Source: a virus
Virus record (IMG/VR): IMGVR_UViG_3300021256_000006
Location: 32,001 to 96,000 of that record
Reading direction: 5' to 3' (one strand)
Length of the DNA: 64,000 bases
The notes beneath the pieces were generated by a model. It was given only the letters and a program-made list of their open reading frames with translations. It searched no databases and was not told where the DNA came from. Below are positions 1 to 64,000 of this stretch, piece after piece. Position 1 is the stretch's first letter. Every line of letters starts with the position of its first letter. Made by a program: the position numbers and the translations under genes.

Positions 1-54
1 TTCCATTCCTCATTCCTCATTCCTAATCCCAAATTCAATTAAATTTTTACGACT
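1..54 (+). repeat. Intergenic tandem-repeat tract (TTCCTMA heptamers); looks like the right arm of an element-X copy cut by the window edge
   Basis: ttccattcctcattcctcattcctaat is readable directly; same units as 1079-1110. Confidence 0.6.
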
Positions 55-1017
55 ATGACACAAGAAGAAATTATCCGCATCGCAACACAGGCAGCTATTG
101 CCGCAGTAAAAGCAATGGGCACAACAGCGCCACAAGTGAATAACTCTGCATCATCAAGGAGCGACAAGCCAAAGGCGCTCCCTGATGCAAAGGCGAATGC
201 CATTGGAAGCATCGTGGCAGAAGCCGCTACGGAAGCCGCCAAAAATGGCAAGAGAGTAGAGGCGCCCAAGGGCACCGCTATATTCATGGAGTATAGCGAG
301 AAACAGTTTGCCCTATGGGGTGACACGAAGGAAGTCCGCAATACGCTCAAAGAGTATGGAGCGAAAAAATGGGGCATCATCTGGGGGTTCATCCCCGATG
401 GCTGCAAAGAGGAAAACAAGGCCGAAGGCTGGTTCTTCCCCAAGAAAAACCTCGAAGAACACGGTGGAAAGACTGCACTCTTCAAGGCACTCAAAGCTCT
501 CGGAGTAAAAGTTACAGAGGGCGCAAGCCTAAAGGAGAAGACGGAGGCACACCGTGCCGCCATCGCCAAGGATAAGGCAGAGGAAGCTCCCAAGTCTGCT
601 CCCAAGACAAAGGATAGCAAACCAAAGGAGAGCAAGCCCAAGACAGAGCCAAAGCCAAAGGTCATCCCTATCAGGGTTGACGAGTATGAAGGCATCGCCA
701 TTGGAACGAAGAAACAAGAGAGTGGTGTCACATTCCAAGCCTATCCCGATGAGCCAGATGTGTTCTTCCGTGAGGACAAAATCTACCTCTGTATTGGGGA
801 GATAGGCGGGGAAAGCGCATTCCTCTTTGTCGGCAAGAAGGTTGATGGAGCGGTACCACCGCATATCAGACAGACTGCCGAGGACGGCATCCTCGTCGCA
901 ATCTCGAAGGGGATTGTCACCAAGGTTCATCAGTATATTATTGACGCATTCAAGGCTCTCGACGACAAATCCGGTTACAACTGGCTCGTCAAAGAGGGCT
1001 ATGTGAAAGCAGCGTGA
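55..1017 (+). CDS. Hypothetical protein with Lys/Pro/Glu-rich central linker
   Basis: 320-aa ORF with ATG in ACTATG context; linker KPKESKPKTEPKPK; no family recognised; ends in -KAA. Confidence 0.6.
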   Translation: MTQEEIIRIATQAAIAAVKAMGTTAPQVNNSASSRSDKPKALPDAKANAIGSIVAEAATEAAKNGKRVEAPKGTAIFMEYSEKQFALWGDTKEVRNTLKEYGAKKWGIIWGFIPDGCKEENKAEGWFFPKKNLEEHGGKTALFKALKALGVKVTEGASLKEKTEAHRAAIAKDKAEEAPKSAPKTKDSKPKESKPKTEPKPKVIPIRVDEYEGIAIGTKKQESGVTFQAYPDEPDVFFREDKIYLCIGEIGGESAFLFVGKKVDGAVPPHIRQTAEDGILVAISKGIVTKVHQYIIDAFKALDDKSGYNWLVKEGYVKAA

Positions 1018-1023
1018 AACTAA

Positions 1024-1129
1024 ATGAGGAGTTAGGAATTAGGAATTAGGAATTGATACCATGCCATCAGCATAACATTCCATTCCTCATTCCTCATTCC
1101 AAATTCCTAATTGTATCAACTCCTAATTC
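1024..1129 (+). repeat. Element X copy 1: large imperfect hairpin (AGGAATT-repeat arm, ~24-nt conserved core, AATTCCT-repeat arm, TTGTATCAAC)
   Basis: Arms are reverse-complementary heptamer repeats; core gataccatgccatcagcataacat; 1055-1109 matches the reverse complement of 14637-14691 at 53/55 positions. Confidence 0.75.
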
Positions 1130-1140
1130 TTTCAACGATT

Positions 1141-2178
1141 ATGGCTAAAAAGAAAAAACAATTTATCTCCGATTATAGCGCAAAGCGCATCGGAGACCTC
1201 ATAGAGGAAGTATTGAATAATGCGGAAAAGGTGCGGTGGCAAAAGCCGTGGCTTGATGTGGCAAGTGTGGAAACGCCTTGCCGCAACATTGATAGACCAG
1301 ACCCTTATCAAGGGGTTAATGCCGGACTCCTTCAGCTCGTAATGAGCGTGAAAGGCTACCGCACTCCATTGTTTGTGACTGGGGATAAAGCTCGTGACAT
1401 GGGGCTTTCTATCAAGAAGCAAGACAATGGCGACCGAGAGGAAGCATGGCCCGTGTTCAAGTGGCTCCATCTTATCTACGACAAAGATGGCAACCGCATC
1501 ACCTACGAGCAGTATTGCGACCTCGACGAAGAAGAGCAGCAGCAATGCCGAGAGCGTTGGTCACTCCGTGGCTATCTCGTCTATAACATTGACCAGACCA
1601 CTATGAAGGAAGATCTGCCAAACACTTATGCTAAATTCCTGGCCCTCTATCCTGAGGAAAAGGAGGTGCGCACCATGAAGGCAGAGGAAGACACCGTTGA
1701 CGAGGCATTGGACTATGTGCTTTCCACAGAGGGTGCATGGAGATGCCCAATTCATCATTCAATTAGCCACAAGGCTTATTATTCACCTGCCGAGGATGGC
1801 ATTCACCTCCCAATGAGGGAGCAGTTCAAGACAAACTCCGCTTATTATGGCGTGGCGCTTCATGAGATGGCGCACAGCACCAAGGGCGAGAAGAACATGA
1901 AGCGTGACTATGGGAGCAAAGGTTTTGGCTCCGAGGGCTATGCCCTTGAGGAATTGGTGGCAGAGTTCACTTCCGCATTCGTCGGACTTGACCGAGGTCA
2001 CACAAAGACTATCGACCAAGAGCACATCGCCTATGTGCAGAGTTGGCGCAAAGCCATCAAGAAGCACGATGTGGTAAGTACCATTGTTGACGACCTGATG
2101 AAAGCCGTCAATTACGAGATACGCATACTCCGAGAGACAGATACGATGCTTGCCGCTCCAAGCGCAGAGGCAGCATGA
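1141..2178 (+). CDS. ArdC-like antirestriction protein (ssDNA-binding N-domain plus zincin metallopeptidase C-domain)
   Basis: ORF 1111-2178 trimmed to the first ATG (GATTATGGCT). N-terminal motifs QKPW and PYQGVNAGLL; C-terminal HEMAHS (HExxH) and EELVAEF, as in the ArdC/DUF1738 family. Ends in -EAA. Confidence 0.7.
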   Translation: MAKKKKQFISDYSAKRIGDLIEEVLNNAEKVRWQKPWLDVASVETPCRNIDRPDPYQGVNAGLLQLVMSVKGYRTPLFVTGDKARDMGLSIKKQDNGDREEAWPVFKWLHLIYDKDGNRITYEQYCDLDEEEQQQCRERWSLRGYLVYNIDQTTMKEDLPNTYAKFLALYPEEKEVRTMKAEEDTVDEALDYVLSTEGAWRCPIHHSISHKAYYSPAEDGIHLPMREQFKTNSAYYGVALHEMAHSTKGEKNMKRDYGSKGFGSEGYALEELVAEFTSAFVGLDRGHTKTIDQEHIAYVQSWRKAIKKHDVVSTIVDDLMKAVNYEIRILRETDTMLAAPSAEAA

Positions 2179-2182
2179 TGCG

Positions 2183-2299
2183 GAGTTAGGAATTAGGAGT
2201 TAGGAATTAGGAATGAAATGTCATACCATTGGCAGAGTATCAATTCCTCATTCCTCATTCCTCATTCCTAATTCTATCAACATTCCTCATTCCTAATTC
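2183..2299 (+). repeat. Element X copy 2 (core flipped relative to copy 1)
   Basis: gagttaggaattaggagttaggaattaggaat / core gaaatgtcataccattggcagagtatc / aattcctcattcctcattcctcattcctaatt, then CTATCAAC. Confidence 0.7.
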
Positions 2300-2309
2300 T
2301 TAAACAACT

Positions 2310-2816
2310 ATGGCAAATCTTATGAACGGCACACTCTCTGCCATACTCAAGCAATCGCTTGACGAGAGAGCAAAAACGGATGCAGACTTTGCATCCAAGT
2401 ATAAAACAAAAAAAATCGAAGACTGCGTGTCTGCCATCTATGCTGCATTGGAAAGCATGGCAAGGAAAGCGGTCAGCGGTTCTGGTGGTGCTGCCGCCTG
2501 TGGTAGTGACGACCTGCTTGTCTCTGCCGCTGTCCATTGGTATGATGAGGAAAAACCCACGACCGAAAGCGTCGTGGCAATCCTCGAAGGTGGTACGGAA
2601 ATCATCAAGCAGAACAAACCGACGAAGCAAGCCAAGACTGCCGACGCCAAACCAACCGCAAAGCCCGCACCAACTGCCAAGCCAGCCGCAAAGCCAGCAC
2701 CGACACCAAAGCCAACTCCCAAGCCGATTCCGAAGATGGAGATTGTCAAGCCATCTGCAGCACCTATGACAGACGATGATGACGATGACGACGATGACAT
2801 TGATTTGTTCAGCTAA
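2310..2816 (+). CDS. PcfK-like protein (AcrIIA9-family candidate) with (A/T)KP-repeat linker and poly-Asp tail
   Basis: N-terminal AKTDADFASKY..IEDC..AAVHWYDEE matches PcfK-like proteins as I recall them. Sits immediately upstream of a PcfJ-like gene. C-terminus is AKPTAKPAPTAKPAAKPAPTPKPTPKP followed by DDDDDDDDD. Confidence 0.6.
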   Translation: MANLMNGTLSAILKQSLDERAKTDADFASKYKTKKIEDCVSAIYAALESMARKAVSGSGGAAACGSDDLLVSAAVHWYDEEKPTTESVVAILEGGTEIIKQNKPTKQAKTADAKPTAKPAPTAKPAAKPAPTPKPTPKPIPKMEIVKPSAAPMTDDDDDDDDDIDLFS

Positions 2817-2884
2817 TCGTCAGGGTAGGGGGACGCAGAGAATATTCCCCCTATCCACCAAGTATTATAAAAAATAGGAGGACT

Positions 2885-3067
2885 ATGGACAAGATTTGTA
2901 AAGGATGCCACTACAATCGTGGTTATTGGTGCAACCGATTGGTTATTCCTGGAGGAATGGGAATGCACGACAGAGTTGCAAGTGATTATCTGAAAGACAA
3001 TAAATGCAATTATTTCGAGGCAGGTCATTCAGAACCAACAACCAAACCTAATTTTGAAAATTCATAA
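2885..3067 (+). CDS. Small Cys-rich hypothetical protein (60 aa)
   Basis: ORF with CKGC...WC...KC pattern that fits the gap between neighbouring genes; no family recognised. Confidence 0.35.
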   Translation: MDKICKGCHYNRGYWCNRLVIPGGMGMHDRVASDYLKDNKCNYFEAGHSEPTTKPNFENS

Positions 3068-3082
3068 TTGGAGGACAAAACT

Positions 3083-4441
3083 ATGACGGAAATCGAACAC
3101 ATCAACGCATTGTTGGAGAAAAACACTCCGACATTTGGCGAAAGCGATATGATGGGTATCGCTTGTGACATTGAAGCAGATTTGGATTGGAACTATTATC
3201 CGGATAATGACGCAGAGGTGGCCATTGCCACTCATGCAGACGACTATCAAATAATAACCAACCATGTCATGTATATGTTACAGAAAGTCCACTGGAAAGA
3301 CCTTGACGGTGTGGAGCATGATGGAGAATATGACGAATGGGAAGACTATTATAGCTCGCTTAGTGATGTTGAGCGAGATAATTACGACAACGGATACGAT
3401 GACTTGTTCGATTATTATATGAAAGTCGAAGACGAGGGGGCGTATCGTCAATATTGGTACAATGTCAAGACTGGTGCTTGCTTTGTTCGTGACAGGCTTC
3501 TCGATCATCCAAAATATGGTACTATCAATAATGTCGAAGGAGAGTGGACGCCTCTGAAGGCTATCAAGCCATGCGAGGCGATAGATGAAGCCTATTACAA
3601 GGTTGATTTCAGCATCCATCCTCTTCTCGAAGAGAGAGGCTATGAATGTTTTTCCGCTCAGGAATACAACGATGCCACCGACCCAACAAACGACCATATC
3701 ATTGAGAATCGGATGCAGTTCTTCGATGGCATGAGAACAAATCCACAGTTGTGTTCGGTCATCCGTTACGGAGGATTGAAGATGCTTGGGCTTGTGTCTG
3801 GCGAACACCGTGAGCAATACATTACTGCCGTTAAGATTGCCAACCGACATCGCTATATGCCAGCCGACAAAGGAATGTGGATGGATTACCTTCACGACCT
3901 CATCGAATTGGGCAAAGACCTTCACAATCCATTTTATGTATGCCCCGAAGATTTGAGGGCTGCACATGAGAAATACCACCGCCTCTATGTTAGAGAAATG
4001 GAGAAGAGAGAAAAGGAAAGACGATTGCAGGAACTTATTGCCCGTTCCAAGCCCTATGCACAACGCATTGCTCCATTCCTTTCTCTTGCCTGGCACACCG
4101 ACCAGTATGCCGTGTTTGTCTGCCCATCGGTGGAAGATATGGTGGAGGAAGGACAGAAGATGCACCACTGCGTAGGCATTATGGGCTACGACAAGAAGCC
4201 CGACTCCCTCATCCTCTTCTGCCGCACTCCACAAGGAGAGCGTATCAGCACGATTGAGTACAGCATCAGTCGTGGCAAGGTGTTGCAAAACCGAGCCGCC
4301 TGCAACAAAGTTCCCCTCTATCTTGACGAGGTGAACAAGATGCTTGAAAAGGATGCAGAGCGCATCAGGTCTTGCAAACTTATCAGCATCAACAAAAACA
4401 AAGTTCAACCAGCAGCCGAGGCAATCGCCTTGGCTGCATAA
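3083..4441 (+). CDS. PcfJ-like protein
   Basis: ORF 3068 (TTG) trimmed to ATG 3083. C-terminal GKDLHNPFYVCPEDLRAAHEKY ... EEGQKMHHCVG ... KPDSLILF resembles the Bacteroides PcfJ-like family. Ends in -ALAA. Confidence 0.65.
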   Translation: MTEIEHINALLEKNTPTFGESDMMGIACDIEADLDWNYYPDNDAEVAIATHADDYQIITNHVMYMLQKVHWKDLDGVEHDGEYDEWEDYYSSLSDVERDNYDNGYDDLFDYYMKVEDEGAYRQYWYNVKTGACFVRDRLLDHPKYGTINNVEGEWTPLKAIKPCEAIDEAYYKVDFSIHPLLEERGYECFSAQEYNDATDPTNDHIIENRMQFFDGMRTNPQLCSVIRYGGLKMLGLVSGEHREQYITAVKIANRHRYMPADKGMWMDYLHDLIELGKDLHNPFYVCPEDLRAAHEKYHRLYVREMEKREKERRLQELIARSKPYAQRIAPFLSLAWHTDQYAVFVCPSVEDMVEEGQKMHHCVGIMGYDKKPDSLILFCRTPQGERISTIEYSISRGKVLQNRAACNKVPLYLDEVNKMLEKDAERIRSCKLISINKNKVQPAAEAIALAA

Positions 4442-4452
4442 TACTACGAATT

Positions 4453-4944
4453 ATGGCACACAGCAAAATTTTTCAAGTTAGCGAAGCTCCTATCGACAAG
4501 GACGACTTCAAAAGCTCGTATGATTATTGCGATAACCATCAAGAATTTGCCGACTGGATTGGCGATAACGTGGAAGATGAAGTAGAACGAAAAAAGTATA
4601 TTGAGTATCTCGTCAAAGAATTGGATGGCACATTCTCCATGGGTGAGAATGACACATTGGTGTTCAATGGTAAAAAGCCGCTCAACAAATTCTTGGAGGC
4701 ATGGGCAAACAAACTACAAGAACTTGCTAAAAGCATAACGAAAGATACAATCACAAGCAGCTCTGCCCTTAGCGACCTTCGCCATGTGGCAAGCGACACT
4801 CACAAGAACTCCGACTATAGATTTGACATTGAGAGCTGGACGGGTTATGCCGCACCTCTCTGCGAATTTATTGACTTTATATCAAATAGGTTAAAGAAAG
4901 GCGACAAAGTTTACATCGGAGCAATTATTGATTTTCACTATTAA
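4453..4944 (+). CDS. Hypothetical protein (163 aa)
   Basis: ORF 4372-4944 trimmed to ATG 4453 (AATTATGGCA context), just after the upstream stop. Confidence 0.5.
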   Translation: MAHSKIFQVSEAPIDKDDFKSSYDYCDNHQEFADWIGDNVEDEVERKKYIEYLVKELDGTFSMGENDTLVFNGKKPLNKFLEAWANKLQELAKSITKDTITSSSALSDLRHVASDTHKNSDYRFDIESWTGYAAPLCEFIDFISNRLKKGDKVYIGAIIDFHY

Positions 4945-4956
4945 AAAACAACAACT

Positions 4957-5118
4957 ATGGCAATACAAATTTCAATTTACAACCTGCGAACAAAGCAAAA
5001 GGATATTCGTTATATATATGACGAATCAAAAAATGTCGAGATTTGGAACGCTCAAAGAATACTCACAAATGAGACTTCGTGCAAAGGCTTTGATATGGTA
5101 TTAACTGAAATTGTATAA
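4957..5118 (+). CDS. Small hypothetical protein (53 aa)
   Basis: Not in the ORF track (<60 aa). ACAACTATGGCAA start context identical to neighbouring genes; open to TAA at 5116. Confidence 0.3.
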   Translation: MAIQISIYNLRTKQKDIRYIYDESKNVEIWNAQRILTNETSCKGFDMVLTEIV

Positions 5119-5168
5119 AGTATGGCAATACGTTATAAGAACCTGATAAGAGATAAGGAGGAACAGTT

Positions 5169-5705
5169 ATGGATAAAGAAATGAGAAAAAGACTCGAAAA
5201 GTTTGGTCGAGTTGAGGAAGATTCAAAAACTTGGGTGCATCCTTGGGAAACCTATTGGAGATTGTATTGCAAGAAACATCACGGCTTACTTGTAAAGATT
5301 CTTAGCAAGATGTACCCAGACTACACATTTTCACTGGGTGAGAGCCATATTTGCGGAACGATTTTCCAAGTAATCATAATAAACAAAAAAGGAATGACTA
5401 TGGCAAAGAAAAAAATATGGCTTGTCACACAAGAAAGCAATGTGGACGGAGAAATAACATTCAATGTGACGCCTTGCAAGGATTTAGGTACAGCCATCCG
5501 AACAATGAAGAAGGAAATAGACACAATCCTGGACGAGTCGCAAAAGTACAAGGATGCCCGCAGATGGATGGAAGGTGACGACACACTCAACTACGACGAT
5601 TGCCCCTTTGTATGGGAAAATGAAAACCATGACTCGTGGTATCTTAAAGTCATTAACGATGACTACTACGAAGACTTACGAATTGAAGAAAAGGAAATAA
5701 TTTAG
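5169..5705 (+). CDS. Hypothetical protein (178 aa; alternative start at 5400)
   Basis: ORF track; internal GACTATGGCAAAG context at 5397-5408 would give a 101-aa product. Confidence 0.5.
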   Translation: MDKEMRKRLEKFGRVEEDSKTWVHPWETYWRLYCKKHHGLLVKILSKMYPDYTFSLGESHICGTIFQVIIINKKGMTMAKKKIWLVTQESNVDGEITFNVTPCKDLGTAIRTMKKEIDTILDESQKYKDARRWMEGDDTLNYDDCPFVWENENHDSWYLKVINDDYYEDLRIEEKEII

Positions 5706-5717
5706 GAGGACAACACC

Positions 5718-6197
5718 ATGCTAATAGATTTAATTCTCAATCGCAAAGACGGTCAGCCCTACAACGCAAAGAAGTTCTATGATGCCGTAACTTCTTACCT
5801 CGACACTTTCCACTGCTACATCGGATTGGCAAGGGCGCTCGACGGTGGCGAAGAAGAGGACGTTATCACCGAACTCTGCGACTACATCAAAAGTGGAAAC
5901 TACAACCTCAACATCTGCGACTACATCAGCAGCGTGAAGTGGTTGGAAGACGACGAGCCAGAAAAGACAGAACAGCGTTCCGTTTGGCTACGCATTGGAG
6001 TGGTGGTAACAGGAACAGCGGAAGAAATCGAAGCCTTGTTCCAAGAAGAGGGTGCAGATAAAGCACTCCAAAAATTGCTTGACAACAAGCAATATGAGTT
6101 TGATGGCGACACTTACATCCCAGAATATTGTGTCGAAACCTACAATGAGGAATATCACACCGACCATGAAGTCGGTGAATACGAATTTAATGTATAA
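5718..6197 (+). CDS. Hypothetical acidic protein (159 aa)
   Basis: ORF track; tight spacing with neighbours; no family recognised. Confidence 0.5.
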   Translation: MLIDLILNRKDGQPYNAKKFYDAVTSYLDTFHCYIGLARALDGGEEEDVITELCDYIKSGNYNLNICDYISSVKWLEDDEPEKTEQRSVWLRIGVVVTGTAEEIEALFQEEGADKALQKLLDNKQYEFDGDTYIPEYCVETYNEEYHTDHEVGEYEFNV

Positions 6198-6253
6198 CTA
6201 AAAAAATATAACCAATAGGAACAGAAATAACAGTAAAGAAAACAACATTCGAG

Positions 6254-6469
6254 GTGGAGGGTTGCAAAGAGCCCTGCATTGAAGTAAGCAATGGCTATTG
6301 CATGGTAAGAATCAGCAAGTGCCACAGGCTGATAGGGCGGAGCTCGCTCTATATAAGAGAGTATCTGGACGGCTTCTACAATGGAGAAGACGAGTTTACG
6401 GGCAACTTTGACTCGCTATCCGATGAAGATGCAATCAGGTTGGCCAGGCAATACTCAGCATATCTATAA
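6254..6469 (+). CDS. Hypothetical small protein (GTG start; ATG alternative at 6302)
   Basis: 71-aa ORF in the + strand operon; start uncertain. Confidence 0.35.
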   Translation: MEGCKEPCIEVSNGYCMVRISKCHRLIGRSSLYIREYLDGFYNGEDEFTGNFDSLSDEDAIRLARQYSAYL

Positions 6470-6471
6470 TC

Positions 6472-6738
6472 ATGTTCCATTTAAACACCGACAAAACAAT
6501 GAAGAAACATATCAAGAACGCAATTCAATACGTGAAAGAAAATCACGAATGGAGCGAAGCGTGTGAGCAACACGCATTGGAAATCATTGACAAATGCAGA
6601 TGCCCTATTTCTCAGGCCTCCGACGAAATCACCTATGAAATTCAGCAGTTGATGAATGACTACGGCGATGATCATGACTTGCCTGAAGGCTGGTGGATGG
6701 AAGATATAGACGAGGATGAAATATTTATGAGAATATAA
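6472..6738 (+). CDS. Hypothetical acidic protein (88 aa)
   Basis: ORF track; starts 3 nt after the previous stop; next gene starts 2 nt after its stop. Confidence 0.45.
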
Positions 6739-6739
6739 T

Positions 6740-7354
6740 ATGGAAAAGACAATTATTCAGCAGTTCAATGAACTGAAAGAGAAGCACCCAACGGCAATCC
6801 TCCTGTTCCGGTGTGGCGACTTCTACGTAACCTACGAGGATGATGCTCAAATCTGTGCAAACGTGTTGGGCATCACCCTTACCAAACGAACAAGCGACGG
6901 CACTCGCACGGCAGGTTTTCCTTACCATGCTCTTGACACATATCTTCCCAAATTGGTACGATACGTGAATCAACCCGAAAGCATTATGAAACGTATCGCT
7001 ATCTGTGACCAGTTGGAAGACCCACAGACCCAAAAACTTGTGAAGCGAGGCAGTAACGAATTAACCAAACAAGGAGGACTAACAATGAAACTTTTCCACG
7101 ATGTAGGCATTAACGAGCCTTGCCGTGACATCAAAGTCAACGGCAGAAAAATCATGGCAAACGTGTGGGGAGGGCAGACGGAAGTCACCCTCACCACATG
7201 GAGCGAAATCCGACGACTGGGGTTCAAGAAAAGAGAGCGAGCCTTCGGCAACCTTAACGACGGAACTCCCGCACTCTACTTTCAAGCATGGGACGAACAA
7301 AACAATAACCACTGGTTTCTCACCACAGAGAAACTTGAAGAGCTGGAGGACTGA
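6740..7354 (+). CDS. Orphan MutS domain-I (mismatch-binding N-terminal domain) protein with an unknown C-terminal domain
   Basis: [32 protein letters not shown]...LGITLTKR...[16 protein letters not shown]...[10 protein letters not shown] aligns by eye to E. coli MutS residues ~12-115. No connector, core or ATPase domains present. Confidence 0.75.
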
Positions 7355-7510
7355 CAATGACCTACAAACGATTTCACCGCATCATGAATGGTAGGAGTTA
7401 CACCATCACAACCCACCAGCCTGACGTGCCGGACACACTCCGCATATCGAGAGACAAAATGATTGTGTTTAACTATATCAAATAAATTCATCATCTAAAT
7501 CATCACAACT

Positions 7511-8611
7511 ATGGAAACTATGACAGCAAACGGAGTGACTTACTACCAAGATTGGGAAAAGTCAGAGGGTCACATCTATATGGTAAAGCCCAAGACCATC
7601 AATCGCTACATAAAAATTAAAGAAGAGCATCCACGAGAAGAAGCCTACGGTGTGTTTTTTGCTTTCAGCAAGGAACAGTTTCAGGAAGGCTACAAATCGC
7701 TGGTGCGACGTGGTTACATCAAGGATGGCGACAAGATAACACCCGGTGCTATGGGCATCTATGGCACCGCTGATGAAATAGCACGATTCTTCGATTTCTA
7801 CAATGAACGAGACAAGCGCATCGCTAAGGAGTGCGACCCACAAGAGGTGTATTTCTACGAGTGGAACAACCACGAATGTATGTTTGGCGATGATGACGAT
7901 GTGGTGAAACTCATTGCAGACTACTTCGGCAAGGAAGCAGCCCACAAAATTCATCGGGTGGGAGGTGGAAGGGACATCAACATTCTTGTTCCAATTACCG
8001 AACGAGACCACCACCTGCAAGCCCATGAGCATGACATCCTGCTTCTCTCACGGCTGAAGTATGACTGCGAAGGATTCCTCAGCGAAGGTGACTGCCGACA
8101 CGCCAGACCCAGTGACCTGTGGGCAAAGGATTTGAAAATGCAGATAAAAAAGATGCGAGAGTTGTTAGGAGGACTGCCCGATGACATCAAGGGAGAATCG
8201 CCAGTTACCGAGTCTGACATTGACGACTACGAGAAGAGGATGGTTGACGAACTCTGCAAGGAATTTTCCAAACCCAAATACAATCCTGCACCTGATACAA
8301 CATTTGACGAGTACCACAACGCAGAAATCAATGACGTAGATTTATATTACCAAGACGATGACGGGAAATGGCAACGACCTACCAATGTGTGGTTTTCCAA
8401 TGATTCCAGACGCTGGCATCTCAATGATGCCAACACACACGGCAGAGCATTCACATCCTACCTTGGCAAGCATGGCACCACGTTGGCTCCAGTCTATTAC
8501 ATGAGTTGGGGGTCATTGACGAGAAGGCCCTACGTCAACCAGAGATTCTGCAACGTCACCGCCCGCTACGACCATGAATCCGAACGACTTTACGATTTTT
8601 ACAGAGAATAG
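7511..8611 (+). CDS. Hypothetical protein (366 aa)
   Basis: ORF track; CAACTATGGAA start context; no family recognised. Confidence 0.55.
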   Translation: METMTANGVTYYQDWEKSEGHIYMVKPKTINRYIKIKEEHPREEAYGVFFAFSKEQFQEGYKSLVRRGYIKDGDKITPGAMGIYGTADEIARFFDFYNERDKRIAKECDPQEVYFYEWNNHECMFGDDDDVVKLIADYFGKEAAHKIHRVGGGRDINILVPITERDHHLQAHEHDILLLSRLKYDCEGFLSEGDCRHARPSDLWAKDLKMQIKKMRELLGGLPDDIKGESPVTESDIDDYEKRMVDELCKEFSKPKYNPAPDTTFDEYHNAEINDVDLYYQDDDGKWQRPTNVWFSNDSRRWHLNDANTHGRAFTSYLGKHGTTLAPVYYMSWGSLTRRPYVNQRFCNVTARYDHESERLYDFYRE

Positions 8612-8638
8612 AAACAACAATTCAAATTCATCACAACT

Positions 8639-9529
8639 ATGGCAAAAGATTTTATCAAACAATGGGATGGCAGACGGCTTGAAGATTGGGGAAGTGTAGT
8701 TTCCAAGGAGTTCAACCAATTCCAAAACGCTTTCAAGCGTGAGGTGGAACGTCTGGCACAAGAGGGTGGGGCAAAGCTGGTGAGTTATAGCAAAGGGCAT
8801 TACGATATGAGCGGTTTCATAGAAAAGGATGGAATCTATGTGTATTTCAGCTATGGAGCACTTGACCGCACCAAAGTGCAACTCACATCTGCATCCGACT
8901 TTATCTCTCCACTCTTGATGCGAACGGCCAAGCATGAAAAGGATTTTAGTGGAGGGTCAAACAACCATATCCTCTTCACACAGTTCCTGCCCACCATGCA
9001 ACGACTGTTTAAGCAACAGCAACCAAGTGTAGTCACTACACAACCCGAACCTGTAAAGGAGGTGAAACCAAGTGTAGTCACCCCACAAAAGAGTTTAGAC
9101 CGACGCATCTATGACAAGCTGCTGGAATTGGCTCAATGGGAATTTGAACAGAATATGGAACTTGTCGGGCTTCCCGTTACAATGACAGAAGCCACTTTCA
9201 CACTGTATGAACTGACGCATGATAAACATTCCAAATATGGGCCATTTACCTTTGTGGAAAAAGACCGATGGAAAAAATTTCATATTGAAGAAGACAACTT
9301 TAAGTGTAACTTTTTATCAAGTGAAGTGTTTGCAATAGCCTATAAGTTTGAAAATCTTTGCAACATCAAACCTAAAGACAAGGCTCGTTTCCATTACGAG
9401 AAAATGAAGAAACCGGCAACGCCACTTGTCAAACAATCTTTGACAACTGAAGCCATGTGGCTCCATTATGCTAACCTCTTCTTCCTTTTCTTCAACTTTA
9501 ACCAAGCAGAGGCACAACAAGCTGCCTAA
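8639..9529 (+). CDS. Hypothetical protein (296 aa)
   Basis: ORF track; ACAACTATGGCAAAA start. C-terminus WLHYANLFFLFFNFNQAEAQQAA is paralogous to 10876-10945. Ends in -QAA. Confidence 0.55.
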   Translation: MAKDFIKQWDGRRLEDWGSVVSKEFNQFQNAFKREVERLAQEGGAKLVSYSKGHYDMSGFIEKDGIYVYFSYGALDRTKVQLTSASDFISPLLMRTAKHEKDFSGGSNNHILFTQFLPTMQRLFKQQQPSVVTTQPEPVKEVKPSVVTPQKSLDRRIYDKLLELAQWEFEQNMELVGLPVTMTEATFTLYELTHDKHSKYGPFTFVEKDRWKKFHIEEDNFKCNFLSSEVFAIAYKFENLCNIKPKDKARFHYEKMKKPATPLVKQSLTTEAMWLHYANLFFLFFNFNQAEAQQAA

Positions 9530-9606
9530 CCCCCAGGGTGTGTGAGTGTAGCAAATATCTCACACATCCACTAATTTCAAATTCATCATCTAAATCATCA
9601 ACAATT

Positions 9607-12600
9607 ATGGCAACAAAACTACAAAGGCTTCGCGACAACATCGAAGCCATCAGGCACGCCCTGACATCCCCGCATTACGATGCCGACATCATGAACAAGT
9701 ACACGGGATTTGGCGGCATGACTTTTCTCCTCAACAACTTGGAGAAGAAATCATGGAGCAAGACTGACAAGCCCTGCTATGACGACACCGTGAAACTGCG
9801 CCAGCTGCTGCATGACAAGAGCGAGAACGAGAAACAATACGAGGCATGGATACAGAGTCTGAAGGCAAGCACATCTACCGCCTACTACACACCAAGGGAG
9901 ATTCCTCAAACGCTCTTCGACAATCTCTACCACATGGCAAAAGGTTGGTACGACAGCAACATCTATCCCAAAAAGGTGCTTGACCCATCAGCAGGAACTG
10001 GAGTCTTCATGTGCTCTGTCCTCCAAGCCTCTCTGGATTCCGGCAACATCCCTAAGCAAGTGGGCTACGAACTTGACCTACTCACAGGAACTATCCTCAA
10101 ACAAAGACTCCTGGGGCATGACATCCGCATCAAGGGTTTTGAGACCATCCCGAATGAAGACCTCGGCACATTCGACCTCGTGACCACCAATGTTCCCTTC
10201 GGCAACATCAACGTGTTTGACCCTCTCTACACCAATAGCAAGGAGCAAGTGAAAAGGGATGCAGCAAAGATGATCCACCGCTACTATGTGCTGAAAGGTC
10301 TTGATTGCCTCCGCAATGGAGGAGTGCTTGCCTACATCATCACCAGCAACTACATCAACCGTGACAACGACCAATTGGCAGAAGCGCTGAAGCACGCCAA
10401 CCTCGTCACCGCCATCCGATTTCCGAACAACCTCTTCAAGGAGGCGGGAACAGAAGTAGGGACCGACCTTCTCATACTCCAGAAGGACGAGCACAAGCAA
10501 GCTCTCACAGAAGACGAGCAGCAACTCCTCACACCTATGGAAATGGACGATTGCCCAACCAACCTCTACTTCAACAATCATCCCGACCACATCATTGCCA
10601 CCTCCACCGAGATAGGCACCGACCCCTACGGAAAGCCTGGCTATATCTACTACCACAAAGACGGAGTGCAAGGCGTAGCCGCAGACATGGGCCGCTTGCT
10701 CAAAGCGGAATTGCCAAACATTGACAAGTCTGCCTTTCAAAAGGGCCCCTCACTCTCTCCATCTTCCTCCCTTGCAGTCAGCGGTTCCCCCGCTGACACC
10801 ACTTCCCCCGCTCCCACCGCCAAGCATCCCATTCCTAATTCCTCATTCCTCATTCCTAATTCCGAACCCCTCTTCTTCCACTATGCCAACAAGTTTTTCC
10901 TCTTCTTCACCTTTGCACCAAGCAAGCATCAAGCACCTGCAAGCAAAGAACAGAAACTGAAAAACTTGCACAAGTTATACACCGACCTCTACAATTACGA
11001 GGCAAGCTATCAGAACGAGGACGAAGAAGGGCGCTGCAAGTTGAATGCTTCTTATGATTTGTTCGTCAGGTCTTACGGTTTCCTGAACGATTCCAAGAAT
11101 GCTTCTCTTGCCAAGCGTTTAGGCATTACCGACTTGCTTGCCATTGAGCGTTACGAGAATGGCACATGGGTAAAGGCAGACATCATGCTGGCACCCGTCG
11201 CCTTCTCCACCGACGAGGAACCGAAAGCGAGCTCACCCCAAGAGGCATTGGCAGCATCGCTGAATAAATACGGAAAGCCCAATATTGATTATATGCTCTC
11301 CATCACCACCTGTACCCGTGACCAACTTCTCAGCGAACTGCATGACGAGGTGTTCCTCAACCCCATCAACGGGCAATACGAAGTCAGGGCAAAGTTCCTC
11401 AGCGGAAATGTGATTGAGAAGATTGATGCAATCGAAAAACTTTCAGCTTCTCAACTGTCAACTGCGACCTGTCAACTTTCGCTGAAGGCTCTCAAGTCTG
11501 TCATCCCCGCTCCCATTCCTTTTGAGGAACTTGACTTCAACCTTGGCGAGCGCTGGATTGACTGCAAGGTGTATGAGCGCTTCGCCAACGACTTCTTCTC
11601 CATGCCTGGCAACACTCCCGACATCGAGGTGCGCTACAATCCTCTCCTCGACCAGTATGCAGCAGGTCTCAGGAAATGGGACTGGAATGAGAAGATACGC
11701 ACTCAGTACGCGGTCAAGAGTGAAGCATCCAAGACGCTTGACGGACTTGAAATATTCACTCATGCCCTGCATAATACAATACCCAAGTTGATGAAGTATC
11801 AACGAGACAAGGAAGGGCGCATCATGACGGACGAGAACTACGATAAAATTAAAATAGAGGACTCGGAGAATATGCAGTTGGCAGCAACCAAGATTGAAGA
11901 AATCAGACAGGCATTTGAGGAGTGGCTACGCCGACAGCCAAGGGAGTTCAGGGATGATTTGGCCAGCGTATACAACCATCGCTTCAACTGCTTTGTCAAG
12001 CCTAAATATGACGGTAGCCATCAGACATTCCCGGACCTCAACATGAAAGGGCTGAAAGAAAAGTATGGCATTGACCACATCTACGACAGCCAAAAGGATT
12101 GCGTCTGGATGCTCTTGCTGAATGGTGGTGGCATCTGCGACCACGAGGTAGGAAGCGGAAAGACACTCATCATGTGTATTGCAGCCCACGAGATGAAACG
12201 TCTCGGACTGTGCCACAAGCCAATGATAATAGGCATGAAGGCCAACGTGAGTGCCATAGCAGAAACATATCGGACAGCATATCCCAATGCTCGCATCCTC
12301 TTCGCTACAGAGGCTGACTACTCGGCAAGCAACCGTATGGCGTTCTTCAACAACGCCAAAAACAACGACTATGACTGCATCATCATGAGCCACGACCAGT
12401 TCGGACGTATTCCACAGAGCGAAAAAATACAGCTCGACATCATGTGCGACGAACTGCGACAGGTAGAAGACAGTCTGACAGCAATGGAGGATTGGGGCTA
12501 CAAAGTGACTTCAAAAATGCTCCGTGGATTGGAGATTAGAAAGCGCAACCTTCACGCAAAAATCATGAACCTCCGCAATTCTATCAATTCGAGGAAGGAT

Positions 12601-14628
12601 GATATTGTGGACTTCGAGAGGCTGGGCATTGACCACATCTTCATTGACGAGAGCCACCAGTTCAAGAACCTCGGCTTTGTGACACGGCATGACCGCGTGG
12701 CTGGCATTGGCAACACACAGGGCAGCAAGCGTGCTTTCAATCTGTTGATGGCCATCCGCACCATACAGAACCGCACAGGGCGTGACCTCGGTGCCACCTT
12801 CCTCAGTGGCACCACCGTTACTAATTCCCTCACAGAACTGTTCCTTCTCTTCAAGTATCTCCGGCCCAATGCACTTCGCAAACAAGCCATCACTTGCTTC
12901 GATGCTTGGGCTGCTATATTCACGAAGAAGAGCACGGAGTTCGAGTTCAATGTCACCAACTGCATCGTTCAGAAGGAGCGCTTCCGTTACTTTATCAAGG
13001 TGCCGGAACTCGCCATGTTCTACAACGAGATTACAGACTTCCGAACGGCAGAGGATGTCGGCATCGAACGACCCCAAAAGCATGCAAGACTGCTGAACAT
13101 AAAGCCGACACCGGACCAAGAGGGCTTCATTGAGCGTCTGATGAAGTTTGCGCAGGGAGGTTCCCCTTCCCTGATATTCCGTGAAAGCCTTTCCGACAAC
13201 GAGGAAAAGGCGCGTATGCTTATCTGTACCGACCTCGCTCGAAAGATGTCTCTGGATATGCGGCTGATTGACCCTCGCTTTGGTGATCATCCATCCAACA
13301 AGGCAAGCCAATGCGCCAACCTCGTCAAGAAGTATTATGATGAATATGACGACCAACGTGGCACACAGCTCATCTTCTCCGACATATCCACATGGCAAAA
13401 CAATACCGATTGGAGTGTGTACAGCGAAATCAAGCGAAAGCTGATGGACATGGGCATACCTGGCAGCGAAATCAGGTTCATTCAGGAGTGTAAGAACGAC
13501 CACCAAAAACAATTGCTCATTGAGCAGGTCAACCTCGGATATGTGCGTGTCCTCTTTGGCTCCACATCCATGCTGGGTACCGGAGTGAACCTCCAGCAGC
13601 GAGTGGTGGCCGTGCATCACCTCGACACACCGTGGCGACCTTCCGACCTCGAACAGAGAGACGGACGGGCCATCCGGAAAGGAAACGAAGTGGCACGGCT
13701 CTATGCCAACAACCAAGTAGATGTTATCATCTATGCTGTTGAACGCTCGTTGGACTCTTACAAGTTCAATCTCCTGCACCTCAAACAAACCTTCATCAAC
13801 CAACTCAAACGAGGACAACTCGGAGTGAGAACGATTGACGAGGGCAGCATGGACGAGAACGGCATGAACTTCTCGGAGTACATGGCTATTCTTTCCGGCA
13901 ACACCGACTTGCTGGAACGTGCCAAACTGGAGAAGCGCATTGCCATGCTGGAGGCCGAACGCAAGAACTTCTACCGTGACCAGCGAGAACAAGAGGAAAA
14001 AATGGAAACGCTGAAAAAGGATAACGAGCTCTACAAAAATCACCTTGCAGACGCCCAAGCCGACTTTGCCAAGTTCAACAAAGCAAGGCGCCTCGATGAA
14101 GAGGGCAATGTAGTGAACGACCTCCGTCTGGATGGTCTCGCACTCAGCGGTTCCCCCGCTGAGATACAAACCCTCCTCGGCAACCACCTCATCAAAATTG
14201 CCAACACCGCCAGAACACAAGATGCCCACCTTCCCATCGGCTCCATCTATGGATTCAAGGTGCTGGTCAAGACGGTGGAGACAGCAACGATGGACGGCAA
14301 TCCGCAGTACGCTAATATGTTCTTTGTCAGCAGCGACACACTCATGTATTCTTACAATAATGGCTACATCAATCGCAACTCTCCCAAGGCATCAGCACTC
14401 TACCCGCTGAACGCCTTGCAGCGCATCCCGGAAATCATCACTGGGTGGATGGAGAAAATCGAAAGCAACGAGAACAGCATCAAGCAGATTGCATCTATCC
14501 TTTCCGCAACGACTGAATGGTCAAAGGAGGACCGTTTGAAGCAGCTGAAGAATGACCTCAAACTTCTTGACAAGAAGATTGAGGAAGACATGAAGAAAAA
14601 GGACGAGCCCACCAAGAAAGCAGCCTAA
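9607..14628 (+). CDS. N6-adenine DNA methyltransferase / SNF2-family helicase fusion (P1 DarB-like architecture), 1673 aa
   Basis: Trimmed to ATG 9607 (ACAATTATGGCAACA). MTase motifs VLDPSAGTGVF and TNVPFG; helicase motifs GSGKT, DESHQFKN, LSGTTVTN, GTGVNLQ, QRDGRAIRKGN; coiled-coil C-terminus. Ends in -KAA. Confidence 0.85.
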   Translation: MATKLQRLRDNIEAIRHALTSPHYDADIMNKYTGFGGMTFLLNNLEKKSWSKTDKPCYDDTVKLRQLLHDKSENEKQYEAWIQSLKASTSTAYYTPREIPQTLFDNLYHMAKGWYDSNIYPKKVLDPSAGTGVFMCSVLQASLDSGNIPKQVGYELDLLTGTILKQRLLGHDIRIKGFETIPNEDLGTFDLVTTNVPFGNINVFDPLYTNSKEQVKRDAAKMIHRYYVLKGLDCLRNGGVLAYIITSNYINRDNDQLAEALKHANLVTAIRFPNNLFKEAGTEVGTDLLILQKDEHKQALTEDEQQLLTPMEMDDCPTNLYFNNHPDHIIATSTEIGTDPYGKPGYIYYHKDGVQGVAADMGRLLKAELPNIDKSAFQKGPSLSPSSSLAVSGSPADTTSPAPTAKHPIPNSSFLIPNSEPLFFHYANKFFLFFTFAPSKHQAPASKEQKLKNLHKLYTDLYNYEASYQNEDEEGRCKLNASYDLFVRSYGFLNDSKNASLAKRLGITDLLAIERYENGTWVKADIMLAPVAFSTDEEPKASSPQEALAASLNKYGKPNIDYMLSITTCTRDQLLSELHDEVFLNPINGQYEVRAKFLSGNVIEKIDAIEKLSASQLSTATCQLSLKALKSVIPAPIPFEELDFNLGERWIDCKVYERFANDFFSMPGNTPDIEVRYNPLLDQYAAGLRKWDWNEKIRTQYAVKSEASKTLDGLEIFTHALHNTIPKLMKYQRDKEGRIMTDENYDKIKIEDSENMQLAATKIEEIRQAFEEWLRRQPREFRDDLASVYNHRFNCFVKPKYDGSHQTFPDLNMKGLKEKYGIDHIYDSQKDCVWMLLLNGGGICDHEVGSGKTLIMCIAAHEMKRLGLCHKPMIIGMKANVSAIAETYRTAYPNARILFATEADYSASNRMAFFNNAKNNDYDCIIMSHDQFGRIPQSEKIQLDIMCDELRQVEDSLTAMEDWGYKVTSKMLRGLEIRKRNLHAKIMNLRNSINSRKDDIVDFERLGIDHIFIDESHQFKNLGFVTRHDRVAGIGNTQGSKRAFNLLMAIRTIQNRTGRDLGATFLSGTTVTNSLTELFLLFKYLRPNALRKQAITCFDAWAAIFTKKSTEFEFNVTNCIVQKERFRYFIKVPELAMFYNEITDFRTAEDVGIERPQKHARLLNIKPTPDQEGFIERLMKFAQGGSPSLIFRESLSDNEEKARMLICTDLARKMSLDMRLIDPRFGDHPSNKASQCANLVKKYYDEYDDQRGTQLIFSDISTWQNNTDWSVYSEIKRKLMDMGIPGSEIRFIQECKNDHQKQLLIEQVNLGYVRVLFGSTSMLGTGVNLQQRVVAVHHLDTPWRPSDLEQRDGRAIRKGNEVARLYANNQVDVIIYAVERSLDSYKFNLLHLKQTFINQLKRGQLGVRTIDEGSMDENGMNFSEYMAILSGNTDLLERAKLEKRIAMLEAERKNFYRDQREQEEKMETLKKDNELYKNHLADAQADFAKFNKARRLDEEGNVVNDLRLDGLALSGSPAEIQTLLGNHLIKIANTARTQDAHLPIGSIYGFKVLVKTVETATMDGNPQYANMFFVSSDTLMYSYNNGYINRNSPKASALYPLNALQRIPEIITGWMEKIESNENSIKQIASILSATTEWSKEDRLKQLKNDLKLLDKKIEEDMKKKDEPTKKAA
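10741..10945 (+). repeat. Intergenic-type repeat module embedded in-frame between the MTase and helicase halves
   Basis: Contains a hairpin copy (10777-10797), TTCCTMA heptamers (10829-10862), a CACCTTTGCACC box and a ~70-nt paralog of 9459-9529. Confidence 0.7.
10777..10797 (+). repeat. GC hairpin family copy (inside ORF, translated as SGSPA)
   Basis: cttgca GTCAGCGG-TTCCC-CCGCTGAC. Confidence 0.8.
14144..14162 (+). repeat. GC hairpin family copy (inside ORF, translated as SGSPA)
   Basis: ctcgcac TCAGCGG-TTCCC-CCGCTGA. Confidence 0.8.
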
Positions 14629-14636
14629 TAAAAAAA

Positions 14637-14790
14637 TAGGAATTTGGAATGAGGAATGAGGAATGGTATGTTATGCTGATTGCATGGTATCAATTCCTAT
14701 CTCCTCATTTCTCATTCCTAACTCCTCATTGTATCAACATTCCATTCCTAACTCCTAATTCCTAATTCCTCATTTTGTATAATTCCTCAT
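14637..14790 (+). repeat. Element X copy 3 (inverted relative to copy 1) plus extra TTCCTMA heptamers
   Basis: 14637-14691 is the reverse complement of 1055-1109 with 2 mismatches; followed by an AATTCCT-type arm, TTGTATCAAC and more heptamers. Confidence 0.75.
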
Positions 14791-14805
14791 TTATTCTTAC
14801 CTTTG
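14774..14805 (+). promoter_or_regulatory. Bacteroides-type promoter (-33 TTTG, -7 TACCTTTG)
   Basis: TTTG at 14774-14777 and TACCTTTG at 14798-14805, 20 nt apart; matches the TTTG / TAnnTTTG consensus. Confidence 0.5.
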
Positions 14806-14809
14806 CACC

Positions 14810-14903
14810 GGAAATGCGATAGTTTCCGGTCATAGTAATCCTTGTTTCCAAGGATGATTTGATGATGAGGAGGGCGGCGTGATGAACCGCCCTCCAACTT
14901 TTT
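14810..14903 (+). ncRNA. Candidate ~94-nt structured small RNA
   Basis: Promoter immediately upstream; three hairpins (CCGGAAA/TTTCCGG at 14808-14829, ATCCTTG/CAAGGAT at 14838-14855, GGAGGGCGG/CCGCCCTCC at 14869-14895) followed by TTTTT; no credible ORF. Confidence 0.45.
14869..14903 (+). terminator. Rho-independent terminator
   Basis: 9-bp GC stem GGAGGGCGG-cgtgatgaa-CCGCCCTCC followed by aacTTTTT. Confidence 0.65.
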
Positions 14904-14924
14904 CCCATCCTTTGCTCCTGCGTA

Positions 14925-14941
14925 CAGCGGTTTTCCCGCTG
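14925..14941 (+). repeat. GC hairpin family copy
   Basis: cctgcgta CAGCGG-TTTTC-CCGCTG. Confidence 0.85.
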
Positions 14942-14968
14942 ACACCGCTCAATCACCCTCCCTGCGTA

Positions 14969-14985
14969 CAGCGGTTTTCCCGCTG
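14969..14985 (+). repeat. GC hairpin family copy
   Basis: cctgcgta CAGCGG-TTTTC-CCGCTG; second copy 44 nt after the first. Confidence 0.85.
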
Positions 14986-15043
14986 TCTCCCATCTTATAT
15001 AAATAATGTGTACTGCAACTTCAAGACAAAAAAGTTGCAAAAC

Positions 15044-15057
15044 ATGTTGCATAACAT
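15044..15057. promoter_or_regulatory. Candidate operator ATGTT-N4-AACAT
   Basis: Dyad arms ATGTT/AACAT 47 nt upstream of the -7 box; the same arrangement occurs at 55446-55501. Confidence 0.4.
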
Positions 15058-15090
15058 AAAAATGATGTAACAAAATACATCAAAACACGA

Positions 15091-15098
15091 TAACTTTG
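15091..15098 (+). promoter_or_regulatory. -7 promoter box TAACTTTG
   Basis: Exact TAnnTTTG match 67 nt upstream of ATG 15165. Confidence 0.5.
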
Positions 15099-15164
15099 CA
15101 AACAGAATCAATAAACGCTGCGCCAGATAGCAAAACCAAATCCCAAGGGCATGGGTAACAGATT

Positions 15165-16280
15165 ATGAAAAAGTTCACAGCATCCGAGAACGCAACACGC
15201 AAGCAGGTTTTCGCCTACAACCGCGAGAGGTCAAAGAACTCATGGATGGACTCTTGCACCAAGGTATTCGGCAAGAGTAAGGTTGTTCGCCAGGCCATCG
15301 AAGACAGCAACAAGCGCATTGCTTCTCACACTACAGTTCTTACAGGTATCGACGCTTACAAGGCTCGATTGAAGGACCGCCTCGAAGGTTTTGCCGCTTG
15401 CCTTCCTTCATCCGGTTACAGCATGGGCGAGTTCAAACACATTACTTGCCGCCACCTGGGCATCGTTTCTTCTTACGACGCTACCGATGAATACGCAAGG
15501 TCTTGCAAGTTCCGCGCAACTCACGGACGTGTAGAGGTTGAGCTTCCCGTTCGCTTGCTCGCCAAGGCTGAGAACATGGACGGCATGATTACCATCCGCA
15601 CCAAGCAGATTCAGAATCGCATCTGGAAGTGCCAGTGGGTAGAGTTTGACTACACCCGAAACGGTCGTGGCATCATCAACAGCGAGGTTGGCTACCATCT
15701 GGTAAGTGGTTACGTTGTACGCTATGAGAACCACCGAGTTGAGACTTACGCTTTCAAGAATGGTAAGAACAACACATCAGGCGTTGATTACATCGGAGGT
15801 TGGTATCACACCACATCACTTGACAAAGCTCGCAAGAACTTGAAGAGATACCTTGCTGAAGAGAAGTATTACACCAAGTGTCACGCCATCTTCGCAAAGC
15901 GTCGCGCTATCGAAGAGAAGGAGGACGAGAAACGCGCCAAGGCTGAAGCTCGTGCCAAGGCAAAGGCTGCCAAGGAGTTTGCCAAGCAGGTGAAGCGCGT
16001 ACAGAAGAGCACCGAACTTTCCGACATCCTTCAGCACATGTACGTCTATCAGGACAGCATCAAGGCTGGCAACTGTGTGCCCGGAACCGATGGATTCCTC
16101 AAAGCTCACAACCTTCAGAAGACTGACACCCGTAGCGGTGAGTTTCTTCTCCGCATCAGTCGCCACACATGGCAGCATAAGAACGTCATCCGCGTCCTTG
16201 TCCGCTACGCCGCTGACACTCACACCGATTTCTATCAGCAGAATCAGGAGGCTGTTCGTTCAATTCTTAATACTTTATAA
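15165..16280 (+). CDS. Hypothetical protein (371 aa) with a central Lys/Ala/Glu coiled-coil
   Basis: ORF track; own promoter; no family recognised. Confidence 0.55.
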   Translation: MKKFTASENATRKQVFAYNRERSKNSWMDSCTKVFGKSKVVRQAIEDSNKRIASHTTVLTGIDAYKARLKDRLEGFAACLPSSGYSMGEFKHITCRHLGIVSSYDATDEYARSCKFRATHGRVEVELPVRLLAKAENMDGMITIRTKQIQNRIWKCQWVEFDYTRNGRGIINSEVGYHLVSGYVVRYENHRVETYAFKNGKNNTSGVDYIGGWYHTTSLDKARKNLKRYLAEEKYYTKCHAIFAKRRAIEEKEDEKRAKAEARAKAKAAKEFAKQVKRVQKSTELSDILQHMYVYQDSIKAGNCVPGTDGFLKAHNLQKTDTRSGEFLLRISRHTWQHKNVIRVLVRYAADTHTDFYQQNQEAVRSILNTL

Positions 16281-16336
16281 TCCTACTTCATTATATAACC
16301 CAACAGCCCTCGACATCACGGTTAAGTCAGGAACTT

Positions 16337-17149
16337 ATGAAAACAATGGAATGGAAAGATTACCTGAATACTCAGCAAGATGCCTATTTGGATGAAGAAA
16401 ATGGTGCTGACAACGAGGTTGCATATAAGAATGATGACTATACAGTATGGGCACACCAGTCATTACACGCAGACGGAGAACATTTCTTCAGTGGTAGCGG
16501 CATTGATTTCGCGATGGTTAGCAACAACGCTGAATACGAATACCTGTGCTATGACTGCACGCTGAATGAGATTATCAAGAGTCTGGCTCCCGATGCTGAG
16601 ACTATGCAGGACGTAGCCGACTACTACAACAATTGCGAATCCCTCGACACCCAGGCTCTTGAAGCCATGATTGAGGCTAACGGATGGGTAAGCGATTGTG
16701 ATACCGAGTGGGGTGTATGCCACAACGACACAGAGAGGGTGATCATCAACGATGAAGGTCAGGCTGTAGTTGTTTCGATGGAAAAGAACTCAGCACTTGC
16801 CGCGCTCATGGATGTTAGACTTCAAATTGCGGTCGAAGGTTGGACTATCCCCACCAATGACGAAGGTAGTGGCAGCGCAGGCGTGAACTTCCTGACAGAC
16901 ACCGAGGCTGTTGATGCTTACATCCGCTTTGCCTTGACAGGTGACAACACCGATTGTCCTAACACTAACAGCATCGAGTATGTTCCTGTTGCTGATTTTG
17001 GCGACACCGAGAATGAAGTGCTCGACGAGATTATGCAGTACGCTCACATTTGCAACGTGGAACGTGACGAGGTTCTTGGATTCATCGTCTGTCACGAAGC
17101 ATATCACGATATGCCTTACACATTCTACATCACTCACATTCGCGGATAA
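16337..17149 (+). CDS. Hypothetical acidic protein (270 aa)
   Basis: ORF track; no family recognised. Confidence 0.5.
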   Translation: MKTMEWKDYLNTQQDAYLDEENGADNEVAYKNDDYTVWAHQSLHADGEHFFSGSGIDFAMVSNNAEYEYLCYDCTLNEIIKSLAPDAETMQDVADYYNNCESLDTQALEAMIEANGWVSDCDTEWGVCHNDTERVIINDEGQAVVVSMEKNSALAALMDVRLQIAVEGWTIPTNDEGSGSAGVNFLTDTEAVDAYIRFALTGDNTDCPNTNSIEYVPVADFGDTENEVLDEIMQYAHICNVERDEVLGFIVCHEAYHDMPYTFYITHIRG

Positions 17150-17179
17150 TAACGAACGAAAGCATTATATCATATAATT

Positions 17180-17398
17180 ATGAATTTACTCCAACTATCA
17201 GCAGTTGCACAGGCATACTACGAGGGGCTTCGCGCCCCCAGCCTGGCGCAAGGGTGGGAAAAGTATGTCGCCACCAACGGCACAACGTGTATGTTTGTTC
17301 ACAGCGACTACAACCCACAACCAGGCGAGGCAGTCTTTTTCCTCGCAACGAGAAACCGTCAAATCAGTTGTCAACTCTACAAACACGTTGAACCATGA
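17180..17398 (+). CDS. Hypothetical protein (72 aa)
   Basis: ORF track; ATGA overlap with the next gene. Confidence 0.4.
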   Translation: MNLLQLSAVAQAYYEGLRAPSLAQGWEKYVATNGTTCMFVHSDYNPQPGEAVFFLATRNRQISCQLYKHVEP

Positions 17399-17868
17399 AG
17401 GCTCCACAAAAACCGCTCTTCATCATCGACTCGTCTCACACTCATGGACGAGGGACAGAGACAGAATGGGTGAGCTGCACATCATCAAGCTGTCCATTTG
17501 TGGCAAGTGTTGTCGTTGTCAGTGAGCAAGAGTACAACAGGCACTATGACCCTGCTGATACAATGACCGCTTACTCGGACGTACAAAATGGTATGCGCCT
17601 GATGGTTCACGTCACCAACATTGACACCGAGCATGACCCTTCACAACTCCGTACCTTGCTGCGCAAACTTGTGAAGGAGTTAATGCTTCGGAAAGCCATC
17701 GTTGAGTATTCACCAGAGGCACCGTCAGACGAAGCCATCATCAAGTTCATTGAGATTCTGCAAGGGCAGAACCGCGAGAACCTGCGCACGGAACCTAACG
17801 AGCAGACACACCGAACGGTGTATGCGCTCCTGAAGAAGATGCACGATGACTACACGAACAAGCAATAA
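17395..17868 (+). CDS. Hypothetical protein (157 aa)
   Basis: ORF track; followed by a hairpin at 17878-17901. Confidence 0.5.
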   Translation: MKAPQKPLFIIDSSHTHGRGTETEWVSCTSSSCPFVASVVVVSEQEYNRHYDPADTMTAYSDVQNGMRLMVHVTNIDTEHDPSQLRTLLRKLVKELMLRKAIVEYSPEAPSDEAIIKFIEILQGQNRENLRTEPNEQTHRTVYALLKKMHDDYTNKQ

Positions 17869-17877
17869 CAAACGAAG

Positions 17878-17901
17878 GGAGGGAGCCAACAGACTCCCTC
17901 C
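17878..17901. terminator. GC hairpin, possible bidirectional terminator
   Basis: GGAGGGAG-ccaacaga-CTCCCTCC 10 nt after the stop; T-rich run only on the minus-strand side. Confidence 0.4.
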
Positions 17902-18042
17902 TAAGATACTAATTTGTGAGCAATTCACATACCGCTTTTGCGGTTATCTACAATAGTAGAAATTCAATGCTGCAAAGGTACTGAGTATGCACGGTGTGAA
18001 CAAACAAAAAAAGATGTTTAACGACATAAAACCACTACAATT

Positions 18043-18204
18043 ATGACTGCAAAACAACTCGACCGCCTCATTGACGAGCTTCTTAATCTAACAGAAGAAG
18101 AACGTAAGCAATTCCTAAGCCGGATGCGACAAGTGATAAAGTCCACAGCTTGCAACTGTGAAGACCTTGCCAAAGCCTTTTCTAATTTCACGCAAGAAGA
18201 ATGA
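18043..18204 (+). CDS. Small hypothetical protein (53 aa) translationally coupled to the XRE gene
   Basis: Not in the ORF track; ACAATTATGAC start; stop overlaps ATG 18201 (ATGA). Confidence 0.3.
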   Translation: MTAKQLDRLIDELLNLTEEERKQFLSRMRQVIKSTACNCEDLAKAFSNFTQEE

Positions 18205-18422
18205 ATACAAGAACTAATATCGGCAAGCGCATTGCCGAACTCCGAGAACAACAAAATCTGTCGCAGAGAGAGCTGGCCCGTCGATGCAACATTGACCAGG
18301 CTCACATATCCAGAATAGAGCGAGGACTGTTATCGCCATCTCTCGACACGCTTGCAGAAATAGCGGAAACACTTGATGCCAAGGTGGAACTTGTCCCCTG
18401 CGCTCAACGGTTTTCCCGTTGA
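18201..18422 (+). CDS. XRE-family helix-turn-helix transcriptional regulator
   Basis: IGKRIAELREQQNLSQRELARRCNIDQAHISRIERG is a canonical Cro/C1 HTH; the last 8 codons are a hairpin-family copy. Confidence 0.8.
   Translation: MNTRTNIGKRIAELREQQNLSQRELARRCNIDQAHISRIERGLLSPSLDTLAEIAETLDAKVELVPCAQRFSR
18405..18421 (+). repeat. GC hairpin family copy (forms the 3' end of the XRE gene)
   Basis: cctgcgct CAACGG-TTTTC-CCGTTG; compensated stem variant. Confidence 0.85.
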
Positions 18423-18458
18423 AAAATAAAAATACTAATCATCAAATCTCAAACAACT

Positions 18459-18908
18459 ATGTTAACAATTATCGCAATCATCATCACAGCAGTAGTGGCA
18501 GCATCACTTACTTTTACAGCCACACGCTCACTCTACATTCACCGCTTTGCGGAATGGTATCGCCAAGCCGTTGACAGCGAAGACATCAACGAAACAGCAA
18601 GAGCTGAAGGAGACGCCATGTATAATACGCTTTACAACAAGTGGCACATGATCCGGGAAGTGGACAATTCCATCATCCCAGAATATGTGTCCCAAAAATT
18701 TGACGTCGAAGGAGATGTGTTCACACAATGTGACCTGCGCTTCAATTGCCGTGTGGCCCGTTGGTTGGGTTATGACCTCACATTGACTAAGCGTGACGTT
18801 CCGCCACCACCACCATTCAAACCATCTTCCCCCAAAAACATACGCACCGAATTGGTGGAGTGCATAGATGCAACATTAAGCGCCGAAGATGAACAGGAAG
18901 AATCATGA
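18459..18908 (+). CDS. Membrane-anchored hypothetical protein (149 aa)
   Basis: N-terminal hydrophobic segment LTIIAIIITAVVAASLTFTA; CAACTATG start. Confidence 0.5.
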   Translation: MLTIIAIIITAVVAASLTFTATRSLYIHRFAEWYRQAVDSEDINETARAEGDAMYNTLYNKWHMIREVDNSIIPEYVSQKFDVEGDVFTQCDLRFNCRVARWLGYDLTLTKRDVPPPPPFKPSSPKNIRTELVECIDATLSAEDEQEES

Positions 18909-19088
18909 ATGTAACCGCAATTATGTTAAATACCGAGGGGAATGCCTAAAAAAGACGGCACCTTATAAGGGTGTCGCCACTTGTGCTTAGCAATCAAATG
19001 CAGAAACTCTTACCACTCCGTACACATAATTGCCATACAGCATAATATTGATTCCAGTTGCTTTATGTTTGGTGTTCTCGCAATCCCA

Positions 19089-19925
19089 TCACAGGGAGTC
19101 GCTAAAATCTTCTGCTACTTTCATGCTTTGCTCGTCCAGCTCACCAAGTGCAGCAGCAAGTTCACGGCTTTTCCTGCCAAGTGCTTGCCTGAGCCGTTCC
19201 ACCTCCTGCTTCAGTTCAGCAACGGTCGCCCGCTCCTTATCCAGCTCTCTCACAAGCCTTGCATTATAGGACATCACGTCAATATTGCGTGCCGAGAGCG
19301 CTTGTAGGCTCCCTTCTTTTCGCCCCATGTACCCGTCCAGCACAGGAACGTCAACAGAATTGCTGGTGAAGAAGTCTAAAGGATAAGTCTTTGTCTTGTT
19401 GCACATCCTTAACCATTTCTGTATCGTGATGTTAGGCCCTATCGTGTTGCAATTGCGGAAATTGCCGTAAAATGTGGTCGCGCTGATGCCCACAAGAGAA
19501 CAGAAGTCTAAGACCTGCCTTCCTTGGATGGTTGTCACCTCTTCCCCAAATTCTTTGTTCAAGAATCGGATGCGGGTAAAAGAATCGGAGCGTTCTATGT
19601 AGTGTCGTCTTCCCACATGCACCTTTGTGGACTCTTGGGTGCAGATGAAATGTCCGATTTGTATTTTCAACGTGTTGCACAAGTTCAAAAGATTAACGAT
19701 GGGCAGGTCGCCAGAGCGACGCCACCGTCTCAGGGTCGTGTCGGTTACTCCAATCGCTTGTGCTACCGAGTGCGCACTCATTTCCAGCAAGGTTGGCAAC
19801 GAACAGAAAAGACTCTCATTAAAATAATACATAATCACAACAAATTTACATAAAAACAATATACTGGGGACGTTATCCTGTCTAAAAATCCTCTGTTTAC
19901 GAACAAACTTAGGGCTAAAATCCAA
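19089..19925 (-). CDS. Putative HTH regulator with C-terminal coiled-coil (start uncertain: 19925, 19832 or 19781)
   Basis: MSAHSVAQAIGVTDTTLRRWRRSGDLP is HTH-like; the C-terminal LVRELDKERATVAELKQEVERLRQAL is a coiled coil; divergent from the + strand block. Confidence 0.5.
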   Translation of the reverse strand: MDFSPKFVRKQRIFRQDNVPSILFLCKFVVIMYYFNESLFCSLPTLLEMSAHSVAQAIGVTDTTLRRWRRSGDLPIVNLLNLCNTLKIQIGHFICTQESTKVHVGRRHYIERSDSFTRIRFLNKEFGEEVTTIQGRQVLDFCSLVGISATTFYGNFRNCNTIGPNITIQKWLRMCNKTKTYPLDFFTSNSVDVPVLDGYMGRKEGSLQALSARNIDVMSYNARLVRELDKERATVAELKQEVERLRQALGRKSRELAAALGELDEQSMKVAEDFSDSL

Positions 19926-19992
19926 TTCATGTGCGAATGAGTTAAGCCGTCATAATTAAATTACTTCATCCGGTTTCTCACTTTTTTGGCTA

Positions 19993-20035
19993 CAAATTTA
20001 TGCGCACATATTGTATATATATGTATGCAAAAGTA
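19993..20035 (-). promoter_or_regulatory. Two minus-strand -7 boxes (TAAATTTG, TACTTTTG)
   Basis: Reverse complements of caaattta (19993-20000) and caaaagta (20028-20035); upstream of the minus-strand gene ending at 19925. Confidence 0.35.
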
Positions 20036-20178
20036 TGTTTTGCAGCATGTTTTTCCTGTTGAGAACTTGGCTTCCTAAAGCAAAGTTCTCAAAATTTTTT
20101 CATCACCCCAACCACCAAAGGCCAAACTATGCCCTTTTGTCACTTACCCCCCCCTTTCTCCCTCCTCTCTCCTGCGTC

Positions 20179-20195
20179 CAGCGGTTTTCCCGCTG
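20179..20195 (+). repeat. GC hairpin family copy
   Basis: cctgcgtc CAGCGG-TTTTC-CCGCTG. Confidence 0.85.
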
Positions 20196-20215
20196 TCTCT
20201 CCCTCCCCCTCACCC

Positions 20216-20247
20216 AAAAAGCGCCCGACTTTCACAAGCCGGGCGCT
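20216..20247 (-). terminator. Rho-independent terminator of the tape-measure operon
   Basis: On the minus strand AGCGCCCG-loop-CGGGCGCT followed by TTTTT, 33 nt after stop 20280. Confidence 0.65.
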
Positions 20248-20279
20248 CCCCAAAACAATCAATTAAAAAAAGAAAACGA

Positions 20280-23200
20280 TTACAAATCTATACCTCGTCT
20301 TTGCGCAAACCTGTCGCCTTTCTTCCCCGTTGCTCTCATGCCATACTTTCCATAGTAGTCCACGATGGCGGGGATTCCAGTTTGCTTGATGTCTGCAAGC
20401 ACAGAAGACAGTTCAGAAAGAGTTTGTCTCATGCTCTCCATAGTGCCATCGGTTGAAGGCATAGATGCAGGACTGATAACCTCTCCGATATTTCCGTCTG
20501 CATACGCGCGTACACCTCCACGATTCATCACCACCTCATTGCCCATTCTTGCAGTCTTGGAGAAGTCAATGCTCCGCATTCCATACTGCTTCATGGCATA
20601 AATGCGTCGCAGAGTCTCGGGGTCATACCGTTTCAGTCCTTCGTAAGTCTGGTGGTCGATAATGACTTCTGCCCCTTTCTCGCCCACGATGCCTAAATGA
20701 GGCCCGTTCACCACGCCCGTCTTCAAGTTGGGCTGGTACTTGGCAGCATACGTCTGCCCGTCATTGCCCCTCACACTCACCAACTGGCCCTGCACACGTC
20801 CGTTTCCATCATCCGCATACGCTCCATTCGCATACACTGGATAACGGCCCTTGCCGTAGGTCAGCATACCTGTAGCAAGTTTGCCAGCACTGCCACTGCT
20901 CACGCCAGTTGCAGCAGAAATAGCGCTTCTCGCTTTGGCTGACAATGCGCTGAACACCATGGTCATTAAGAGAGAAAGCCCGGCACCAATAGCCCAGCCA
21001 ATCCAACCAGCTCTTGATGCTTCTTTGGCTTGTGCGCTGGCTGCATCTGTGGCATTCTGTGCCAATTTCACGGTCTCTTCGGCTTGTGCAGTCTGTCCCC
21101 ATACTTTCATTTTTGCCGCTTGTGCTTCAAGTTCGATAGCAAGGAGTTGCTGCTGCTTGACTTGCTCGTTCAATACTTCCATTTTGTCGAACATCTGCTT
21201 GGTGGAGACATAAACAAGCCATTGTGTCAGCATCTTTCCTGTTGTTTGAATCAAATTGGCGAGTGCTTCTCTTGCGGCTTGTTGTCTGTCCTCTTTTTTG
21301 CCAAACATATTGGCACCAAAATCTTCAGCGAATGAATGAAGATTGTCATAATAGGGCTTAATCTGTTCAACGCTATTGGTCATCAGCTCAAACTGCGCTT
21401 GAGTTGCATTTCGCTGGGCTTCTTCCACATCATGCCATGCTTCTGCCTCTGCTTTCATAGAGGCGGTCTTCAGCGCCTCTGCCTCTTGCATCAGTAAAGC
21501 CTTCTCTTTCGGGTCGCCTTCCAGTTCAATTCTTTTCTGAATAGCGGCTATCTCCTTAGCATATCGCTCCTTGTCGAGCAGGTATTGCTCTTTCTTGATG
21601 GCAAGTTCTTCTTTAAGGATGTCGATGTTTGAATACTCTGAAGTGGTCACTCCTGCAACGTCATTTCCAGCCATTCCCCACGATTCTGCCACGCCTTCCG
21701 TCTGCTGGCGCCTTGATAGGCGGTTCGTTCTTTCTTCCCATCGCTGATTTTGCGATAGACCATCTTCTCCAACCATGCTCCGCTCCAGTTCAATTCTTCG
21801 CTCAATCTTCTTAATCATCTTTCGAGTGGCATCTTCATAATCATCGTAGAAACTTTGTGTTTTGAGCACAAGGGCCGACAGCGCATCGGGTGAAAGGCTT
21901 TCAATCCATGCGTTAATGGCTGGGTTGCCGTTCTTTTTGGCGTCTTCTTTCAGTTCTTCGGCAGTCAACGCATATCCTTTTTTGGCTTCCTCCATTAAGA
22001 ACGACATGCGCTCAATCATCATCTTCCGTGTTTCTTCTTCCGTGTGCAGCATGGCTTCATCGGCATCGTTCCAAAGCACACCGAGGTCTGCAAGGTCTTT
22101 GGTGAACGATTCCGCAACTTTGGCAATTGGGCGCTCGTCCAGCAGCACCTTCAGGATTTTTTCTCTATTAGCACGGATATTTTTCTCCAACTCATTCTCG
22201 TCTTTGGCAATGTTCAGCTTGATGCCATCCACCATATTCTGCCCCATACCTTTCAAGAATTCACTCAATGCAGGGAAATCAACCCCCTTCATCAGGTCTT
22301 TCACACCCTCTGTTGCAAACTCATGACTGCTGTCAAGCCATTTCTTGCGAAGGTTCTCACGTTCTAACAGGTGCTCTTGCTCGTTGGCATACATATAGCG
22401 GTTGTATTCATCCTCGCCAATCATCCCCTCATTCAGATACTTCTCTGCCATCATCTTTCTCCGTTCGTAATATTCTTCTAACTTCTTCAAGGTGGCATCC
22501 ATCAGTTCCTTCATTTCGGTTTCTTTCTTCCCTCCCTTCTTGTCTGTAAAGTCTTTGAAGTCACCTTTAGGGTTGGCAAAGTTATCTGTTTCTTGCATTT
22601 TCTTTGCTTCTTGCCAGTTGGTATATGCCCAATTTCTGATCTGCTCCTTGGTCCAGAAGTTGATGTCGGACGGAATGGTTACGCCTGCAGGTGTCTTGTG
22701 GGCGCTGGTCCGCTGAATGTCTTGCCCTGACCTCCAGTTTTTATAGATGTCATTGAAGAAGTCAACAACGTCGGCCAGGTCTGCTCCGGCCTGCTCGGAA
22801 AGGTCAAAGGAAGTCTTTCCCCACGGCTTGATGTATTCAAGCAACTGGGGGATTGCTTTCGCGAACTCTTTGGAATACTTGTCTCCGTATTTATTGCGTG
22901 GGTCTTTATCGTATTTCTCGTTTAATTCTCTGTACTTTGTGATATTGGCATACAGCTCTCTGTATTCCATGCCAGTCTTTTGGGGATTTTGCTGGGCTGC
23001 TACAATCTGCTTCCTCAGTTCTGTCATAAGACGGATTTCCTCGTCTTGTGCCATTTGTTTCTGACCTTTGGCTTGCTCCACAAACGGTGCCCTCACCATT
23101 TCTCCTTCAAACACAGCGTTGATATAATCATTCACGGCTTTTTGAAGGCGTGTGGTCCGTGATTGGGATTTGGCAGCGACGCGCTTTCCCCCGCGCACCA

Positions 23201-26200
23201 TCATGATTTGACCAGTCAATTGATTGGTTTCGTACTTGGTGTTGCTGTCTCCTCCTGTTCCCCAGGTGGTTGCCACCAGTCTTTGGTCATTGCCAAGTCG
23301 TCTGCCAAGTTCGGCTTGTATGCGCTGTTTCAGCTTTTCTTGTTCCGACTTGCTTTGCGGAATACCTTCTTCTGTCATTTGCAGCACCACGCTCTGTATG
23401 CTCGATGCGATATTGCTGCGGTCGTAGGAGGAAATACCTTTCCGTTTGGCCCAGTTCTCGCCCAGATTACCTTGCATGAGCGCTTCTATCATGGCGCCGA
23501 TGGCTTCTCTTTGGTCGTCCCCACTGGCTTCTTCTGCTGCTTGTTTGCCTTTTTCTTCCATGGCTGCTGCGTTCTTTTCGCGGATGGCTGCGGCAGCTTC
23601 ATGATAGGCTATTTTCAACCGTTTGGCAACGTCTTCTTCACGGAGAAGTTTCGAGAGGTAGCCTCCGAACATACGGTTAAAGGCGTTGATTTTGTTGGTT
23701 CTGTCTTGCTGGGCAAGGTTCACATTCTTCAAACTGCGGTACAGGGAATTAAGGCTTGCGATTTCATCCTCGACCTTGTTTTGAAGTTCACCAAGACTCT
23801 TCCTTGCGTCTGCTGTGGCTTTGGCTGTGCGCATGAGATACCCTATCAGCATGCCTAACGCAGTCAGTACAAGTCCAATCCAGTTACTGCTCCACGCAAT
23901 CTTAAAGCGCTCTGTTGCCTGTCGCGCTTTTTCTGCAGCGACGGCGCTTCCCAGCAATGCGGCGGTCTTTAAGGCAAGGACCTTGACGCCTTGATACATG
24001 ATTTGTATAAGCCCGAACAATGTTCCCTTGAATCCTTTATAGGTGGATTCGTTCAATGCGGCAGCGACTGAATCCTGCCACCACGCTTTGGCGTTGACAA
24101 TAAGTTGTTTGGTCAGTACGAGCAATGTGGCAATGACAACTCCGCCAAGGATATTCCACTCTCTCAGCCATTTTACAAAGCCGAGCAGCGTATTGGCCGC
24201 AGTCAGCATTGAGCTATTGGTTCCTTCTACACTGGTGGTCATCTCGTAGAACTCATTGCCTACCTGTGCCATCACACCGGCCAGGTTGTTGTTGGCTCGC
24301 TCAAATTCTTGCGTGACAAGGGTGCCTTCCGCAAATCCTTCCTCTGCAAGGGCAACTTGATAGTTAAGTTCGCCTATGTGTTGGCTTAACAATGCCATGG
24401 CGTTTCTTGCCTGAACATTGTTTCTGCCTCCTATGGCTTTGAAGAAATTGTCATATACGGCAGGACCTTGCTCGCCCAGTTCTGTCAACACAAGCTCTAA
24501 CGCCTCAAAGGTTTTGCCAGCTTGTATCATCTGGTCAAGTTCGTCATAACCGATATTCAGGGCTTGTGCCACGTCTTTGGTATGAGACACAATGCCGAGA
24601 ACCACACGCTGTGTGGCGGTTGAGGAGCGTTCCATGGTCTCGCCTAACGAGCTGAAGGCTCCGCCTAAACCGAAGATTTGCTGCATGGTCAGTCCGGTCA
24701 CACTTCCTGTTGCGCCTAATCGCTTGGTGAACTCTACAACGTCTGCGTAGGTGGCTTTGGAGTTGTTACCGACATTCAAAATAGCAGAGCCAATCTTGTT
24801 CAGGTCTTTTTCCAAACCCTCGCTCTGCTTGTTGACAACATCATTCACCTTCAGCAGGTCGTTGATGGCCTCTGCGCCGCCAATATCACCAAGGGTGTTA
24901 AGAATCTTCTGTCCTTCTTTCACGAAAGAGACAAGACCGTCTGCACCTTCTCGGGTCGCAATACCCAGTTTACCTGCCTGTTCTGCCATCTCCATCAACT
25001 GCTGATTGCTCATTCGGGTGTCAATGGACTGAATGGCATTGGTCATGTGCTCGATTTCTTCTGTTGTCAACTGCGTGACTTTTTGTACATTGGTCATTTG
25101 GTCACTCAGCTCAATCGTGTTATGGATGATTTCTCGTGTCTTGTTCATCAAGGCATTAAAGCCAATATAAATCATCACATAGTTTTTGAGTCGGCTGAAA
25201 GCATTTTCAAGCGTAGAGACATGATGTGCCATGTGGCCGTTCAACCGCTTCACTTGCTCGTTGATGGCTTTGAGTTGCATCGCCTTCTCGTTGTACTCTT
25301 TCTGTGCAGGACTCAGGCTTTCTATCTCTTTTTTCAGCGTCTCGTAGGCGTTCTTCAACTCTGTCAAACTGCGCTTCTTTAACTCGCTTCCTCTGTATTT
25401 CTCCCACTTGATTTCGCTGGATGCCACCTGCTTTGTCTTCCGGTCAATGGCAGTCAGCATGGTCTCTATTTGCTTCAATTGCTCCGGATCTGCGTTTTTA
25501 AGACTCTTCTTGAAGGCTTCAAGGTTGGTCCGAATGGCTTGCAGTTCCTTGGTAGAGGAAGGCAATATTTTGACAACGCGACCAACTCCTTCTATTGCTG
25601 CGTCGTGAAGATTATTGAAGGCTTGTTCTCCGTCAATTACATCTTGCTTGGTTTGTGCAAGGGCCTCGTTGAGTTTGTTGATGGCGTTAGTCGTCGCTTC
25701 CAGTCCAGAACGGTCGTCTGTGCGCAGTTCACTCTTGTATGCCTGTATCTTTTTGATGGCTTCTTCGGTCTCCTTGATGGTGCCTTGGAACTGCCCATTG
25801 TTGACCTGCGTAACTAATGCTTGACCTTCACTAATAGTCGATAATTGTTTGCGATATTCAAGTTCTGCATTAAGTGCTTTTAGGTGGACTGTAGCCGTTT
25901 CTATCTCCTGACTTCCCTGCTTTGCCTTTTCCTGTACCGTCGTCCAATATTTCTGCAGGTTGGCTATTTCTGATTTGCTAAGTTCTGAAACGTGATCCAT
26001 CTCTACAGACATTTGTGTAAACATGCTTGTTCCAGCCTTGTATTTCGATGCGTCTTGGTAGGTCTGTAGATATTGTGTGCCACGAGCAATGGCGCTGTTC
26101 AATTTGTTGGCATATTCTTCTGTAAGGTTTGTCTGCTGCGCAAATTTTTGGAGATACTCCACAGATTTCTGTACTTCTTCAGGCGTTCGGAGGTCCATAA

Positions 26201-27020
26201 TGCCTTTTTGGAGACTTTTTAGGCTTTTTTCAAGAAGAAGACCTCTGGCCTCTTTGTATTTGTCATTGAATAGTTCAATTTGCTTTGCGCTTGCACCACT
26301 ATACTCACCCATCTCTTTCCAAAACATGGCAGACCGTTCTAAATCTTCCCGACTCATGCTTTCTGTCAGTTTCTTCAACGAGCCATTGAGATACCCAATG
26401 CGTAATTTTGCATTGGTAGCGTTCTCGCCCATCTGCGCAAATGCCTTGTTGCTGTTTTCGTAATTGTCAGCAAGTGCTTTTCCGCTTTGTTCGTAGGTCT
26501 TAATATATCGTGTCAATTCCTCTACTCCCAACGAACTCGTCTTCAGTTTTGCCGTCATGTCCTGGAACCCTTGCCCAATAGCATTGGCTTGTGCTTGCAG
26601 TCCTGTCATTTCCTTAACAAGTCCTGCGATATGGCCTCTCAACTTTTCTGCTTCGGCTGCATCAAGGTCTTTGAGGCTGATGCTCTTGACACCCTTAATG
26701 ATAGACTTAGTGGCTGTCTCCAGTTTCTTGCCCGACTCCACCGTCTTGTTGTTGATGATGTCAAGAACGGTGCTTGCTTGTTTCCCAAGGTCCTGAAGAA
26801 GTTTCTTCTGTCGCTCATAATAGGCGTTTGCTTTATCCACGTTCTTTGCCTGAGCCTTGTAAGCCTCAGTACCTGCAGAAAGTGTTTTCAGCAATTCCTT
26901 TTGGTCTTTCAAAGAATCCTTTGCGTTCTTTGCAATCTTCTTCTGAGCTTCATACACGGCATCCATTCCGCTGATGCCGAACTTGACCACCCTCTCCTGT
27001 AAAATTCGTTTGTCTGCCAT
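20280..27020 (-). CDS. Tail tape measure protein (2246 aa)
   Basis: Largest structural ORF; extensive coiled-coil; TP901-type TMP core (LMEMAEQAGKLGIATREGADGL...GLGGAFSSLGE); three hydrophobic segments. Confidence 0.8.
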   Translation of the reverse strand: MADKRILQERVVKFGISGMDAVYEAQKKIAKNAKDSLKDQKELLKTLSAGTEAYKAQAKNVDKANAYYERQKKLLQDLGKQASTVLDIINNKTVESGKKLETATKSIIKGVKSISLKDLDAAEAEKLRGHIAGLVKEMTGLQAQANAIGQGFQDMTAKLKTSSLGVEELTRYIKTYEQSGKALADNYENSNKAFAQMGENATNAKLRIGYLNGSLKKLTESMSREDLERSAMFWKEMGEYSGASAKQIELFNDKYKEARGLLLEKSLKSLQKGIMDLRTPEEVQKSVEYLQKFAQQTNLTEEYANKLNSAIARGTQYLQTYQDASKYKAGTSMFTQMSVEMDHVSELSKSEIANLQKYWTTVQEKAKQGSQEIETATVHLKALNAELEYRKQLSTISEGQALVTQVNNGQFQGTIKETEEAIKKIQAYKSELRTDDRSGLEATTNAINKLNEALAQTKQDVIDGEQAFNNLHDAAIEGVGRVVKILPSSTKELQAIRTNLEAFKKSLKNADPEQLKQIETMLTAIDRKTKQVASSEIKWEKYRGSELKKRSLTELKNAYETLKKEIESLSPAQKEYNEKAMQLKAINEQVKRLNGHMAHHVSTLENAFSRLKNYVMIYIGFNALMNKTREIIHNTIELSDQMTNVQKVTQLTTEEIEHMTNAIQSIDTRMSNQQLMEMAEQAGKLGIATREGADGLVSFVKEGQKILNTLGDIGGAEAINDLLKVNDVVNKQSEGLEKDLNKIGSAILNVGNNSKATYADVVEFTKRLGATGSVTGLTMQQIFGLGGAFSSLGETMERSSTATQRVVLGIVSHTKDVAQALNIGYDELDQMIQAGKTFEALELVLTELGEQGPAVYDNFFKAIGGRNNVQARNAMALLSQHIGELNYQVALAEEGFAEGTLVTQEFERANNNLAGVMAQVGNEFYEMTTSVEGTNSSMLTAANTLLGFVKWLREWNILGGVVIATLLVLTKQLIVNAKAWWQDSVAAALNESTYKGFKGTLFGLIQIMYQGVKVLALKTAALLGSAVAAEKARQATERFKIAWSSNWIGLVLTALGMLIGYLMRTAKATADARKSLGELQNKVEDEIASLNSLYRSLKNVNLAQQDRTNKINAFNRMFGGYLSKLLREEDVAKRLKIAYHEAAAAIREKNAAAMEEKGKQAAEEASGDDQREAIGAMIEALMQGNLGENWAKRKGISSYDRSNIASSIQSVVLQMTEEGIPQSKSEQEKLKQRIQAELGRRLGNDQRLVATTWGTGGDSNTKYETNQLTGQIMMVRGGKRVAAKSQSRTTRLQKAVNDYINAVFEGEMVRAPFVEQAKGQKQMAQDEEIRLMTELRKQIVAAQQNPQKTGMEYRELYANITKYRELNEKYDKDPRNKYGDKYSKEFAKAIPQLLEYIKPWGKTSFDLSEQAGADLADVVDFFNDIYKNWRSGQDIQRTSAHKTPAGVTIPSDINFWTKEQIRNWAYTNWQEAKKMQETDNFANPKGDFKDFTDKKGGKKETEMKELMDATLKKLEEYYERRKMMAEKYLNEGMIGEDEYNRYMYANEQEHLLERENLRKKWLDSSHEFATEGVKDLMKGVDFPALSEFLKGMGQNMVDGIKLNIAKDENELEKNIRANREKILKVLLDERPIAKVAESFTKDLADLGVLWNDADEAMLHTEEETRKMMIERMSFLMEEAKKGYALTAEELKEDAKKNGNPAINAWIESLSPDALSALVLKTQSFYDDYEDATRKMIKKIERRIELERSMVGEDGLSQNQRWEERTNRLSRRQQTEGVAESWGMAGNDVAGVTTSEYSNIDILKEELAIKKEQYLLDKERYAKEIAAIQKRIELEGDPKEKALLMQEAEALKTASMKAEAEAWHDVEEAQRNATQAQFELMTNSVEQIKPYYDNLHSFAEDFGANMFGKKEDRQQAAREALANLIQTTGKMLTQWLVYVSTKQMFDKMEVLNEQVKQQQLLAIELEAQAAKMKVWGQTAQAEETVKLAQNATDAASAQAKEASRAGWIGWAIGAGLSLLMTMVFSALSAKARSAISAATGVSSGSAGKLATGMLTYGKGRYPVYANGAYADDGNGRVQGQLVSVRGNDGQTYAAKYQPNLKTGVVNGPHLGIVGEKGAEVIIDHQTYEGLKRYDPETLRRIYAMKQYGMRSIDFSKTARMGNEVVMNRGGVRAYADGNIGEVISPASMPSTDGTMESMRQTLSELSSVLADIKQTGIPAIVDYYGKYGMRATGKKGDRFAQRRGIDL

Positions 27021-27254
27021 AGCTGTGCTTGTTATTTGTGCTTGTGTTATTTGTGTCTGTTTTTGTATGGTTATACAATTTTAATTGCTTCTCCCTGCGT
27101 CCAGCGGTTTTCCAGCTGTCTCTCTCCTTTCCCCTCTCTTCGTCTTCGTTTTCGTCCTCCTCCCTCCTGCGCCCGCCGGTCCTCTCTCCCCTCTCCTCTC
27201 TTCCCTCATCCCTCATCCCTCATACATCTTCCCTCATCCCTCTTCCCTCTTCCC
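27021..27254 (+). repeat. Composite intergenic module (hairpin, CGTYTT hexamers, CCCTCAT heptamers; polypyrimidine on + strand)
   Basis: Hairpin 27102-27118, hexamers 27141-27158, degenerate hairpin remnant ~27164-27185, CCCTCAT units 27203-27250. Confidence 0.75.
27102..27118 (+). repeat. GC hairpin family copy (degenerate 3' arm)
   Basis: cctgcgtc CAGCGG-TTTTC-CAGCTG. Confidence 0.7.
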
Positions 27255-29174
27255 TCACCATCTCCGGCTCCCCCATCTTCCGTTCTTCCATGCGTTATGA
27301 CTTCTTCCGCTCCACATCGTCTGCTCTTTCATACCAAACTTGCAAAGTCCTCGCATGATATTGTCGAAGGCATCGCTCATGTCGGTGTAGTTGTTGCTGC
27401 CCAGTTCATCATCTGTACTCATCCCATCACCGCTTGTGCGCTTCTCTGGAGCCTTGTACTTGTGCAACTTGCCCATCTTTGTCGTCGTCTTTGAGTTCTC
27501 CAGCGAGGCCACAAGATAGTCATTGCGAATAGCGTTAATTCGTGGCATATACCGCTCTTTACCGGCAAAGCACGCATTGATAAACTCAAACTTCACATCG
27601 TGGAACATCGGATTGCCCATGTCAATCATGATGACATTCCATCCATGATTTTCGAGTGATTCACGGATGATATTGTAGAAGTAGTATCGTTCATCGTTTC
27701 CAGCGCGACTGGCATACGAGCGCCCTTGCTTGCCTGTGCTGTCATAGTATAGCACGACGTCTTTGCAGGTGTACTGGTGTGGAGCGTAGTAATTGTGCCA
27801 CTTCTCCATAAGGTCTTCCAGCATCTTTGGATTCTTCATGAACATGCTGGATAGGATGATGGCGCTTTCTGTGCCATCCATCATGCCCGTCTGTGCAGTC
27901 ACCACCGTATTCACGTTGGAGTTGTAGTCATGAGCAATATAGAGTGGCTTGCCCGGCTGCATATCCACGTCAAGGGTGCAGTTGCCGCCTACGGCACCGA
28001 GTTCCTGAAGGTCTGGCGCCTCATAATCGTAGGTCTTGCTGTAAGCTCCGAGGTCAATGTTGGCCTTGTGCTTGGACTGAAACTTGCTGTAAATACGGTT
28101 GGTCTCATCGCTTTGGCTTGGCGTGTAGCCGTGAATATCCATGTCGAAGTTCGGATAAAAGCGCTGTGACTTGTCTAACGTGGCTTTCTTTCCAAGAATC
28201 TGCACGTTGTACAAGAGGTCTGGCATGTCTCGTTTTCGGTCTGCCATGTACTGCATTCCTAAAATGCTGGCATTGTAAAACGAAGAGAACCTAAAGAACA
28301 CTCTGGACTGGCACCTCAAATAGCGGAGCCGTTCTACAAACTTGGGCGCATGGGATAATTGCCAGGCTGCATCCGTCGTGTATCGACCGTCTTTCTTGTT
28401 GGCTTCATCATATTCTTCTGCATATTTCAGTTGCGCCAGCATCTCGCAGATGAGGTCATTGTAGTCTCCCGTTTGGTCTTCTTCCATGCATTCCCACTCT
28501 TGCTGCTTCTTGATGACTCCTGCATCGGAGAAGAAGGACTCGGAGAGGTAAAACGGGTTTTCGTTCCGTCTGTAACCGGGGTGATCATATACTTCGCCAC
28601 GCAGAGCAGGACGCACAGACTCCACATAGTTCCTCCAGTTGGCATATCTTGCCTCGTCCATCAACGAATAGCTGAGGTTCAGACCATTTGCTGGGGCGTA
28701 GGAATTGGTGGAGATGCACATCAGGATATTCCCGTTGATGAACGACAGCACGTTCTCCCATCGGCGAGGAACAGCCATAGGTTTGTCCCATCCCCACCGC
28801 GCGTTGGGCTTTCCGCGCACAAAGTCACGGCCCTCTATGATGCCAAAAGTCTCCATCGACTTCACAAGGTTGGGCATCAGGATGGCAAACACCTGCTTGA
28901 TGGTGGCGCCAAACAACGCACCTGTTGCCCTCGGCAAGGTGGCTACGCACCCATGTAGCCGGGTGGATTCAAAGGTGGTCTTGCCCAGACCACGACCGCC
29001 GCACATAGCCATTGACTTGCTGCCCATGTTGTGTGCCAGCCGTTGTGCGGGATTAAGATACACCTGTTTGGTCCCACTCGCCATAGGTGTCTCTTCCGTC
29101 TCGCTAAACATCAATGGGTACTGCTTGGCCACGTCTTTGATGTTATCCTCTAATGTAAGCCCATTTCTTGCCAT
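27255..29174 (-). CDS. terL: Terminase large subunit
   Basis: 639 aa; Walker A CGGRGLGKTTF near the N-terminus; size and position typical of TerL. Confidence 0.8.
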   Translation of the reverse strand: MARNGLTLEDNIKDVAKQYPLMFSETEETPMASGTKQVYLNPAQRLAHNMGSKSMAMCGGRGLGKTTFESTRLHGCVATLPRATGALFGATIKQVFAILMPNLVKSMETFGIIEGRDFVRGKPNARWGWDKPMAVPRRWENVLSFINGNILMCISTNSYAPANGLNLSYSLMDEARYANWRNYVESVRPALRGEVYDHPGYRRNENPFYLSESFFSDAGVIKKQQEWECMEEDQTGDYNDLICEMLAQLKYAEEYDEANKKDGRYTTDAAWQLSHAPKFVERLRYLRCQSRVFFRFSSFYNASILGMQYMADRKRDMPDLLYNVQILGKKATLDKSQRFYPNFDMDIHGYTPSQSDETNRIYSKFQSKHKANIDLGAYSKTYDYEAPDLQELGAVGGNCTLDVDMQPGKPLYIAHDYNSNVNTVVTAQTGMMDGTESAIILSSMFMKNPKMLEDLMEKWHNYYAPHQYTCKDVVLYYDSTGKQGRSYASRAGNDERYYFYNIIRESLENHGWNVIMIDMGNPMFHDVKFEFINACFAGKERYMPRINAIRNDYLVASLENSKTTTKMGKLHKYKAPEKRTSGDGMSTDDELGSNNYTDMSDAFDNIMRGLCKFGMKEQTMWSGRSHNAWKNGRWGSRRW

Positions 29175-29190
29175 ATCAATTCCCTAATTG

Positions 29191-29246
29191 TCAACTATCA
29201 ACTGTCAACTATCAACTGTCAGCTATCAACTGTCAATTATCAATTC
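29191..29246 (+). repeat. Eight tandem TCAACTR heptamers
   Basis: tcaacta tcaactg tcaacta tcaactg tcagcta tcaactg tcaatta tcaattc. Confidence 0.85.
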
Positions 29247-29913
29247 CCTCCTCCCCTGCGTCCAGCGGTTCGCCCGCTGGTTCATCCATCTTGTGTGTAA
29301 TACGGTTCCCAACTTCCACTTCCTGCTTCTCCTTCAACTTATCCAGTGCTTTTTCAATCTTCTCATCATGTTCATCAATATGCGCATCCCATTGTCGCAT
29401 AATGCCCAGCAAAGTCTTGTCGCCAATCGTTTTGCGGTCAGGGTCAAGCACCTCGACGTAGGGAGTGTACACAAAGGCTTGTGGTCTGATTTGCTTGTCT
29501 TCAACCTCCGGCTCTGGCTTGTCAAGTTGATTGGCTCTTGTCAGCACCTTGGCAGCATCGAGCATGCCTTTTCGGTCGTTCACTGCCGCAGAATCTCGCA
29601 TGACCTTTTCGCTGGCCCAGTTCACCAGGTCTTTCGCCTTCTGCCGTGTCATGCGCTGAAAGTTGTTGCGGATATACTCGAAGTAAACCATGTCCTCAGC
29701 AATCATGGACGGTGAATGTTTGAACTTCCACCGTAGGCACTGAACCACATCCATGCAAGGATTCTCGTTGTACATGTCGTACAGCGAAAACAAGTCATTA
29801 AGCCTCTTGCGAACGTGCACAAGTTCCGTCAGTTCGTGTGCCGGAATGCCGTTCACGAAGTGTGACTGAATAAAAGGTGTCAAATCTGTCTTCATATAAC
29901 TGTCAACTATCAA
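29233..29913 (-). CDS. Hypothetical protein, terminase small subunit candidate by position only
   Basis: 226-aa ORF directly upstream of terL; the last ~15 codons are encoded by the hairpin and heptamer module. Confidence 0.4.
   Translation of the reverse strand: MIVDSYMKTDLTPFIQSHFVNGIPAHELTELVHVRKRLNDLFSLYDMYNENPCMDVVQCLRWKFKHSPSMIAEDMVYFEYIRNNFQRMTRQKAKDLVNWASEKVMRDSAAVNDRKGMLDAAKVLTRANQLDKPEPEVEDKQIRPQAFVYTPYVEVLDPDRKTIGDKTLLGIMRQWDAHIDEHDEKIEKALDKLKEKQEVEVGNRITHKMDEPAGEPLDAGEEGIDN
29263..29279 (+). repeat. GC hairpin family copy (loop TTCGC)
   Basis: cctgcgtc CAGCGG-TTCGC-CCGCTG. Confidence 0.8.
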
Positions 29914-29999
29914 CTATCAACTATCAACTATCAATTCCTCATTCCTAATTCCTAACTCCTAATTCCTAACTCCTCACTCCTAACTCCTCACTCCTAACT
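29899..29999 (+). repeat. TCAACTA heptamers followed by TTCCTMA / CTCCTMA heptamers
   Basis: actgtcaactatcaactatcaactatcaactatcaattcctcattcctaattcctaactcc... Confidence 0.85.
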
Positions 30000-30260
30000 C
30001 ATCATTCTCAATTTCATCTCTTTCTCTATCTCTTTCAGCAGTATTTTTTTTTCTGCCTTTTCGTCTGCGAGGCTCTTGATGGCTGTGTCGTATTGGTCCT
30101 GTGCCATCTTCATGTGGCGGTCAAGTTCTTCAATCGCGCCCTCGGCCCATGGAAGGAATGAGGCAAGCGCTTTCACTTCCGTATCCATTGCTTTTTCCTC
30201 TTCGTCCGTGAATGGCACCATGGGGCGCTCATGCATGACTCTTAAATACTCTTGTTCCAT
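29994..30260 (-). CDS. Hypothetical coiled-coil protein (88 aa from ATG 30260; ORF extends to 30302)
   Basis: ORF track 29994-30302; start at 30260 avoids overlap with the upstream gene. Confidence 0.4.
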   Translation of the reverse strand: MEQEYLRVMHERPMVPFTDEEEKAMDTEVKALASFLPWAEGAIEELDRHMKMAQDQYDTAIKSLADEKAEKKILLKEIEKEMKLRMMS

Positions 30261-30273
30261 CTCTTTCAGGTAT

Positions 30274-30693
30274 TTACACTTTGCGCACAACGCTCTCCAC
30301 AAACACCATCATTGATTTTTGGTCGTAGATTCCGACATACAAAGGCTTTACGTCTTGGTCAACGACCGTGAAATGCAGCAAGTGCACTTCTTCTTTCTTC
30401 ACACCGTCCGATTCTCCTGCACTTCTGCGCTCATGATTCACATGGGCGAGAATACGGTCTAAATAGAACTTGACCTGCTCTTCAAACACCAGCTCTTCAA
30501 ACCATGAGTGATTCAAGATGGCAACAATTTTGAGCAGCCATTTCTTCCAGCGTGCCATTTTGTGCGCACGCAAAGCAAAGTCAAACATACTTGTATCAAG
30601 GAGTTCCTGATACAAGTCCTGACGGATAAAGACATGAGGCGTGTCAACGTCCACCGCCAAACGGTCATTTTTTAATTCGTCCCTAATATTCAT
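30274..30693 (-). CDS. Hypothetical protein (139 aa from ATG 30693)
   Basis: ORF track begins at a TTG at 30729 inside the repeat tract; first ATG at 30693 has an AGGAATATG context. Confidence 0.45.
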   Translation of the reverse strand: MNIRDELKNDRLAVDVDTPHVFIRQDLYQELLDTSMFDFALRAHKMARWKKWLLKIVAILNHSWFEELVFEEQVKFYLDRILAHVNHERRSAGESDGVKKEEVHLLHFTVVDQDVKPLYVGIYDQKSMMVFVESVVRKV

Positions 30694-30812
30694 ATTCCTA
30701 ATTATCAATTGTCTAATGTCTAATGTCAAAAGTCACAGGCCGAATGGCAATTATCAACTGTCAACTGTCAACTATCAACTATCAATTCCTAATTCCTCAT
30801 TCCTAATTCCTA
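30694..30812 (+). repeat. Composite tandem-repeat tract (TGTCTAA, TCAACTR, TTCCTMA units)
   Basis: attatcaattgtctaatgtctaatgtc ... atcaactgtcaactgtcaactatcaactatcaattcctaattcctcattcctaattcc. Confidence 0.8.
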
Positions 30813-31442
30813 ATTCCGATAAGGCCTACTTTTCACGTCCACATAATTGTCCTCCAGCGTATAATCATCGGTGGACCCGTTCTTAAACGGAGCGTGCAGG
30901 AGCCGTGCAACCTCTCCCCCAATCTCTGCACCAATTAGGTTAGCGATATGGATGTCAATCAGCACGCCAGCCTCGCTCATCAGCTTATAACTGATACGCT
31001 CAACTTGTCTTCTAATCTCGCTTCGCAGAAACGGTCTGGGTCTGTGGGTCTCCTCACGTCTCGCGTTTTGTGGCACCCCGCTGAAGGATGCTTTCAAGGC
31101 GCTATATCCGTATGTCGAAATCTGTGGCGCTTGAATGTTCTTACTCTTTACACCAACCTTTTTCCCAAGGTCTTTATCCACGCCATAATACTTACCTACG
31201 GCCTGTTCCACGCAGTCTCCGTAGTTCCAGTAAAAAAACTCAACAAGAGCCTCGTTCCCTCCGGCGTTGGTGTGAACAAGCGCCCTTATGCTGTCGCGCA
31301 AAGCTCCGGTGTTATAGATATTCATGCGGTCTATATGGTCAAAAATTTTTCCGACCGTATCTACCACAAAATAATGAAGGATAATGTAAACTTCCGAGGA
31401 AAATTTACGCTCCAGGTCTATTCTGCTATCTAATTGCGCCAT
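30810..31442 (-). CDS. HK97 gp10-like neck / tail-completion protein candidate
   Basis: 210 aa; NTGALRDSI resembles the TGxLRxSI signature of the HK97 gp10 family; weak. Confidence 0.4.
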   Translation of the reverse strand: MAQLDSRIDLERKFSSEVYIILHYFVVDTVGKIFDHIDRMNIYNTGALRDSIRALVHTNAGGNEALVEFFYWNYGDCVEQAVGKYYGVDKDLGKKVGVKSKNIQAPQISTYGYSALKASFSGVPQNARREETHRPRPFLRSEIRRQVERISYKLMSEAGVLIDIHIANLIGAEIGGEVARLLHAPFKNGSTDDYTLEDNYVDVKSRPYRN

Positions 31443-31495
31443 ACACTAACCGTTTTCGTTTTCGTCTTCGTTTTGGTTTTCGTTTCTCCTGCGCT

Positions 31496-31512
31496 CAGCG
31501 GTTTTCCCGCTG
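31496..31512 (+). repeat. GC hairpin family copy
   Basis: cctgcgct CAGCGG-TTTTC-CCGCTG. Confidence 0.85.
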
Positions 31513-31569
31513 GCCCTCTCTCCTCGTCTCTCCCGCCGTTTTCGTTTTCGTTTTCGTTTCTACTGCGCT

Positions 31570-31586
31570 CAGCGGTTTTCCCGCTG
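31570..31586 (+). repeat. GC hairpin family copy
   Basis: actgcgct CAGCGG-TTTTC-CCGCTG. Confidence 0.85.
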
Positions 31587-31603
31587 ATTCTCTCCCCCCC
31601 CCA

Positions 31604-32101
31604 TCAGCAATAATTGAACGGCATAACCACATTGACGTGCAGCACCACACTCTCCCAACCGTCTCCAAACGGACCGGTTGTGTCCCAGCTTAGATTGTCC
31701 ACATCAATCCAGAAAGCCAGCCCCATTGTATGATTCTTTTTGGCATCTTTGTGCGCAGAGACAAGGTCTTTGACAAACGCCTCAGTCATGTTTTGGGCGC
31801 GGTCAAGCGCTGCCGCCAGCCCTTGTGCGTTGGCATAGTCTGGCTCTCGGGCATTCATGTACAGTTCAAACGTGGCATACTTGAAGTCGCCTCTTTTCCC
31901 ACCGCCATAATTGAGGTCCATCATGGTAGAGTGAAATATCTCATTGCTCGCATGCTGCAGCATGTCCATCTTGCCCGCAAAGCCGTTGGCCAAAAAGCAC
32001 GCATCACGTTCTTCTTGGTTGCCAGTGATTCCCAATGCCTGGTGCATTCTGTCTGCAGTCCATATCTGCAAATACTCGAACATTTCTTCTCGCAGTGTCA
32101 T
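31604..32101 (-). CDS. Hypothetical virion-module protein (165 aa)
   Basis: ORF track; in the minus-strand structural operon; no family recognised. Confidence 0.45.
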   Translation of the reverse strand: MTLREEMFEYLQIWTADRMHQALGITGNQEERDACFLANGFAGKMDMLQHASNEIFHSTMMDLNYGGGKRGDFKYATFELYMNAREPDYANAQGLAAALDRAQNMTEAFVKDLVSAHKDAKKNHTMGLAFWIDVDNLSWDTTGPFGDGWESVVLHVNVVMPFNYC

Positions 32102-32119
32102 ATTGATAACCGTTAATTG

Positions 32120-33127
32120 TTACTTTTTTCTTTTGACTTTTTTCCACTCCTTGCTTTCTTTCGCCATAGCGTCCAGCCGTTCAAGAATCACGCCTACTGG
32201 CTCCTGATTCACGGCTTCCACATTGGGATAGCCAGCATACTTCATCACCGCATTGTCTGTGCCGAGCTTGGCCACATACATGTCTGTGTTCTTTCCAGAA
32301 GTTCCACCCTTGGAAATCAAATCGGGGAACCGCCCGTGGTAATAAGCAAGACTGCTCTGTACTAATTGCCACAGAATAGCAAATAGCCATGCAGGTGCTT
32401 TATCCATTTTCTCTGCAATACGCTCATGTGAAGAGCTGGAATAAGGGAATACTCTCCTTTGTGTGACAAAAGAGAAGCCGCGCTTGTCGTTTGCATCGTC
32501 AATCTTCTGCTCTTCTTTCACGGTTGGCAACAGCAACGATGCCAGGAAACTGTTTTTGTACACCTTCAGCAACTTCAGCAGTTCGGCATTGTTGGATTGG
32601 TCAAGTTTCTCCATCACATTCATCATGCCCATCATGTAAATCTGCATCGTACCGTATTGACCATACCGTACAGACCGTTCGTCGTTCCCTATGAATGAAG
32701 GCAATGCAAATGTCTCTCCGTCAATCGTGACAAACTTCTCCGGAAGTTTCAGCAGACCTTCTTTTTTTTCCAGCCATCGTGTCGATTCATGCACAAGCTC
32801 CACAAACGAACGCTTGTCCATCACAAGAACCTCACTCTGTTCTTTACGTTTCATCCACACGCAACTCCCAGACTTCGTGGTCTCGTTCTCCAGCCAGCGT
32901 ACTAACTCGTCTAAACGTGAATCTTCTTTGTCGAGAGGGCTAACACCCAGACCAAGCACGCTGACATTGGAGACAATCTCGAACTCTTGAACACGCTCCA
33001 TCAGGTTTAATGCTTGCTTCTTGTCTTCAGGCACCGTATAGTTCCGTTCAATGGAATGGTAGCGTACCAATTCGTCCCACGAAAGGTCTGTCCATCTTGT
33101 TTTATATGCAAGCGCTGTCGTTTTCAT
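32120..33127 (-). CDS. Hypothetical protein (335 aa from ATG 33127)
   Basis: ORF track 32120-33160; ATG 33127 preferred; first gene of the minus-strand operon. Confidence 0.5.
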   Translation of the reverse strand: MKTTALAYKTRWTDLSWDELVRYHSIERNYTVPEDKKQALNLMERVQEFEIVSNVSVLGLGVSPLDKEDSRLDELVRWLENETTKSGSCVWMKRKEQSEVLVMDKRSFVELVHESTRWLEKKEGLLKLPEKFVTIDGETFALPSFIGNDERSVRYGQYGTMQIYMMGMMNVMEKLDQSNNAELLKLLKVYKNSFLASLLLPTVKEEQKIDDANDKRGFSFVTQRRVFPYSSSSHERIAEKMDKAPAWLFAILWQLVQSSLAYYHGRFPDLISKGGTSGKNTDMYVAKLGTDNAVMKYAGYPNVEAVNQEPVGVILERLDAMAKESKEWKKVKRKK

Positions 33128-33192
33128 GCGCCAAATATAATAAAAAGTTTGCTGAAACAAACAAAAAAGAGAATCAAATTACATAAATGGTT

Positions 33193-33231
33193 TATATTTG
33201 TACGCATAACAAAAAATAATTACTATTTTTG
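33193..33231 (+). promoter_or_regulatory. Two + strand -7 boxes (TATATTTG, TATTTTTG) in a divergent promoter region
   Basis: 33193-33200 and 33224-33231 both match TAnnTTTG, upstream of ATG 33272. Confidence 0.45.
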
Positions 33232-33271
33232 CACAAACTTATGGCAACATCAAACGAAAAAACGAAACAGG

Positions 33272-34495
33272 ATGTATCATAATCTTATCCCAGTCAATCA
33301 GCGTCAGCAATATTTGGAATTGCTCGAAAATGCGGAAAGGCTTTTGCCTCTTTTGGCAAGGCATCCGGAACACTTTTCAATCATCCGTCGTGCAGCTTCG
33401 GCAGTGCGGGGCTCTGATACCGTGCTGGCGCGAATGAAACCACCATTGACTGCACAGCAAAGGGTGGCATTGTCACAACTGATTCAGAAATCTCGTGCTT
33501 ATGTGGATAATTTCTGGCCTCAAAATAAGGCACAAGGGAAGGAGAATCTGGAGAAGCCTGCAATCACGGGCGAAACGGACAAGCATGAAGCCGTCCCCCC
33601 TTCGCCAATTCCTTCTCCTGCGGCCATGAACGTGGTGCAGGTAGCACCGCGTACTGCTGTCCAGCAGCCCGCACAAGCACCAGCTGAACCTAATACACCT
33701 CAAACGCTTGCACAATATATGCATACGCTATCGCATAAATTGCAGTGCCAGGCATCTGTGCTCCCCATGAAATATGCAGAGCTGAATGACTTGCATGAGA
33801 CATTGGATAGGCTGGTGCGCAGCCAACTGTCAAGCGACGGTCAATCGCTGAATGTATCTGACAAGCCACACGCTCGTGAGTATTCTTATTATGCGAATAA
33901 GATTGACCTTCTTGTGCGCACAATTGATGCGTTTTGGAATCGTGTGCATGCTGAGAGAAAGGCTTTGGCCGGAGAACCTGTCACTCCTGAATACATGCAA
34001 TTTCTTCAGGACGAGGAGAAAAAGTACCCGATGGATGATGCTGAACGGGCGTGGGGAGATTACACCAAAGCCGAAATTGAACAGCTCGCCGCCAAGGTGC
34101 AGAATGACACCGTGCCGCTCTTCCCTACTCCTGATGCACCATGTGCGCAGCAACTCATTTATGCTCGGCAAGAAAGAAATAAGAAACTGCTTCGCAGAAG
34201 CCCGCAGCACACAAGCGAACGTGCTGTGCGTGAACGGGTGCTGGCCATGAATGAATTGTACGAATGGGGCATATTGCTGACGAAAAAGCAATGGGAGGTG
34301 CTGCAGTCGCTCGATATTGATGTCCCTAAAGAGTACATTGACCCATTTGTCACCATGACTGACGAGGAGAGACGGGCGCATAAGCAGGAGCGTGAACGGA
34401 AGTATTACCACGAGAACAAGCCTGACGCTGTGAAAATGAAAGTGGGCCTCAAACAGCGCCACTCAAAGACGCAGGATAACCCCTACAAATCATAA
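33272..34495 (+). CDS. Hypothetical protein (407 aa)
   Basis: ORF 33014-34495 trimmed because promoter boxes lie inside the 5' extension; Pro/Ala/Gln-rich linker; no family recognised. Confidence 0.5.
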   Translation: MYHNLIPVNQRQQYLELLENAERLLPLLARHPEHFSIIRRAASAVRGSDTVLARMKPPLTAQQRVALSQLIQKSRAYVDNFWPQNKAQGKENLEKPAITGETDKHEAVPPSPIPSPAAMNVVQVAPRTAVQQPAQAPAEPNTPQTLAQYMHTLSHKLQCQASVLPMKYAELNDLHETLDRLVRSQLSSDGQSLNVSDKPHAREYSYYANKIDLLVRTIDAFWNRVHAERKALAGEPVTPEYMQFLQDEEKKYPMDDAERAWGDYTKAEIEQLAAKVQNDTVPLFPTPDAPCAQQLIYARQERNKKLLRRSPQHTSERAVRERVLAMNELYEWGILLTKKQWEVLQSLDIDVPKEYIDPFVTMTDEERRAHKQERERKYYHENKPDAVKMKVGLKQRHSKTQDNPYKS

Positions 34496-34513
34496 GCACC
34501 TGCTTCCTGCGCC

Positions 34514-34530
34514 CAACGGTTTCCCCGTTG
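34514..34530 (+). repeat. GC hairpin family copy (compensated variant)
   Basis: cctgcgcc CAACGG-TTTCC-CCGTTG. Confidence 0.85.
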
Positions 34531-34625
34531 TCCCAATTCCCAACTCTCAACTGTCAACTCTCAATTGTCAACTATCAATTCCTCATTCCCAATTCCTCAT
34601 TCCTAATTCCTCATTCCTAATTATA
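34531..34625 (+). repeat. TCAACTN heptamers then six TTCCYMA heptamers
   Basis: caactctcaactgtcaactctcaattgtcaactatcaa + ttcctca ttcccaa ttcctca ttcctaa ttcctca ttcctaa (34579-34620). Confidence 0.85.
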
Positions 34626-34635
34626 AATTCTCCCC

Positions 34636-37599
34636 ATGCTATCACTTCAAATTTATATCCAAGAAGCCTGGAGCGAACTGGTGCTTGACCCAGAAACAAG
34701 TATCCCAATTGAGGATGTGAACCCTATCTTTGACATCAAAGGTGGTGGGTCATTTTCGCGCCAGTTCACAGTTCCATTGGAACTGAATCAGCATATCTTC
34801 CCGACGGTTGTCAATCATCATGGCCGGGATGTGTACAAGTGTGTATATCACAAGCCTTTCCGTTTGTATAGCGGAGGAGAACCGCTGATGCAGGGAATCG
34901 TGGATTTGGATGAGGAGGTTGAAATCGAAGAACGGGATGACGGGACACACGAAATAGAAATCTCGCTCTGCGCAAAGAATCAGGACTTGTCGGAACTGCT
35001 TGATGGCGTCGAGGCGCAGGACATACCGCTGAAGGACAGAATACCTGTGGGTAGCGAGGTGCACTCGCTGGAAGGCACGGTTTCTGGGCACTATTATCTG
35101 ACTCCGGAAACTGTGTACACGTCAAAAATATCTATCGACTTGCCGCCAAAGGTGTTCTCGCTGAATAAGTATAAGCCGAACATGGATGGCACCGGCGCGT
35201 GGATTGATGCGACAAATGTCAGCGAGCCTTATCCGGCAAAACCGTATTGCAATGTAGAGGTCTGTGTGCAGAAACGGGAGAAGCAGTCAGACGGTTCTTA
35301 TAAGACGCTGCGTGAATATGAGGTGTTCGGCGCGGACAGACCAAACTCGGGTCTCTGTTTCTATGTGCAGTATTTCTTGGATTGCCTCTTTGCCCATATC
35401 GGAGTGGCATATGACAATGCGGCGTTGAGGGCTGTGGAGGATTTGAACAGACTGGCGTTCTTTAACACAAAATGTGAATGCGATGCACAGCAAACTGCTT
35501 TCCAATTAAGGGAAGAGTTTGACTGGCCAGGAGAAGTGGCTATCAGGGAGTTTTCTGCATTGTTTGACAAGGTGACTGTCGAGGCTAAGAACTCGAGTCC
35601 TAAAGGATACTTAATGGTGGGCTCGTCGTTGCATGAATACATCTATTCCACAAGACTAAAAGCAAATGTGTGGACGAAGTATGCAAGTCCAAGGAATTTC
35701 CCGAAAGAGAAAGCGGTTGATATTTTGAACAGCATCCAAGAGGCTTTTGGCATTCGGTTTATCTTTGACTCGCAGCGCCAAAGGTGTAAGGCTGTTCTGG
35801 TGAAAGATGTGATGAGGAAGATGAACGCAGTCCGTCATGGCGCAATATTGCATGACGTGTATCACATCGACAACGATGTGCGGGGCGTGAAGATGTCTTA
35901 CGGACAGGAAGGAACGGATTATAACTATAACCCCGACGACGACAATTCGGTGGTGGATGTGCGACTGGGATATAGCAAAATACGCGACGAGCGTGGAATA
36001 TATGACAAGCGCACATTCTACGACCAGCAGACGGGAAATATGTACCGAATTAAGGTGGATGAAGATGCAAAAACCGTGGAGGAATTGTACCCTTCTCTTT
36101 TTGAGGTCGGACAATTTCAGGATGCTATAGTGGGCGACACGACGGATGAGGAAAAGACTAAAAATGTTGAGGTGTCTTTTACCCCGGTTGTCAGCAACGT
36201 CGTGGAGTATGTGGATAAAAAGCAGGATGTGGTAACGACGAACAGTTCAAGCAGCCGAGGGCGTGGCGTACAGTTAAGAACTGCAGCGCCAACAAGTCAG
36301 GATTGCCACTATGCTGTATTTCTTCCCGTTGAAATGGATGACGAAGAAAAACAGACGGTTTCTGCGTCTGTCTATTCTGTCATGTCGGGCAGGGGTGTAC
36401 ACCCTGAGCTTTATATTTTTCAGTATTACGAGCTGAAGGCAACGTATGTAACAAGGTATGGCTATGCTGATAACTATCTTTCTGCGAACAAGAAATATAG
36501 TGAATCGCAACGGGATTCATACACAAATAGCAGAAGGCGGACGAGTGCTCTAAACCAAAACGGAATAACGAACAGGGATGCGCTGAAGCCTATTGCTGCA
36601 TACGACGAGGATCCGCTGGAGTCTTATGATGCTGGATTCATGCTGGGCATCATGCGGGGTCCTGGCAATGAGGCAGGTGTCGATGTGGTGAATGAGAATT
36701 ATGATAACAACGGAAATGCACAATGGGCACAGGTGTCTGCGCTCCCTGCCTTTACAGCGGATTCGATTGACCAATACGGGAACGATTTTGACTACAACGG
36801 TCAAGGAGAAGGGGGTGTCTCTGGTGAAGGTCGTTTCTCCCTTAAACTGCAGGTGGAGAAAAGAAGCAAGGTGCAAACAATGTCGATTGAGAATAATTCG
36901 GCATGGGTTCGCACAAAGAAGGAGGCGGAATATTGGATTGCTTATCTGTTTTCACCAGAGCAAGAACAGAATCTGTTTACGTTTGCTCCACGAAAAATGA
37001 CTGATGTACAAAATGCTGGATGGGATGTGACGGGATTCACAGACGAATACACGGCTTTTTATCCAGTCTTGCGCACAATCGTGGTGGGCGAGTATCAATA
37101 TACGGTACTTCTCAATGCTATCATGCATGATGGCACGATTCTCACGCCACAAGAAATTCAAGAGTACATAGATGACCAAGGTGGAAGTCGCGCTCCTGCT
37201 GCTGTGAATGACAGTCTTGGCATCTTGATAAAGGATGATGCTACGGAAAAGGACGGCACGGACTTGTATGCGCTGATGCAGTTGTTTTATATGCCTGACA
37301 CCGCACAGCCGTATCTTCTTACAGGCTTGCCTGAAACAGCAACAACGAACTTCTATCCCATTAACTCGTCTGCCGCGCATCGTGGGTTGCTGCATAAGTT
37401 TAATTATGAATATTTCAAGTTCTTGGTGGAATCAAGGGTTGCGGTCATCACCACAACAATGACGGTCCAGGAGCTGAGAGAGCTTGACATGATGGAGTGG
37501 CACACGTTTGGCACCTATACGGGGCTAATAGAAAAGACGTCTTACCGAGTCACGGACAACGGCCTCTCCACGGTCATTATCCATCTCCGCTATCTGTAA
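34636..37599 (+). CDS. Large tail / baseplate-associated structural protein (987 aa)
   Basis: Size and position upstream of the fibre genes; no family recognised by eye. Confidence 0.45.
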   Translation: MLSLQIYIQEAWSELVLDPETSIPIEDVNPIFDIKGGGSFSRQFTVPLELNQHIFPTVVNHHGRDVYKCVYHKPFRLYSGGEPLMQGIVDLDEEVEIEERDDGTHEIEISLCAKNQDLSELLDGVEAQDIPLKDRIPVGSEVHSLEGTVSGHYYLTPETVYTSKISIDLPPKVFSLNKYKPNMDGTGAWIDATNVSEPYPAKPYCNVEVCVQKREKQSDGSYKTLREYEVFGADRPNSGLCFYVQYFLDCLFAHIGVAYDNAALRAVEDLNRLAFFNTKCECDAQQTAFQLREEFDWPGEVAIREFSALFDKVTVEAKNSSPKGYLMVGSSLHEYIYSTRLKANVWTKYASPRNFPKEKAVDILNSIQEAFGIRFIFDSQRQRCKAVLVKDVMRKMNAVRHGAILHDVYHIDNDVRGVKMSYGQEGTDYNYNPDDDNSVVDVRLGYSKIRDERGIYDKRTFYDQQTGNMYRIKVDEDAKTVEELYPSLFEVGQFQDAIVGDTTDEEKTKNVEVSFTPVVSNVVEYVDKKQDVVTTNSSSSRGRGVQLRTAAPTSQDCHYAVFLPVEMDDEEKQTVSASVYSVMSGRGVHPELYIFQYYELKATYVTRYGYADNYLSANKKYSESQRDSYTNSRRRTSALNQNGITNRDALKPIAAYDEDPLESYDAGFMLGIMRGPGNEAGVDVVNENYDNNGNAQWAQVSALPAFTADSIDQYGNDFDYNGQGEGGVSGEGRFSLKLQVEKRSKVQTMSIENNSAWVRTKKEAEYWIAYLFSPEQEQNLFTFAPRKMTDVQNAGWDVTGFTDEYTAFYPVLRTIVVGEYQYTVLLNAIMHDGTILTPQEIQEYIDDQGGSRAPAAVNDSLGILIKDDATEKDGTDLYALMQLFYMPDTAQPYLLTGLPETATTNFYPINSSAAHRGLLHKFNYEYFKFLVESRVAVITTTMTVQELRELDMMEWHTFGTYTGLIEKTSYRVTDNGLSTVIIHLRYL

Positions 37600-37615
37600 G
37601 CCCCCGCCCTGCGTC

Positions 37616-37632
37616 CAGCGGTTTTCCCGCTG
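37616..37632 (+). repeat. GC hairpin family copy
   Basis: cctgcgtc CAGCGG-TTTTC-CCGCTG. Confidence 0.85.
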
Positions 37633-37639
37633 GCCCTCT

Positions 37640-37675
37640 CGTTTTCGTCTTCGTTTTCGTCTTCGTTTTCGTCCC
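37640..37675 (+). repeat. Six CGTYTT hexamers
   Basis: cgtttt cgtctt cgtttt cgtctt cgtttt cgtccc. Confidence 0.85.
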
Positions 37676-37696
37676 CTCGTCCTTCTCCCCTGCGCT

Positions 37697-37713
37697 CAGC
37701 GGTTTTCCCGCTG
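37697..37713 (+). repeat. GC hairpin family copy
   Basis: cctgcgct CAGCGG-TTTTC-CCGCTG. Confidence 0.85.
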
Positions 37714-37760
37714 AATCTACAAAATAAAACCAACAACTACACACCTAATCCCAAAAACAA

Positions 37761-38909
37761 ATGACTATCTCAACAGACATCCTCAACAATTACAAGCACA
37801 TTTTTGCTGGCGACCCCATCATCGTCAGGGCACAAACCAGCAATGCTGACGCTCCAGCTTCTGCGGTGCTGGCGCAATTGGTTGTTAGAGTGCTTGTGCA
37901 TCTGCCTAACGAAATCACACACACGCATGATATTGCACAGCAGTTTATGCCGGGCGACACGGTGTTTGCTGACATATCATCTGCCTTGCAAACAGAATAT
38001 CAACTGATGGATAGGACCAATGAGCCTTCTGCAGACGTCCTTGATAACCTGGAGCCGGGCGTCACATCAACGGAATATTATTATCCGTTTAGTTTCTCGT
38101 TGCAGGCGTTTGTGCGATACTTGCAGAATGGCACAGAGTATTCGGGAGAGAACAACCCTGTCACAGTGATTGAAAACGTGCATGTTCTTAGGGGGCATCT
38201 TCTTCCTAATCTGCGAAGGATTATCAATAGCCCGTCTGCGGCAGTCGCTGAGTTCGCGCCTCTCTTAACGACAAAGCCTCACATCCCTGTTGATGTTATC
38301 TACCCTGCTCCTGCTGCTCCTGTTCTCTTGGAGACCGTCAACGCTGGAGACCCTTATGCTTATTCTGTATTTGATACGGAACCTACGCCGACAGTCACAT
38401 CCTCGTATATGATTGCAGATGCTGATAGCGATGAGCCTTATCCACAAATCGTTCCTGTTGATGGGCTCTCTTCTGTCTTGGTAATTGACCCGTCTCCTGA
38501 CCGACAACTGCTTGTGTTTAGAAATTCAATGGGTGTGCTTGAGACATTCTCTTCCATCACATTGAAGAAAACGTCTGTGAATAGAACATCGGAGCGGCTG
38601 GCATCTGTTCTCCCTCCTTCTTACGCTCAAAAGGAGAATGTGCTGAACAGCTCTGTATTTCCTAATCAAACCATCGAAATGTCAACGGGATTCTTGCCTA
38701 CTGAATGGGCTGATTGGTTTGTCGGGGAAGTGCTGACCGCTGAATATGTGTGGATACCGATGAAGACCCGTCACCCAAAGACAGGTACGGAATCATTTTT
38801 GTTTGTCCCTGTATATTTGGAGGTGGATAACGAGTTGGTAATGGAAGACTTAAAGACCACAAGCATACCGGAGGTCAAATTTAAGGTGAAAATAAAACAA
38901 AAAGTGTAA
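37761..38909 (+). CDS. Hypothetical structural-module protein (382 aa)
   Basis: ORF track; lies between the baseplate-size protein and the fibre. Confidence 0.45.
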   Translation: MTISTDILNNYKHIFAGDPIIVRAQTSNADAPASAVLAQLVVRVLVHLPNEITHTHDIAQQFMPGDTVFADISSALQTEYQLMDRTNEPSADVLDNLEPGVTSTEYYYPFSFSLQAFVRYLQNGTEYSGENNPVTVIENVHVLRGHLLPNLRRIINSPSAAVAEFAPLLTTKPHIPVDVIYPAPAAPVLLETVNAGDPYAYSVFDTEPTPTVTSSYMIADADSDEPYPQIVPVDGLSSVLVIDPSPDRQLLVFRNSMGVLETFSSITLKKTSVNRTSERLASVLPPSYAQKENVLNSSVFPNQTIEMSTGFLPTEWADWFVGEVLTAEYVWIPMKTRHPKTGTESFLFVPVYLEVDNELVMEDLKTTSIPEVKFKVKIKQKV

Positions 38910-38959
38910 AGTGTATTTCTTTTTTGTTTTTGTTTGTACACAAACAAAAAAAGAATTAC

Positions 38960-38967
38960 TATATTTG
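38960..38967 (+). promoter_or_regulatory. -7 promoter box TATATTTG
   Basis: Exact TAnnTTTG; lies inside the 5' extension of ORF 38934, which argues for start 38988. Confidence 0.4.
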
Positions 38968-38987
38968 CAACATCCAAACCGCATGAT

Positions 38988-41900
38988 ATGATTAAGCCGG
39001 AAAATTACTTCTTTTCACCGTCTGCCATCAGCATTGAACTGAACACAAACCTCGGTCACGAAGGGATTAACAAGTCTGAGACTTGTGCGGTCTCTGTTGC
39101 TGCTGGCTCTGCTGTTCGTTTGACGAATGAATTGACGACAAAGGCTGGTGTGAAGGTAAATGTGGGATATAATGCGCAATTGGGGTATCGCCAGTTCGTC
39201 TTTACTGGCTACAACACGGCTTTTGGCTATCCGGGAAACAAATATATTGGCGCGGCTATTCGAGTGTATGTCAGGATTGATGCTTCTAATAATGCGTCAA
39301 CGGGTACTCTGGTGTTCCTACCCTATGAGGTGGACTATGATGGACGTATCTTGGACGAGGATTTTGTGGCGTATGTTGATATTGCGACAGAGCAGCACAC
39401 AGAGGTGGTTGGCGGCCAAGAAAGAACTTACTACACGCTGGCAAATACGAATGAGGATAATGACTCTCACTTGTCATTCTATTATGTGCATATAGGAACC
39501 ATCGCTGCACCGGAGGACGGGAACCGTATATGGGAGGAGCCACTGAATAGCGGACGTCTCGATACGGCAAAGGGGGAGAATGAGGATGGAACGGGGGCCT
39601 GGACAAAGATGTTCAGGCTGGTCAACGGCTTGATTGAGTTGCTGCTACCTTTTAACCGCATTTTCTTCGCAACGGGGAATGCCTACATCAACCGAATCAC
39701 TGAACAGGTGAATGAAGCGGTAAGCGATTTTGGCTCGTTTACCGAATGGGCGTATGCACATACGGTTGCAACGACTCGCTCTGTGGCTTCTTATGTGGAA
39801 ACGAAGTTGCAGCAACTTGATGGCAGGTTCTTCCGGAAGGATCGCCCGGATGTTTCTCCGCACATGGCCACTTTTGGCGATATGCGGATTGAGGCTGGAT
39901 TGGAAAAAGGCGAAGGTGCTTCTTCCGGCTCTCTTGTTGTCGATGGCAACGCTTCTGTTGATGGAAACGCTCTCGTCAAAGGCACTTCCCGTCTGCAACG
40001 AGAACTGACGTTTGGCACAGAAGGGCAAACCGACGATTATGTACAGAACATAAAGGGCTGCAAGATTTTTTGGGATGGCTCAGGCTGGATGGTGGAGGCC
40101 GACTACATGAACATCCACAAGAAACTGTATGCAAAAACCATACAGGCAGATGAGGTGACTCATGTAGGTGGCGAGAATATCCTTTCCGATGCGAGTTGTA
40201 TTGCAGATGCCGTCATTCCTTATACCGTGAATGGAACGGTAGTCTTTTGGCGAGTGTTGTTCCGCAAGAAGAACGGTGAGGACAAGACGGTATATAACCG
40301 ATGGAAACGTGGAGATATGGCTTATTGTCAGGTCTTTAACGTCCAAGCAGGTACCACGTCAGACTTTGAGAACAAATACTATTGGCGAAAGGTCATTGGT
40401 ACGAACCTTTCCCCGAATCCCGAAATTGAGAATGACTCATTTAGCTCTGACGAGTACCACTACATAGACCTGTCTAACCAAGCTGGAGAGTTTGACAATG
40501 CTGGAGTAATGAGGGTAGATGTTAATGCGGGCTCGATTCCCGCAGCTGAAGACCCGATTATTCAAGTCGGTCACATCGCTTCACCCAACGATGACCCTGC
40601 AACGGTTATCGAGCGACAAGGTGTGACCATCGTGTCAGGCGGTGGCCAATACAAGCGTTCAATCATGATGTGGGAAGGTATTGGTGGCGGCACAAATCCG
40701 TGGACGTTCCCAGAACCCAAGGTGAAGTTAAGCCCTTACGATGTACGAATCATCGCCAATAAGTTCCTCATCAAGACCGACTACGGAGTAACATACCAAC
40801 CGCCAATTAACAGAGGTGTGTGGGCTAATCTCCCTCCCGAACCAGGGCAATCAGACAACTTGCACCGTTGCTACAAGGACGATGTTTTGCAGCACAACGG
40901 AGCGACTTGGATATGTACCTACATTCAAGTGAGCGGACAGCCAGCATATACCACCGAGGAACCTTCCGAAAATGCCGTGAACTGGCAAGTGTATGCCCAG
41001 AAAGGAATCAATGGTACTAATGCAGACGTGTGGACCATCGGCCAAGATGGCTACTGGTATAAGAACGGAGTCAAGCAGTCAACGAAAGCCGAGGGCAAGG
41101 ATGGCACGGGTATTGAACTTAGCGGTACGGTGGATGTGCTATTTATCGCAGACAAGACCACTCAATCCCAAATTGCATTGGAAGAATTGACTGGCGTGCC
41201 CGTTGGTCAATGTTGGACGGTTAGTGCCACACGTCACTTGTATTTTTATAATGGCACACAACCTGCAGAGGCTGGCGTGAACCCACAAGGTTGGAATGAC
41301 GTGGGTCTATTCCAAGGACAAGATGGTAAATCGTCCTATATGCACATTGTCTATGCAGATAACGTCACCTTTGATGCGCAAGGGAATCCAACTTCCGCAA
41401 CAGGCTTCACCATTACAAAGCAGAAGGAGGCCTATGCGTGGATGGGCTTATGCACGAATGATTCGCAAACAGACCCCACTACCTACACGGCTTACGAATG
41501 GAACAAAGTAGAAGGTGCACAAGGCGCACAGGGAACATCTAACGCATCGCTTGTCATTTCCGACCCGATGATTGTTGTTAATGCTGATTCTTCTGGACGA
41601 GCAAAGACCGCTGTTGATAAGACCGTGACCATTACGTTCAGAGTTGGTGACACACAAGCAGCCCTCGTTGATTCACAAAGCAGTGGTGTGACGGGTGTTC
41701 CTACGGGTGTGCAAACAACGCTTAACTATGTGGTATATAGCGGAATACTTGTACAGGCAACGGTGCGAATACAAATACCTTACAATAACTCTACCTTCCC
41801 CTCCACGCTCACCGTCACACTTAGCGGCATTGACCCCACAACAGGACTAACACGCACCACAAAAGGTACAATCACATTGGTAGCACAGAGAGACGGAGAC

Positions 41901-43874
41901 AACGGAGAAGATGCCATCAATCCCGTCCTTGACCCTCCATCTTTGCTGATTAACCAAGACATTACAAGTGGACTTTTTGACTTGCCTATATACAGCACTC
42001 TGAAGGTGTATAAAGGCGGTGTAGATGATTCCGCCAACGCAAACATTGAGGGGGTGTCGGCCACTGGTTGTAGTGCTACCTATGAGCAGAACACCAAGCG
42101 CATTATTATTAACGGGTGGAGTACAGACTCACAAGGCAATTACTACCAAAGTGCGACTGTTAATGTTGTTTTCTTGTACGGTGGCGCACCACGCACCATC
42201 CAACTCAAAGTTTTTGCTAATCTCGTAGGCACTTGGAAGCAGACCATTGAGGGGGATGTAAACACTGCTATTGCACAGAAAACTACCTACACCGTCAATG
42301 GGCACAGTTACACCGTTTCGGAGAATTTGGGCACGTTTATCCAATCTTCCAGCGAAAGCATTACCAAACTTGAAGAAACCGTAGGCGACCCCGAAGACCC
42401 GACTTCGGGAACGTTGGCTTACCGCACCTCTGCCATTGAACAACACGTAGATAGAATTGACTTGTCCGTTGCAGAGGGAAATCGCAATTTGCACCCCAAT
42501 CCCACATTTGCCAACTACAACCCCTACACCAACGGAACAAACCACGAATCGGGCACATTAGTAGGCAGCGTGGAATATGGCAGCACAATCGGAGCCCACA
42601 CATCTATCTGGGCGAACGAAGGCGCACAACTTGTAGCCTTGAAGGTGCTTACTAACACCACAACTGCGGCAACCGTCTTGTATGCCTACAATAGCCCGAC
42701 TGCCAATCCTCGCATACGTCTGACTGCTGGAAAGACCTATACATGGTCTGTGCTTGTAGCAGGGGATTTTGAGATGATTTCCGCATCCTCTGTCTTGGTT
42801 GAAGGTTCGCTGTACAACTCCAAAACAGGCGACCAACGCCAATCGCCCTGGGAATACATTCGTGCAAACGACGCAGTTCTGTGGCGAGATTCAGCGTGGA
42901 AACAACTTTACGCCACATTCGAGATTCCTGCCAATTCCGAATACGTTTGGTTTTCATGGATCCCACTTATTGAAGTCCTTGCTGGCGCAACAGGTAGAAT
43001 TGTGTATGGCGGCATCCGTCTTGAAGAAGGAACAAAGCCAACCATCATCAACTACAACGGTACAGAAGACAAACTTGTCAAAACGGGCATCAATATTGAG
43101 AACCACACGATTCGACACACTGCCGACAACTTCATCGTGGAGAACAATCAAGGTGAACGCACAGCGTGGATAGACAGGTTGGGCAACTTGGGCACGAGCG
43201 GAAATGTCTTTACTGGCTTGACGGAGATTAAATCCTCGTCCTTTAATGCTTATTTCACAAGTGCGGAATATGATGATATATGGCAAGATGGGGGTGAATA
43301 TGATTATATCGAGGAAAATGAATATCGTCTCGTTAAAGCAGGAGATGATTATTTCATTGCCGCTGGCTTGTTTCTCATTCCTGACATCTTCTTGCTTTCC
43401 GACATTGTTGTGTTTGACAATTCGTTGCCAACGAGCGGAGACCCCAGGCAAATCCTTCTTCCATTCGCCTTGCCACGTTTGTACAGCAATACTGGATATA
43501 TAGCTGATGTGGTGCGGACAAAGACCAATTACAAGGTAGGTACAGCGCACTTGCTTGATATGATGGAGTTGTATATGCTTGAAGGGAAGGAATTTACATT
43601 TATGACAAAACAAACCATTCAGAACATGTGGCTATTCCGCTTCCCTCGCCTTGAAGAGCATACAGACAGCGATGGCATGAAATACTACACGCTTGACGAA
43701 GAGCACCCGTTTGATACAAAAGACTTTGGAACAAATCCTTTATTAACTATTCAATATAAACGATTGCGATTCCAAATCCCCAACGGTGCAGGAGTACTCT
43801 ACACAGACGGGATAGTGCCAGTCATAAGTCAAACGGGCAACGGATTTTTGTACAACAATATAACAGGATTCTAA
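38988..43874 (+). CDS. Tail fibre / receptor-binding giant protein (1628 aa)
   Basis: Trimmed to ATG 38988; Gly/Thr/Asn-rich beta-type composition; position next to other fibre-like genes. Confidence 0.6.
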   Translation: MIKPENYFFSPSAISIELNTNLGHEGINKSETCAVSVAAGSAVRLTNELTTKAGVKVNVGYNAQLGYRQFVFTGYNTAFGYPGNKYIGAAIRVYVRIDASNNASTGTLVFLPYEVDYDGRILDEDFVAYVDIATEQHTEVVGGQERTYYTLANTNEDNDSHLSFYYVHIGTIAAPEDGNRIWEEPLNSGRLDTAKGENEDGTGAWTKMFRLVNGLIELLLPFNRIFFATGNAYINRITEQVNEAVSDFGSFTEWAYAHTVATTRSVASYVETKLQQLDGRFFRKDRPDVSPHMATFGDMRIEAGLEKGEGASSGSLVVDGNASVDGNALVKGTSRLQRELTFGTEGQTDDYVQNIKGCKIFWDGSGWMVEADYMNIHKKLYAKTIQADEVTHVGGENILSDASCIADAVIPYTVNGTVVFWRVLFRKKNGEDKTVYNRWKRGDMAYCQVFNVQAGTTSDFENKYYWRKVIGTNLSPNPEIENDSFSSDEYHYIDLSNQAGEFDNAGVMRVDVNAGSIPAAEDPIIQVGHIASPNDDPATVIERQGVTIVSGGGQYKRSIMMWEGIGGGTNPWTFPEPKVKLSPYDVRIIANKFLIKTDYGVTYQPPINRGVWANLPPEPGQSDNLHRCYKDDVLQHNGATWICTYIQVSGQPAYTTEEPSENAVNWQVYAQKGINGTNADVWTIGQDGYWYKNGVKQSTKAEGKDGTGIELSGTVDVLFIADKTTQSQIALEELTGVPVGQCWTVSATRHLYFYNGTQPAEAGVNPQGWNDVGLFQGQDGKSSYMHIVYADNVTFDAQGNPTSATGFTITKQKEAYAWMGLCTNDSQTDPTTYTAYEWNKVEGAQGAQGTSNASLVISDPMIVVNADSSGRAKTAVDKTVTITFRVGDTQAALVDSQSSGVTGVPTGVQTTLNYVVYSGILVQATVRIQIPYNNSTFPSTLTVTLSGIDPTTGLTRTTKGTITLVAQRDGDNGEDAINPVLDPPSLLINQDITSGLFDLPIYSTLKVYKGGVDDSANANIEGVSATGCSATYEQNTKRIIINGWSTDSQGNYYQSATVNVVFLYGGAPRTIQLKVFANLVGTWKQTIEGDVNTAIAQKTTYTVNGHSYTVSENLGTFIQSSSESITKLEETVGDPEDPTSGTLAYRTSAIEQHVDRIDLSVAEGNRNLHPNPTFANYNPYTNGTNHESGTLVGSVEYGSTIGAHTSIWANEGAQLVALKVLTNTTTAATVLYAYNSPTANPRIRLTAGKTYTWSVLVAGDFEMISASSVLVEGSLYNSKTGDQRQSPWEYIRANDAVLWRDSAWKQLYATFEIPANSEYVWFSWIPLIEVLAGATGRIVYGGIRLEEGTKPTIINYNGTEDKLVKTGINIENHTIRHTADNFIVENNQGERTAWIDRLGNLGTSGNVFTGLTEIKSSSFNAYFTSAEYDDIWQDGGEYDYIEENEYRLVKAGDDYFIAAGLFLIPDIFLLSDIVVFDNSLPTSGDPRQILLPFALPRLYSNTGYIADVVRTKTNYKVGTAHLLDMMELYMLEGKEFTFMTKQTIQNMWLFRFPRLEEHTDSDGMKYYTLDEEHPFDTKDFGTNPLLTIQYKRLRFQIPNGAGVLYTDGIVPVISQTGNGFLYNNITGF

Positions 43875-43893
43875 CCATTAAAACGAATACATT

Positions 43894-44526
43894 ATGAGCG
43901 AAAATAGACAAATGACAATGGGCGGCATCCCTGTTGATGTAGCCGACGAAACAGCAAGAGCAGCCATCGCCGCCATTCAAGCCCTTATTCCCTCCGAAGC
44001 ATCGGAAAGCAACCAGCTCGCAGACAAGAATTTTGTCAACTCTACGGTTGCAACCAACACGGCGACCTTCCGTGGCACATATAACCTTGTTTCCGACTTA
44101 GGCTTGACCATATCTGCCACGCAACAACAGATTGCTGCCGCATTGGCTACCGAGGTGGACGTGGCAGACAACAACGACTACGCCTATGTGCAGATTCCCA
44201 CATCCGCACAAAGACCTACGGAGATAGCAAGGATAGACCGATACAAGTTCAACGGCACAGCATGGGGGTTTGAGTACACGCTAAATAATTCTGGCTTTAC
44301 GGCAGACCAATGGGCTGCAATCAACTCCTACATCACGTCCGACTTGGTTTACAAGTTGCAACGCCTACCCGATTCCAATACTCTGAGCACCTTGCTGAGC
44401 GGCAAGCAAGACGTTATTTCAGACCTCGCAGCGATTCGTGCTGGCGCACAAGCAGGTGCAACGGCACTCCAACCTTCTGACATTTCTGTAGGGGCAGTGA
44501 TAACCGATATAACAACAATACTATAA
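43894..44526 (+). CDS. Fibre-associated protein (210 aa) ending in VITDITTIL
   Basis: ORF track; C-terminal motif shared with the next gene. Confidence 0.45.
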   Translation: MSENRQMTMGGIPVDVADETARAAIAAIQALIPSEASESNQLADKNFVNSTVATNTATFRGTYNLVSDLGLTISATQQQIAAALATEVDVADNNDYAYVQIPTSAQRPTEIARIDRYKFNGTAWGFEYTLNNSGFTADQWAAINSYITSDLVYKLQRLPDSNTLSTLLSGKQDVISDLAAIRAGAQAGATALQPSDISVGAVITDITTIL

Positions 44527-44536
44527 CTATAAGACT

Positions 44537-45109
44537 ATGGCAGACTCAGTAAATATCAAGCACGTATTTGGCAACCCTCTCCAAATAGCCATCCCTCTCA
44601 CACAAAGAATAAGAACGTTGGAGGGCGGGCAAGAGATTGAACGCACGGAGGATTTCTTCCCTTCTGGTGATGTAAAAGTCGTATTGTGGAGTAACATAAG
44701 GACATACGAATACATCGCCACTATGGATGGAAATGTGGCGATTATAACCGATGATAAGGGAGAGGTGAGTAGCGGTCTATATGGGGTGACGATTACTTGT
44801 TTAGACCAAGAGGGAAAATCGCGAAGATTTGCAATTGCTGATGCAATAAAGATAGTCACCTATACAGCAGATGCAGGGATAGTTGCAGGAGTTGAGTTTA
44901 ATGCGGAAACATATACACTTGAAGGTGCGGTCTTCTTTTATGCCAAGGGAGAAAAGGGTGATAAAGGCGACCCATTCACTTATGAAGACTTTACTCCTGC
45001 ACAGATAGCGGAATTGCAAAAGCCTGCAACCGATGCTGCACAAATGGTAAATGAAACATTATCACACTACATTGGGAACGTGATAACCGACATAACTGAT
45101 ATTCTTTAA
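44537..45109 (+). CDS. Fibre-associated protein (190 aa) ending in VITDITDIL
   Basis: ORF track; short collagen-like KGEKGDKGDP; shared C-terminal motif. Confidence 0.45.
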   Translation: MADSVNIKHVFGNPLQIAIPLTQRIRTLEGGQEIERTEDFFPSGDVKVVLWSNIRTYEYIATMDGNVAIITDDKGEVSSGLYGVTITCLDQEGKSRRFAIADAIKIVTYTADAGIVAGVEFNAETYTLEGAVFFYAKGEKGDKGDPFTYEDFTPAQIAELQKPATDAAQMVNETLSHYIGNVITDITDIL

Positions 45110-45128
45110 CTAATTAAATTATAAGACT

Positions 45129-47018
45129 ATGACTAAAGAAATAAGACCATTGCAGCGGTATAATGCGAATACCGAACAGACAGAAATTTTCTATCCTGCC
45201 ACAACGACCGACGCGATTGCGCACCCCACAAAAAGAAAGTCGCTAACAAACGTGATTTCTGACATAGAAGCAAGTATTGCCGACATCGAGACGATTGCCG
45301 AGGGCTATGTGCGTGTGGCTGGTTCGTCAAGTCCTGCTCTCTCTTACAAGTCATACAAGTATCACGAACAGGGCGGCTTCGGACGTGAATCTGTGTTCTC
45401 GCTGTTCTACCCCTGTCTGGTGGGAACACCGCTGACAGGCAGTGGCACAGAAGGCAAGGTGCTTCATGTGCTTCAGAAGTTCGGTGCAAGAACTATCGAC
45501 GGAAGCCCGAAATGGCTTGACATCTACGGAACACCTCATGCCATCGACGGCTCGGAGGGTGACGTGCTGATTGTGAACATTGAACCATTTTACAGCATCA
45601 ACGGCAAGCACACAATCGAGGGCACGGAGTATGATGTATTCCTGATGTCGCGCTCACCATTCACCTGGCAGGGCATCGAGGCAGAGCACATGGAGAAGTT
45701 CGGATGGAGCCCTGACTACTGCGTGAGCCATACGGACACCGACAACGTGGTGCGTATGCACTCAGTTTATAACCCTGCGTGGAACGGATCATACCAAGCA
45801 CCTCAAGGCGTGACTGGCAAGTACGTCTATACCACCGACCCTGAGACGGGCGACATTGTGGAAACCTATGATGCAAACGAGACACTGCTGGGTGGTGCAG
45901 GTGGCTTGCACTCTACTGACATCGACCTGACTACGGGTGAACAACGAGCCATGAACATGAACGCTGACCCGACGAAGACCGTGCCATGGATGAACCAGAC
46001 GGCAGAGGGTTGCAACCGACTGATGTCGCTGATACTGGCAGAGGGTGGCACGTTCGATGCGCACAACGCAGCTCGTATGGGTAGTGGTTTCTCATCCAAT
46101 GACCCCGCCACCGCAGCAGGCGACTGGGAACAGGCGGGCAGCGGTGCGAAGAACGGTTTGCGCGTGAAGGACAAGAACGACGCATGGAAGTACTACGGAA
46201 TGAACGGCAACGTCCGCTTCCTGACGGGTGCAACGTCGGGTGCGGTGTATGCTGCCAACGTTATCAACTCTTGGCGAAATCCGTGGCACATTCTGGAGGC
46301 GCACCGTGCGATGTCGTATGCTATTGAGAACGACGTGCACGAGCTGGAGTGGTTTGTGTTCGAGGGCAACAAGTACAAGTACCGCAGCGTGCAAGGCTTC
46401 AACGGTCCGAGTCACGGAGAAATGACCTGTGTGGTGTGGAAGCTCATGGCAACACAGGCTGGTGCCAATGCCATCGACCCGACAGACAACGCAACGAGCA
46501 TCGCAGGCAATCGCGTGGAAATACTCGTCAGCACAGCACTCGTTCACGGCATGACTACGCAGGTATCACCTTCGTGGTGGACTTCAGGACTGCTGTTCAC
46601 GGAAGATGAGAGCGGACAGTATGAGTGCTTCATTGAGCGCGACCAGGCAGAACTGGTGAAGGGCATTGCCGCTGACAATTACGACCCAGCAACACCACGA
46701 AACTTCGAGACTATCTACGATCATGTGCTCACCGTACAGAAGGGCGAAGGCTACGCTAAGAACTATCTGAACGGAGCGCTGATGCTGCCTGATACCAATG
46801 CCAACAAGACTGGGGCAGGCTTGCATACCTATGTTGGCAAATACAACTGGTTTACGGGTAGCAATGCAAGTGCTGGGAAGCGGTCGGTCCGTGGCTTCCG
46901 GCGCGGCGCCCTCGCTAACTACGCGGTCCTGTCTCCGTTGGCGCTGAACGCTTACTACTCGCCCTCGGGCGCGGGCACGGGCCTCGGCTTCGGCACCTGT
47001 TGTCGCATAGCGGAATAG
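45129..47018 (+). CDS. DGR target protein (fibre-like, 629 aa) with a C-terminal variable region
   Basis: The last ~45 codons (RSVRGFRRGALANYAVLSPLALNAYYSPSGAGTGLGFGT...) are the VR homologous to the TR at 47252. Confidence 0.85.
   Translation: MTKEIRPLQRYNANTEQTEIFYPATTTDAIAHPTKRKSLTNVISDIEASIADIETIAEGYVRVAGSSSPALSYKSYKYHEQGGFGRESVFSLFYPCLVGTPLTGSGTEGKVLHVLQKFGARTIDGSPKWLDIYGTPHAIDGSEGDVLIVNIEPFYSINGKHTIEGTEYDVFLMSRSPFTWQGIEAEHMEKFGWSPDYCVSHTDTDNVVRMHSVYNPAWNGSYQAPQGVTGKYVYTTDPETGDIVETYDANETLLGGAGGLHSTDIDLTTGEQRAMNMNADPTKTVPWMNQTAEGCNRLMSLILAEGGTFDAHNAARMGSGFSSNDPATAAGDWEQAGSGAKNGLRVKDKNDAWKYYGMNGNVRFLTGATSGAVYAANVINSWRNPWHILEAHRAMSYAIENDVHELEWFVFEGNKYKYRSVQGFNGPSHGEMTCVVWKLMATQAGANAIDPTDNATSIAGNRVEILVSTALVHGMTTQVSPSWWTSGLLFTEDESGQYECFIERDQAELVKGIAADNYDPATPRNFETIYDHVLTVQKGEGYAKNYLNGALMLPDTNANKTGAGLHTYVGKYNWFTGSNASAGKRSVRGFRRGALANYAVLSPLALNAYYSPSGAGTGLGFGTCCRIAE
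46880..46999 (+). repeat. DGR variable region (VR); may extend to ~47015
   Basis: Ungapped 120-nt match to 47252-47371 with 21 mismatches, all at TR adenines. Confidence 0.85.
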
Positions 47019-47062
47019 AAAACGTAAACCCCGCGAGCAAGGCGAGCGCGAAAACGAAAACT

Positions 47063-47079
47063 GCGCGGCTGAGCCGCGC
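47063..47079. promoter_or_regulatory. GC-rich hairpin/cruciform downstream of the VR (candidate DGR target-recognition element)
   Basis: GCGCGGC-TGA-GCCGCGC, perfect 7-bp stem, 45 nt after the stop. Confidence 0.4.
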
Positions 47080-47108
47080 CCGCTGAGCAATAGCGAAGGC
47101 TATAATAC

Positions 47109-47127
47109 TGCCGCAAGGCGGCATTTT
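47109..47127 (+). terminator. Weak terminator-like hairpin
   Basis: TGCCGC-AAG-GCGGCA followed by TTTT. Confidence 0.3.
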
Positions 47128-47251
47128 GCCCGAATAGTGTGGAGATGTGGTGCGACATCGTTGAAGCAAAAATCCATGCCACCGACCAAAGCGCACAAGG
47201 GAATCGGAGTACCCGTCAGGTGGTGAGGTTGAAATAAGGCGGCTGCACTGT

Positions 47252-47371
47252 ACGGTCGGTCCGTGGCTTCCGGCGCGGCAACAACGCTAACAACACGAAC
47301 CTGTCTCCGTTGACGATGAACGCTAACAACTCGCCCTCGAACGCGAACACGAACATCGGCTTCGGCAACTG
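47252..47371 (+). repeat. DGR template repeat (TR)
   Basis: In the target frame it carries 12 AAC codons (..GNNANNTNLSPLTMNANNSPSNANTNIGFGN*); non-coding context. Confidence 0.85.
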
Positions 47372-47575
47372 AAACGCAGTAACGAAATACATAAGCCCTC
47401 CAATGCTTGACCTGAGCATGAAGAGGCAGGTGCAGAGCCTCGCTGACGAAGAGAGCGGAACAACGCAGGAAAAGGTGCTAAGACCACCAGCCGACCGCGC
47501 AAGAATGAGCGAAGGAAAGGGTAGGCTGCAAGGCGTTCAAAAACCTTGCTATCGGCGCAACAGGTCATAAAGCGT

Positions 47576-47592
47576 TCAGCGGTTCCCCCGCT
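47576..47592 (+). repeat. GC hairpin family copy in the DGR TR-RT spacer
   Basis: aagcgtt CAGCGG-TTCCC-CCGCTG aaaaac, 20 nt before the RT ATG. Confidence 0.85.
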
Positions 47593-47612
47593 GAAAAACA
47601 AAGAAAAGAACA

Positions 47613-48941
47613 ATGGGGACATCCACATGGAACAACATCACCACCGGCCTTCACGCTGCTGTATATGACAGCTACATGGCCAAGAGCTCACGCCAACGCG
47701 CCAAGCGTGAGGTGGTGGAGGTCATGGCAGATGTGGACGGGTTCTGCCAACGGAAGCAGGCAGAGCTGGCAAGCGGCAGCTACCATGTGGGTGACTATCG
47801 TCACTTCCAGTTGAAGGACAAGAAGAAGGAGCGTAGCATCTCTGTACTGCCCTATGAAGACCGCTGCGTGCAGAATGCTATCAAGGATGCCATAGAGCCG
47901 CTATTGCTCCGTCAGATGACCGACGACATGATGGGAGGTCTGCCTGGTTGCGGCGTGCTGGCAAGCGACAAGCGGCACCAGGTGGTGGCACGGATGCGGG
48001 TGATGCTGAACGACCGCTCGCTGAGGTATTGCTTGCAAGGTGACATCGAGAAGTTCTACGACCATGTGGATAATGTCATCAGTATGCGGCTCATTGAGAA
48101 GCAGGTGAAAGACAAGCGCACAAGGGCGGTTATCCGTCAACACCTCTTCAACCAGAAGCGGCTCGCTATTGGTGATCCATTCAGTCACCTTATCGCCAAT
48201 CTCAATACGTCGGTCATTATTCGCAAGGCAAAGGAGTTGTACGGCAATAGCATCAAGGTGGTCAATTTTGCCGACGACTTCATAGCCTTCAGCAGAGACA
48301 AGACAATCCTCAATGCCCTGCGGAAAGATATGAAGATATGGGCAAAGGCGATGCGGTTGCATTACAAGCCGATGTACGTGCGTCCCATAGACCCGCAACC
48401 AGGAAAGGAATACAACCCTATTATCTTCTGCGGCTACAAGTGCGGGCGTGGTTATGTTCACCTCACCCCGCGCACTAAGAAACGATACGTCAAGACCCGA
48501 CACAAGGAACGCAGTATTGGCTCCTATCAGGGCATTATCGGCGTGGCTGACACGAAACATCTGAGACTAAAAGTACAAATTAACGATAACAAAACTATGA
48601 GCGAGAAAATCAGGCGACCATTTGCAGGACGCCCCATGAAGATAGAAACGATGGAAGGTATCAACCACACCATTGTGGACTTTCAGAAACGCAGCAGCAA
48701 TCAGAAGGACTGCGACAGTTACTATCACATCCAGGCACTTGCCGACGGGCTGGGGCTAATAGTCTATTCGACGGGCGCACAGAAAATCTGCAAGTATCTC
48801 GACACCAAGAGAAGGACGGACATCCCATTGCGTGACATGAAGATAGTGCACGACTGGAGTGGATTCTACTACGATGGCACCGTATATACCGATGCCGAGG
48901 AAGAGGAAATGATTCGCAAACAATTTAACATATCGAAATAA
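47613..48941 (+). CDS. DGR-type reverse transcriptase
   Basis: 442 aa; RT blocks SISVLPYEDRCVQ, LQGDIEKFYDHV, IGDPFSHLIANL (DGR-like I/LGxxxS box), NFADDFIAF (YxDD-type). Confidence 0.9.
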   Translation: MGTSTWNNITTGLHAAVYDSYMAKSSRQRAKREVVEVMADVDGFCQRKQAELASGSYHVGDYRHFQLKDKKKERSISVLPYEDRCVQNAIKDAIEPLLLRQMTDDMMGGLPGCGVLASDKRHQVVARMRVMLNDRSLRYCLQGDIEKFYDHVDNVISMRLIEKQVKDKRTRAVIRQHLFNQKRLAIGDPFSHLIANLNTSVIIRKAKELYGNSIKVVNFADDFIAFSRDKTILNALRKDMKIWAKAMRLHYKPMYVRPIDPQPGKEYNPIIFCGYKCGRGYVHLTPRTKKRYVKTRHKERSIGSYQGIIGVADTKHLRLKVQINDNKTMSEKIRRPFAGRPMKIETMEGINHTIVDFQKRSSNQKDCDSYYHIQALADGLGLIVYSTGAQKICKYLDTKRRTDIPLRDMKIVHDWSGFYYDGTVYTDAEEEEMIRKQFNISK

Positions 48942-48942
48942 T

Positions 48943-49284
48943 ATGAGACAAGAACGATTTTCAGAGCCTCACAAGCAAGGCTTGATGAAGCTCACTGGTG
49001 ACAACACAGGACTGGTGTACTGCAACGAGCGCACCGAAGTAGTAACCGACGAAGAGGGCAACGAAAAGACGGAGTACGTGTACGACGTGTACGAGGTCAC
49101 AGATGCCCGCGACCCTCACAAGGTGAAGAATGAGGTGATAGAGAATGAGCACCCCTTCGGCGATGAGACGAAGATACTGCGCAAGACCATTGCCAAGATG
49201 CTAAAGGCATCAGGTCAGTATAACAGCGAGGACTTCCGAGAGTTTAAGCAATACAACGAATTTGTCGAAAGCATCGACGTATAG
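48943..49284 (+). CDS. Hypothetical acidic protein (113 aa)
   Basis: Starts 2 nt after the RT stop; Glu/Asp-rich; not Avd-like. Confidence 0.45.
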   Translation: MRQERFSEPHKQGLMKLTGDNTGLVYCNERTEVVTDEEGNEKTEYVYDVYEVTDARDPHKVKNEVIENEHPFGDETKILRKTIAKMLKASGQYNSEDFREFKQYNEFVESIDV

Positions 49285-49308
49285 CCAAACGCAAATAACA
49301 CTCCTATC

Positions 49309-49788
49309 ATGTTCCATACTCTCACACACACCTATGACAAGCTGTGCAACATCCTGCAACGCCCCGCAGGATGGGCACTTGGCATCCTATTTGCCATCGC
49401 AAACTACTTTGAGGGACACTCTTTTGTCGTATTCCTCGTCGTCGCTGTCACACTCATTGACGCGGCCTGGGGAATAGCGGTCAGTATTCATCAAGGACAC
49501 TTCACGCTTTCAGAACTCCTGCGGCTCACCATTGCCAAACTCGGCGTGTACGGTTCAGCCCTCTTTGTATTCGTGGGCCTCGACAAGTTCATGAACAGCA
49601 CCATCACCACATCCGTCGTCGCTGGTGCCATCGTCCTTGTGGAGTTTTGGAGTTCCTGCGGAAGTATGCTGATTCTCTTCCCCAACTTTCTCTTCCTCCG
49701 TTTATTGAAGAAAGCCCTCACGGGAGAGATAGCAAGCAAATTGAACATTCCCGAAGAGGATGTTGAAAAAGTGTTGCGCAATGGATAA
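49309..49788 (+). CDS. Holin-like multi-pass membrane protein
   Basis: 159 aa with 3-4 hydrophobic segments, upstream of the endolysin. Confidence 0.5.
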   Translation: MFHTLTHTYDKLCNILQRPAGWALGILFAIANYFEGHSFVVFLVVAVTLIDAAWGIAVSIHQGHFTLSELLRLTIAKLGVYGSALFVFVGLDKFMNSTITTSVVAGAIVLVEFWSSCGSMLILFPNFLFLRLLKKALTGEIASKLNIPEEDVEKVLRNG

Positions 49789-49924
49789 GGTACTCGGATT
49801 CTGCGAAATTGATAAGGTGCTTGGCTTTTGCACAATGGATAAGATAGGCGGTTTCTTGATGATAGCCTTTCTCGTCTGGCTCATGTACGAGGCATACAAA
49901 TATGACAAGCGAAATCACGGATAA
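49781..49924 (+). CDS. Small membrane protein (47 aa) with an MDK(V/I)LGF internal repeat
   Basis: Not in the ORF track; overlaps the holin stop (ATGGATAA); a C-terminal hydrophobic segment FLMIAFLVWLM. Confidence 0.3.
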   Translation: MDKVLGFCEIDKVLGFCTMDKIGGFLMIAFLVWLMYEAYKYDKRNHG

Positions 49925-50005
49925 AATCCTTCTTGCTGCCTACACGCTCGCGCTCTGCGCAATGTTTTGGGCGTGGGCAAAGGACAAGGAATAAATAAGA
50001 AAAAT

Positions 50006-50443
50006 ATGAAGTACTTTACTATTACTGAGTTGACAAAAAGCTCGACGGCTCAACGGAAAGGCATCAAGAACACACCCAGCGATGAGGTGCGCAAAAGCCT
50101 CACGGCCCTCATTGAGAAGGTGCTTGACCCTCTCCGTGAAGCATACGGTAAACCTATAGTTGTTAATTCGGGTTACAGGTGCCCAAAACTGAATGCGGCT
50201 GTAGGAGGTTCTGCTTCCTCTCAGCACGTCAAAGGAGAAGCAGCCGACATCAGGAGTGTGGCCGACACGCCCGAAGAAAATAAGAAGCTCTACGACCTCA
50301 TCGTGAAGTTGAAACTCCCCTTTGACCAACTCATCAATGAGTATAATTTCGATTGGGTGCACGTCTCGTTCGGTCCTCGGCATCGACGCCAACGATTGAA
50401 AGCGGTAAAGAAAAATGGCAGGACATCTTACATTCCGGCATAA
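50006..50443 (+). CDS. Endolysin, peptidase M15 (VanY / L-Ala-D-Glu peptidase-like)
   Basis: Trimmed to ATG 50006; SGYRCPKLNAAVGGSASSQH..GEAADI..DWVHVS gives the H/D/H zinc ligand pattern. Confidence 0.8.
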   Translation: MKYFTITELTKSSTAQRKGIKNTPSDEVRKSLTALIEKVLDPLREAYGKPIVVNSGYRCPKLNAAVGGSASSQHVKGEAADIRSVADTPEENKKLYDLIVKLKLPFDQLINEYNFDWVHVSFGPRHRRQRLKAVKKNGRTSYIPA

Positions 50444-50576
50444 TCTCATAACTGACAGCGGTCAGTCGATTCTTTCATATACGTTTAAGGTTAATAATAA
50501 GATTAGTGTTTTTTCACGGTTGGCTAACCACTTGGGAAAGCCGTTAGCCATTTTCAACTCTTAAAAAATAAATGTT

Positions 50577-51173
50577 ATGACAAACTTTGCAAAAAAACAC
50601 CCAAACATCGCCTCCGTAGTGAGCGTGATTTTATTCTTTGTGTTCATGGCTGTGCTTTCCGCCCTGACGGGATGCAAGAGCTCGCACCAGGTAGTGACCG
50701 TCGTCACAACAGACACGCTGCATGTGTACCACACGGACACGCTGAAGGTGGTGCACAATGATACCATTCGGGAAGTAATAACCAAAGTGGTGCATGACTC
50801 CATCGTTAAGGGGACGATTATCAAGGAGGTGGTGAATGAATTGGGAGAAGTAATCCATTCGGAAAAGGAGACCAACAGCGAAGTGTGGCACAACAGCGAC
50901 ACCAATTCATCCCTCATTCAGCATACCGTTGACAGCATCCTTCAAGTCAAGATGGATTCTATCTACAATTCCAAGTACAACGAGAAGCCTGTAATTGTTG
51001 AGGTGGAGAAACCTACGCCCTGGTATAGGAAGGCTTGGAACTGGATAGTAAACAGGTTTGCCCATCTGATGGGTACTTTGGCTTTCTTCTTGCTCCTGTA
51101 TTTCTTGCCGGATATTCGGAAGGTTATCGGATGGATCATCTCAAAAAGAACAAGGAATGACTCCGGAACTTAA
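50577..51173 (+). CDS. Lipoprotein with a C-terminal transmembrane helix (unimolecular spanin candidate)
   Basis: Signal plus lipobox AVLSALTGC; C-terminal TM LMGTLAFFLLLYFL; directly follows the endolysin. Confidence 0.45.
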   Translation: MTNFAKKHPNIASVVSVILFFVFMAVLSALTGCKSSHQVVTVVTTDTLHVYHTDTLKVVHNDTIREVITKVVHDSIVKGTIIKEVVNELGEVIHSEKETNSEVWHNSDTNSSLIQHTVDSILQVKMDSIYNSKYNEKPVIVEVEKPTPWYRKAWNWIVNRFAHLMGTLAFFLLLYFLPDIRKVIGWIISKRTRNDSGT

Positions 51174-51198
51174 TTAGCAGGTGCTGAACTTGCCGCTT

Positions 51199-51285
51199 CA
51201 CCAAGGACAAAAAAATCCTTGGTGTAATAAATCTCTTACCTTTCATTACACATAAAATGCCCTACAGCATGACCAAGGATTTTTT
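51199..51285 (+). promoter_or_regulatory. Three-segment alternative-pairing element (attenuator-like)
   Basis: A CACCAAGGA (51199-51207), B TCCTTGGTG (51216-51224), C ACCAAGGA (51272-51279) followed by TTTTTT. Confidence 0.35.
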
Positions 51286-51376
51286 AACCTTTCTTGCTGT
51301 ACGGGCATATATTGTTTTTGTGTATGTCGGTTGGTAAGAGTGATGCAAAAGTATGGATTAAAAATTAAATAACCAA

Positions 51377-51604
51377 ATGAAAGCGGCAAAATTATTAAAA
51401 ATCGGTGCAGAAATTCTAAAAATGATGTCAGAAAATGACCTTAGAGTGAAAGATGTAGAACATTTAGACCTTTATGTTGACTACAAAAATGCACGCAAAA
51501 ATAAGGTAAAATATAATGCGATTGTCTATGACCTCTCTATACGGTATAATATTTCGGAAAGCACAGTAAAACGCATCATCCGGCGGTTTGAAAGGGAGGT
51601 ATGA
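51377..51604 (+). CDS. Small protein with a C-terminal HTH-like segment (75 aa)
   Basis: YNISESTVKRIIRRFERE resembles a recognition-helix region. Confidence 0.4.
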   Translation: MKAAKLLKIGAEILKMMSENDLRVKDVEHLDLYVDYKNARKNKVKYNAIVYDLSIRYNISESTVKRIIRRFEREV

Positions 51605-51736
51605 AGGGGGTCAACGGCTGAACCTTGCATTTTGCCTGTTTGTTTGTTCGTGTTTGTTTCTTCTACGATATTTGCCATCGTCATTGCGCATGGCAATAGC
51701 AAATCATTTTATTAACAAACACAAACACCAAAGATT

Positions 51737-52291
51737 ATGGCATTAGATTCTAACGACCTGATGATGCTGAAGGAGATGAATGGCAACATGTCTCCATACG
51801 AGCAGTTTAAGGTGGGCCACATGCAGTCACGACGCGCTTCTGGAACGTCTATCGGTGCACTGGGCGTCGGCATCGGCGCTGCCGTGTTGGGCATCGGAGC
51901 ATGGGTGTTCGCTCCTCTTTATGGCAATGCAAAGGCTGCACAGGCTAAAGAGGTGGCTAATGCGGCTAAGGAACAAGCAACACTCCTGGCCGCTGGCACA
52001 CAGCGACAACTCGACCAGCTCACTAACCTTTTTGCTGCCGAACGTCAAGAACGCATCAACGGAGATTACTCCATTACGCAAACAGTCAACGACACCGTTT
52101 CTTCTGCACAGCAGGGAACGCTGACTGCACAGCAGGCCGCAGAACTCGCCGCTTCACAGGCTACACAGCAGGTGATGCAGCAGACTTTTGCGGACGCAGT
52201 AACCGGACGTTCTTCGCTGAACGCAACTCCTGTGCAGATTTATTCTGCACCACAGCCTTGTGGCTGCCCCGGTTGCGGATGCAATGGCTAA
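51737..52291 (+). CDS. Membrane-anchored protein with a CGCPGCGC C-terminus (184 aa)
   Basis: TM IGALGVGIGAAVLGIGAWVFAPL; Gln/Ala-rich coil; ends PQPCGCPGCGCNG. Confidence 0.5.
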   Translation: MALDSNDLMMLKEMNGNMSPYEQFKVGHMQSRRASGTSIGALGVGIGAAVLGIGAWVFAPLYGNAKAAQAKEVANAAKEQATLLAAGTQRQLDQLTNLFAAERQERINGDYSITQTVNDTVSSAQQGTLTAQQAAELAASQATQQVMQQTFADAVTGRSSLNATPVQIYSAPQPCGCPGCGCNG

Positions 52292-52307
52292 ATCTCTTCG
52301 AGGGAAT

Positions 52308-52332
52308 GGTATGCCGGACCTTCCGGCATACC
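52308..52332 (+). terminator. Strong hairpin after 52291
   Basis: GGTATGCCGG-accTT-CCGGCATACC; followed by a CT-rich run rather than a U-tract. Confidence 0.45.
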
Positions 52333-52355
52333 TCTCTCTCTAAAAACACGGCAAA

Positions 52356-52724
52356 ATGTTATGGCTTAATAAGGATAAGGAACGTAAATTGGCTATCATG
52401 CAAGCAATAACTCCAACAAGCAAGACCTCTCTAAAAAGACAATGCCTATTTGCAGCAAAAGGAAACCTGAAAGAGGCAAGGGAACTCTATGATTTCTTTG
52501 CTGAGGACTTGAAGGACTTACCTGACTGTGACCCAGTTGCACCTACATGGCAGGAAAATGCTGCTAATACCGTGAATGGTATTATGGGATGGCTGAAGGA
52601 GAACCAGGGAACGCTGGTGGACGCATACTCGTTTGTGCAGGGCATTATCACAAACAAGGGAGTGCTGCCGGTCATGAACGTGGCGGAGGATGCGGAACAG
52701 GCACTGGAGCCAATCAATGAATAA
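52356..52724 (+). CDS. Hypothetical protein (122 aa; alternative start at 52398)
   Basis: ORF track. Confidence 0.45.
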   Translation: MLWLNKDKERKLAIMQAITPTSKTSLKRQCLFAAKGNLKEARELYDFFAEDLKDLPDCDPVAPTWQENAANTVNGIMGWLKENQGTLVDAYSFVQGIITNKGVLPVMNVAEDAEQALEPINE

Positions 52725-52735
52725 GGCACGGCAAT

Positions 52736-52948
52736 ATGGCACAGAATAATGTGAAAAGAATCGCTTTTAATATCTATGCGGACTCTGACGAGGAAGCGGA
52801 AAGCGGAAGACAAGCCATCATCATGTTTATCAACATGGTCGGACAGCATGGATATAAGGTCAGCGGAAACAAAATAGCAGAGGCTGTCAATAAAATGAAA
52901 TCTAATCATTTTATTGCAACACAAGTAATCAATTTCTTTAAAAGGTAA
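52736..52948 (+). CDS. Hypothetical protein (70 aa)
   Basis: ORF track; ATATGGCACAG start. Confidence 0.4.
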   Translation: MAQNNVKRIAFNIYADSDEEAESGRQAIIMFINMVGQHGYKVSGNKIAEAVNKMKSNHFIATQVINFFKR

Positions 52949-52951
52949 ACT

Positions 52952-53281
52952 ATGGCAGACAACGGAACAACGGCAACGAATGCCCAGCAAACATCACACT
53001 GCACCGGGGATTGCAGGAAATGTATGCCAATACAGAGAGCTTACTGCTCGTCTCAAATTGCTTACAGCAACATGAAGTTGCTGGATGCACTCACACAGTC
53101 TGTGGCAGCGCTTGACAATTCTGTTAAAATGATTCAGGCAAAAGTGGAGGCAATTCAAGGCAACGAGGCGCTTCTCTTTGCTCCATCGCATACAGATAGT
53201 TTGCCAACACAACAAACTCAAGAACAAGAGGGTCACGTATGCACCGATGCCATCGGCGCAGAAACTCCATCTGCAGAATAG
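52952..53281 (+). CDS. Hypothetical protein with an N-terminal Cys cluster (109 aa)
   Basis: AACTATGGCAGAC start; CTGDCRKCMPIQRAYC. Confidence 0.45.
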   Translation: MADNGTTATNAQQTSHCTGDCRKCMPIQRAYCSSQIAYSNMKLLDALTQSVAALDNSVKMIQAKVEAIQGNEALLFAPSHTDSLPTQQTQEQEGHVCTDAIGAETPSAE

Positions 53282-53380
53282 GCGCACCGCCATACCCCAT
53301 CGGATGAACATACCATAGCGCAGAGTGGGAGGCGGCGCAGAAAATAGGCCTCCAAAAACAAACAAACACAAAGTAATATT

Positions 53381-53827
53381 ATGAATTGTAACAACAACGG
53401 AAAGACATTTGTGGTAAGTCTTACTACGGTGCCAGGCGGCACAGCTGCCAATGCCAACTATCTGCTGGCGCTTGAACATTACACTTGCGGGAACCGCAAA
53501 CTCTGCACACAGGAGGTTTTCCCGGTTACCGCTGACTTGAAAGCACAGGTGATTGGAACGCCTGTCAGCGTGGGCAACGGTACATTCTGCTGCGAGGTGC
53601 TGGTGAGTGGAACCGTCACATACATGCCTTACGTTTGCGGATGCAACTGCAACGTGTGCCCTCGCACGGAAAATATCCACACAACTATTTGCGTGCCTTG
53701 CTCATCAGCAGCCGTGCCTACCCTTGCCATCGGCGAGAGTGTGGCTACGCCTACTAACGTGCAGCCTTGCTACAACCTTACAAACGCAGTGGCCATCACC
53801 ACTTCGCTGAATGTAACCACAGCGTAA
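53381..53827 (+). CDS. Cys-rich hypothetical protein (148 aa)
   Basis: Many Cys, including FCCEV and YVCGCNCNVCP..TICVPC. Confidence 0.5.
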   Translation: MNCNNNGKTFVVSLTTVPGGTAANANYLLALEHYTCGNRKLCTQEVFPVTADLKAQVIGTPVSVGNGTFCCEVLVSGTVTYMPYVCGCNCNVCPRTENIHTTICVPCSSAAVPTLAIGESVATPTNVQPCYNLTNAVAITTSLNVTTA

Positions 53828-53830
53828 GGC

Positions 53831-54199
53831 ATGATACAGTGGGAGGATATTGCTATGCTGGTGTTTGCCTGTGTGTCAGCAAACCACCTCGGGCTGATCG
53901 AGGCAATGGAACGTGCTATACGGCACCGCATCCCCATTGCCAACTGCCCTAAGTGCTTCACATTTTGGAGCGTGCTGTTCACTACCTACTTGACAGGCTG
54001 GAATATGATAGCAGCATTGGCAATATCTTTCCTCTGTGCATACCTTGCCATTTGGCTTGAACTATTGATGGCTTTCATTGACTTAATTTTTCAGAAACTC
54101 TATGAAACGATTTATCCCAACACTGGCACCGACGAGACTGCCACAGACAGCAACAATGATTTTCCCGACCGCACCATGCCCAACATGCCAAAAAACTAA
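53831..54199 (+). CDS. Multi-pass membrane protein (122 aa)
   Basis: Hydrophobic segments IAMLVFACVSANHLGL, FWSVLFTTYLTGW, IAALAISFLCAYLAIWLELLMAF. Confidence 0.5.
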   Translation: MIQWEDIAMLVFACVSANHLGLIEAMERAIRHRIPIANCPKCFTFWSVLFTTYLTGWNMIAALAISFLCAYLAIWLELLMAFIDLIFQKLYETIYPNTGTDETATDSNNDFPDRTMPNMPKN

Positions 54200-54327
54200 A
54201 GGAAGAATGAGAAATGCAACAAAGAAGTGAGGATGGACTACCGCCCACAAACCGAGGAGAAACCTACAAAACAGCAAGGTAATTGCTGTCAAGAAACTGC
54301 ACCACCCTTCTGCCCCACCCCTGCGTC

Positions 54328-54344
54328 CAGCGGTTTTCCCGCTG
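54328..54344 (+). repeat. GC hairpin family copy
   Basis: cctgcgtc CAGCGG-TTTTC-CCGCTG. Confidence 0.85.
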
Positions 54345-54410
54345 GCCCTCTCTCCTCCCTCTCTCCTCCCTCTCGTCTTCGTTTTCGTTTTCGTTTCTTC
54401 CCCCTGCGCT

Positions 54411-54427
54411 CAACGGTTTACCCGTTG
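54411..54427 (+). repeat. GC hairpin family copy (compensated variant)
   Basis: cctgcgct CAACGG-TTTAC-CCGTTG. Confidence 0.85.
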
Positions 54428-54546
54428 ACCCAACTCCCAATCACCGCATCCTCACACCTTCGCATTATCACATCTTCACATTTTAGTATTTCTACATTCT
54501 TACATCATTATATTATCAATCTTTCAAATTATCAAATTATTAAATT

Positions 54547-55053
54547 ATGAAAACTCCTGAACAAATGAAAGAGCAGTTTGACGAACTGTACAACCTCATG
54601 TCGAACAGCAACAATGTTGCTTTCATGCGCACGTTTGGTCATGTGCACAAGGAAATGATGAACTGGTTCATCGCTAACAAGCCCGAGGCGGCAGAGGAAT
54701 GGTTGTGCAAACTGGAGAGCATCAAGTGGCATAACTATCTCACGCAGAAGGAAGCGGACAAGATTGTCGCAGGAATGACCCCTAAAGCGCCATGGAGCCG
54801 AGACGCATGGAAACAGGCCATGGACGGACTTGGCATCTCAACGGAAGAGGCACCATACTATAACTCTTGTGCGCTCTATACAGAGATGAACAAGATGTAT
54901 AGCGACCATGCCGAAACCTTGGCTAAGTTGATGGGCAAGACCATTGCTGAAATTCCAGCCGAGACAATGGTCAAGGCCATGTACGGCTTTGCCATTGACA
55001 ACTTGAAGGACAAGGACCACGTGTACAACATCCGCTCCTACTTCAAACTCTAA
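54547..55053 (+). CDS. Hypothetical protein (168 aa)
   Basis: ORF track; no family recognised. Confidence 0.5.
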   Translation: MKTPEQMKEQFDELYNLMSNSNNVAFMRTFGHVHKEMMNWFIANKPEAAEEWLCKLESIKWHNYLTQKEADKIVAGMTPKAPWSRDAWKQAMDGLGISTEEAPYYNSCALYTEMNKMYSDHAETLAKLMGKTIAEIPAETMVKAMYGFAIDNLKDKDHVYNIRSYFKL

Positions 55054-55075
55054 CCACACATCTCCTACTTGCGTA

Positions 55076-55092
55076 TGACGGTTTACCCGTCA
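55076..55092 (+). repeat. GC hairpin family copy (compensated variant)
   Basis: cttgcgta TGACGG-TTTAC-CCGTCA. Confidence 0.8.
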
Positions 55093-55159
55093 CCCCAGCA
55101 CCCACACACTTGCCGTGTAATTCGGGCACCGACTGAGCATGCCAGCCGGTGCCCTTCCA

Positions 55160-55440
55160 TTATCAAATGATTACATCATCGCATCGTCACATCATCGCAT
55201 TTCCGCATTTCCCCGTTTCCGCATCTTCACATTTCCACATTTTCCCATCTTCCCCCCCCACCCTTTTTTTTATCTCCGTTTTCGCCTTCTCCCTGCGTCC
55301 AGCGGTTTTCCCGCTGGCTCTCCCTCCTCCACCTCCCCGTCTCCCCCTCCTTCGTCTTCGTCCCCTCATCCCTCATCCCTCATCCCTCATACATCTTCCC
55401 TCTTCCCCCCCCCCTCCTCTCTCCCCATCTTCACATTTTC
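55160..55440 (+). repeat. Composite polypyrimidine module (CGCATTTC/CACATTTC ~8-mers, hairpin, CCCTCAT heptamers)
   Basis: ~8-mer repeats 55170-55250; hairpin 55300-55316; CCCTCAT units 55363-55390, sharing ~35 nt with 27203-27235. Confidence 0.8.
55300..55316 (+). repeat. GC hairpin family copy
   Basis: cctgcgtc CAGCGG-TTTTC-CCGCTG. Confidence 0.85.
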
Positions 55441-55445
55441 AAATG

Positions 55446-55459
55446 ATGTTATATAACAT
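55446..55459. promoter_or_regulatory. Perfect 14-bp palindrome ATGTTATATAACAT (candidate operator)
   Basis: Self-complementary; 48 nt upstream of the parA -7 box; paralogous to 15044-15057. Confidence 0.45.
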
Positions 55460-55493
55460 ATAAAAATGTAATCACATTTTCACATTTTCACAC

Positions 55494-55501
55494 TAACTTT
55501 G
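55494..55501 (+). promoter_or_regulatory. -7 promoter box TAACTTTG (parA promoter)
   Basis: Exact TAnnTTTG, 74 nt upstream of ATG 55575; preceded by CACATTTT x2 (55473-55488). Confidence 0.5.
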
Positions 55502-55574
55502 CACCCAGTGAGAAAAATACTGCTGCATCGCATAGCAGCCATTCATCAATAATCATTATAAACAACATCAAATT

Positions 55575-56336
55575 ATGGCAAAAACTATCGCAATCCTCAA
55601 CTTCAAGGGTGGGGTAGGGAAGACGACCACAGCCATCAACCTGGCCGCAGCCCTGCATAACCACAAAAAGAAAGTCCTTGTAATCGACATTGACTTCCAG
55701 TGTAACGCATCTTCCACATTAGGGTACAGACCCAAGGACGGAGACAGCATCTACGAGTTGTTTACGGTCAAAGACATCAAGTCTCTTCCTCTCTATGAAC
55801 GGGAAAAAGGTTTTGACTTTATCCCTTCGTCCATGAACATGAAGAACTTCAATGAAATCATGTCTTCACGGAACCGACGTGAGTACATCCTAAAGAAGCT
55901 CGTCGATATGGTGCGTGACAATTATGATTTCATCTTTATTGATTGCCCGCCTAACGGTGGCCTCTTGAATACAAATGCAATGTGTGCAGCGGACTCTATC
56001 ATCATCCCTCTTGATTGTGAGCCGTATTCCCTGCAGGGAGTTATCACCATCTTGGATGAAATCAAATCCATACAGGAGGATGAGGTGAATCCTGACATCA
56101 ATATCCTTGGTTTTCTCCTTACTCGCTACGACTCTGTGCTGTCTATCCATAAGGAAGCAGCCAGCATGATGCGTGACCGCTATCCCGGGAAAGTCTTTAA
56201 CGCAAAGATACGAAAGAACACAGCGCTCTCCAAAGCATCAGCACAGGGAAAGACCATCTTCGAGTATGCACCTGACTCTGCCGGAGCCGCCGATTACGAC
56301 CAACTGGCCCGCGAAATCCTCAAAGCAAAGAAATAA
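55575..56336 (+). CDS. parA: ParA/Soj-family partition ATPase
   Basis: Deviant Walker A LNFKGGVGKTTTAINLA; IFIDCPP; 253 aa. Confidence 0.9.
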   Translation: MAKTIAILNFKGGVGKTTTAINLAAALHNHKKKVLVIDIDFQCNASSTLGYRPKDGDSIYELFTVKDIKSLPLYEREKGFDFIPSSMNMKNFNEIMSSRNRREYILKKLVDMVRDNYDFIFIDCPPNGGLLNTNAMCAADSIIIPLDCEPYSLQGVITILDEIKSIQEDEVNPDINILGFLLTRYDSVLSIHKEAASMMRDRYPGKVFNAKIRKNTALSKASAQGKTIFEYAPDSAGAADYDQLAREILKAKK

Positions 56337-56354
56337 CATCTTTCACCAAGCGTC

Positions 56355-56370
56355 CATCGGTTCCCCGATG
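56355..56370 (+). repeat. GC hairpin family copy (compensated variant) between parA and its partner
   Basis: aagcgtc CATCGG-TTCC-CCGATG. Confidence 0.75.
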
Positions 56371-56391
56371 GGACAAATAAAAATACTAATT

Positions 56392-56718
56392 ATGGCAACA
56401 AAGAAAAAACAAGTCCTGACTACAGGATTCCTCGTAGAAACAGAGGAAGATAAATATACGGAAAGAAACAAACAGAAGAAACTTGAAGCACAGAAGGGTG
56501 GGGGAGTGAACAGCCCAAAAGGGAAGGGCTCCCGATGGAGAGAAACACAACGCCCTCATGCCAAGTCTATCCATTTTGACGAGGCGCTGCATCAAAAAAT
56601 AAACTTACTGAAGCACCTCACCAACAAGCCTGTCGAGGATATTATCTACGACATCATCCACGAATGGTTTGACACCAACTTTGAAAATAAGAAAAAGGAA
56701 CTGCTCGGTCAACTATGA
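56392..56718 (+). CDS. Small basic protein with a C-terminal ribbon-helix-helix-like domain (ParG-type centromere-binding candidate)
   Basis: ORF 56173 trimmed to ATG 56392 (AATTATGGCAACA); KSIHFDEALHQKINLLKHLTNKPVEDIIYDIIHEWF; position after parA. Confidence 0.45.
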   Translation: MATKKKQVLTTGFLVETEEDKYTERNKQKKLEAQKGGGVNSPKGKGSRWRETQRPHAKSIHFDEALHQKINLLKHLTNKPVEDIIYDIIHEWFDTNFENKKKELLGQL

Positions 56719-56726
56719 CCGGGCAG
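56701..56726 (+). terminator. Hairpin spanning the stop codon of the par operon
   Basis: CTGCTCGGTC-aactat-GACCGGGCAG (10 bp with one G-U pair). Confidence 0.35.
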
Positions 56727-56736
56727 TTCCCATACT

Positions 56737-56835
56737 AACACATTTCCACATTTTCACATTTTTACACTTTCCCATTTCCGTATCTCCCCATCCCCCCGTT
56801 TTCGTCTTCGTTTTCGTTTTCGTTTTCGTTCTCTC
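56737..56835 (+). repeat. CACATTTY ~8-mers followed by six CGTYTT hexamers
   Basis: cacatttccacattttcacattttt (56740-56765) and hexamers 56797-56832. Confidence 0.8.
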
Positions 56836-56844
56836 ACCCGCGCC

Positions 56845-56861
56845 CAACGGTTTACCCGTTG
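56845..56861 (+). repeat. GC hairpin family copy (compensated variant)
   Basis: cccgcgcc CAACGG-TTTAC-CCGTTG. Confidence 0.85.
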
Positions 56862-57097
56862 CCTGTATCCTCCCAAAAACTGCTCATTAAGTCCCATTTG
56901 CATTCCTTTTTCCATCTTGTGCCATTCAGTCCACAACGATTTCTGCGGGCCAAATAGCAGTCTTGTTGTAAGCAAGGATAGCCATCCTTGACCACGCTCT
57001 TTGTCTCTTCCATTTTTTCTGCAATCATCCTATCAAGTTTGTTTATTGCGTTATAAAAAATAATATTGTTCACCTTCTCTTATATTCGTTTTCGTTA

Positions 57098-57475
57098 TCA
57101 CACCTTTTCCGTGATTAAGGTCCTGCGCTCCACAAAGTAGCACTCCACACTCATGAGCTTGCCTTTCTTGTTTCGCTGATGGTTTCGGTACCGTATCTCC
57201 GTTCCGTCAAGAAAGAGTTGCATATGCCTCTTGTCCTGTGTGATGAATTTCCAAAAGGTGTCAAGATATATCCAGTCTTCGCCCTTGGGCTTATCTCCCT
57301 CTATCAGCTGTCTCGTCACCTCTTGCACAGCTTGAATGGCACCTAAATAGTAGGCGCCATAATAAGTAACCATCTGCGCATTCAGTGGCAGGTCATGGCT
57401 CGTCGCAAAACGTCTTGCCTGGATGTCACGAGCCATCTCAATAATTCTATTCTCTTCTTCTGTTGTCATTGTCAA
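57098..57475 (-). CDS. Hypothetical protein (125 aa)
   Basis: ORF track; no family recognised. Confidence 0.5.
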   Translation of the reverse strand: MTMTTEEENRIIEMARDIQARRFATSHDLPLNAQMVTYYGAYYLGAIQAVQEVTRQLIEGDKPKGEDWIYLDTFWKFITQDKRHMQLFLDGTEIRYRNHQRNKKGKLMSVECYFVERRTLITEKV

Positions 57476-57478
57476 TTG

Positions 57479-57510
57479 TCAACGTTTGTAGCAGCGAGAG
57501 CAGTGTCAAG
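57479..57510 (+). repeat. 32-nt direct repeat, copy 1
   Basis: tcaacgtttgtagcagcgagagcagTgtcaag. Confidence 0.85.
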
Positions 57511-57559
57511 TTTACTTGAACTATGCCGAGTCGCGCCCAAACCTCAGCGAAGCTAATTC

Positions 57560-57591
57560 TCAACGTTTGTAGCAGCGAGAGCAGAGTCAAG
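57560..57591 (+). repeat. 32-nt direct repeat, copy 2 (31/32 identical)
   Basis: tcaacgtttgtagcagcgagagcagAgtcaag; 49-nt unique spacer between the copies. Confidence 0.85.
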
Positions 57592-57660
57592 CCAACTGTC
57601 AATTGTCAACTGTCAACTGTCAATTGAATAATTCCTCATTCCTCATTCCTAATTCCTAAT
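57592..57660 (+). repeat. TCAAYTG heptamers then TTCCTMA heptamers
   Basis: ccaactgtcaattgtcaactgtcaactgtcaattg ... ttcctcattcctcattcctaattcctaa. Confidence 0.85.
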
Positions 57661-57663
57661 TAA

Positions 57664-58515
57664 CTAAAAATGATTAAAACTTAATGCCAAAATATTTCTC
57701 CAGGAACTCCCGATAATGGGGGGGGTAAATTGTGTAACCGTCTTGTGGTCATTCCAGTAGTTCTGCCTTTCAAAGAAGACTTCACGGGTGAACCACTCAT
57801 ACACATCAGCGTACTTCTGCACCGTGGCATTATTAGGATGTGCGTCTATAAACTTCTGCGCTGCACGGCAGTACGCCTTCACCATGTTAGGGTATTTTTT
57901 GAAGTACTCAATGCGCTTTTTGTAATAAGCCAGCGGACAGCACATGCAGCCTAAGCGACGCTTGGCGTCGATGGTTCCGTCCTCTCGATAATAGAGAGGA
58001 TGAATCTTGATGTGCCGTGCCTCTATAAAGTCCACAACATCCTCGTCCGTCCAGTCAAGAATAGGGTAGAATACTTCTGCACTTGTCTCCTTGCGACCTT
58101 TACCATAAATGCGACACTCTGTTGGCTCTTCGTAATTCTTTGCACGGGAAGTGCTCTCGGATTTGCGGATGCCTTGAATGCTCCGGTCAAGCACCTTGTA
58201 CTCCTTCAGCACCCTACAGCATGACCGCTGAAACCGATTCGGGAAACCGTTGTTAGCAAGATACTGAAAGAACGTGTATTGGGGTTGAATAACCTCGGCC
58301 CCATTCTCCTTGGCGTGCTTGATTGTCCCGGGTGGGTCAATCGTTGTATTCTTATAGATGGCACGATACTTAATGCCCGCCATCTTTGTCAGTTCAAGAA
58401 TAATGTCGCTATCCTTCCCGCCTGAATAGGCTACTTCTACAACTTCTCCATCCGAACCGGCCGACCGTATTAACCGTATCGCCCTTTCCACTTTCTTCTG
58501 TAATTCTTCTGTCAT
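57664..58515 (-). CDS. PAPS reductase / DndC-like ATP-PPase superfamily protein
   Basis: 283 aa; PP-loop VAYSGGKDSD near the N-terminus; C-terminal Cys cluster RRLGCMCCP. Confidence 0.75.
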   Translation of the reverse strand: MTEELQKKVERAIRLIRSAGSDGEVVEVAYSGGKDSDIILELTKMAGIKYRAIYKNTTIDPPGTIKHAKENGAEVIQPQYTFFQYLANNGFPNRFQRSCCRVLKEYKVLDRSIQGIRKSESTSRAKNYEEPTECRIYGKGRKETSAEVFYPILDWTDEDVVDFIEARHIKIHPLYYREDGTIDAKRRLGCMCCPLAYYKKRIEYFKKYPNMVKAYCRAAQKFIDAHPNNATVQKYADVYEWFTREVFFERQNYWNDHKTVTQFTPPIIGSSWRNILALSFNHF

Positions 58516-58609
58516 AGTTTCTTATTCGTATCAATTCGTTAAATCCGTGGGCCAATATTTGTTTTATACCTCCCACGAATCAAACAAATTTTGATTTATT
58601 TTTCTTTCG

Positions 58610-59191
58610 TCAGTCCTCCTGCTTACTTTCTTCCTTATCCGGCCACCAAAACAACGCTGCATGCTCAGCCCTGCTGATCATCCACGGAGCGATACCTTTG
58701 ACAACCTCATCGTAGTATGCCCACGCCACTGGTAACTGCTTGCGCCCATCGCTATCGTGAAATTCACACGAGGCAGGCTGCACGCTGGCTGAGAAGAACT
58801 GCACGGGTTTAAACACGTACTGACCTTCTTTCAGGTCTTTTCTCGTAAATGCCATCAGTACACGTCGCTTTCCAGGACTCTCCGTTGCAGGCTGCCATGT
58901 GAATGCGGTTGGCTTCAAGTCGGGATATTTATTCTCTACCATTGTATAGGGCAACTCCAGTCCGTGCTTCTTATCCCACGTTCTCAGTCGAGGACATGAC
59001 ACGTCTGAGGTGCAGCCATACAATACGCCACCGTCAACGTAGCACTTATATCCTTTCTCGCATAACGTGCCCAACTTATTGTACTTGCACTTCTCTCGGA
59101 ACTTGATGCGCTCCTTGGGCTCCAATATCCATCTGTGTCCGTACTGGTTCTTCTTCAGAACCTTGAACTCTATTTGTTTCTTTTCTGCCAT
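58610..59191 (-). CDS. Hypothetical protein (193 aa)
   Basis: ORF track; Cys-rich N-terminal half; no family recognised. Confidence 0.5.
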   Translation of the reverse strand: MAEKKQIEFKVLKKNQYGHRWILEPKERIKFREKCKYNKLGTLCEKGYKCYVDGGVLYGCTSDVSCPRLRTWDKKHGLELPYTMVENKYPDLKPTAFTWQPATESPGKRRVLMAFTRKDLKEGQYVFKPVQFFSASVQPASCEFHDSDGRKQLPVAWAYYDEVVKGIAPWMISRAEHAALFWWPDKEESKQED

Positions 59192-59264
59192 AATTTCTAA
59201 TTCTCAATTGTCAACTGTCAATTAACTAAGATTCTCTAATTCTTGCTAATTCTTGATAAATTTG

Positions 59265-59867
59265 CTACCGCTTGAAAAGCGATGGCTCTGCCTGATATTC
59301 GGCCAATTTCTTTTTGAGGTTCCATACACGCATTCCGAGCAATCGCAACAGCTTCAGCTCTTCGTCGGTGTTCAGCTTGTAGTCGTGCATCAGTTGTGCC
59401 GGTACATTAAGACTACATGAGCCGATGTGGGTGTATCTTGCTCTCGATTCTTCTGAGTCGGCATAGATAATGAGTCCGCAGCGGTTCGGGTTGTGTTCCG
59501 TGTACCCCGTCACCTCCGACCGCTCGTAGTAGATGAAGCCAGGTTTGCACTTGTAGGCGCCTTCGTAGAGCCAATGGAACACGCGCTCGCCGATGCTCAG
59601 CGGCACGGCATAGTAGAAGCGCGACAGCTTGGGGTCGTCGTGCGTGTGGCTCTTCTTGAAGTCGGCCATAAAGTCTGACCATGTGCGCTTGATTTCTATC
59701 TCCACGAGCCGCTTGGTCTTATTCAGCACCAGAAGGTCGGCTTCGTGGTTCAGGAATCCCCAGTTGCAGTTGGGAACCACGATGTTCTGCCGGATATAGT
59801 ACGGCGCATCGGGATAGCCCGTGATGATTGTCTCTATCTGCTCTATCGTGAGGGTTGTTTCCTTCAT
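59265..59867 (-). CDS. PD-(D/E)xK-type nuclease fold candidate (MmcB-like)
   Basis: HEADLLVLNKTKRLVEIEIKRTWSDF fits a D...E-x-K motif; assignment from memory, weak. Confidence 0.4.
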   Translation of the reverse strand: MKETTLTIEQIETIITGYPDAPYYIRQNIVVPNCNWGFLNHEADLLVLNKTKRLVEIEIKRTWSDFMADFKKSHTHDDPKLSRFYYAVPLSIGERVFHWLYEGAYKCKPGFIYYERSEVTGYTEHNPNRCGLIIYADSEESRARYTHIGSCSLNVPAQLMHDYKLNTDEELKLLRLLGMRVWNLKKKLAEYQAEPSLFKR

Positions 59868-60061
59868 AGTTCCTTCTCTACCGTGATACTTATTGTTCCG
59901 TTGTTTGGTAAGCGGTCAATCTCGTTGGTTAGCATTGTGACAAACGTTCCGATTGATTCGCCAAAGCCTGTTGCAAGCTCGTTGGCGCACGTCCTGTCAT
60001 GCTTATGCAATGATACGATGTGCGAAGACTTGTCGAAATAAAATGTTACCGTCTTCTTCAT
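59864..60061 (-). CDS. Hypothetical protein (65 aa)
   Basis: ORF track; ATGA-type overlap with the downstream gene. Confidence 0.4.
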   Translation of the reverse strand: MKKTVTFYFDKSSHIVSLHKHDRTCANELATGFGESIGTFVTMLTNEIDRLPNNGTISITVEKEL

Positions 60062-60145
60062 AATTCCTAATTCTCCAATTCTCTAATTCTTGATAGACTT
60101 CTCTCTCATAGTTCCTTCTAATTATCAATTGTCAATTATCAACTG

Positions 60146-60505
60146 TCAATTATCCAAGTACTTGTTCATTGCCACCGTCTGCCCTTTCGATTCTTCGGGG
60201 TTTTCATCGTAAATCTCATATCCGTGTCGCTGATACCAGGGAATGAGGAACGTCCCCCTTCTCGCACCCAGCGCAACTTGTTTCAGTCCTAACTTCTTTG
60301 CCTTTTCCTCGGCAAACATCAGCATGACGTTGCCGCGCCCCTGCTGTCGTACCGATTCATGCACAAGCAATGACTGTATAGTACCGCAGTCGTTGCGCTC
60401 TTCATTATCTTCGATGACAAGTTCTATCATGCTCTTGCCATCGTCGGCTATCATGGTGTAACTCTTACCCCACCACCATTCGTTTTCGTGAGTTATTATC
60501 TTCAT
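60146..60505 (-). CDS. GNAT-family N-acetyltransferase
   Basis: LLVHESVRQQGRGNVMLMFAEEKAKKLG (acetyl-CoA binding Q/RxxGxG/A) ... WYQRHGYE. Confidence 0.7.
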   Translation of the reverse strand: MKIITHENEWWWGKSYTMIADDGKSMIELVIEDNEERNDCGTIQSLLVHESVRQQGRGNVMLMFAEEKAKKLGLKQVALGARRGTFLIPWYQRHGYEIYDENPEESKGQTVAMNKYLDN

Positions 60506-60768
60506 GACGGTCTTTCTTCAATATATACGTTAGTGAAGACAAACGTGATGCTGCCAATACGACATTGCCCGTCTATGATACTCACACCATCGAAGAACTT
60601 GCTCAGCTTGTCTACAATCTCATGTCGTTCATACTTTCGTTTGTCGAGCATAAATGTTGCCGTGTCGTTCTCATTCTCGGTCAACATCGAAGCGTTATCC
60701 GCTTCTCCCGTGTTCGTTTCAAACATGCCCTTGATTGCATCAATGGCTTCTCTCCTTGTAATTCTCAT
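60502..60768 (-). CDS. Hypothetical protein (88 aa)
   Basis: ORF track; AAGGAACTATG start module. Confidence 0.45.
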   Translation of the reverse strand: MRITRREAIDAIKGMFETNTGEADNASMLTENENDTATFMLDKRKYERHEIVDKLSKFFDGVSIIDGQCRIGSITFVFTNVYIEERPS

Positions 60769-60810
60769 AGTTCCTTGTAATTTGATTCTCCAATTCTCAA
60801 TAAGTTATTC

Positions 60811-60975
60811 CTAAGCATACCACTTGTCAATCTTTTCCCATTCAGCCACCACGTCTTGATAGCCAAGCTCGGTAAGCAAATCTGTGAGTACGCCGTCTGC
60901 ATCTACATGTGCTGCTTCAATATCAAAGTTTGACTGACATTGGCGCAACTTTATAATAGCTTCTTCTCTTGTCAT
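60811..60975 (-). CDS. Small hypothetical protein (54 aa)
   Basis: Not in the ORF track; AAGGAACTATG start module at 60975; open to TAG at 60811. Confidence 0.35.
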   Translation of the reverse strand: MTREEAIIKLRQCQSNFDIEAAHVDADGVLTDLLTELGYQDVVAEWEKIDKWYA

Positions 60976-61055
60976 AGTTCCTTAATTTATTCAATTCTCA
61001 ATTGTAAATTCCCAATTGTCAATTAACTAAGATTCTCCAATTCTTGATAGATTTT

Positions 61056-61244
61056 CTACCGCTGCATCTGGTCGATAGCCTCCTTTATTTCGTCCTTGTT
61101 GGCATCACGATATTCAAACATGTGTGCCATCAGTTCCATGAACTCAACACGATTGAGGAACACAAGCAACTGCATGTTGTCGGTGACGATGTTCAAAGCG
61201 ATGCGGTCTTTGTGTATCTTTGTGATTGATGATGTTGCTCTCAT
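61056..61244 (-). CDS. Hypothetical protein (62 aa)
   Basis: ORF track; AAAGAACTATG start module. Confidence 0.4.
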   Translation of the reverse strand: MRATSSITKIHKDRIALNIVTDNMQLLVFLNRVEFMELMAHMFEYRDANKDEIKEAIDQMQR

Positions 61245-61702
61245 AGTTCTTTATGCTTTTTAAGTTCGTCTAAAATTGCTTCAAGTACGGGTGCATTATC
61301 CTCATCCTCCCATTCCTTTGCCACGTTCCAACTTATAGACTTCTTTGGAGTCCAGTTGTCGAGCCGCATGGAGTGATGCGATAATCTTCCCTCTGTCGGT
61401 TTCAGTCCTTTGTCGTGAAGTTCGCAAAGTCCGTCATGGTAGAACGTACACCAATCACCCTCGGTTGTGGCTTGCACCATCCCGACAATGTGGTCAGTAC
61501 ATCCCATGATGATACCCGCCGCCCAATCAGTCCACGAAAGGCGGTCGGCATATCCCGCTTTTATCAGTTTCAAGATGTCTTGCGGAGTGCCCAAGCATGG
61601 CGTGTGGCACTGCTGTCGACATTGTTTGCACTTGCATTGTATCGGTTTGCGTCCTGTCTTTCGGATGATACGTTGCAACTGGCTTTCGCCCATTCTCTTC
61701 AT
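61241..61702 (-). CDS. Cys-rich hypothetical protein (153 aa)
   Basis: CKCKQCRQQCHTPC cluster; AAGGAACTATG start module. Confidence 0.5.
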   Translation of the reverse strand: MKRMGESQLQRIIRKTGRKPIQCKCKQCRQQCHTPCLGTPQDILKLIKAGYADRLSWTDWAAGIIMGCTDHIVGMVQATTEGDWCTFYHDGLCELHDKGLKPTEGRLSHHSMRLDNWTPKKSISWNVAKEWEDEDNAPVLEAILDELKKHKEL

Positions 61703-61710
61703 AGTTCCTT

Positions 61711-61944
61711 TTATTTTGTCAAATTCTTAAATAACATTTTGATTACTGTATAAATCATCGCGACACACATGATAACAAACCATATCGGCCACACTGACAA
61801 TATGGATATGCGAATCAATGTCCGCCAAATGCGTGAAAGATTGTTCCACCATTCTTCTGTCTCTAAAACTTCGCTCTGAAAGTCGACATATGCCGTGCAA
61901 AAGAATAGTATAGCAATCAGAACGTAAATGAAAACGATAATCAT
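61711..61944 (-). CDS. Small two-pass membrane protein (77 aa)
   Basis: Hydrophobic segments IIVFIYVLIAILFFCTAYV and ISILSVWPIWFVIMCVAMIY. Confidence 0.45.
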   Translation of the reverse strand: MIIVFIYVLIAILFFCTAYVDFQSEVLETEEWWNNLSRIWRTLIRISILSVWPIWFVIMCVAMIYTVIKMLFKNLTK

Positions 61945-61985
61945 AGTTCCTTATAATTCGTTAAATTCGTGATAATCCGTGGTCG

Positions 61986-62708
61986 TTACTCTCTCCCAAA
62001 CTTCTCCTTGCGTATCTCGGTCAGCTTGTCGATGAGCTGCTGGCGCAGTTCGGGTGTGGCAAACTTAACGTAGCGGTCAACGATGTCCTCCACCTTCAGC
62101 GATGCGTCCTTCACGTCCTCCGCCATGCGAGCCATCAGTTCAGCCGCCTTGTCCTCTGCGGTGTACTCGAACACGTCCACCAGCTGTGTCTCGCCTACGT
62201 TGGCCTGCACATAGTCAATCATCGTACCCTTCATCACCGTGTCAATGTTGTCGAGCGCATTGTGCAGCGAGCAAGCCTGCACCAGATACGTCACGTTGGT
62301 ACGCTTCTCCTTCTCCGTCCGCTCGTCGATGGTGATAAACTGGAGCTTCGCCTTGTACCAGCGGGTGTCGGCATTGTTCGGGTTCCAGTCCATCGGCTTG
62401 TCGTACTGCTCCATAGCGGCCTCTCTGCCCTTGTTCATGGCACGGCTCAGCTTCTCCGTCTCGTGCGACAGGATCTTCTCGCCGTCCTGCATGAAGAACA
62501 CCTCCTTGTAGGCCGCCTTCTTCACGTCCACTACTTCAAATCCGCCGCTGATGTACTGCGACATCTCCTCAATGATGCGCTTCTCCGCCTCTGCAAACGA
62601 CAGGGCATCGACCACGTACTGCTCCACGACCTGCTTCTGCAGTCCGTCTTCCATCACCTTTTCGTACTTGATTTTGCACTCAAACCATTGTGCTGATATA
62701 CTTTTCAT
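61986..62708 (-). CDS. DUF4494-like protein
   Basis: N-terminal WFECKIKYEKVMEDGLQKQVVEQYVVDALSFAEAEKRIIEEM matches the Bacteroidales DUF4494 family as I recall it. Confidence 0.5.
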   Translation of the reverse strand: MKSISAQWFECKIKYEKVMEDGLQKQVVEQYVVDALSFAEAEKRIIEEMSQYISGGFEVVDVKKAAYKEVFFMQDGEKILSHETEKLSRAMNKGREAAMEQYDKPMDWNPNNADTRWYKAKLQFITIDERTEKEKRTNVTYLVQACSLHNALDNIDTVMKGTMIDYVQANVGETQLVDVFEYTAEDKAAELMARMAEDVKDASLKVEDIVDRYVKFATPELRQQLIDKLTEIRKEKFGRE

Positions 62709-62733
62709 AATCGCAAATGTTTTAATAGGGTTG

Positions 62734-63423
62734 TTATTTTATTAACTCAAACTCATAAGCAAATACCCAAGGATTGCTCTGCCATGTGCCCTTGCCACTG
62801 ATGCGGTCTATGAGTGCGGCGAAGGCTTCGCGGGGAGAGTTGAACTTAAAATCTCTGTATCTGTCGCTATAGTAATGTTTGCCGTCTGCGGTCTGAGCGA
62901 TTGGAGGCATCTTTCCCTTGGGGATAGTCATGCCAATGCCATGAACACACCATCCATCGAAATACTCTTGTATTCCCTCTTTCAGACAATCCTCTTCGCT
63001 TATATCTTGCAATCGCTCTACTTTGATGTTGGTGAAGAGAATGCGGTGCGGCATCCAGTTGGCTTTGACAAACATCTTATTGTGGCATCCCTTTTCGTCT
63101 TGGATACACTCCAATGGGAATGTAGGGTCAGCCTTTTCTAATGCCTCATAGAATGCGTCACAATTCCGCAAATCCCAATATTTTTGAGCAATGGCCACCT
63201 CTTCGCCTATCTGATATTGAGGAGAGATGTCGCGCTGCTCGCAGTTGATAAAATCAAAGGTAAAATACACCTTGCCTCGGTTGTCAATGTCCTTGACTGG
63301 GTTCCACATATCAGAGGGCGTGATACCGTCAGGCAGTTTTATCACTCTCCGTGTCATCGTCTTTTCCCCTTCCAATACGGCTTGCGTCAGCCCATATCGG
63401 TCATTAAACATTATTTTCTTCAT
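62734..63423 (-). CDS. ASCH/PUA-like domain protein candidate
   Basis: N-terminal FNDRYGLTQAVLEGEKTMTRR resembles ASCH-domain N-termini; weak. Confidence 0.4.
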   Translation of the reverse strand: MKKIMFNDRYGLTQAVLEGEKTMTRRVIKLPDGITPSDMWNPVKDIDNRGKVYFTFDFINCEQRDISPQYQIGEEVAIAQKYWDLRNCDAFYEALEKADPTFPLECIQDEKGCHNKMFVKANWMPHRILFTNIKVERLQDISEEDCLKEGIQEYFDGWCVHGIGMTIPKGKMPPIAQTADGKHYYSDRYRDFKFNSPREAFAALIDRISGKGTWQSNPWVFAYEFELIK

Positions 63424-63426
63424 ACG

Positions 63427-63903
63427 TCAGTCCTCCTCATCATCAATCCTCGTCACCTTCACCCAGACGGGGAACACCGAACCCTCTGCAATGTCGGGGA
63501 AGTGGTCGCAGTTGCACCACTGTTCGATGTACACCGAGCCGTTCTTGATCTCCGCAATCGTCGAGTCCTCGCCCCGCTCCACGCTGCGCGGCTTGTGCTC
63601 CGTAATGCAGCGCGAGCGACCCACGAATCCGAACACCCACATCTGGCGCCAGCCCTCACGCTCCACGCGGCTCACGTGCAGGTCCACCGCAATACCCTGA
63701 CGCGGCGACCGCTTGCCGTTGGGGTTCTCCATGTCAGCCTCACGCGGCTTCAAGTCCGGCAGCAGGTCAATCGCCCACAGGCCGTCAAAACTCATGAATG
63801 TCTTGCCACCCCGCGACCGGTTGGGGAATCCACTCGTCAAAAACTGGTAGCCATCCGCCGCCGTGCAGATGCGCTTCCGCACTGTAAATTCTTGGTCTTG
63901 CAT
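63427..63903 (-). CDS. Hypothetical protein (158 aa)
   Basis: ORF track; GGAGGAATAATTATG start; no family recognised. Confidence 0.45.
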   Translation of the reverse strand: MQDQEFTVRKRICTAADGYQFLTSGFPNRSRGGKTFMSFDGLWAIDLLPDLKPREADMENPNGKRSPRQGIAVDLHVSRVEREGWRQMWVFGFVGRSRCITEHKPRSVERGEDSTIAEIKNGSVYIEQWCNCDHFPDIAEGSVFPVWVKVTRIDDEED

Positions 63904-64000
63904 AATTATTCCTCCATTTTAATCGTCTATTGGTTTTGATATTACTTGCGGATTAGTGCAAACCGTAACCATGTTGTTACAATTCTCGCACCGCACCTTA

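Follow-up and report, generated by a model that had tools for sequence, protein, structure and literature searches.

Why would a phage genome carry a score of short hairpins that all face the same way, regardless of the direction of the genes around them? This question is raised by the 64,000-nt stretch of DNA analyzed here (the window), which covers roughly two thirds of a circular phage-plasmid of 99.5 kb. The gene content of this element includes tail genes, a DGR, ParA, and a Rep_3-type initiator accompanied by iterons; the Rep_3-like initiator, the ~14 direct iterons, and ParA are the signs of a plasmid-type replicon.

A single hairpin family with a conserved fold

An earlier note on the window had listed 20 hairpin cores as one family, and all 20 were verified at their coordinates. 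Each copy consists of a YTGCGYN flank followed by a 6- to 7-bp GC stem that encloses a TTYNC loop of 4 to 5 nt. Searching the window with GCGYNCARCGGTTYNCCCGYTG and allowing up to 2 mismatches returned 18 matches, 18/18 on the + strand, against 0.00 expected in dinucleotide shuffles; an unbiased scan for perfect 6-bp GC-rich hairpins recovered 19 family copies, and the copy at 27102 contains one stem mismatch. A covariance model, run on both strands with the filters off, returned exactly the 20 sites, all on the + strand (E values from 5e-9 to 1.4e-3); the next-best match lies on the minus strand, with an E value of 0.81. The grouping into one family stands. No Rfam family was detected in the window at gathering thresholds, and no tRNA genes were found there.

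The stem is closed by GG:CC, and the unpaired 5' tag reads Y-G-Y-Y, often CGTC. Of the 20 window copies, 7 have CGTC immediately next to the stem; the remaining ones have CGCT, CGCC, CGTA, CGTT, CAGT, CACT, or TGYC-like tags, which are near to, and not identical with, the CGTC consensus and its published variants. When folded as single-stranded DNA, the stems have energies of -5.9 to -8.6 kcal/mol (z scores of -3.4 to -4.1), and they contain almost no G-U wobble pairs.

The claim that stem changes are compensated on both arms, as expected if the fold is selected, stands. Both-sided changes were observed in 5 of the 7 stem pairs, with 39 doubly changed cells compared to 9.8 in shuffles, and 91.8% of the stem cells pair, compared to 25 to 55% in slid controls. 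A second covariation test involved no selection on pairing: all GGTTNNNCC cores were collected, and the flanking 4 bp were scored. On the + strand, the 4-bp flank was perfectly complementary for 18 of 34 cores in the window and, in two related phages, for 7 of 20 (L128) and 2 of 6 (L130); the chance level is ~1/256, and none of the 26 minus-strand cores had such a flank. Thus, the covariation is real, and it is the fold rather than the stem sequence that is conserved in this family.

Copies are strictly polar and dispersed among genes of both directions

All 20 window copies lie on the + strand. Two are in frame in the gene of a 1,696-aa methylase-helicase: the copy at 10774..10795 (tag GCAGT, stem CAGCGG/CCGCTG, loop TTCCC) is read as AVSGSPAD, and the copy at 14140..14161 is read as ALSGSPAE. 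Another copy, at 18400..18421, has a CAACGG stem and provides the final codons and the TGA stop of an XRE gene at 18201-18422 (PCAQRFSR-stop). These three coding copies are as described previously; a fourth, with its core at 29263, was added here. It occupies 29258..29279, where the minus-strand ORF 29233-29913 reads it antisense as PAGEPLD within its C-terminal tail.

Other copies also lie in the minus-strand region. One (20174..20195) is located in a CT-rich island 3' of the minus-strand tape-measure gene and is antisense to the local genes; the copy with the stem mismatch (27097..27118) stands at the start of a CT-rich island of 190 nt that separates two minus-strand genes; and an intergenic pair spaced 74 nt apart occupies 31491..31512 and 31565..31586. 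Outside this block, two intergenic copies at 14920..14941 and 14964..14985 form a pair spaced by 44 nt. A copy with a CAACGG stem (34509..34530) starts 18 nt past the stop of the + gene 33014-34495, and a further copy (37611..37632) starts 16 nt past the stop of the + gene 34636-37599 and is the first of a pair spaced by 81 nt, the second member of which (37692..37713) lies upstream of gene 37761-38909. Another intergenic pair, spaced by 83 nt, consists of copies at 54323..54344 and 54406..54427, the latter with a CAACGG stem. Two copies have variant stems: TGACGG/CCGTCA at 55071..55092, 22 nt past the stop of gene 54547-55053, and CATCGG/CCGATG, with a 4-nt loop, at 56350..56370, 18 nt past the parA stop. 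The copy at 55295..55316 lies within a 240-nt CT-rich, G-poor island upstream of parA, and the last copy (56840..56861, CAACGG stem) is 3' of a CGTTTT-repeat tract. All pairs in the window, and those of the related phage L128, are arranged head-to-tail, never inverted. One copy (47572..47593) is located between the template repeat of the DGR and the start codon of the reverse transcriptase. A role in the DGR was considered and rejected: a different hairpin, at 47063, belongs to the DGR, the family extends well beyond the DGR, and the position of the 47572 copy is considered coincidental.

A 21st copy, also on the + strand, was found just beyond the window, in a further segment of the genome (L162), where it adjoins the iterons of the replication origin. 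Across the window and this segment, that is, the genome apart from 25.5 kb, the strand bias is 21/21 (two-sided binomial test, p ~1e-6), and neither the pattern search nor the covariance model detected a minus-strand family copy in the window. The + strand copies include 5 in the minus-strand gene block and 1 that is antisense-coded. Polarity is therefore independent of transcription, in agreement with the proposal that orientation tracks the genome strand. The copies are unevenly spread: ~27 kb of the same genome (positions 1 to 10.7 kb and 57 to 64 kb of the window, and L162 except for one site) contain none. A comparison of the orientation with GC skew, an idea of the earlier note, was uninformative as to the direction of replication because gene orientation and CT-rich islands dominate the skew in the window; the + strand is C-rich overall.

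The hairpins are not a conserved phage element

Megablast of 20-kb pieces of the window against known phages and plasmids gave no match, nor did tblastn of two of its structural proteins against phage records; a protein-based IMG/VR scan with a 987-aa protein of the window found no relatives, and motif scans of IMG/VR gave single matches only, mostly coding or at chance level. The sole near-identical contig (99.9%) carries the same copies, and all its differences fall within the DGR variable region.

The expectation that related phages would share the hairpin was borne out in part. It is present in L128, where 17/17 copies are on the + strand, ~9 of them inside minus-strand genes, and nearly absent from L130; the closest syntenic relative, L126, has none in 20 kb. 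Where present in related phages, copies keep the same strand relative to gene order, with stems that are different yet compensated: the variants include CAGCGG in one genome, CGTCGG, TGGCGG, and CGGTGG in another, and CGAAGG in a third, with the loop, the closing pairs, and the tag retained, a pattern that points to recognition by shape. Insertion polymorphism is directly visible in coding sequences. Among phage orthologues that are 60% identical, L128 is the only one with extra blocks, of +35 and +25 residues, which are antisense-translated hairpin units placed in protein loops at nonconserved positions. Conversely, both intergenic sites beside the gene for the 987-aa protein are occupied in the window and in L128, at 16 to 23 nt from stop codons in both, which hints at either function or site preference. 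The hairpin family is not a conserved phage element.

The same repeat is dispersed in rumen Prevotellaceae chromosomes

A motif scan of one genome per species yielded at least 120 matches; among the matches listed, from which the counts given here come, ~45 are in rumen Prevotellaceae or Bacteroidaceae MAGs, and the motif is strongly enriched in the rumen Prevotellaceae genomes. We presume that these bacteria are the hosts of the phage-plasmid. Several loci were found per MAG (8-kb loci), with copies lined up head to tail in CT-rich spacers that adjoin chromosomal genes, SusD-type genes among them. For example, L034 contains 7 copies with a period of 52 to 55 bp, and comparable arrays are present in L082, L083, L065, and L095; every host pair or array examined (L034, L082, L083, and L065) is head-to-tail. 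The possibility that the array loci are phage relatives was rejected, given that they have no genes in common with the window and the arrays are chromosomal. The conserved 5' tag is AGTG-Y-G-N-N in host copies, compared to TGCG-Y-N in the phage; the window hairpins and the host repeat belong to the same family.

The long ORFs at the host loci contain 31 copies. A Prevotella ClpB points to an insertional origin: when it is aligned with its E. coli counterpart, the hairpin-encoded SASSGSPA faces a gap of exactly 8 residues, corresponding to a 24-nt insertion. Further host genes with copies include SufB and PNPase-like, YidC-like, and TrpE-like genes. The notion of a phage-specific signal is not supported by these findings: the motif is abundant in presumed-host chromosomes, in housekeeping genes, and around an HUH nuclease gene (see below), is absent from the closest syntenic relative, and elsewhere occupies other places, including coding DNA. 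Literature searches on REPs in Prevotella, on hairpin repeats in phages, and on fusions of HUH and DprA domains turned up no account of the family.

A candidate enzyme: an HUH nuclease fused to a DprA-like domain

A motif search of all loci examined identified one gene family in L014, L059, and L078, loci that had been retrieved through the hairpin alone. Its product, of ~400 aa, joins an HUH tyrosine-nuclease domain of IS200/RAYT-like type to a DprA-like domain of the kind that binds single-stranded DNA (hereafter, HUH-DprA). The signatures DHLH, WE, and YIAGNP occur in this order, and VIMP[DE]HLH, YWE[IM], and YI[AK]GNP are invariant, in order, across 32 homologues; DHLH, WE, and YIxxNP are the signatures of class-2 RAYTs (PMC6006769). 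Profile matches fell below threshold. NCBIfam NF047646, “REP-associated tyrosine transposase,” was matched with E values of 3e-6 and 2.6e-4, at 27 and 21 bits compared to a cut-off of 80; there was no match in Pfam; and a PDB profile search reached 4er8 (E. coli TnpA-REP) at an E value of 1.6. In the AlphaFold model (pLDDT 80.7), the protein is predicted to adopt the HUH/Y1 transposase fold: in a Foldseek search, the N-terminal domain matched ISDra2 TnpA (2xqc, 2xma, and 2xm3) with a probability of 1.0, target TM scores of 0.58 to 0.63, and E values of ~6e-4, as well as Sulfolobus IS200 TnpA (2ec2). The model also matched DprA/ShosA.

The gene is associated with the repeat. The HUH gene of five independent loci (L014, L059, L078, L155, and L157) has hairpins no more than ~30 nt from its start and/or stop, and additional copies are internal and in frame. 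The flanking hairpins are on the strand of the gene itself, direct rather than inverted, and those downstream follow the stop at 11 to 17 nt. The family has 1,606 members that range from 379 to 562 aa, with the length varying through hairpin insertions, a behavior that has been described for RAYT subclass 2.4 (PMC6006769). From this association, we infer that HUH-DprA moves the repeat. The gene holds one conserved position between giant ORFs in the five loci and so could be merely another heavily colonized gene. The phage-plasmid does not appear to bring an enzyme of its own: Pfam and PHROGs scans of the 58 window ORFs found no HUH, HNH, or other nuclease partner, a search of the window for a nickase or primase partner was negative, and tblastn of the host HUH protein against the window and the related phage DNA examined gave no match.

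Comparison with known hairpin repeats

The earlier note had named phage stoperators as the nearest analogue and did not consider REP/RAYT-type repeats, which are nearer. The closest resemblance is to the superfamily of CGTC-tagged REPs described by Di Nocera et al. (2013, PMC3733652), to which RPE-4 and RPE-6 of Rickettsia belong and which has been reported in Bacteroidetes. Shared traits are a short palindrome that folds into a hairpin, flanked on one side by an unpaired tag close to the CGTC consensus, a 4- to 5-nt loop, family variants that differ in the stem, and a location mostly downstream of ORFs, with some copies supplying stop codons or lying in frame in known genes (PMC3733652). There are differences: CGTC-tagged REPs have stems of 8 to 9 bp with A-T in the first positions, whereas the stems of the present family are 6 to 7 bp and GC-rich, lack a CCA tail, are embedded in CT-rich spacers, and are found in a phage-plasmid. 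Moreover, the present copies occur singly or in head-to-tail arrays and never as head-to-head dimers, and they are associated with an HUH gene, whereas CGTC REPs have been reported to lack a dedicated transposase (PMC3733652).

With REP/REPIN-RAYT systems (Quentin et al. 2018, PMC6006769), the present one has in common an HUH/Y1 nuclease gene with DHLH, WE, and YIxxNP and a repeat that both flanks this gene and is dispersed through the genome. The ordered motifs, the predicted HUH/Y1 fold, and the flanking REPs (REPtron) that characterize RAYTs are all present, and the hairpin fold and the dispersed chromosomal copies are those of REPs, without inverted pairing of the BIME/REPIN kind. Unlike RAYTs, the protein has an additional, C-terminal DprA-like domain, no Pfam match, and scores below the NCBIfam cut-off; its gene sits between giant ORFs, with flanking copies that are direct, not inverted; and the repeat tag differs from GT[AG]G, the GTAG-type tag of those systems. 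Classical REPs and REPINs are inverted with respect to each other, both in their pairs and around RAYT genes.

The IS200/IS605 elements IS608 and ISDra2 are comparable in having subterminal hairpins on one (“top”) strand only, in recognition of structure plus flank, and in a strand-specific outcome that is tied to the lagging-strand template, and the host protein matches ISDra2 TnpA in its predicted fold. However, such elements are multicopy units in which tnpA is bounded by left and right hairpins, whereas here the HUH gene holds one conserved position, bare hairpins are dispersed, and a 24- to 55-nt noncoding hairpin unit moves. Cyanobacterial SDRs and Rickettsia palindromic elements are tiny hairpin units that some orthologues have and others lack and that are tolerated in frame, usually in one frame. 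They resemble the present family in their in-frame insertions in protein loops, although they represent another sequence family and phylum, and we know of no description of phage colonization or strict replicon-wide polarity for them.

Origin of the polarity

Taking these observations together, the hairpins are probably a REP-type repeat of the host, nearest to the CGTC-tagged REPs, that has colonized the phage-plasmid, with the polarity arising from strand-specific transposition of single-stranded DNA combined with one-way replication. Enzymes of the IS200/RAYT-like kind recognize a folded hairpin and the adjacent tag on one strand of single-stranded DNA, and for IS608 and ISDra2, the strand recognized is the lagging-strand template. 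The host-encoded HUH-DprA, as the likely mobilizing enzyme, would similarly recognize the folded hairpin with its adjoining tag on a single strand. If the phage-plasmid is copied one way, by unidirectional theta replication from the iteron origin or by rolling circle, all insertions would fall on the same strand, whatever the gene direction. The strict polarity thus probably reflects an enzyme that cuts single-stranded DNA and the direction in which the element replicates; we infer both that the insertions are on the lagging-strand template and what this direction is. The replication fork would run rightward on the coordinates of the window, leaving the iterons by way of rep, and the + strand would serve as the template for lagging-strand synthesis. 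Of the options offered by the earlier note, a single-stranded DNA structure is the best reading, and the regulatory, packaging, or operator signal specific to the phage is not upheld.

A more tentative extension of this reading is that HUH-DprA might be the dedicated enzyme of a CGTC-like REP family and place 24- to 55-nt units into the lagging-strand template of any replicon in the cell, with resident phage-plasmids and essential genes among the targets. If so, one could read from the strand of the copies in which direction an uncultured mobile element replicates, and from the stem “dialect” which host it has. Few bacterial repeats are as common, or as little understood, as those of the REP type, and the CGTC-tagged class is without a known enzyme, a question for which HUH-DprA provides a candidate of new architecture. 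With a one-strand repeat that crosses genes of both strands, the phage-plasmid is also a natural experiment in which the polarity of replication or strand can be told apart from that of transcription; chromosomes do not allow so clean a distinction. The repeat dialect ties the uncultured 99-kb phage-plasmid to rumen Prevotellaceae, and the copy strand yields a testable prediction of its replication direction.

Alternatives based on RNA, replication signals, and operators

A role at the RNA level, with the orientation fixed because the hairpins act on + strand transcripts as 3'-end stabilizers or as parts of Rho-type terminators with C-rich, G-poor flanks, is unlikely, even though several observations are compatible with it. 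Of the window copies, four begin 16 to 22 nt past the stop codon of a + strand gene and another provides a stop codon itself, two L128 copies start 17 to 23 nt past stop codons, and host copies are co-oriented with genes and follow the HUH gene stop at 11 to 17 nt. The flanks resemble Rho loading sites in being C-rich and G-poor (for example, 117 C and 16 G at 55208-55447), and REPs are known to occur downstream of ORFs and to be transcribed (PMC3733652). However, the 5 copies in the minus-strand block, the antisense coding copy, and the ~9 copies in L128 minus-strand genes would be antisense to all local mRNA. The earlier conclusion that these are not canonical terminators also holds, inasmuch as no T-run follows the stem 3' of any window copy, so that the RNA would lack a U-tract, and six copies oppose the local gene direction; the minus-strand tape-measure gene already has a canonical terminator, at 20216-20250, and a near lack of G-U pairs in the stems likewise speaks against a role in RNA. 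On the preferred reading of a mobile host repeat, the copies 16 to 22 nt past + strand stops may secondarily serve as 3' mRNA hairpins, as REPs do.

It is improbable that the hairpins are a cis-element selected by the phage-plasmid itself, either ssi-type sites for single-stranded DNA priming and primosome assembly on the lagging-strand template or strand-specific nick sites like those of T5, which are GCGC-like. Such a role would fit the strict polarity across at least 64 kb, its retention in related phages, the copy that directly adjoins the origin iterons, the occupancy of both intergenic regions beside the 987-aa gene in the window and L128, and a tag that includes GCGC or GCGT. It does not fit the 20 kb of the closest relative, L126, that lack the motif, its near absence from L130, the ~27 kb of the same genome without copies except the one L162 site, the insertion of copies into protein loops at nonconserved places, or the identical motif in host housekeeping genes and around the host HUH gene; nor did the search of the window reveal a nickase or primase partner.

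Stoperators of cluster A mycobacteriophages are ~20 to 30 dispersed asymmetric sites per phage genome that are read as duplex sequence by a repressor and follow the direction of transcription. That the hairpins are duplex binding sites of this kind for a phage regulator such as the XRE protein is very hard to credit: there are indeed ~20 dispersed asymmetric sites, one of which forms the end of the XRE gene, but the stem sequence varies freely with compensation, within and between genomes, while pairing is kept, and therefore a folded strand fits rather than a sequence-read duplex operator, the orientation is independent of transcription and of the gene strand, and the motif is present in host housekeeping genes. 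A polar sequence resembling Chi (AGCGG in B. subtilis) or KOPS was also rejected, given that the stem is palindromic, its variants lose AGCGG, and the copies arise by insertion.

The colonizing host repeat has a feature that replication does not explain. Coding copies in host genes are sense and in one frame in 31 of 33 cases, which the replication-strand model alone fails to predict, and therefore selection on the encoded peptide must be added. The SGSPA-like peptides that recur in these bacteria, in ClpB and SufB among other proteins, are repeat insertions, not protein motifs.

Hairpin family in the window and in related phages

All 20 hairpin cores listed in the earlier note are present where it placed them. 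A search with the degenerate 22-mer GCGYNCARCGGTTYNCCCGYTG, allowing ≤2 mismatches, gave 18 matches in the window, all on the + strand (0.00 expected from shuffles), and 19 copies were recovered when perfect 6-bp hairpins of any GC-rich sequence were sought, the copy at 27102 being missed because of one mismatch. A covariance model built from 40 copies was run on both window strands with filters off. It returned exactly the same 20 sites, again + strand only, with E values from 5e-9 to 1.4e-3, whereas the next match had an E value of 0.81. The model found no copy in window positions 1 to 10.7 kb and 57 to 64 kb, and the matching replication-module DNA of close relatives contained no clear copies. 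As single-stranded DNA, the stems are stable (−5.9 to −8.6 kcal/mol; z about −3.4 to −4.1).

Three copies had been described as translated, two in the methylase-helicase gene and one ending the XRE gene, and this description is accurate. A fourth, at 29263, encodes antisense PAGEPLD in the tail of a minus-strand ORF (29233-29913) whose C terminus is longer than that of its closest homologue. A possible old or divergent copy lies in the methylase-helicase gene at 13145-13177 (GGGAGG-TTCC-CCTTCC stem with one G-T pair, encoding AQGGSPS; covariance model E value of only 3.2). Just 3′ of the stop codon of this gene, upstream of a hairpin pair, is a long imperfect inverted repeat (14635-14790; GGAATGAGGAATGAGGAATGG ... 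CCTCATTTCTCATTCCTAACTCCTCATT).

The related phages L128 and L130 carry the family as well. The covariance model detects 17 copies in L128, all + relative to the shared gene order, and 2 in L130. In the closest relative, L126 (61% identity in the marker protein), the model finds 0 copies over 20 syntenic kb. The generalized pattern NNNNGG-TTYNC-CCNNNN occurs 19 times on the + strand of the window, 7 times in L128, and twice in L130, and never on the minus strand of any of the three. The stems differ (CAGCGG, CAACGG, TGACGG, and CATCGG in the window; CGTCGG, TGGCGG, CGGTGG, and AGGCGG in L128; CGAAGG in L130), and the loop, the closing GG:CC pairs, and the tag are kept despite these changes. The compensated stem changes reported previously are borne out, with double changes in 5 of 7 pairs (39 doubly changed cells versus 9.8 in shuffles). 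Because some copies had been chosen by pairing, an additional test was conditioned on the loop core alone: perfect flank complementarity accompanied 18/34 + strand cores in the window, 7/20 in L128, and 2/6 in L130, compared with 0/26 minus-strand cores and a chance level of ∼0.4%.

The claim that strand is fixed by the replicon rather than by the gene also stands, since about nine copies in L128 and two in L130 lie inside minus-strand genes. These are translated in antisense (WRENRQEQ, SVGKTDGRKE, and SKGEPS). When four orthologues at 60% identity were aligned, L128 alone showed extra blocks, of +35 and +25 residues, which correspond to antisense-translated hairpin units, indicating that the units are insertions.

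DNA of close relatives farther to the right was also compared. Loci L150 to L154, relatives of window 52 to 64 kb and beyond, encode a DUF4494 protein that is 86 to 94% identical to that of the window. Past the right end of the window, they encode a sliding clamp, HNH endonucleases, and N6/N4 methylases, in DNA with a GC content of 54 to 55% versus 47.7% for the window. They contain no clear family copies by the covariance model, which gave one subthreshold match in L150 (E = 0.021).

The element is a phage-plasmid

The window matches parts of ENA contig ERZ12302812 NODE_360 (99,478 bp) at 99.9 to 100% identity and spans the ends of that contig, which implies a circular or permuted genome. The genes of the window include those for an ArdC-type antirestriction protein, PcfJ/PcfK, MutS-I, PAPS reductase, DUF4494, ParA (55575-56336), a reverse transcriptase, a 1,696-aa methylase-helicase, and, on the minus strand, a 2,246-aa tape-measure-like protein. 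Start codons lack Shine-Dalgarno sequences, the leaders are A/T rich and G poor, and promoter-like TAnnTTTG boxes are present, as is the style in Bacteroidota.

In the same-genome DNA left of the window (L162), ∼14 direct iterons (GGTCYAAYAATTCCAACT; L162 2597-3110, 6.8 to 7.3 kb left of window position 1) form two clusters with an AT-rich stretch between them. They precede the gene for a Rep_3-like initiator ∼10 kb left of the window (L162 3469-4869, tabulated as 5.1 to 6.5 kb left of window position 1). Together with ParA, these features identify the element as a phage-plasmid of ∼99.5 kb; syntenic relatives of 93 to 96 kb are present in other gut metagenomes. Immediately after the iterons comes one more hairpin, the 21st copy, which is likewise on the + strand. 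Strand counts for the genome cover the window plus L162, all but 25.5 kb of the 99.5-kb element.

The same hairpin in rumen Prevotellaceae chromosomes

A search of one genome per species gave at least 120 motif matches. Among the matches listed, ∼45 are in rumen Prevotellaceae/Bacteroidaceae MAGs; the remainder are isolated matches scattered over GC-rich genomes, compatible with chance or with conserved genes. The host copies occur in three settings, namely, head-to-tail arrays, singles in long ORFs, and around or inside the gene for an HUH-DprA protein. For example, the array in L034 comprises seven head-to-tail copies with a 52- to 55-bp period in a CT-rich spacer, and similar arrays, each in a single orientation, are found in L082, L083, L065, L095, and L044. 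The arrays adjoin ordinary chromosomal genes, such as those of the SusD family, and no proteins common to the window and the array loci were found.

Of the intragenic host copies, 31/33 are sense and are read in the frame A-x-S/N-G-S/F/L-P-A/V, in proteins including ClpB, SufB, and PNPase-like, YidC-like, and TrpE-like proteins. Compared with E. coli ClpB, Prevotella ClpB has a clean 8-residue insertion (24 nt) whose position is precisely that of the peptide encoded by the hairpin. In SufB, the peptide falls within a linker that is variable and gapped.

A candidate host enzyme

Six-frame translations of all fetched loci were searched for proteins with an HUH motif and, after it, a Y motif. The search yielded one gene family, in L014 (1659-2876), L059 (5767-7047), and L078 (5090-6370), loci selected solely through the presence of the hairpin. 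That three of the ∼45 hairpin-selected host loci among the matches listed should fall in this one gene greatly exceeds the chance expectation, given that a genome holds a few thousand genes. Further members lie in L155 (4001-5485) and L157 (4001-5230). In all five independent loci, family hairpins are on the gene's own strand, just 5′ of the start and/or at the stop (11 to 17 nt after it, or overlapping), and in-frame copies occur inside the gene. In-frame REPs within the gene are a published peculiarity of REP-associated tyrosine transposase (RAYT) subclass 2.4, from Cyanobacteria and Bacteroidetes (PMC6006769). The gene always lies between giant ORFs of Prevotellaceae or Bacteroidaceae, one of ≥4,200 aa and the other of ∼8,000 aa.

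The protein belongs to an unannotated family and is ∼400 aa (379 to 562 aa among 1,606 homologues), with the motif order VIMP[DE]HLH, YWE, YI[AK]GNP, the three class 2 RAYT signatures tabulated by Quentin et al. 2018 (PMC6006769). The NCBIfam "REP-associated tyrosine transposase" model matched at E values of 3e-6 and 2.6e-4, well under the curated cutoff; Pfam gave no domain, and a profile search of PDB sequences reached E. coli TnpA-REP at an E value of only 1.6. An AlphaFold model (32 homologues; pLDDT, 80.7) resolves the identity at the level of predicted fold: the modeled N-terminal domain resembles ISDra2 and IS200 TnpA (probability, 1.0; target TM, about 0.6), and the C-terminal domain resembles DprA and ShosA. 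The protein is a candidate enzyme for the hairpin family, whose mobilization it would catalyze.

Probable host REP-type repeats with replicon-level polarity

The family copies resemble tagged REPs in anatomy: a tag that stays unpaired flanks a short GC hairpin with a loop of 4 to 5 nt. Their placement is also REP-like, in that some copies lie just 3′ of ORFs, some provide a stop codon, and some sit in frame within known genes, all of which are REP habits described by Di Nocera et al. 2013 (PMC3733652). The tag, often CGTC, is close but not identical to the consensus of a CGTC-tagged superfamily that has been reported in Bacteroidetes and described as having no dedicated transposase (PMC3733652). 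In contrast to REPINs, all family pairs and arrays are direct. Given this anatomy and these habits, the window hairpins, which the earlier note took for a strand-fixed phage signal of unknown function, are better read as host REP-type units in a resident phage-plasmid. That the family is a REP-like host repeat is very probable; that such a repeat invaded the phage-plasmid with replicon-level polarity is the overall explanation we favor, at moderate confidence. The direct-only organization, the HUH-DprA candidate enzyme, the colonization of a phage-plasmid, and strand polarity cleanly separated from transcription are new here.

A role as canonical terminators is excluded, as had been stated, by the lack of a T run after any copy in the window. 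An RNA-level role at 3′ ends is plausible for copies just after + strand stops: the first copy 3′ of several + strand genes begins shortly past the stop (16 to 22 nt in the window and 17 to 23 nt in L128), and the flanks are C rich and G poor, like Rho loading sites. Such a role does not account for copies opposing local transcription.

For the REP-type repeat, the best available mechanism for strict polarity would be the strand specificity of HUH/Y1 enzymes, whose substrate is a folded hairpin together with its flank in single-stranded DNA, on one strand only; for IS608 and ISDra2, the strand acted on is the lagging-strand template (PMC6006769). One-way replication of a plasmid-type replicon, combined with such an enzyme, would place all copies on one strand. 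This replication-strand mechanism is tentative, at slightly less than even chances. It predicts forks moving left to right in window coordinates; replication direction is not apparent from GC skew. The sense-strand, one-frame bias of host intragenic copies is not predicted by a simple form of this reading, which would have to be supplemented by selection for the peptide produced (small residues, S-G-S-P-A) or by some other bias.

Neighboring sequence features

On the minus strand at 20216-20250, a canonical hairpin with a T run directly follows the tape-measure gene stop, showing that ordinary terminators are in use beside the hairpin family. A diversity-generating retroelement (45129-49284) comprises a variable region (VR; 46881-46999), a hairpin (47063-47079), a template repeat (TR; 47253-47371), and a reverse transcriptase gene (47613-48941). 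It is active: 20/20 TR/VR differences are at TR adenines, and the variable region contains 15/15 of the differences that separate the window from contig L160 (99.9% identical), so the C terminus of the target protein is diversifying in the population.

Finally, intergenic DNA of the window is rich in short tandem words (TCAACTG/TCAACTA, CCTCATTCCTAATT, CGTTTT, CATCCCT, and CACATTTT), all G poor on the + strand, the only strand with pyrimidine-rich islands. The tracts are at 14700-14790, 27205-27230, 29190-29245, 31445-31485, 34535-34625, 37640-37675, 54375-54395, 55365-55390, 55430-55500, 56735-56775, and 56795-56830. Related phages have their own tandem words 5′ of start codons (e.g., CTCAACT and TAACTCC). 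The tandem words of the window may represent either leaders that lack structure or the decayed remains of repeat arrays.

Follow-up and report, generated by a model that had tools for sequence, protein, structure and literature searches.

An avd-less diversity-generating retroelement directed at a tail-fiber-like gene of a long-tailed phage

Results

Organization of the locus

The DNA analyzed here (referred to as the window) is a 64-kb stretch of an uncultured phage genome of ~99 kb. The phage is long-tailed, and its tape-measure-like protein is 2245 aa long. All parts of the cassette described below lie on the + strand. A gene for a 629-aa tail-fiber/receptor-binding-like protein (the target; 45129–47018) carries a diversified repeat (VR; 46881–47002) in its last ~45 codons. 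It is followed by a noncoding template repeat (TR; 47252–47374) and by a reverse transcriptase (RT) gene (47613–48941) that starts 238 nt past the end of TR. An ORF for a 113-aa acidic protein (w113; pI 4.8; 48943–49284) begins 2 nt after the RT stop codon. The target gene lies after the tail genes and before those for a holin and an M15 endolysin; directly upstream are a gene for a 1646-aa tail protein and two small fiber-like ORFs. The + strand between target and TR contains no ORF of at least 40 aa.

The VR/TR pair

Direct alignment of 46880–46999 with 47252–47371 is gapless over 120 nt at an offset of 372 nt. All 21 mismatches fall at TR adenines (A to G, 11; A to C, 5; A to T, 5), nine TR adenines are unaltered in VR, and none of the non-A positions differs. 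The probability that 21 of 21 mismatches would hit the 30 A sites among 120 positions by chance is ~1e-16 (hypergeometric). Read in the target frame, TR contains 12 AAC codons, 10 of which are changed in VR. The initial annotation had reported this offset, the 21 A-only mismatches and the AAC counts, and formal alignment reproduced all three. The segments it delimited do align, but the true start of homology is 46881, with non-A mismatches at 46876–46879 and 46880 as an edge position, and the A-only gapless run extends to 47002/47374, over which 24 of 24 mismatches are at TR adenines. Thus bounded, VR spans codons 585–625 of the 629-codon target and TR contains 33 adenines; TR read in the VR frame meets the stop TGA where the target has codon 624. 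This TR is matched by one VR alone within the window. The DGR criterion applied was that at least 75% of TR/VR mismatches lie at TR adenines; the value here is 100%. The layout is also that of a diversity-generating retroelement (DGR), in which VR occupies the 3′ end of a coding target and a noncoding TR adjoins the RT gene.

The 3′ end of VR (46985–47002) comprises a G+C-rich segment, CGGCTTCGGC, and then VR/TR differences at 46996 and 47000–47002. Because these differences recur unchanged in L001, a 99.5-kb sequence of this phage that was assembled independently, and because the C-terminal GFGTCC of the target is nearly invariant across 116 homologues, they appear to be fixed, IMH-type differences rather than products of mutagenesis. 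By analogy with BPP-1, we infer that 46985–47002 functions as the IMH. Modules consisting of an A-tract (AAAACGWAAAC) and a G+C hairpin occupy 47019–47127, past the first ~60 nt downstream of VR in the case of the hairpins (47063–47079 and 47109–47123, the latter followed by TTTT). Most related loci have such modules after the stop codon of the target gene, with varying copy number. Because three further intergenic sites in the window carry the motif, the modules may not be peculiar to the DGR.

The target protein

Searches of Pfam, PHROG, NCBIfam and PDB with the target sequence returned no match, and Pfam yielded no match to CLec, FGE or DUF1566. The AF2 model of the target (pLDDT 90.4; pTM 0.87) matches BFVD models annotated as "receptor binding complex", crAss-like tail fiber and tail collar fiber proteins with E values of 1e-35 to 1e-4; the crAss-like tail-fiber models match at 7e-18 to 7e-14, and an FGE-sulfatase-like viral model matches at 9.6e-4. 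Among PDB structures, the target model most resembles TaqVP, the DGR variable protein of Thermus aquaticus (5vf4), which has a C-type lectin/FGE-like fold and holds the top three fold ranks (probability 0.80–0.94). This resemblance is weak (E 9.9e-3; 10% identity; TM 0.28 when scaled to query length and 0.43 when scaled to target length), as is the assignment of a C-type lectin scaffold to VR that would follow from it. TaqVP likewise carries its VR at the C-terminus, but the phage protein is larger and has additional β-rich parts. Most of the 396 homologues of the target have a different, longer N-terminus, and its N-terminal 50 aa are common to proteins with other C-terminal domains, namely esterase- and phosphatase-bearing fiber-like proteins. 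Gene position, this swappable N-terminal module and the structural matches all back the initial description of the target as tail-fiber-like, and the modeled fold argues for a tail-fiber/receptor-binding-like protein.

A DGR may nevertheless be real and diversify a protein that is not the host-range determinant. The target would then bind mucus glycans or other cells, or serve as a decoy or accessory fiber, and VR would turn over without tropism switching. Such a role would suit a protein lacking a sequence-family assignment, and the 1646-aa tail protein and the two small fiber-like ORFs upstream could carry out primary adsorption; adhesin-like roles have been proposed for phage DGR targets (tentaclins; PMC10743442). 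We consider this reading rather unlikely in view of the strong structural resemblance to receptor-binding and tail-fiber proteins of phages, the N-terminal anchor common to enzyme-bearing fiber-like proteins, the position of the gene at the close of the tail module, and the fact that most viral DGR targets are tail proteins (PMC8144416).

Recent turnover of VR

Over 21,890 nt, the window can be distinguished from L001 at 15 positions, each of them a VR site templated by a TR adenine, and TR is identical in the two assemblies. VR turnover must be very recent, because nothing else separates the two assemblies over these 21.9 kb. The DGR is currently active, and diversification is ongoing at VR positions templated by TR adenines. 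Polymorphism of this kind had been anticipated in the initial annotation. Across related loci, 24 distinct VR/TR pairs contain 424 mismatches at TR adenines versus 22 elsewhere (95% at TR adenines). P0511 and P0512 have a common backbone and unrelated VRs. P0001 is a further case that bears on the confinement of diversification to positions templated by TR adenines.

The actively diversified stretch (46908–46983; residues 594–619) is templated by 27 TR adenines, which are distributed over 16 randomizable codons (11 AAC, 3 ACG, 1 ATG and 1 ATC). Mutagenesis of adenines in these codons cannot generate stop codons and allows ~7e15 variant proteins. In an alignment of 116 homologues, the 11 AAC-templated residues hold entropy ranks 1–11 among 585 positions.

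The reverse transcriptase

The 442-aa RT consists of a core (residues 1–330; 47613–48602; RVT_1 1.9e-15) and a C-terminal 112-aa domain, designated the X domain (residues 331–442; 48603–48941). The core contains R74, IGDPFSH (186–192) and FADD (219–222); the IGDPFSH and NFADD boxes and the start 241 nt past 47371 had been noted initially and were found again. Among PDB sequences, the best match is bRT (8ub7; 4.9e-11), followed by GsI-IIC (1.4e-7). The three best fold matches to the predicted structure are also bRT entries (8ub7, 8ubd and 8ubc; TM 0.78; E 8e-16). The alignment pairs R74 with R74, I186 with I181 and H192 with Q187 of bRT.

We took the strict [I/V/L]GxxxSQ signature as a diagnostic motif rather than a functional requirement, and assigned an RT to the DGR class when I, V or L, not Q, opens the xGxxxSx box and no proline ends it (QGxxxSP being the form in group II and retroviral RTs). 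The present RT departs from the strict signature in having H in place of the final Q. I186 opens its box, and bRT is its nearest relative by PDB sequence and fold. SH is found in 120 of 121 members of the RT family and FADD in 119 of 121; the H also occurs in the 46%-identical RT of L043. Because the Q187P mutation leaves the frequency of A-misincorporation by bRT unchanged (PMC7826257), we treat SH as a clade variant that does not exclude the enzyme from the DGR class. The bRT positions that promote A-mutagenesis are R74 and I181 (PMC7826257), and their equivalents R74 and I186 are conserved in ~120 relatives of the RT, whose ORF is intact. By these comparisons, the RT is of the DGR class and, as initially surmised, lies closer to bRT than to group II or retron RTs. 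Its tblastn matches include RTs of Bordetella, Hankyphage and crAss-like phages.

Other RT classes were scored as candidates. NCBIfam models gave 67 bits for group II intron RTs (TIGR04416; cut-off 300), 23 bits for the St85 retron (cut-off 235) and 21 bits for the defense RT Drt3a (cut-off 200); PADLOC returned only weak generic RT matches. Rfam group II intron or retron RNAs were found nowhere in the window.

The X domain is an α/β domain (pI 8.0) that is conserved across the RT family and modeled at pLDDT ~80–88. It has no significant match in Pfam, PDB or phage databases. In the distant relatives L002 and L043, it is encoded as a separate small ORF that overlaps the 3′ end of the RT gene.

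Structured RNA around TR

The alignment of 24 loci reveals conserved pairing on both sides of TR. Upstream, a predicted domain (47174–47228) is formed by helix H1 (47174–47186/47215–47228) and inner pairs (47199–47200/47212–47213), with covariation at 6 of 13 pairs. Next to it, 47237–47249 is predicted to pair with 47429–47440 beyond TR in an 11-pair duplex (97% paired; compensatory changes at 4 pairs). VR/TR homology begins 4 nt past the upstream strand of this duplex. The spacer between TR and RT (Sp; 47375–47566) contains candidate helices H3 (47395–47400/47423–47427), H4 (47403–47407/47415–47419), H5 (47441–47444/47454–47457), H6 (47474–47477/47485–47488), H7 (47489–47496/47520–47527) and H8 (47528–47533/47544–47549). 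H4 presents an invariant GACCUG (47409–47414) that is complementary to an invariant CAGGUC (47561–47566). Over all 53 tested pairs, 97.0% are paired, and 21 show compensatory change compared with 9.6±1.5 in shuffles (0 of 500 reach 21) and 3–7 in slid controls. Single-sequence folding energies of the Sp RNA are no better than those of shuffled sequences, the TR-flanking RNA has no Rfam match, and a promoter that would drive the TR RNA was not recognized. The covariation indicates that TR is flanked by conserved structured RNA, including a duplex that resembles the avd:Sp "cPRT Stop" duplex of BPP-1 (bioRxiv 10.1101/2023.10.23.563531).

The state of the cassette might be that of a relic, in which VR and TR persist from past activity and retrohoming has been lost in this phage. 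Decay of this kind occurs among relatives: the natural derivatives L014 and L017 have TR and RT deleted and VR frozen, and the RT of L042 is internally deleted; the cassette without Avd and the change of the signature Q to H would also suit a relic. Loss of retrohoming here is nonetheless very improbable given the 15 differences confined to TR-adenine sites of VR, the identity of TR in the two assemblies, the intact RT ORF with FADD, R74 and I186 conserved among its relatives, and the constraint on the flanking RNA. An ordinary duplication or gene conversion beside a chance-neighbor group II, retron or defense RT, for which the weak generic matches of NCBIfam and PADLOC models (group II, retron, DRT) might speak, is effectively refuted by scores far under the family cut-offs, the lack of group II or retron RNA in the window, the A-specificity of the mismatches here and over 24 loci, and bRT as the best match by sequence and fold.

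Discussion

We conclude, with a probability of about 0.92, that the locus is an active DGR of a tailed phage on Bacteroidales (Prevotella-like hosts). Its target is a tail-fiber-like protein, whose tip it diversifies at about 16 residues. The DGR interpretation of the initial annotation is borne out by the A-only alignment, the bRT-like RT and the A-site heterogeneity. Its description of the DGR as complete applies to the minimal parts, since target/VR, TR and RT are present, but not to avd: Pfam, NCBIfam and PHROGs gave no Avd-family match among the scanned cassette ORFs.

The best-known point of comparison is the BPP-1 DGR (mtd-avd-TR-brt). In both systems, target/VR, TR and RT follow one another in this order on a single strand, and the target is a tail-fiber receptor-binding gene that carries VR at its 3′ end; they share an AAC-rich TR with A-only mismatches and a VR that ends in a G+C-rich segment followed by fixed IMH-type differences. 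bRT is the closest solved relative of the RT, with the equivalents of R74 and I181 conserved, although the two are only ~23% identical, the signature is SQ in BPP-1 and SH here, and the present enzyme has the additional X domain. Both also have a duplex between sequence upstream of TR and the spacer; it involves Sp ~55–66 here, and Sp 59–70 with avd 369–379 in BPP-1. BPP-1 has and requires avd, whereas the present DGR lacks it, and the upstream strand of its duplex is noncoding. Mtd has no detectable sequence similarity to the target and ranks 12th in the fold comparison (E 0.72).

Avd is found in ~74% of DGRs and is essential in BPP-1, but it is not universal. The part of the account by Wu et al. 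(2018; PMC5758913) consulted here records Avd-less DGR lineages, among them Bacteroides-type DGRs (Architecture A/E; Lineage 3/3A) that likewise have a TR-RT core without avd and Bacteroidales hosts. According to that part, ~20% of DGR RTs are extended at the C-terminus by up to 150 aa in which no known motif is recognized; it contains no description of a domain such as X that is a stand-alone ORF and is fused in some lineages. It also describes a small, acidic, conserved ORF, CH1 (pI 4.7), in the avd-less cassettes of Lineage 3A. w113 may be likened to CH1 by this description, but CH1 is 160–169 aa long. Wherever a related locus has sequence past RT, w113 follows RT immediately; the one exception is L014, from which RT is entirely deleted. 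This placement is kept down to 46–49% identity while other flanks differ, and w113 persists in loci that have lost TR and RT. Databases including Pfam, PHROG and NCBIfam contain no match to it. w113 is either a component of the cassette or a fiber-linked gene.

Other phage-borne DGRs of the same host order are those of Hankyphage p00 and the crAss-like phages cr55_1, cr6_1 and crAssphage LMMB. Their RTs are the best tblastn matches among deposited phages, but identity is 23–30%, the match ends before the X domain, and their backbones differ from that of this long-tailed phage. Among 50,697 phage records, none matches the target, the X domain or w113 at the nucleotide or protein level. This is an ordinary kind of DGR, but of a lineage without Avd and with an extra domain fused to RT. 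The absence of avd, the SH signature, the X domain, w113 and the covarying RNA that flanks TR constitute a new anatomy. We infer that this DGR does not need Avd, whose role may instead fall to the fused X domain and possibly to w113.

In the mechanism we propose, a transcript would be made across the 5′ structured domain, TR and the structured spacer, and pairing of 47237–47249 with 47429–47440 would loop out TR. RT would then copy TR into cDNA, faithfully at C, G and U and with misincorporation opposite A, and this cDNA would replace VR, its homing directed by the G+C-rich IMH-like end. The 16 codons randomized in this way would lie on the ligand-binding face of a protein that probably acts in receptor binding, and diversification of VR may allow tropism switching. 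Through randomization of these codons, the phage population would therefore keep a spread of adsorption specificities.

Adenine-restricted variation between the repeats

Formal alignment of the variable repeat (VR) near the 3′ end of the 629-amino acid ORF (45129–47018, + strand; hereafter the target) with the downstream template repeat (TR; 47252–47374) reproduced the gapless collinearity of 46880–46999 and 47252–47371, at an offset of 372 nucleotides, reported in the initial annotation. The 120 aligned positions contain 21 mismatches, each of which falls on an adenine in the downstream copy; no non-adenine position differs. VR carries G at 11 of these sites, C at 5, and T at 5, and nine TR adenines are unchanged. 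Given 30 adenines in 120 positions, the chance that 21 of 21 differences fall on adenines is about 1e-16. Read in the frame of the target, TR has 12 AAC codons, 10 of which are changed in VR, and the reverse transcriptase (RT) ORF starts at 47613, 241 nucleotides past 47371; both counts agree with those made previously.

The true start of homology is 46881, because 46876–46879 mismatch at non-adenine positions, and the adenine-only run reaches 47002/47374. VR/TR differences at 46996 and 47000–47002 are identical in the window and in L001, an independent 99.5-kb assembly, and the residues at those VR positions (GFGTCC) are nearly invariant across the target family. These differences behave like fixed differences of the type found in the IMH, the G+C-rich 3′ end of VR; the stretch that is truly diversified is 46908–46983. 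A search of both strands of the window, with partial matches allowed, revealed no second VR templated by TR. Past the repeat ends, 47003–47024 and 47375–47396 share gapped similarity (TCGCA-TAGCGGAATAGA vs CGCAGTAACGAAATACA), again with G-for-A differences. We rejected this similarity as the IMH because it is present in the window but not kept in other loci; the duplication that gave rise to TR may have left it behind.

Downstream of VR, A-tracts of the form AAAACGWAAAC alternate with G+C hairpins in modules whose number varies among related loci. The window holds 8 copies of the A-tract motif versus 0.1 expected, three other intergenic sites included. This (GAAAAC)n/AAAACGWAAAC repeat with G+C hairpins (e.g., CAGCGGGAAAACCGCTG) lies at 31452–31554 (− strand), 47019–47061 (+), 54381–54391 (−), and 56810–56826 (−), and might act as a terminator, in RNA stability, or as an array of protein-binding sites. 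Its recurrence elsewhere in the genome weakens the case for a DGR-specific cruciform, and for that reason we do not claim the post-VR hairpins as a target-recognition structure.

Diversification in the population

Evidence for activity was drawn entirely from assemblies. These, in place of reads, supplied the population test of adenine-site heterogeneity that the initial annotation had proposed. Metagenomes contain 396 target homologues. One of these (P0001) sits on a 99,478-bp ENA contig, L001, that differs from the window at 15 of 21,890 aligned bases. All 15 differences lie within 46908–46983, each at a TR-adenine position, and the two TRs are identical. Two other 629-amino acid relatives (P0511 and P0512) carry unrelated VRs on one common backbone. 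In an alignment of 116 homologues, ranking the 585 positions by variability places the residues templated by AAC, 11 in number, in the first 11 ranks; entropy averages 2.79 bits at codons containing TR adenines, 0.27 at other VR codons, and 0.50 elsewhere. The VR/TR pairs of 24 distinct related loci show 424 mismatches at TR adenines versus 22 at other positions. The assignment of 45129–48941 as a diversity-generating retroelement (DGR) is upheld, and the finding is real.

The C-termini of two homologues, P0075 and P0106, consist of unmutated TR-encoded sequence (...RG(NN/TY)A(NN/IN)T(N/I)LSPLTMNANNSPSNTNSNIGFGNY). Either VR and TR collapsed in assembly or the two repeats genuinely recombined.

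The target protein and neighboring fiber-like genes

The target has no match to a sequence family or to a PDB sequence. Its AF2 model, built from a 49-sequence alignment (pLDDT 90.4, pTM 0.87), contains a disordered N-terminus, a helix at residues 33–54, and a large β-rich body. The best structural match in the PDB is TaqVP, which is the variable protein of a DGR and adopts a C-type lectin fold, although this match is weak (E 9.9e-3). Among viral models, matches include a "receptor binding complex," a crAss-like tail fiber, a tail-collar fiber, and an FGE-sulfatase-like protein (E 1.8e-35 to 9.6e-4). Upstream of the target lie a 1646-amino acid tail protein and then two small ORFs; downstream lie a holin-like gene and an M15 endolysin. 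A 2245-amino acid ORF elsewhere in the window contains a tape-measure domain.

Most target homologues have a different, longer N-terminal part. The ~50 amino acids at the N-terminus of the target (residues 1–52; 45129–45290) recur with 63–92% identity on proteins of 500–900 amino acids that have unrelated C-terminal parts (P0291, P0292, P0294, P0322, and P0331), among them a GDSL esterase (P0331) and a metallophosphatase accompanied by Big_2 (P0322). This distribution suggests that the N-terminal ~50 residues are a common virion-attachment module. The structural matches, gene order, and N-terminal module together fit the earlier description of the target as tail-fiber-like, in the form of a modular receptor-binding fiber; the receptor-binding role itself we infer.

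The two small ORFs just upstream (43894–44526 and 44537–45109) have near-identical ends (...VITDITTIL and ...VITDITDIL), and the junction TATAAGACTATG precedes both of them as well as the target. The second contains a collagen-like GEKGDKGDP stretch and has weak matches to tail-fiber PHROGs. These ORFs look like a set of exchangeable fiber cassettes.

Distribution of the cassette

Relatives come from rumen MAGs of Bacteroidaceae/Bacteroidales and from Prevotella sp. MGM1. With a G+C content of 0.54–0.59, the cassette (45200–48100) is richer in G+C than its flanks (0.43–0.50), and the same cassette is found in different phage backbones, which suggests that it moves horizontally as a unit. Searches of deposited phages (megablast and tblastn, with the cassette, backbone, target, RT C-terminal domain, and downstream ORF as queries) returned distant RT matches only.

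The backbone encodes an anti-restriction protein (1111–2178), a PcfJ-like protein (3068–4441), an LPD11 polyvalent-protein domain (7511–8611), and a 1696-amino acid DarB-like antirestriction/methyltransferase/helicase (9538–14628); just beyond is a ParA-family ATPase (L001:20447–21208). This gene set is reminiscent of P1-like phage-plasmids.

The reverse transcriptase

The RT ORF (47613–48941, + strand; 442 amino acids) contains an RVT_1 domain and an FADD catalytic box. Its nearest solved relative by sequence is the DGR RT of Bordetella phage BPP-1 (bRT; 8ub7, 4.9e-11), with a group II intron RT behind (1.4e-7). Three bRT entries likewise head the fold matches of its AF2 model (pLDDT 78), with E 8e-16 and a TM-score of 0.78 on the matched structure, followed by G2L4 and group II RTs. 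With bRT the best match in both sequence and fold, the RT lies closer to a DGR RT than to the group II and retron types that had been raised as alternatives. Scores against NCBIfam models of group II, retron, and Drt3a RTs fall far under the cut-offs, and PADLOC returned generic RT matches only.

In a phmmer alignment, R74 and I186 of the RT correspond to R74 and I181 of bRT, both of which have been shown to favor mutagenesis at adenines (PMC7826257), and H192 corresponds to Q187. The latter forms part of the signature [I/V/L]GxxxSQ, which reads IGDPFSH here and alike in 120 of 121 family members. We read SH as a clade variant because the Q187P form of bRT retains its misincorporation frequency (PMC7826257).

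Directly before the ribosome-binding region of the RT, 47576–47594 forms a 7-bp hairpin (TCAGCGG-TTCCC-CCGCTGA) whose stem is similar to the intergenic hairpin that recurs across the genome. At this site, other loci carry either a different hairpin or none. A σ70 promoter scan is uninformative for Bacteroidales.

A conserved RNA architecture flanking TR

Non-coding DNA flanking TR is conserved above expectation. From an alignment of 24 distinct loci we curated by hand an RNA structure whose 11 helices comprise 53 pairs and are 97.0% paired. Compensatory changes occur in 21 pairs, compared with 9.6 ± 1.5 when columns are shuffled (21 is reached in 0 of 500 shuffles) and 3–7 when partners are slid. 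Two additional hairpins of the spacer RNA between TR and RT, H4 and H8, were misaligned by MAFFT; read sequence by sequence, H4 has at least 14 different complementary stems and H8 at least 10. Single-sequence folding was no better than shuffles (z −0.9 for the spacer RNA and −0.15 for post-VR DNA), so our structural claims are confined to covariation. Rfam yielded no match to the cassette at a permissive threshold or to the whole window at the gathering threshold.

The most informative helix joins 47237–47249, just upstream of TR, to 47429–47440 (spacer positions ~55–66); VR/TR homology starts 4 nucleotides past its upstream strand. In BPP-1, the "cPRT Stop" duplex between avd, the gene of the accessory protein Avd, and spacer positions 59–70 ends cDNA synthesis, and such duplexes are predicted in 207 Avd-containing DGRs (bioRxiv 10.1101/2023.10.23.563531). 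The duplex described here mirrors that of BPP-1, but in a system without Avd. The loop of covarying H4 contains an invariant GACCUG complementary to an invariant CAGGUC at 47561–47566, which makes this pairing a candidate pseudoknot. A47428, between the invariant helix H3 and the bracketing duplex, is placed like A56 of the BPP-1 spacer, and by analogy one may speculate that it serves as a priming site.

Absence of Avd and two candidate accessory modules

The cassette contains no Avd-like ORF and no match to the Avd family. The RT instead ends in a basic domain of ~110 amino acids, designated X (residues 331–442; 48603–48938), that is modeled as an α/β domain and conserved across the whole RT family. 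In L002 and L043, distantly related loci whose RTs are 48% and 46% identical to that of the window (the latter from the isolate Prevotella sp. MGM1, on a 90-kb contig), X is a separate ORF of ~111 amino acids that overlaps the 3′ end of the RT gene. The occurrence of X in fused and separate forms suggests that X and the RT are functionally linked. Two nucleotides past the RT stop begins an acidic 113-amino acid ORF (w113; 48943–49284, + strand).

Neither X nor w113 has an accepted match in Pfam, the PDB, or 50,697 phage records. Pfam PF17290, the C-terminal (exonuclease) domain of arenavirus nucleoprotein, matches 9 of 15 X family members (best E 0.012), and nucleoproteins in the PDB give E 0.6–0.8; we did not accept this recurrent similarity, which is sub-threshold.

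ORF w113 lies directly downstream of the RT, at identities down to 46–49%, in all related loci with sequence there except L014, and other genes neighboring the RT and w113 differ among loci. In two natural deletion derivatives (L014:3079–3471 and L017:2683–3123), TR and the RT have been lost (the RT almost entirely in L017, entirely or nearly so in L014), so that the 5′ RNA domain abuts what is left of the RT 3′ end (~20 codons in L017 and a smaller number in L014) and VR is frozen. Both loci keep w113 and a diversified VR, and w113 therefore possibly serves the fiber, for example in assembly, rather than the RT. L042 carries an internal deletion in the RT. Lineages of Bacteroides DGRs that lack Avd, and an acidic accessory ORF named CH1, were already described by Wu et al. 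2018 (PMC5758913), as were RT extensions at the C-terminus in about 20% of DGRs; we set X and w113 beside these extensions and CH1 by description only.

Discussion

Phage DGRs that diversify tail fibers have been known since BPP-1 and are catalogued by the thousand (PMC8144416), and the present finding leaves general knowledge of DGRs unchanged. Its variant features are the absence of Avd, the fusion of X to the RT, the SH box, w113, and an RNA architecture that is well supported and includes a duplex like the cPRT Stop. We tentatively propose, at a probability of roughly 0.3, that this lineage runs an Avd-independent DGR ribonucleoprotein in which X would position the template RNA in place of Avd, w113 could act as a second cofactor, and the RNA would combine the cPRT-Stop-like duplex with a loop-to-tail pseudoknot between GACCUG and CAGGUC. 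If true, this would be a compact DGR engine of one polypeptide, and a one-protein DGR would permit simpler tools for targeted mutagenesis.

These variant features are of moderate interest for how DGRs work and how they can be engineered. On both counts the lineage is useful because it lacks Avd yet retains the duplex at which cDNA synthesis is thought to stop, and it offers a natural "Rosetta stone": an accessory-like module that some genomes encode separately and others as part of the RT. For phage biology, it provides one more well-documented case of a DGR acting on a receptor-binding protein, in abundant uncultured phages of Bacteroidales in the rumen and gut.
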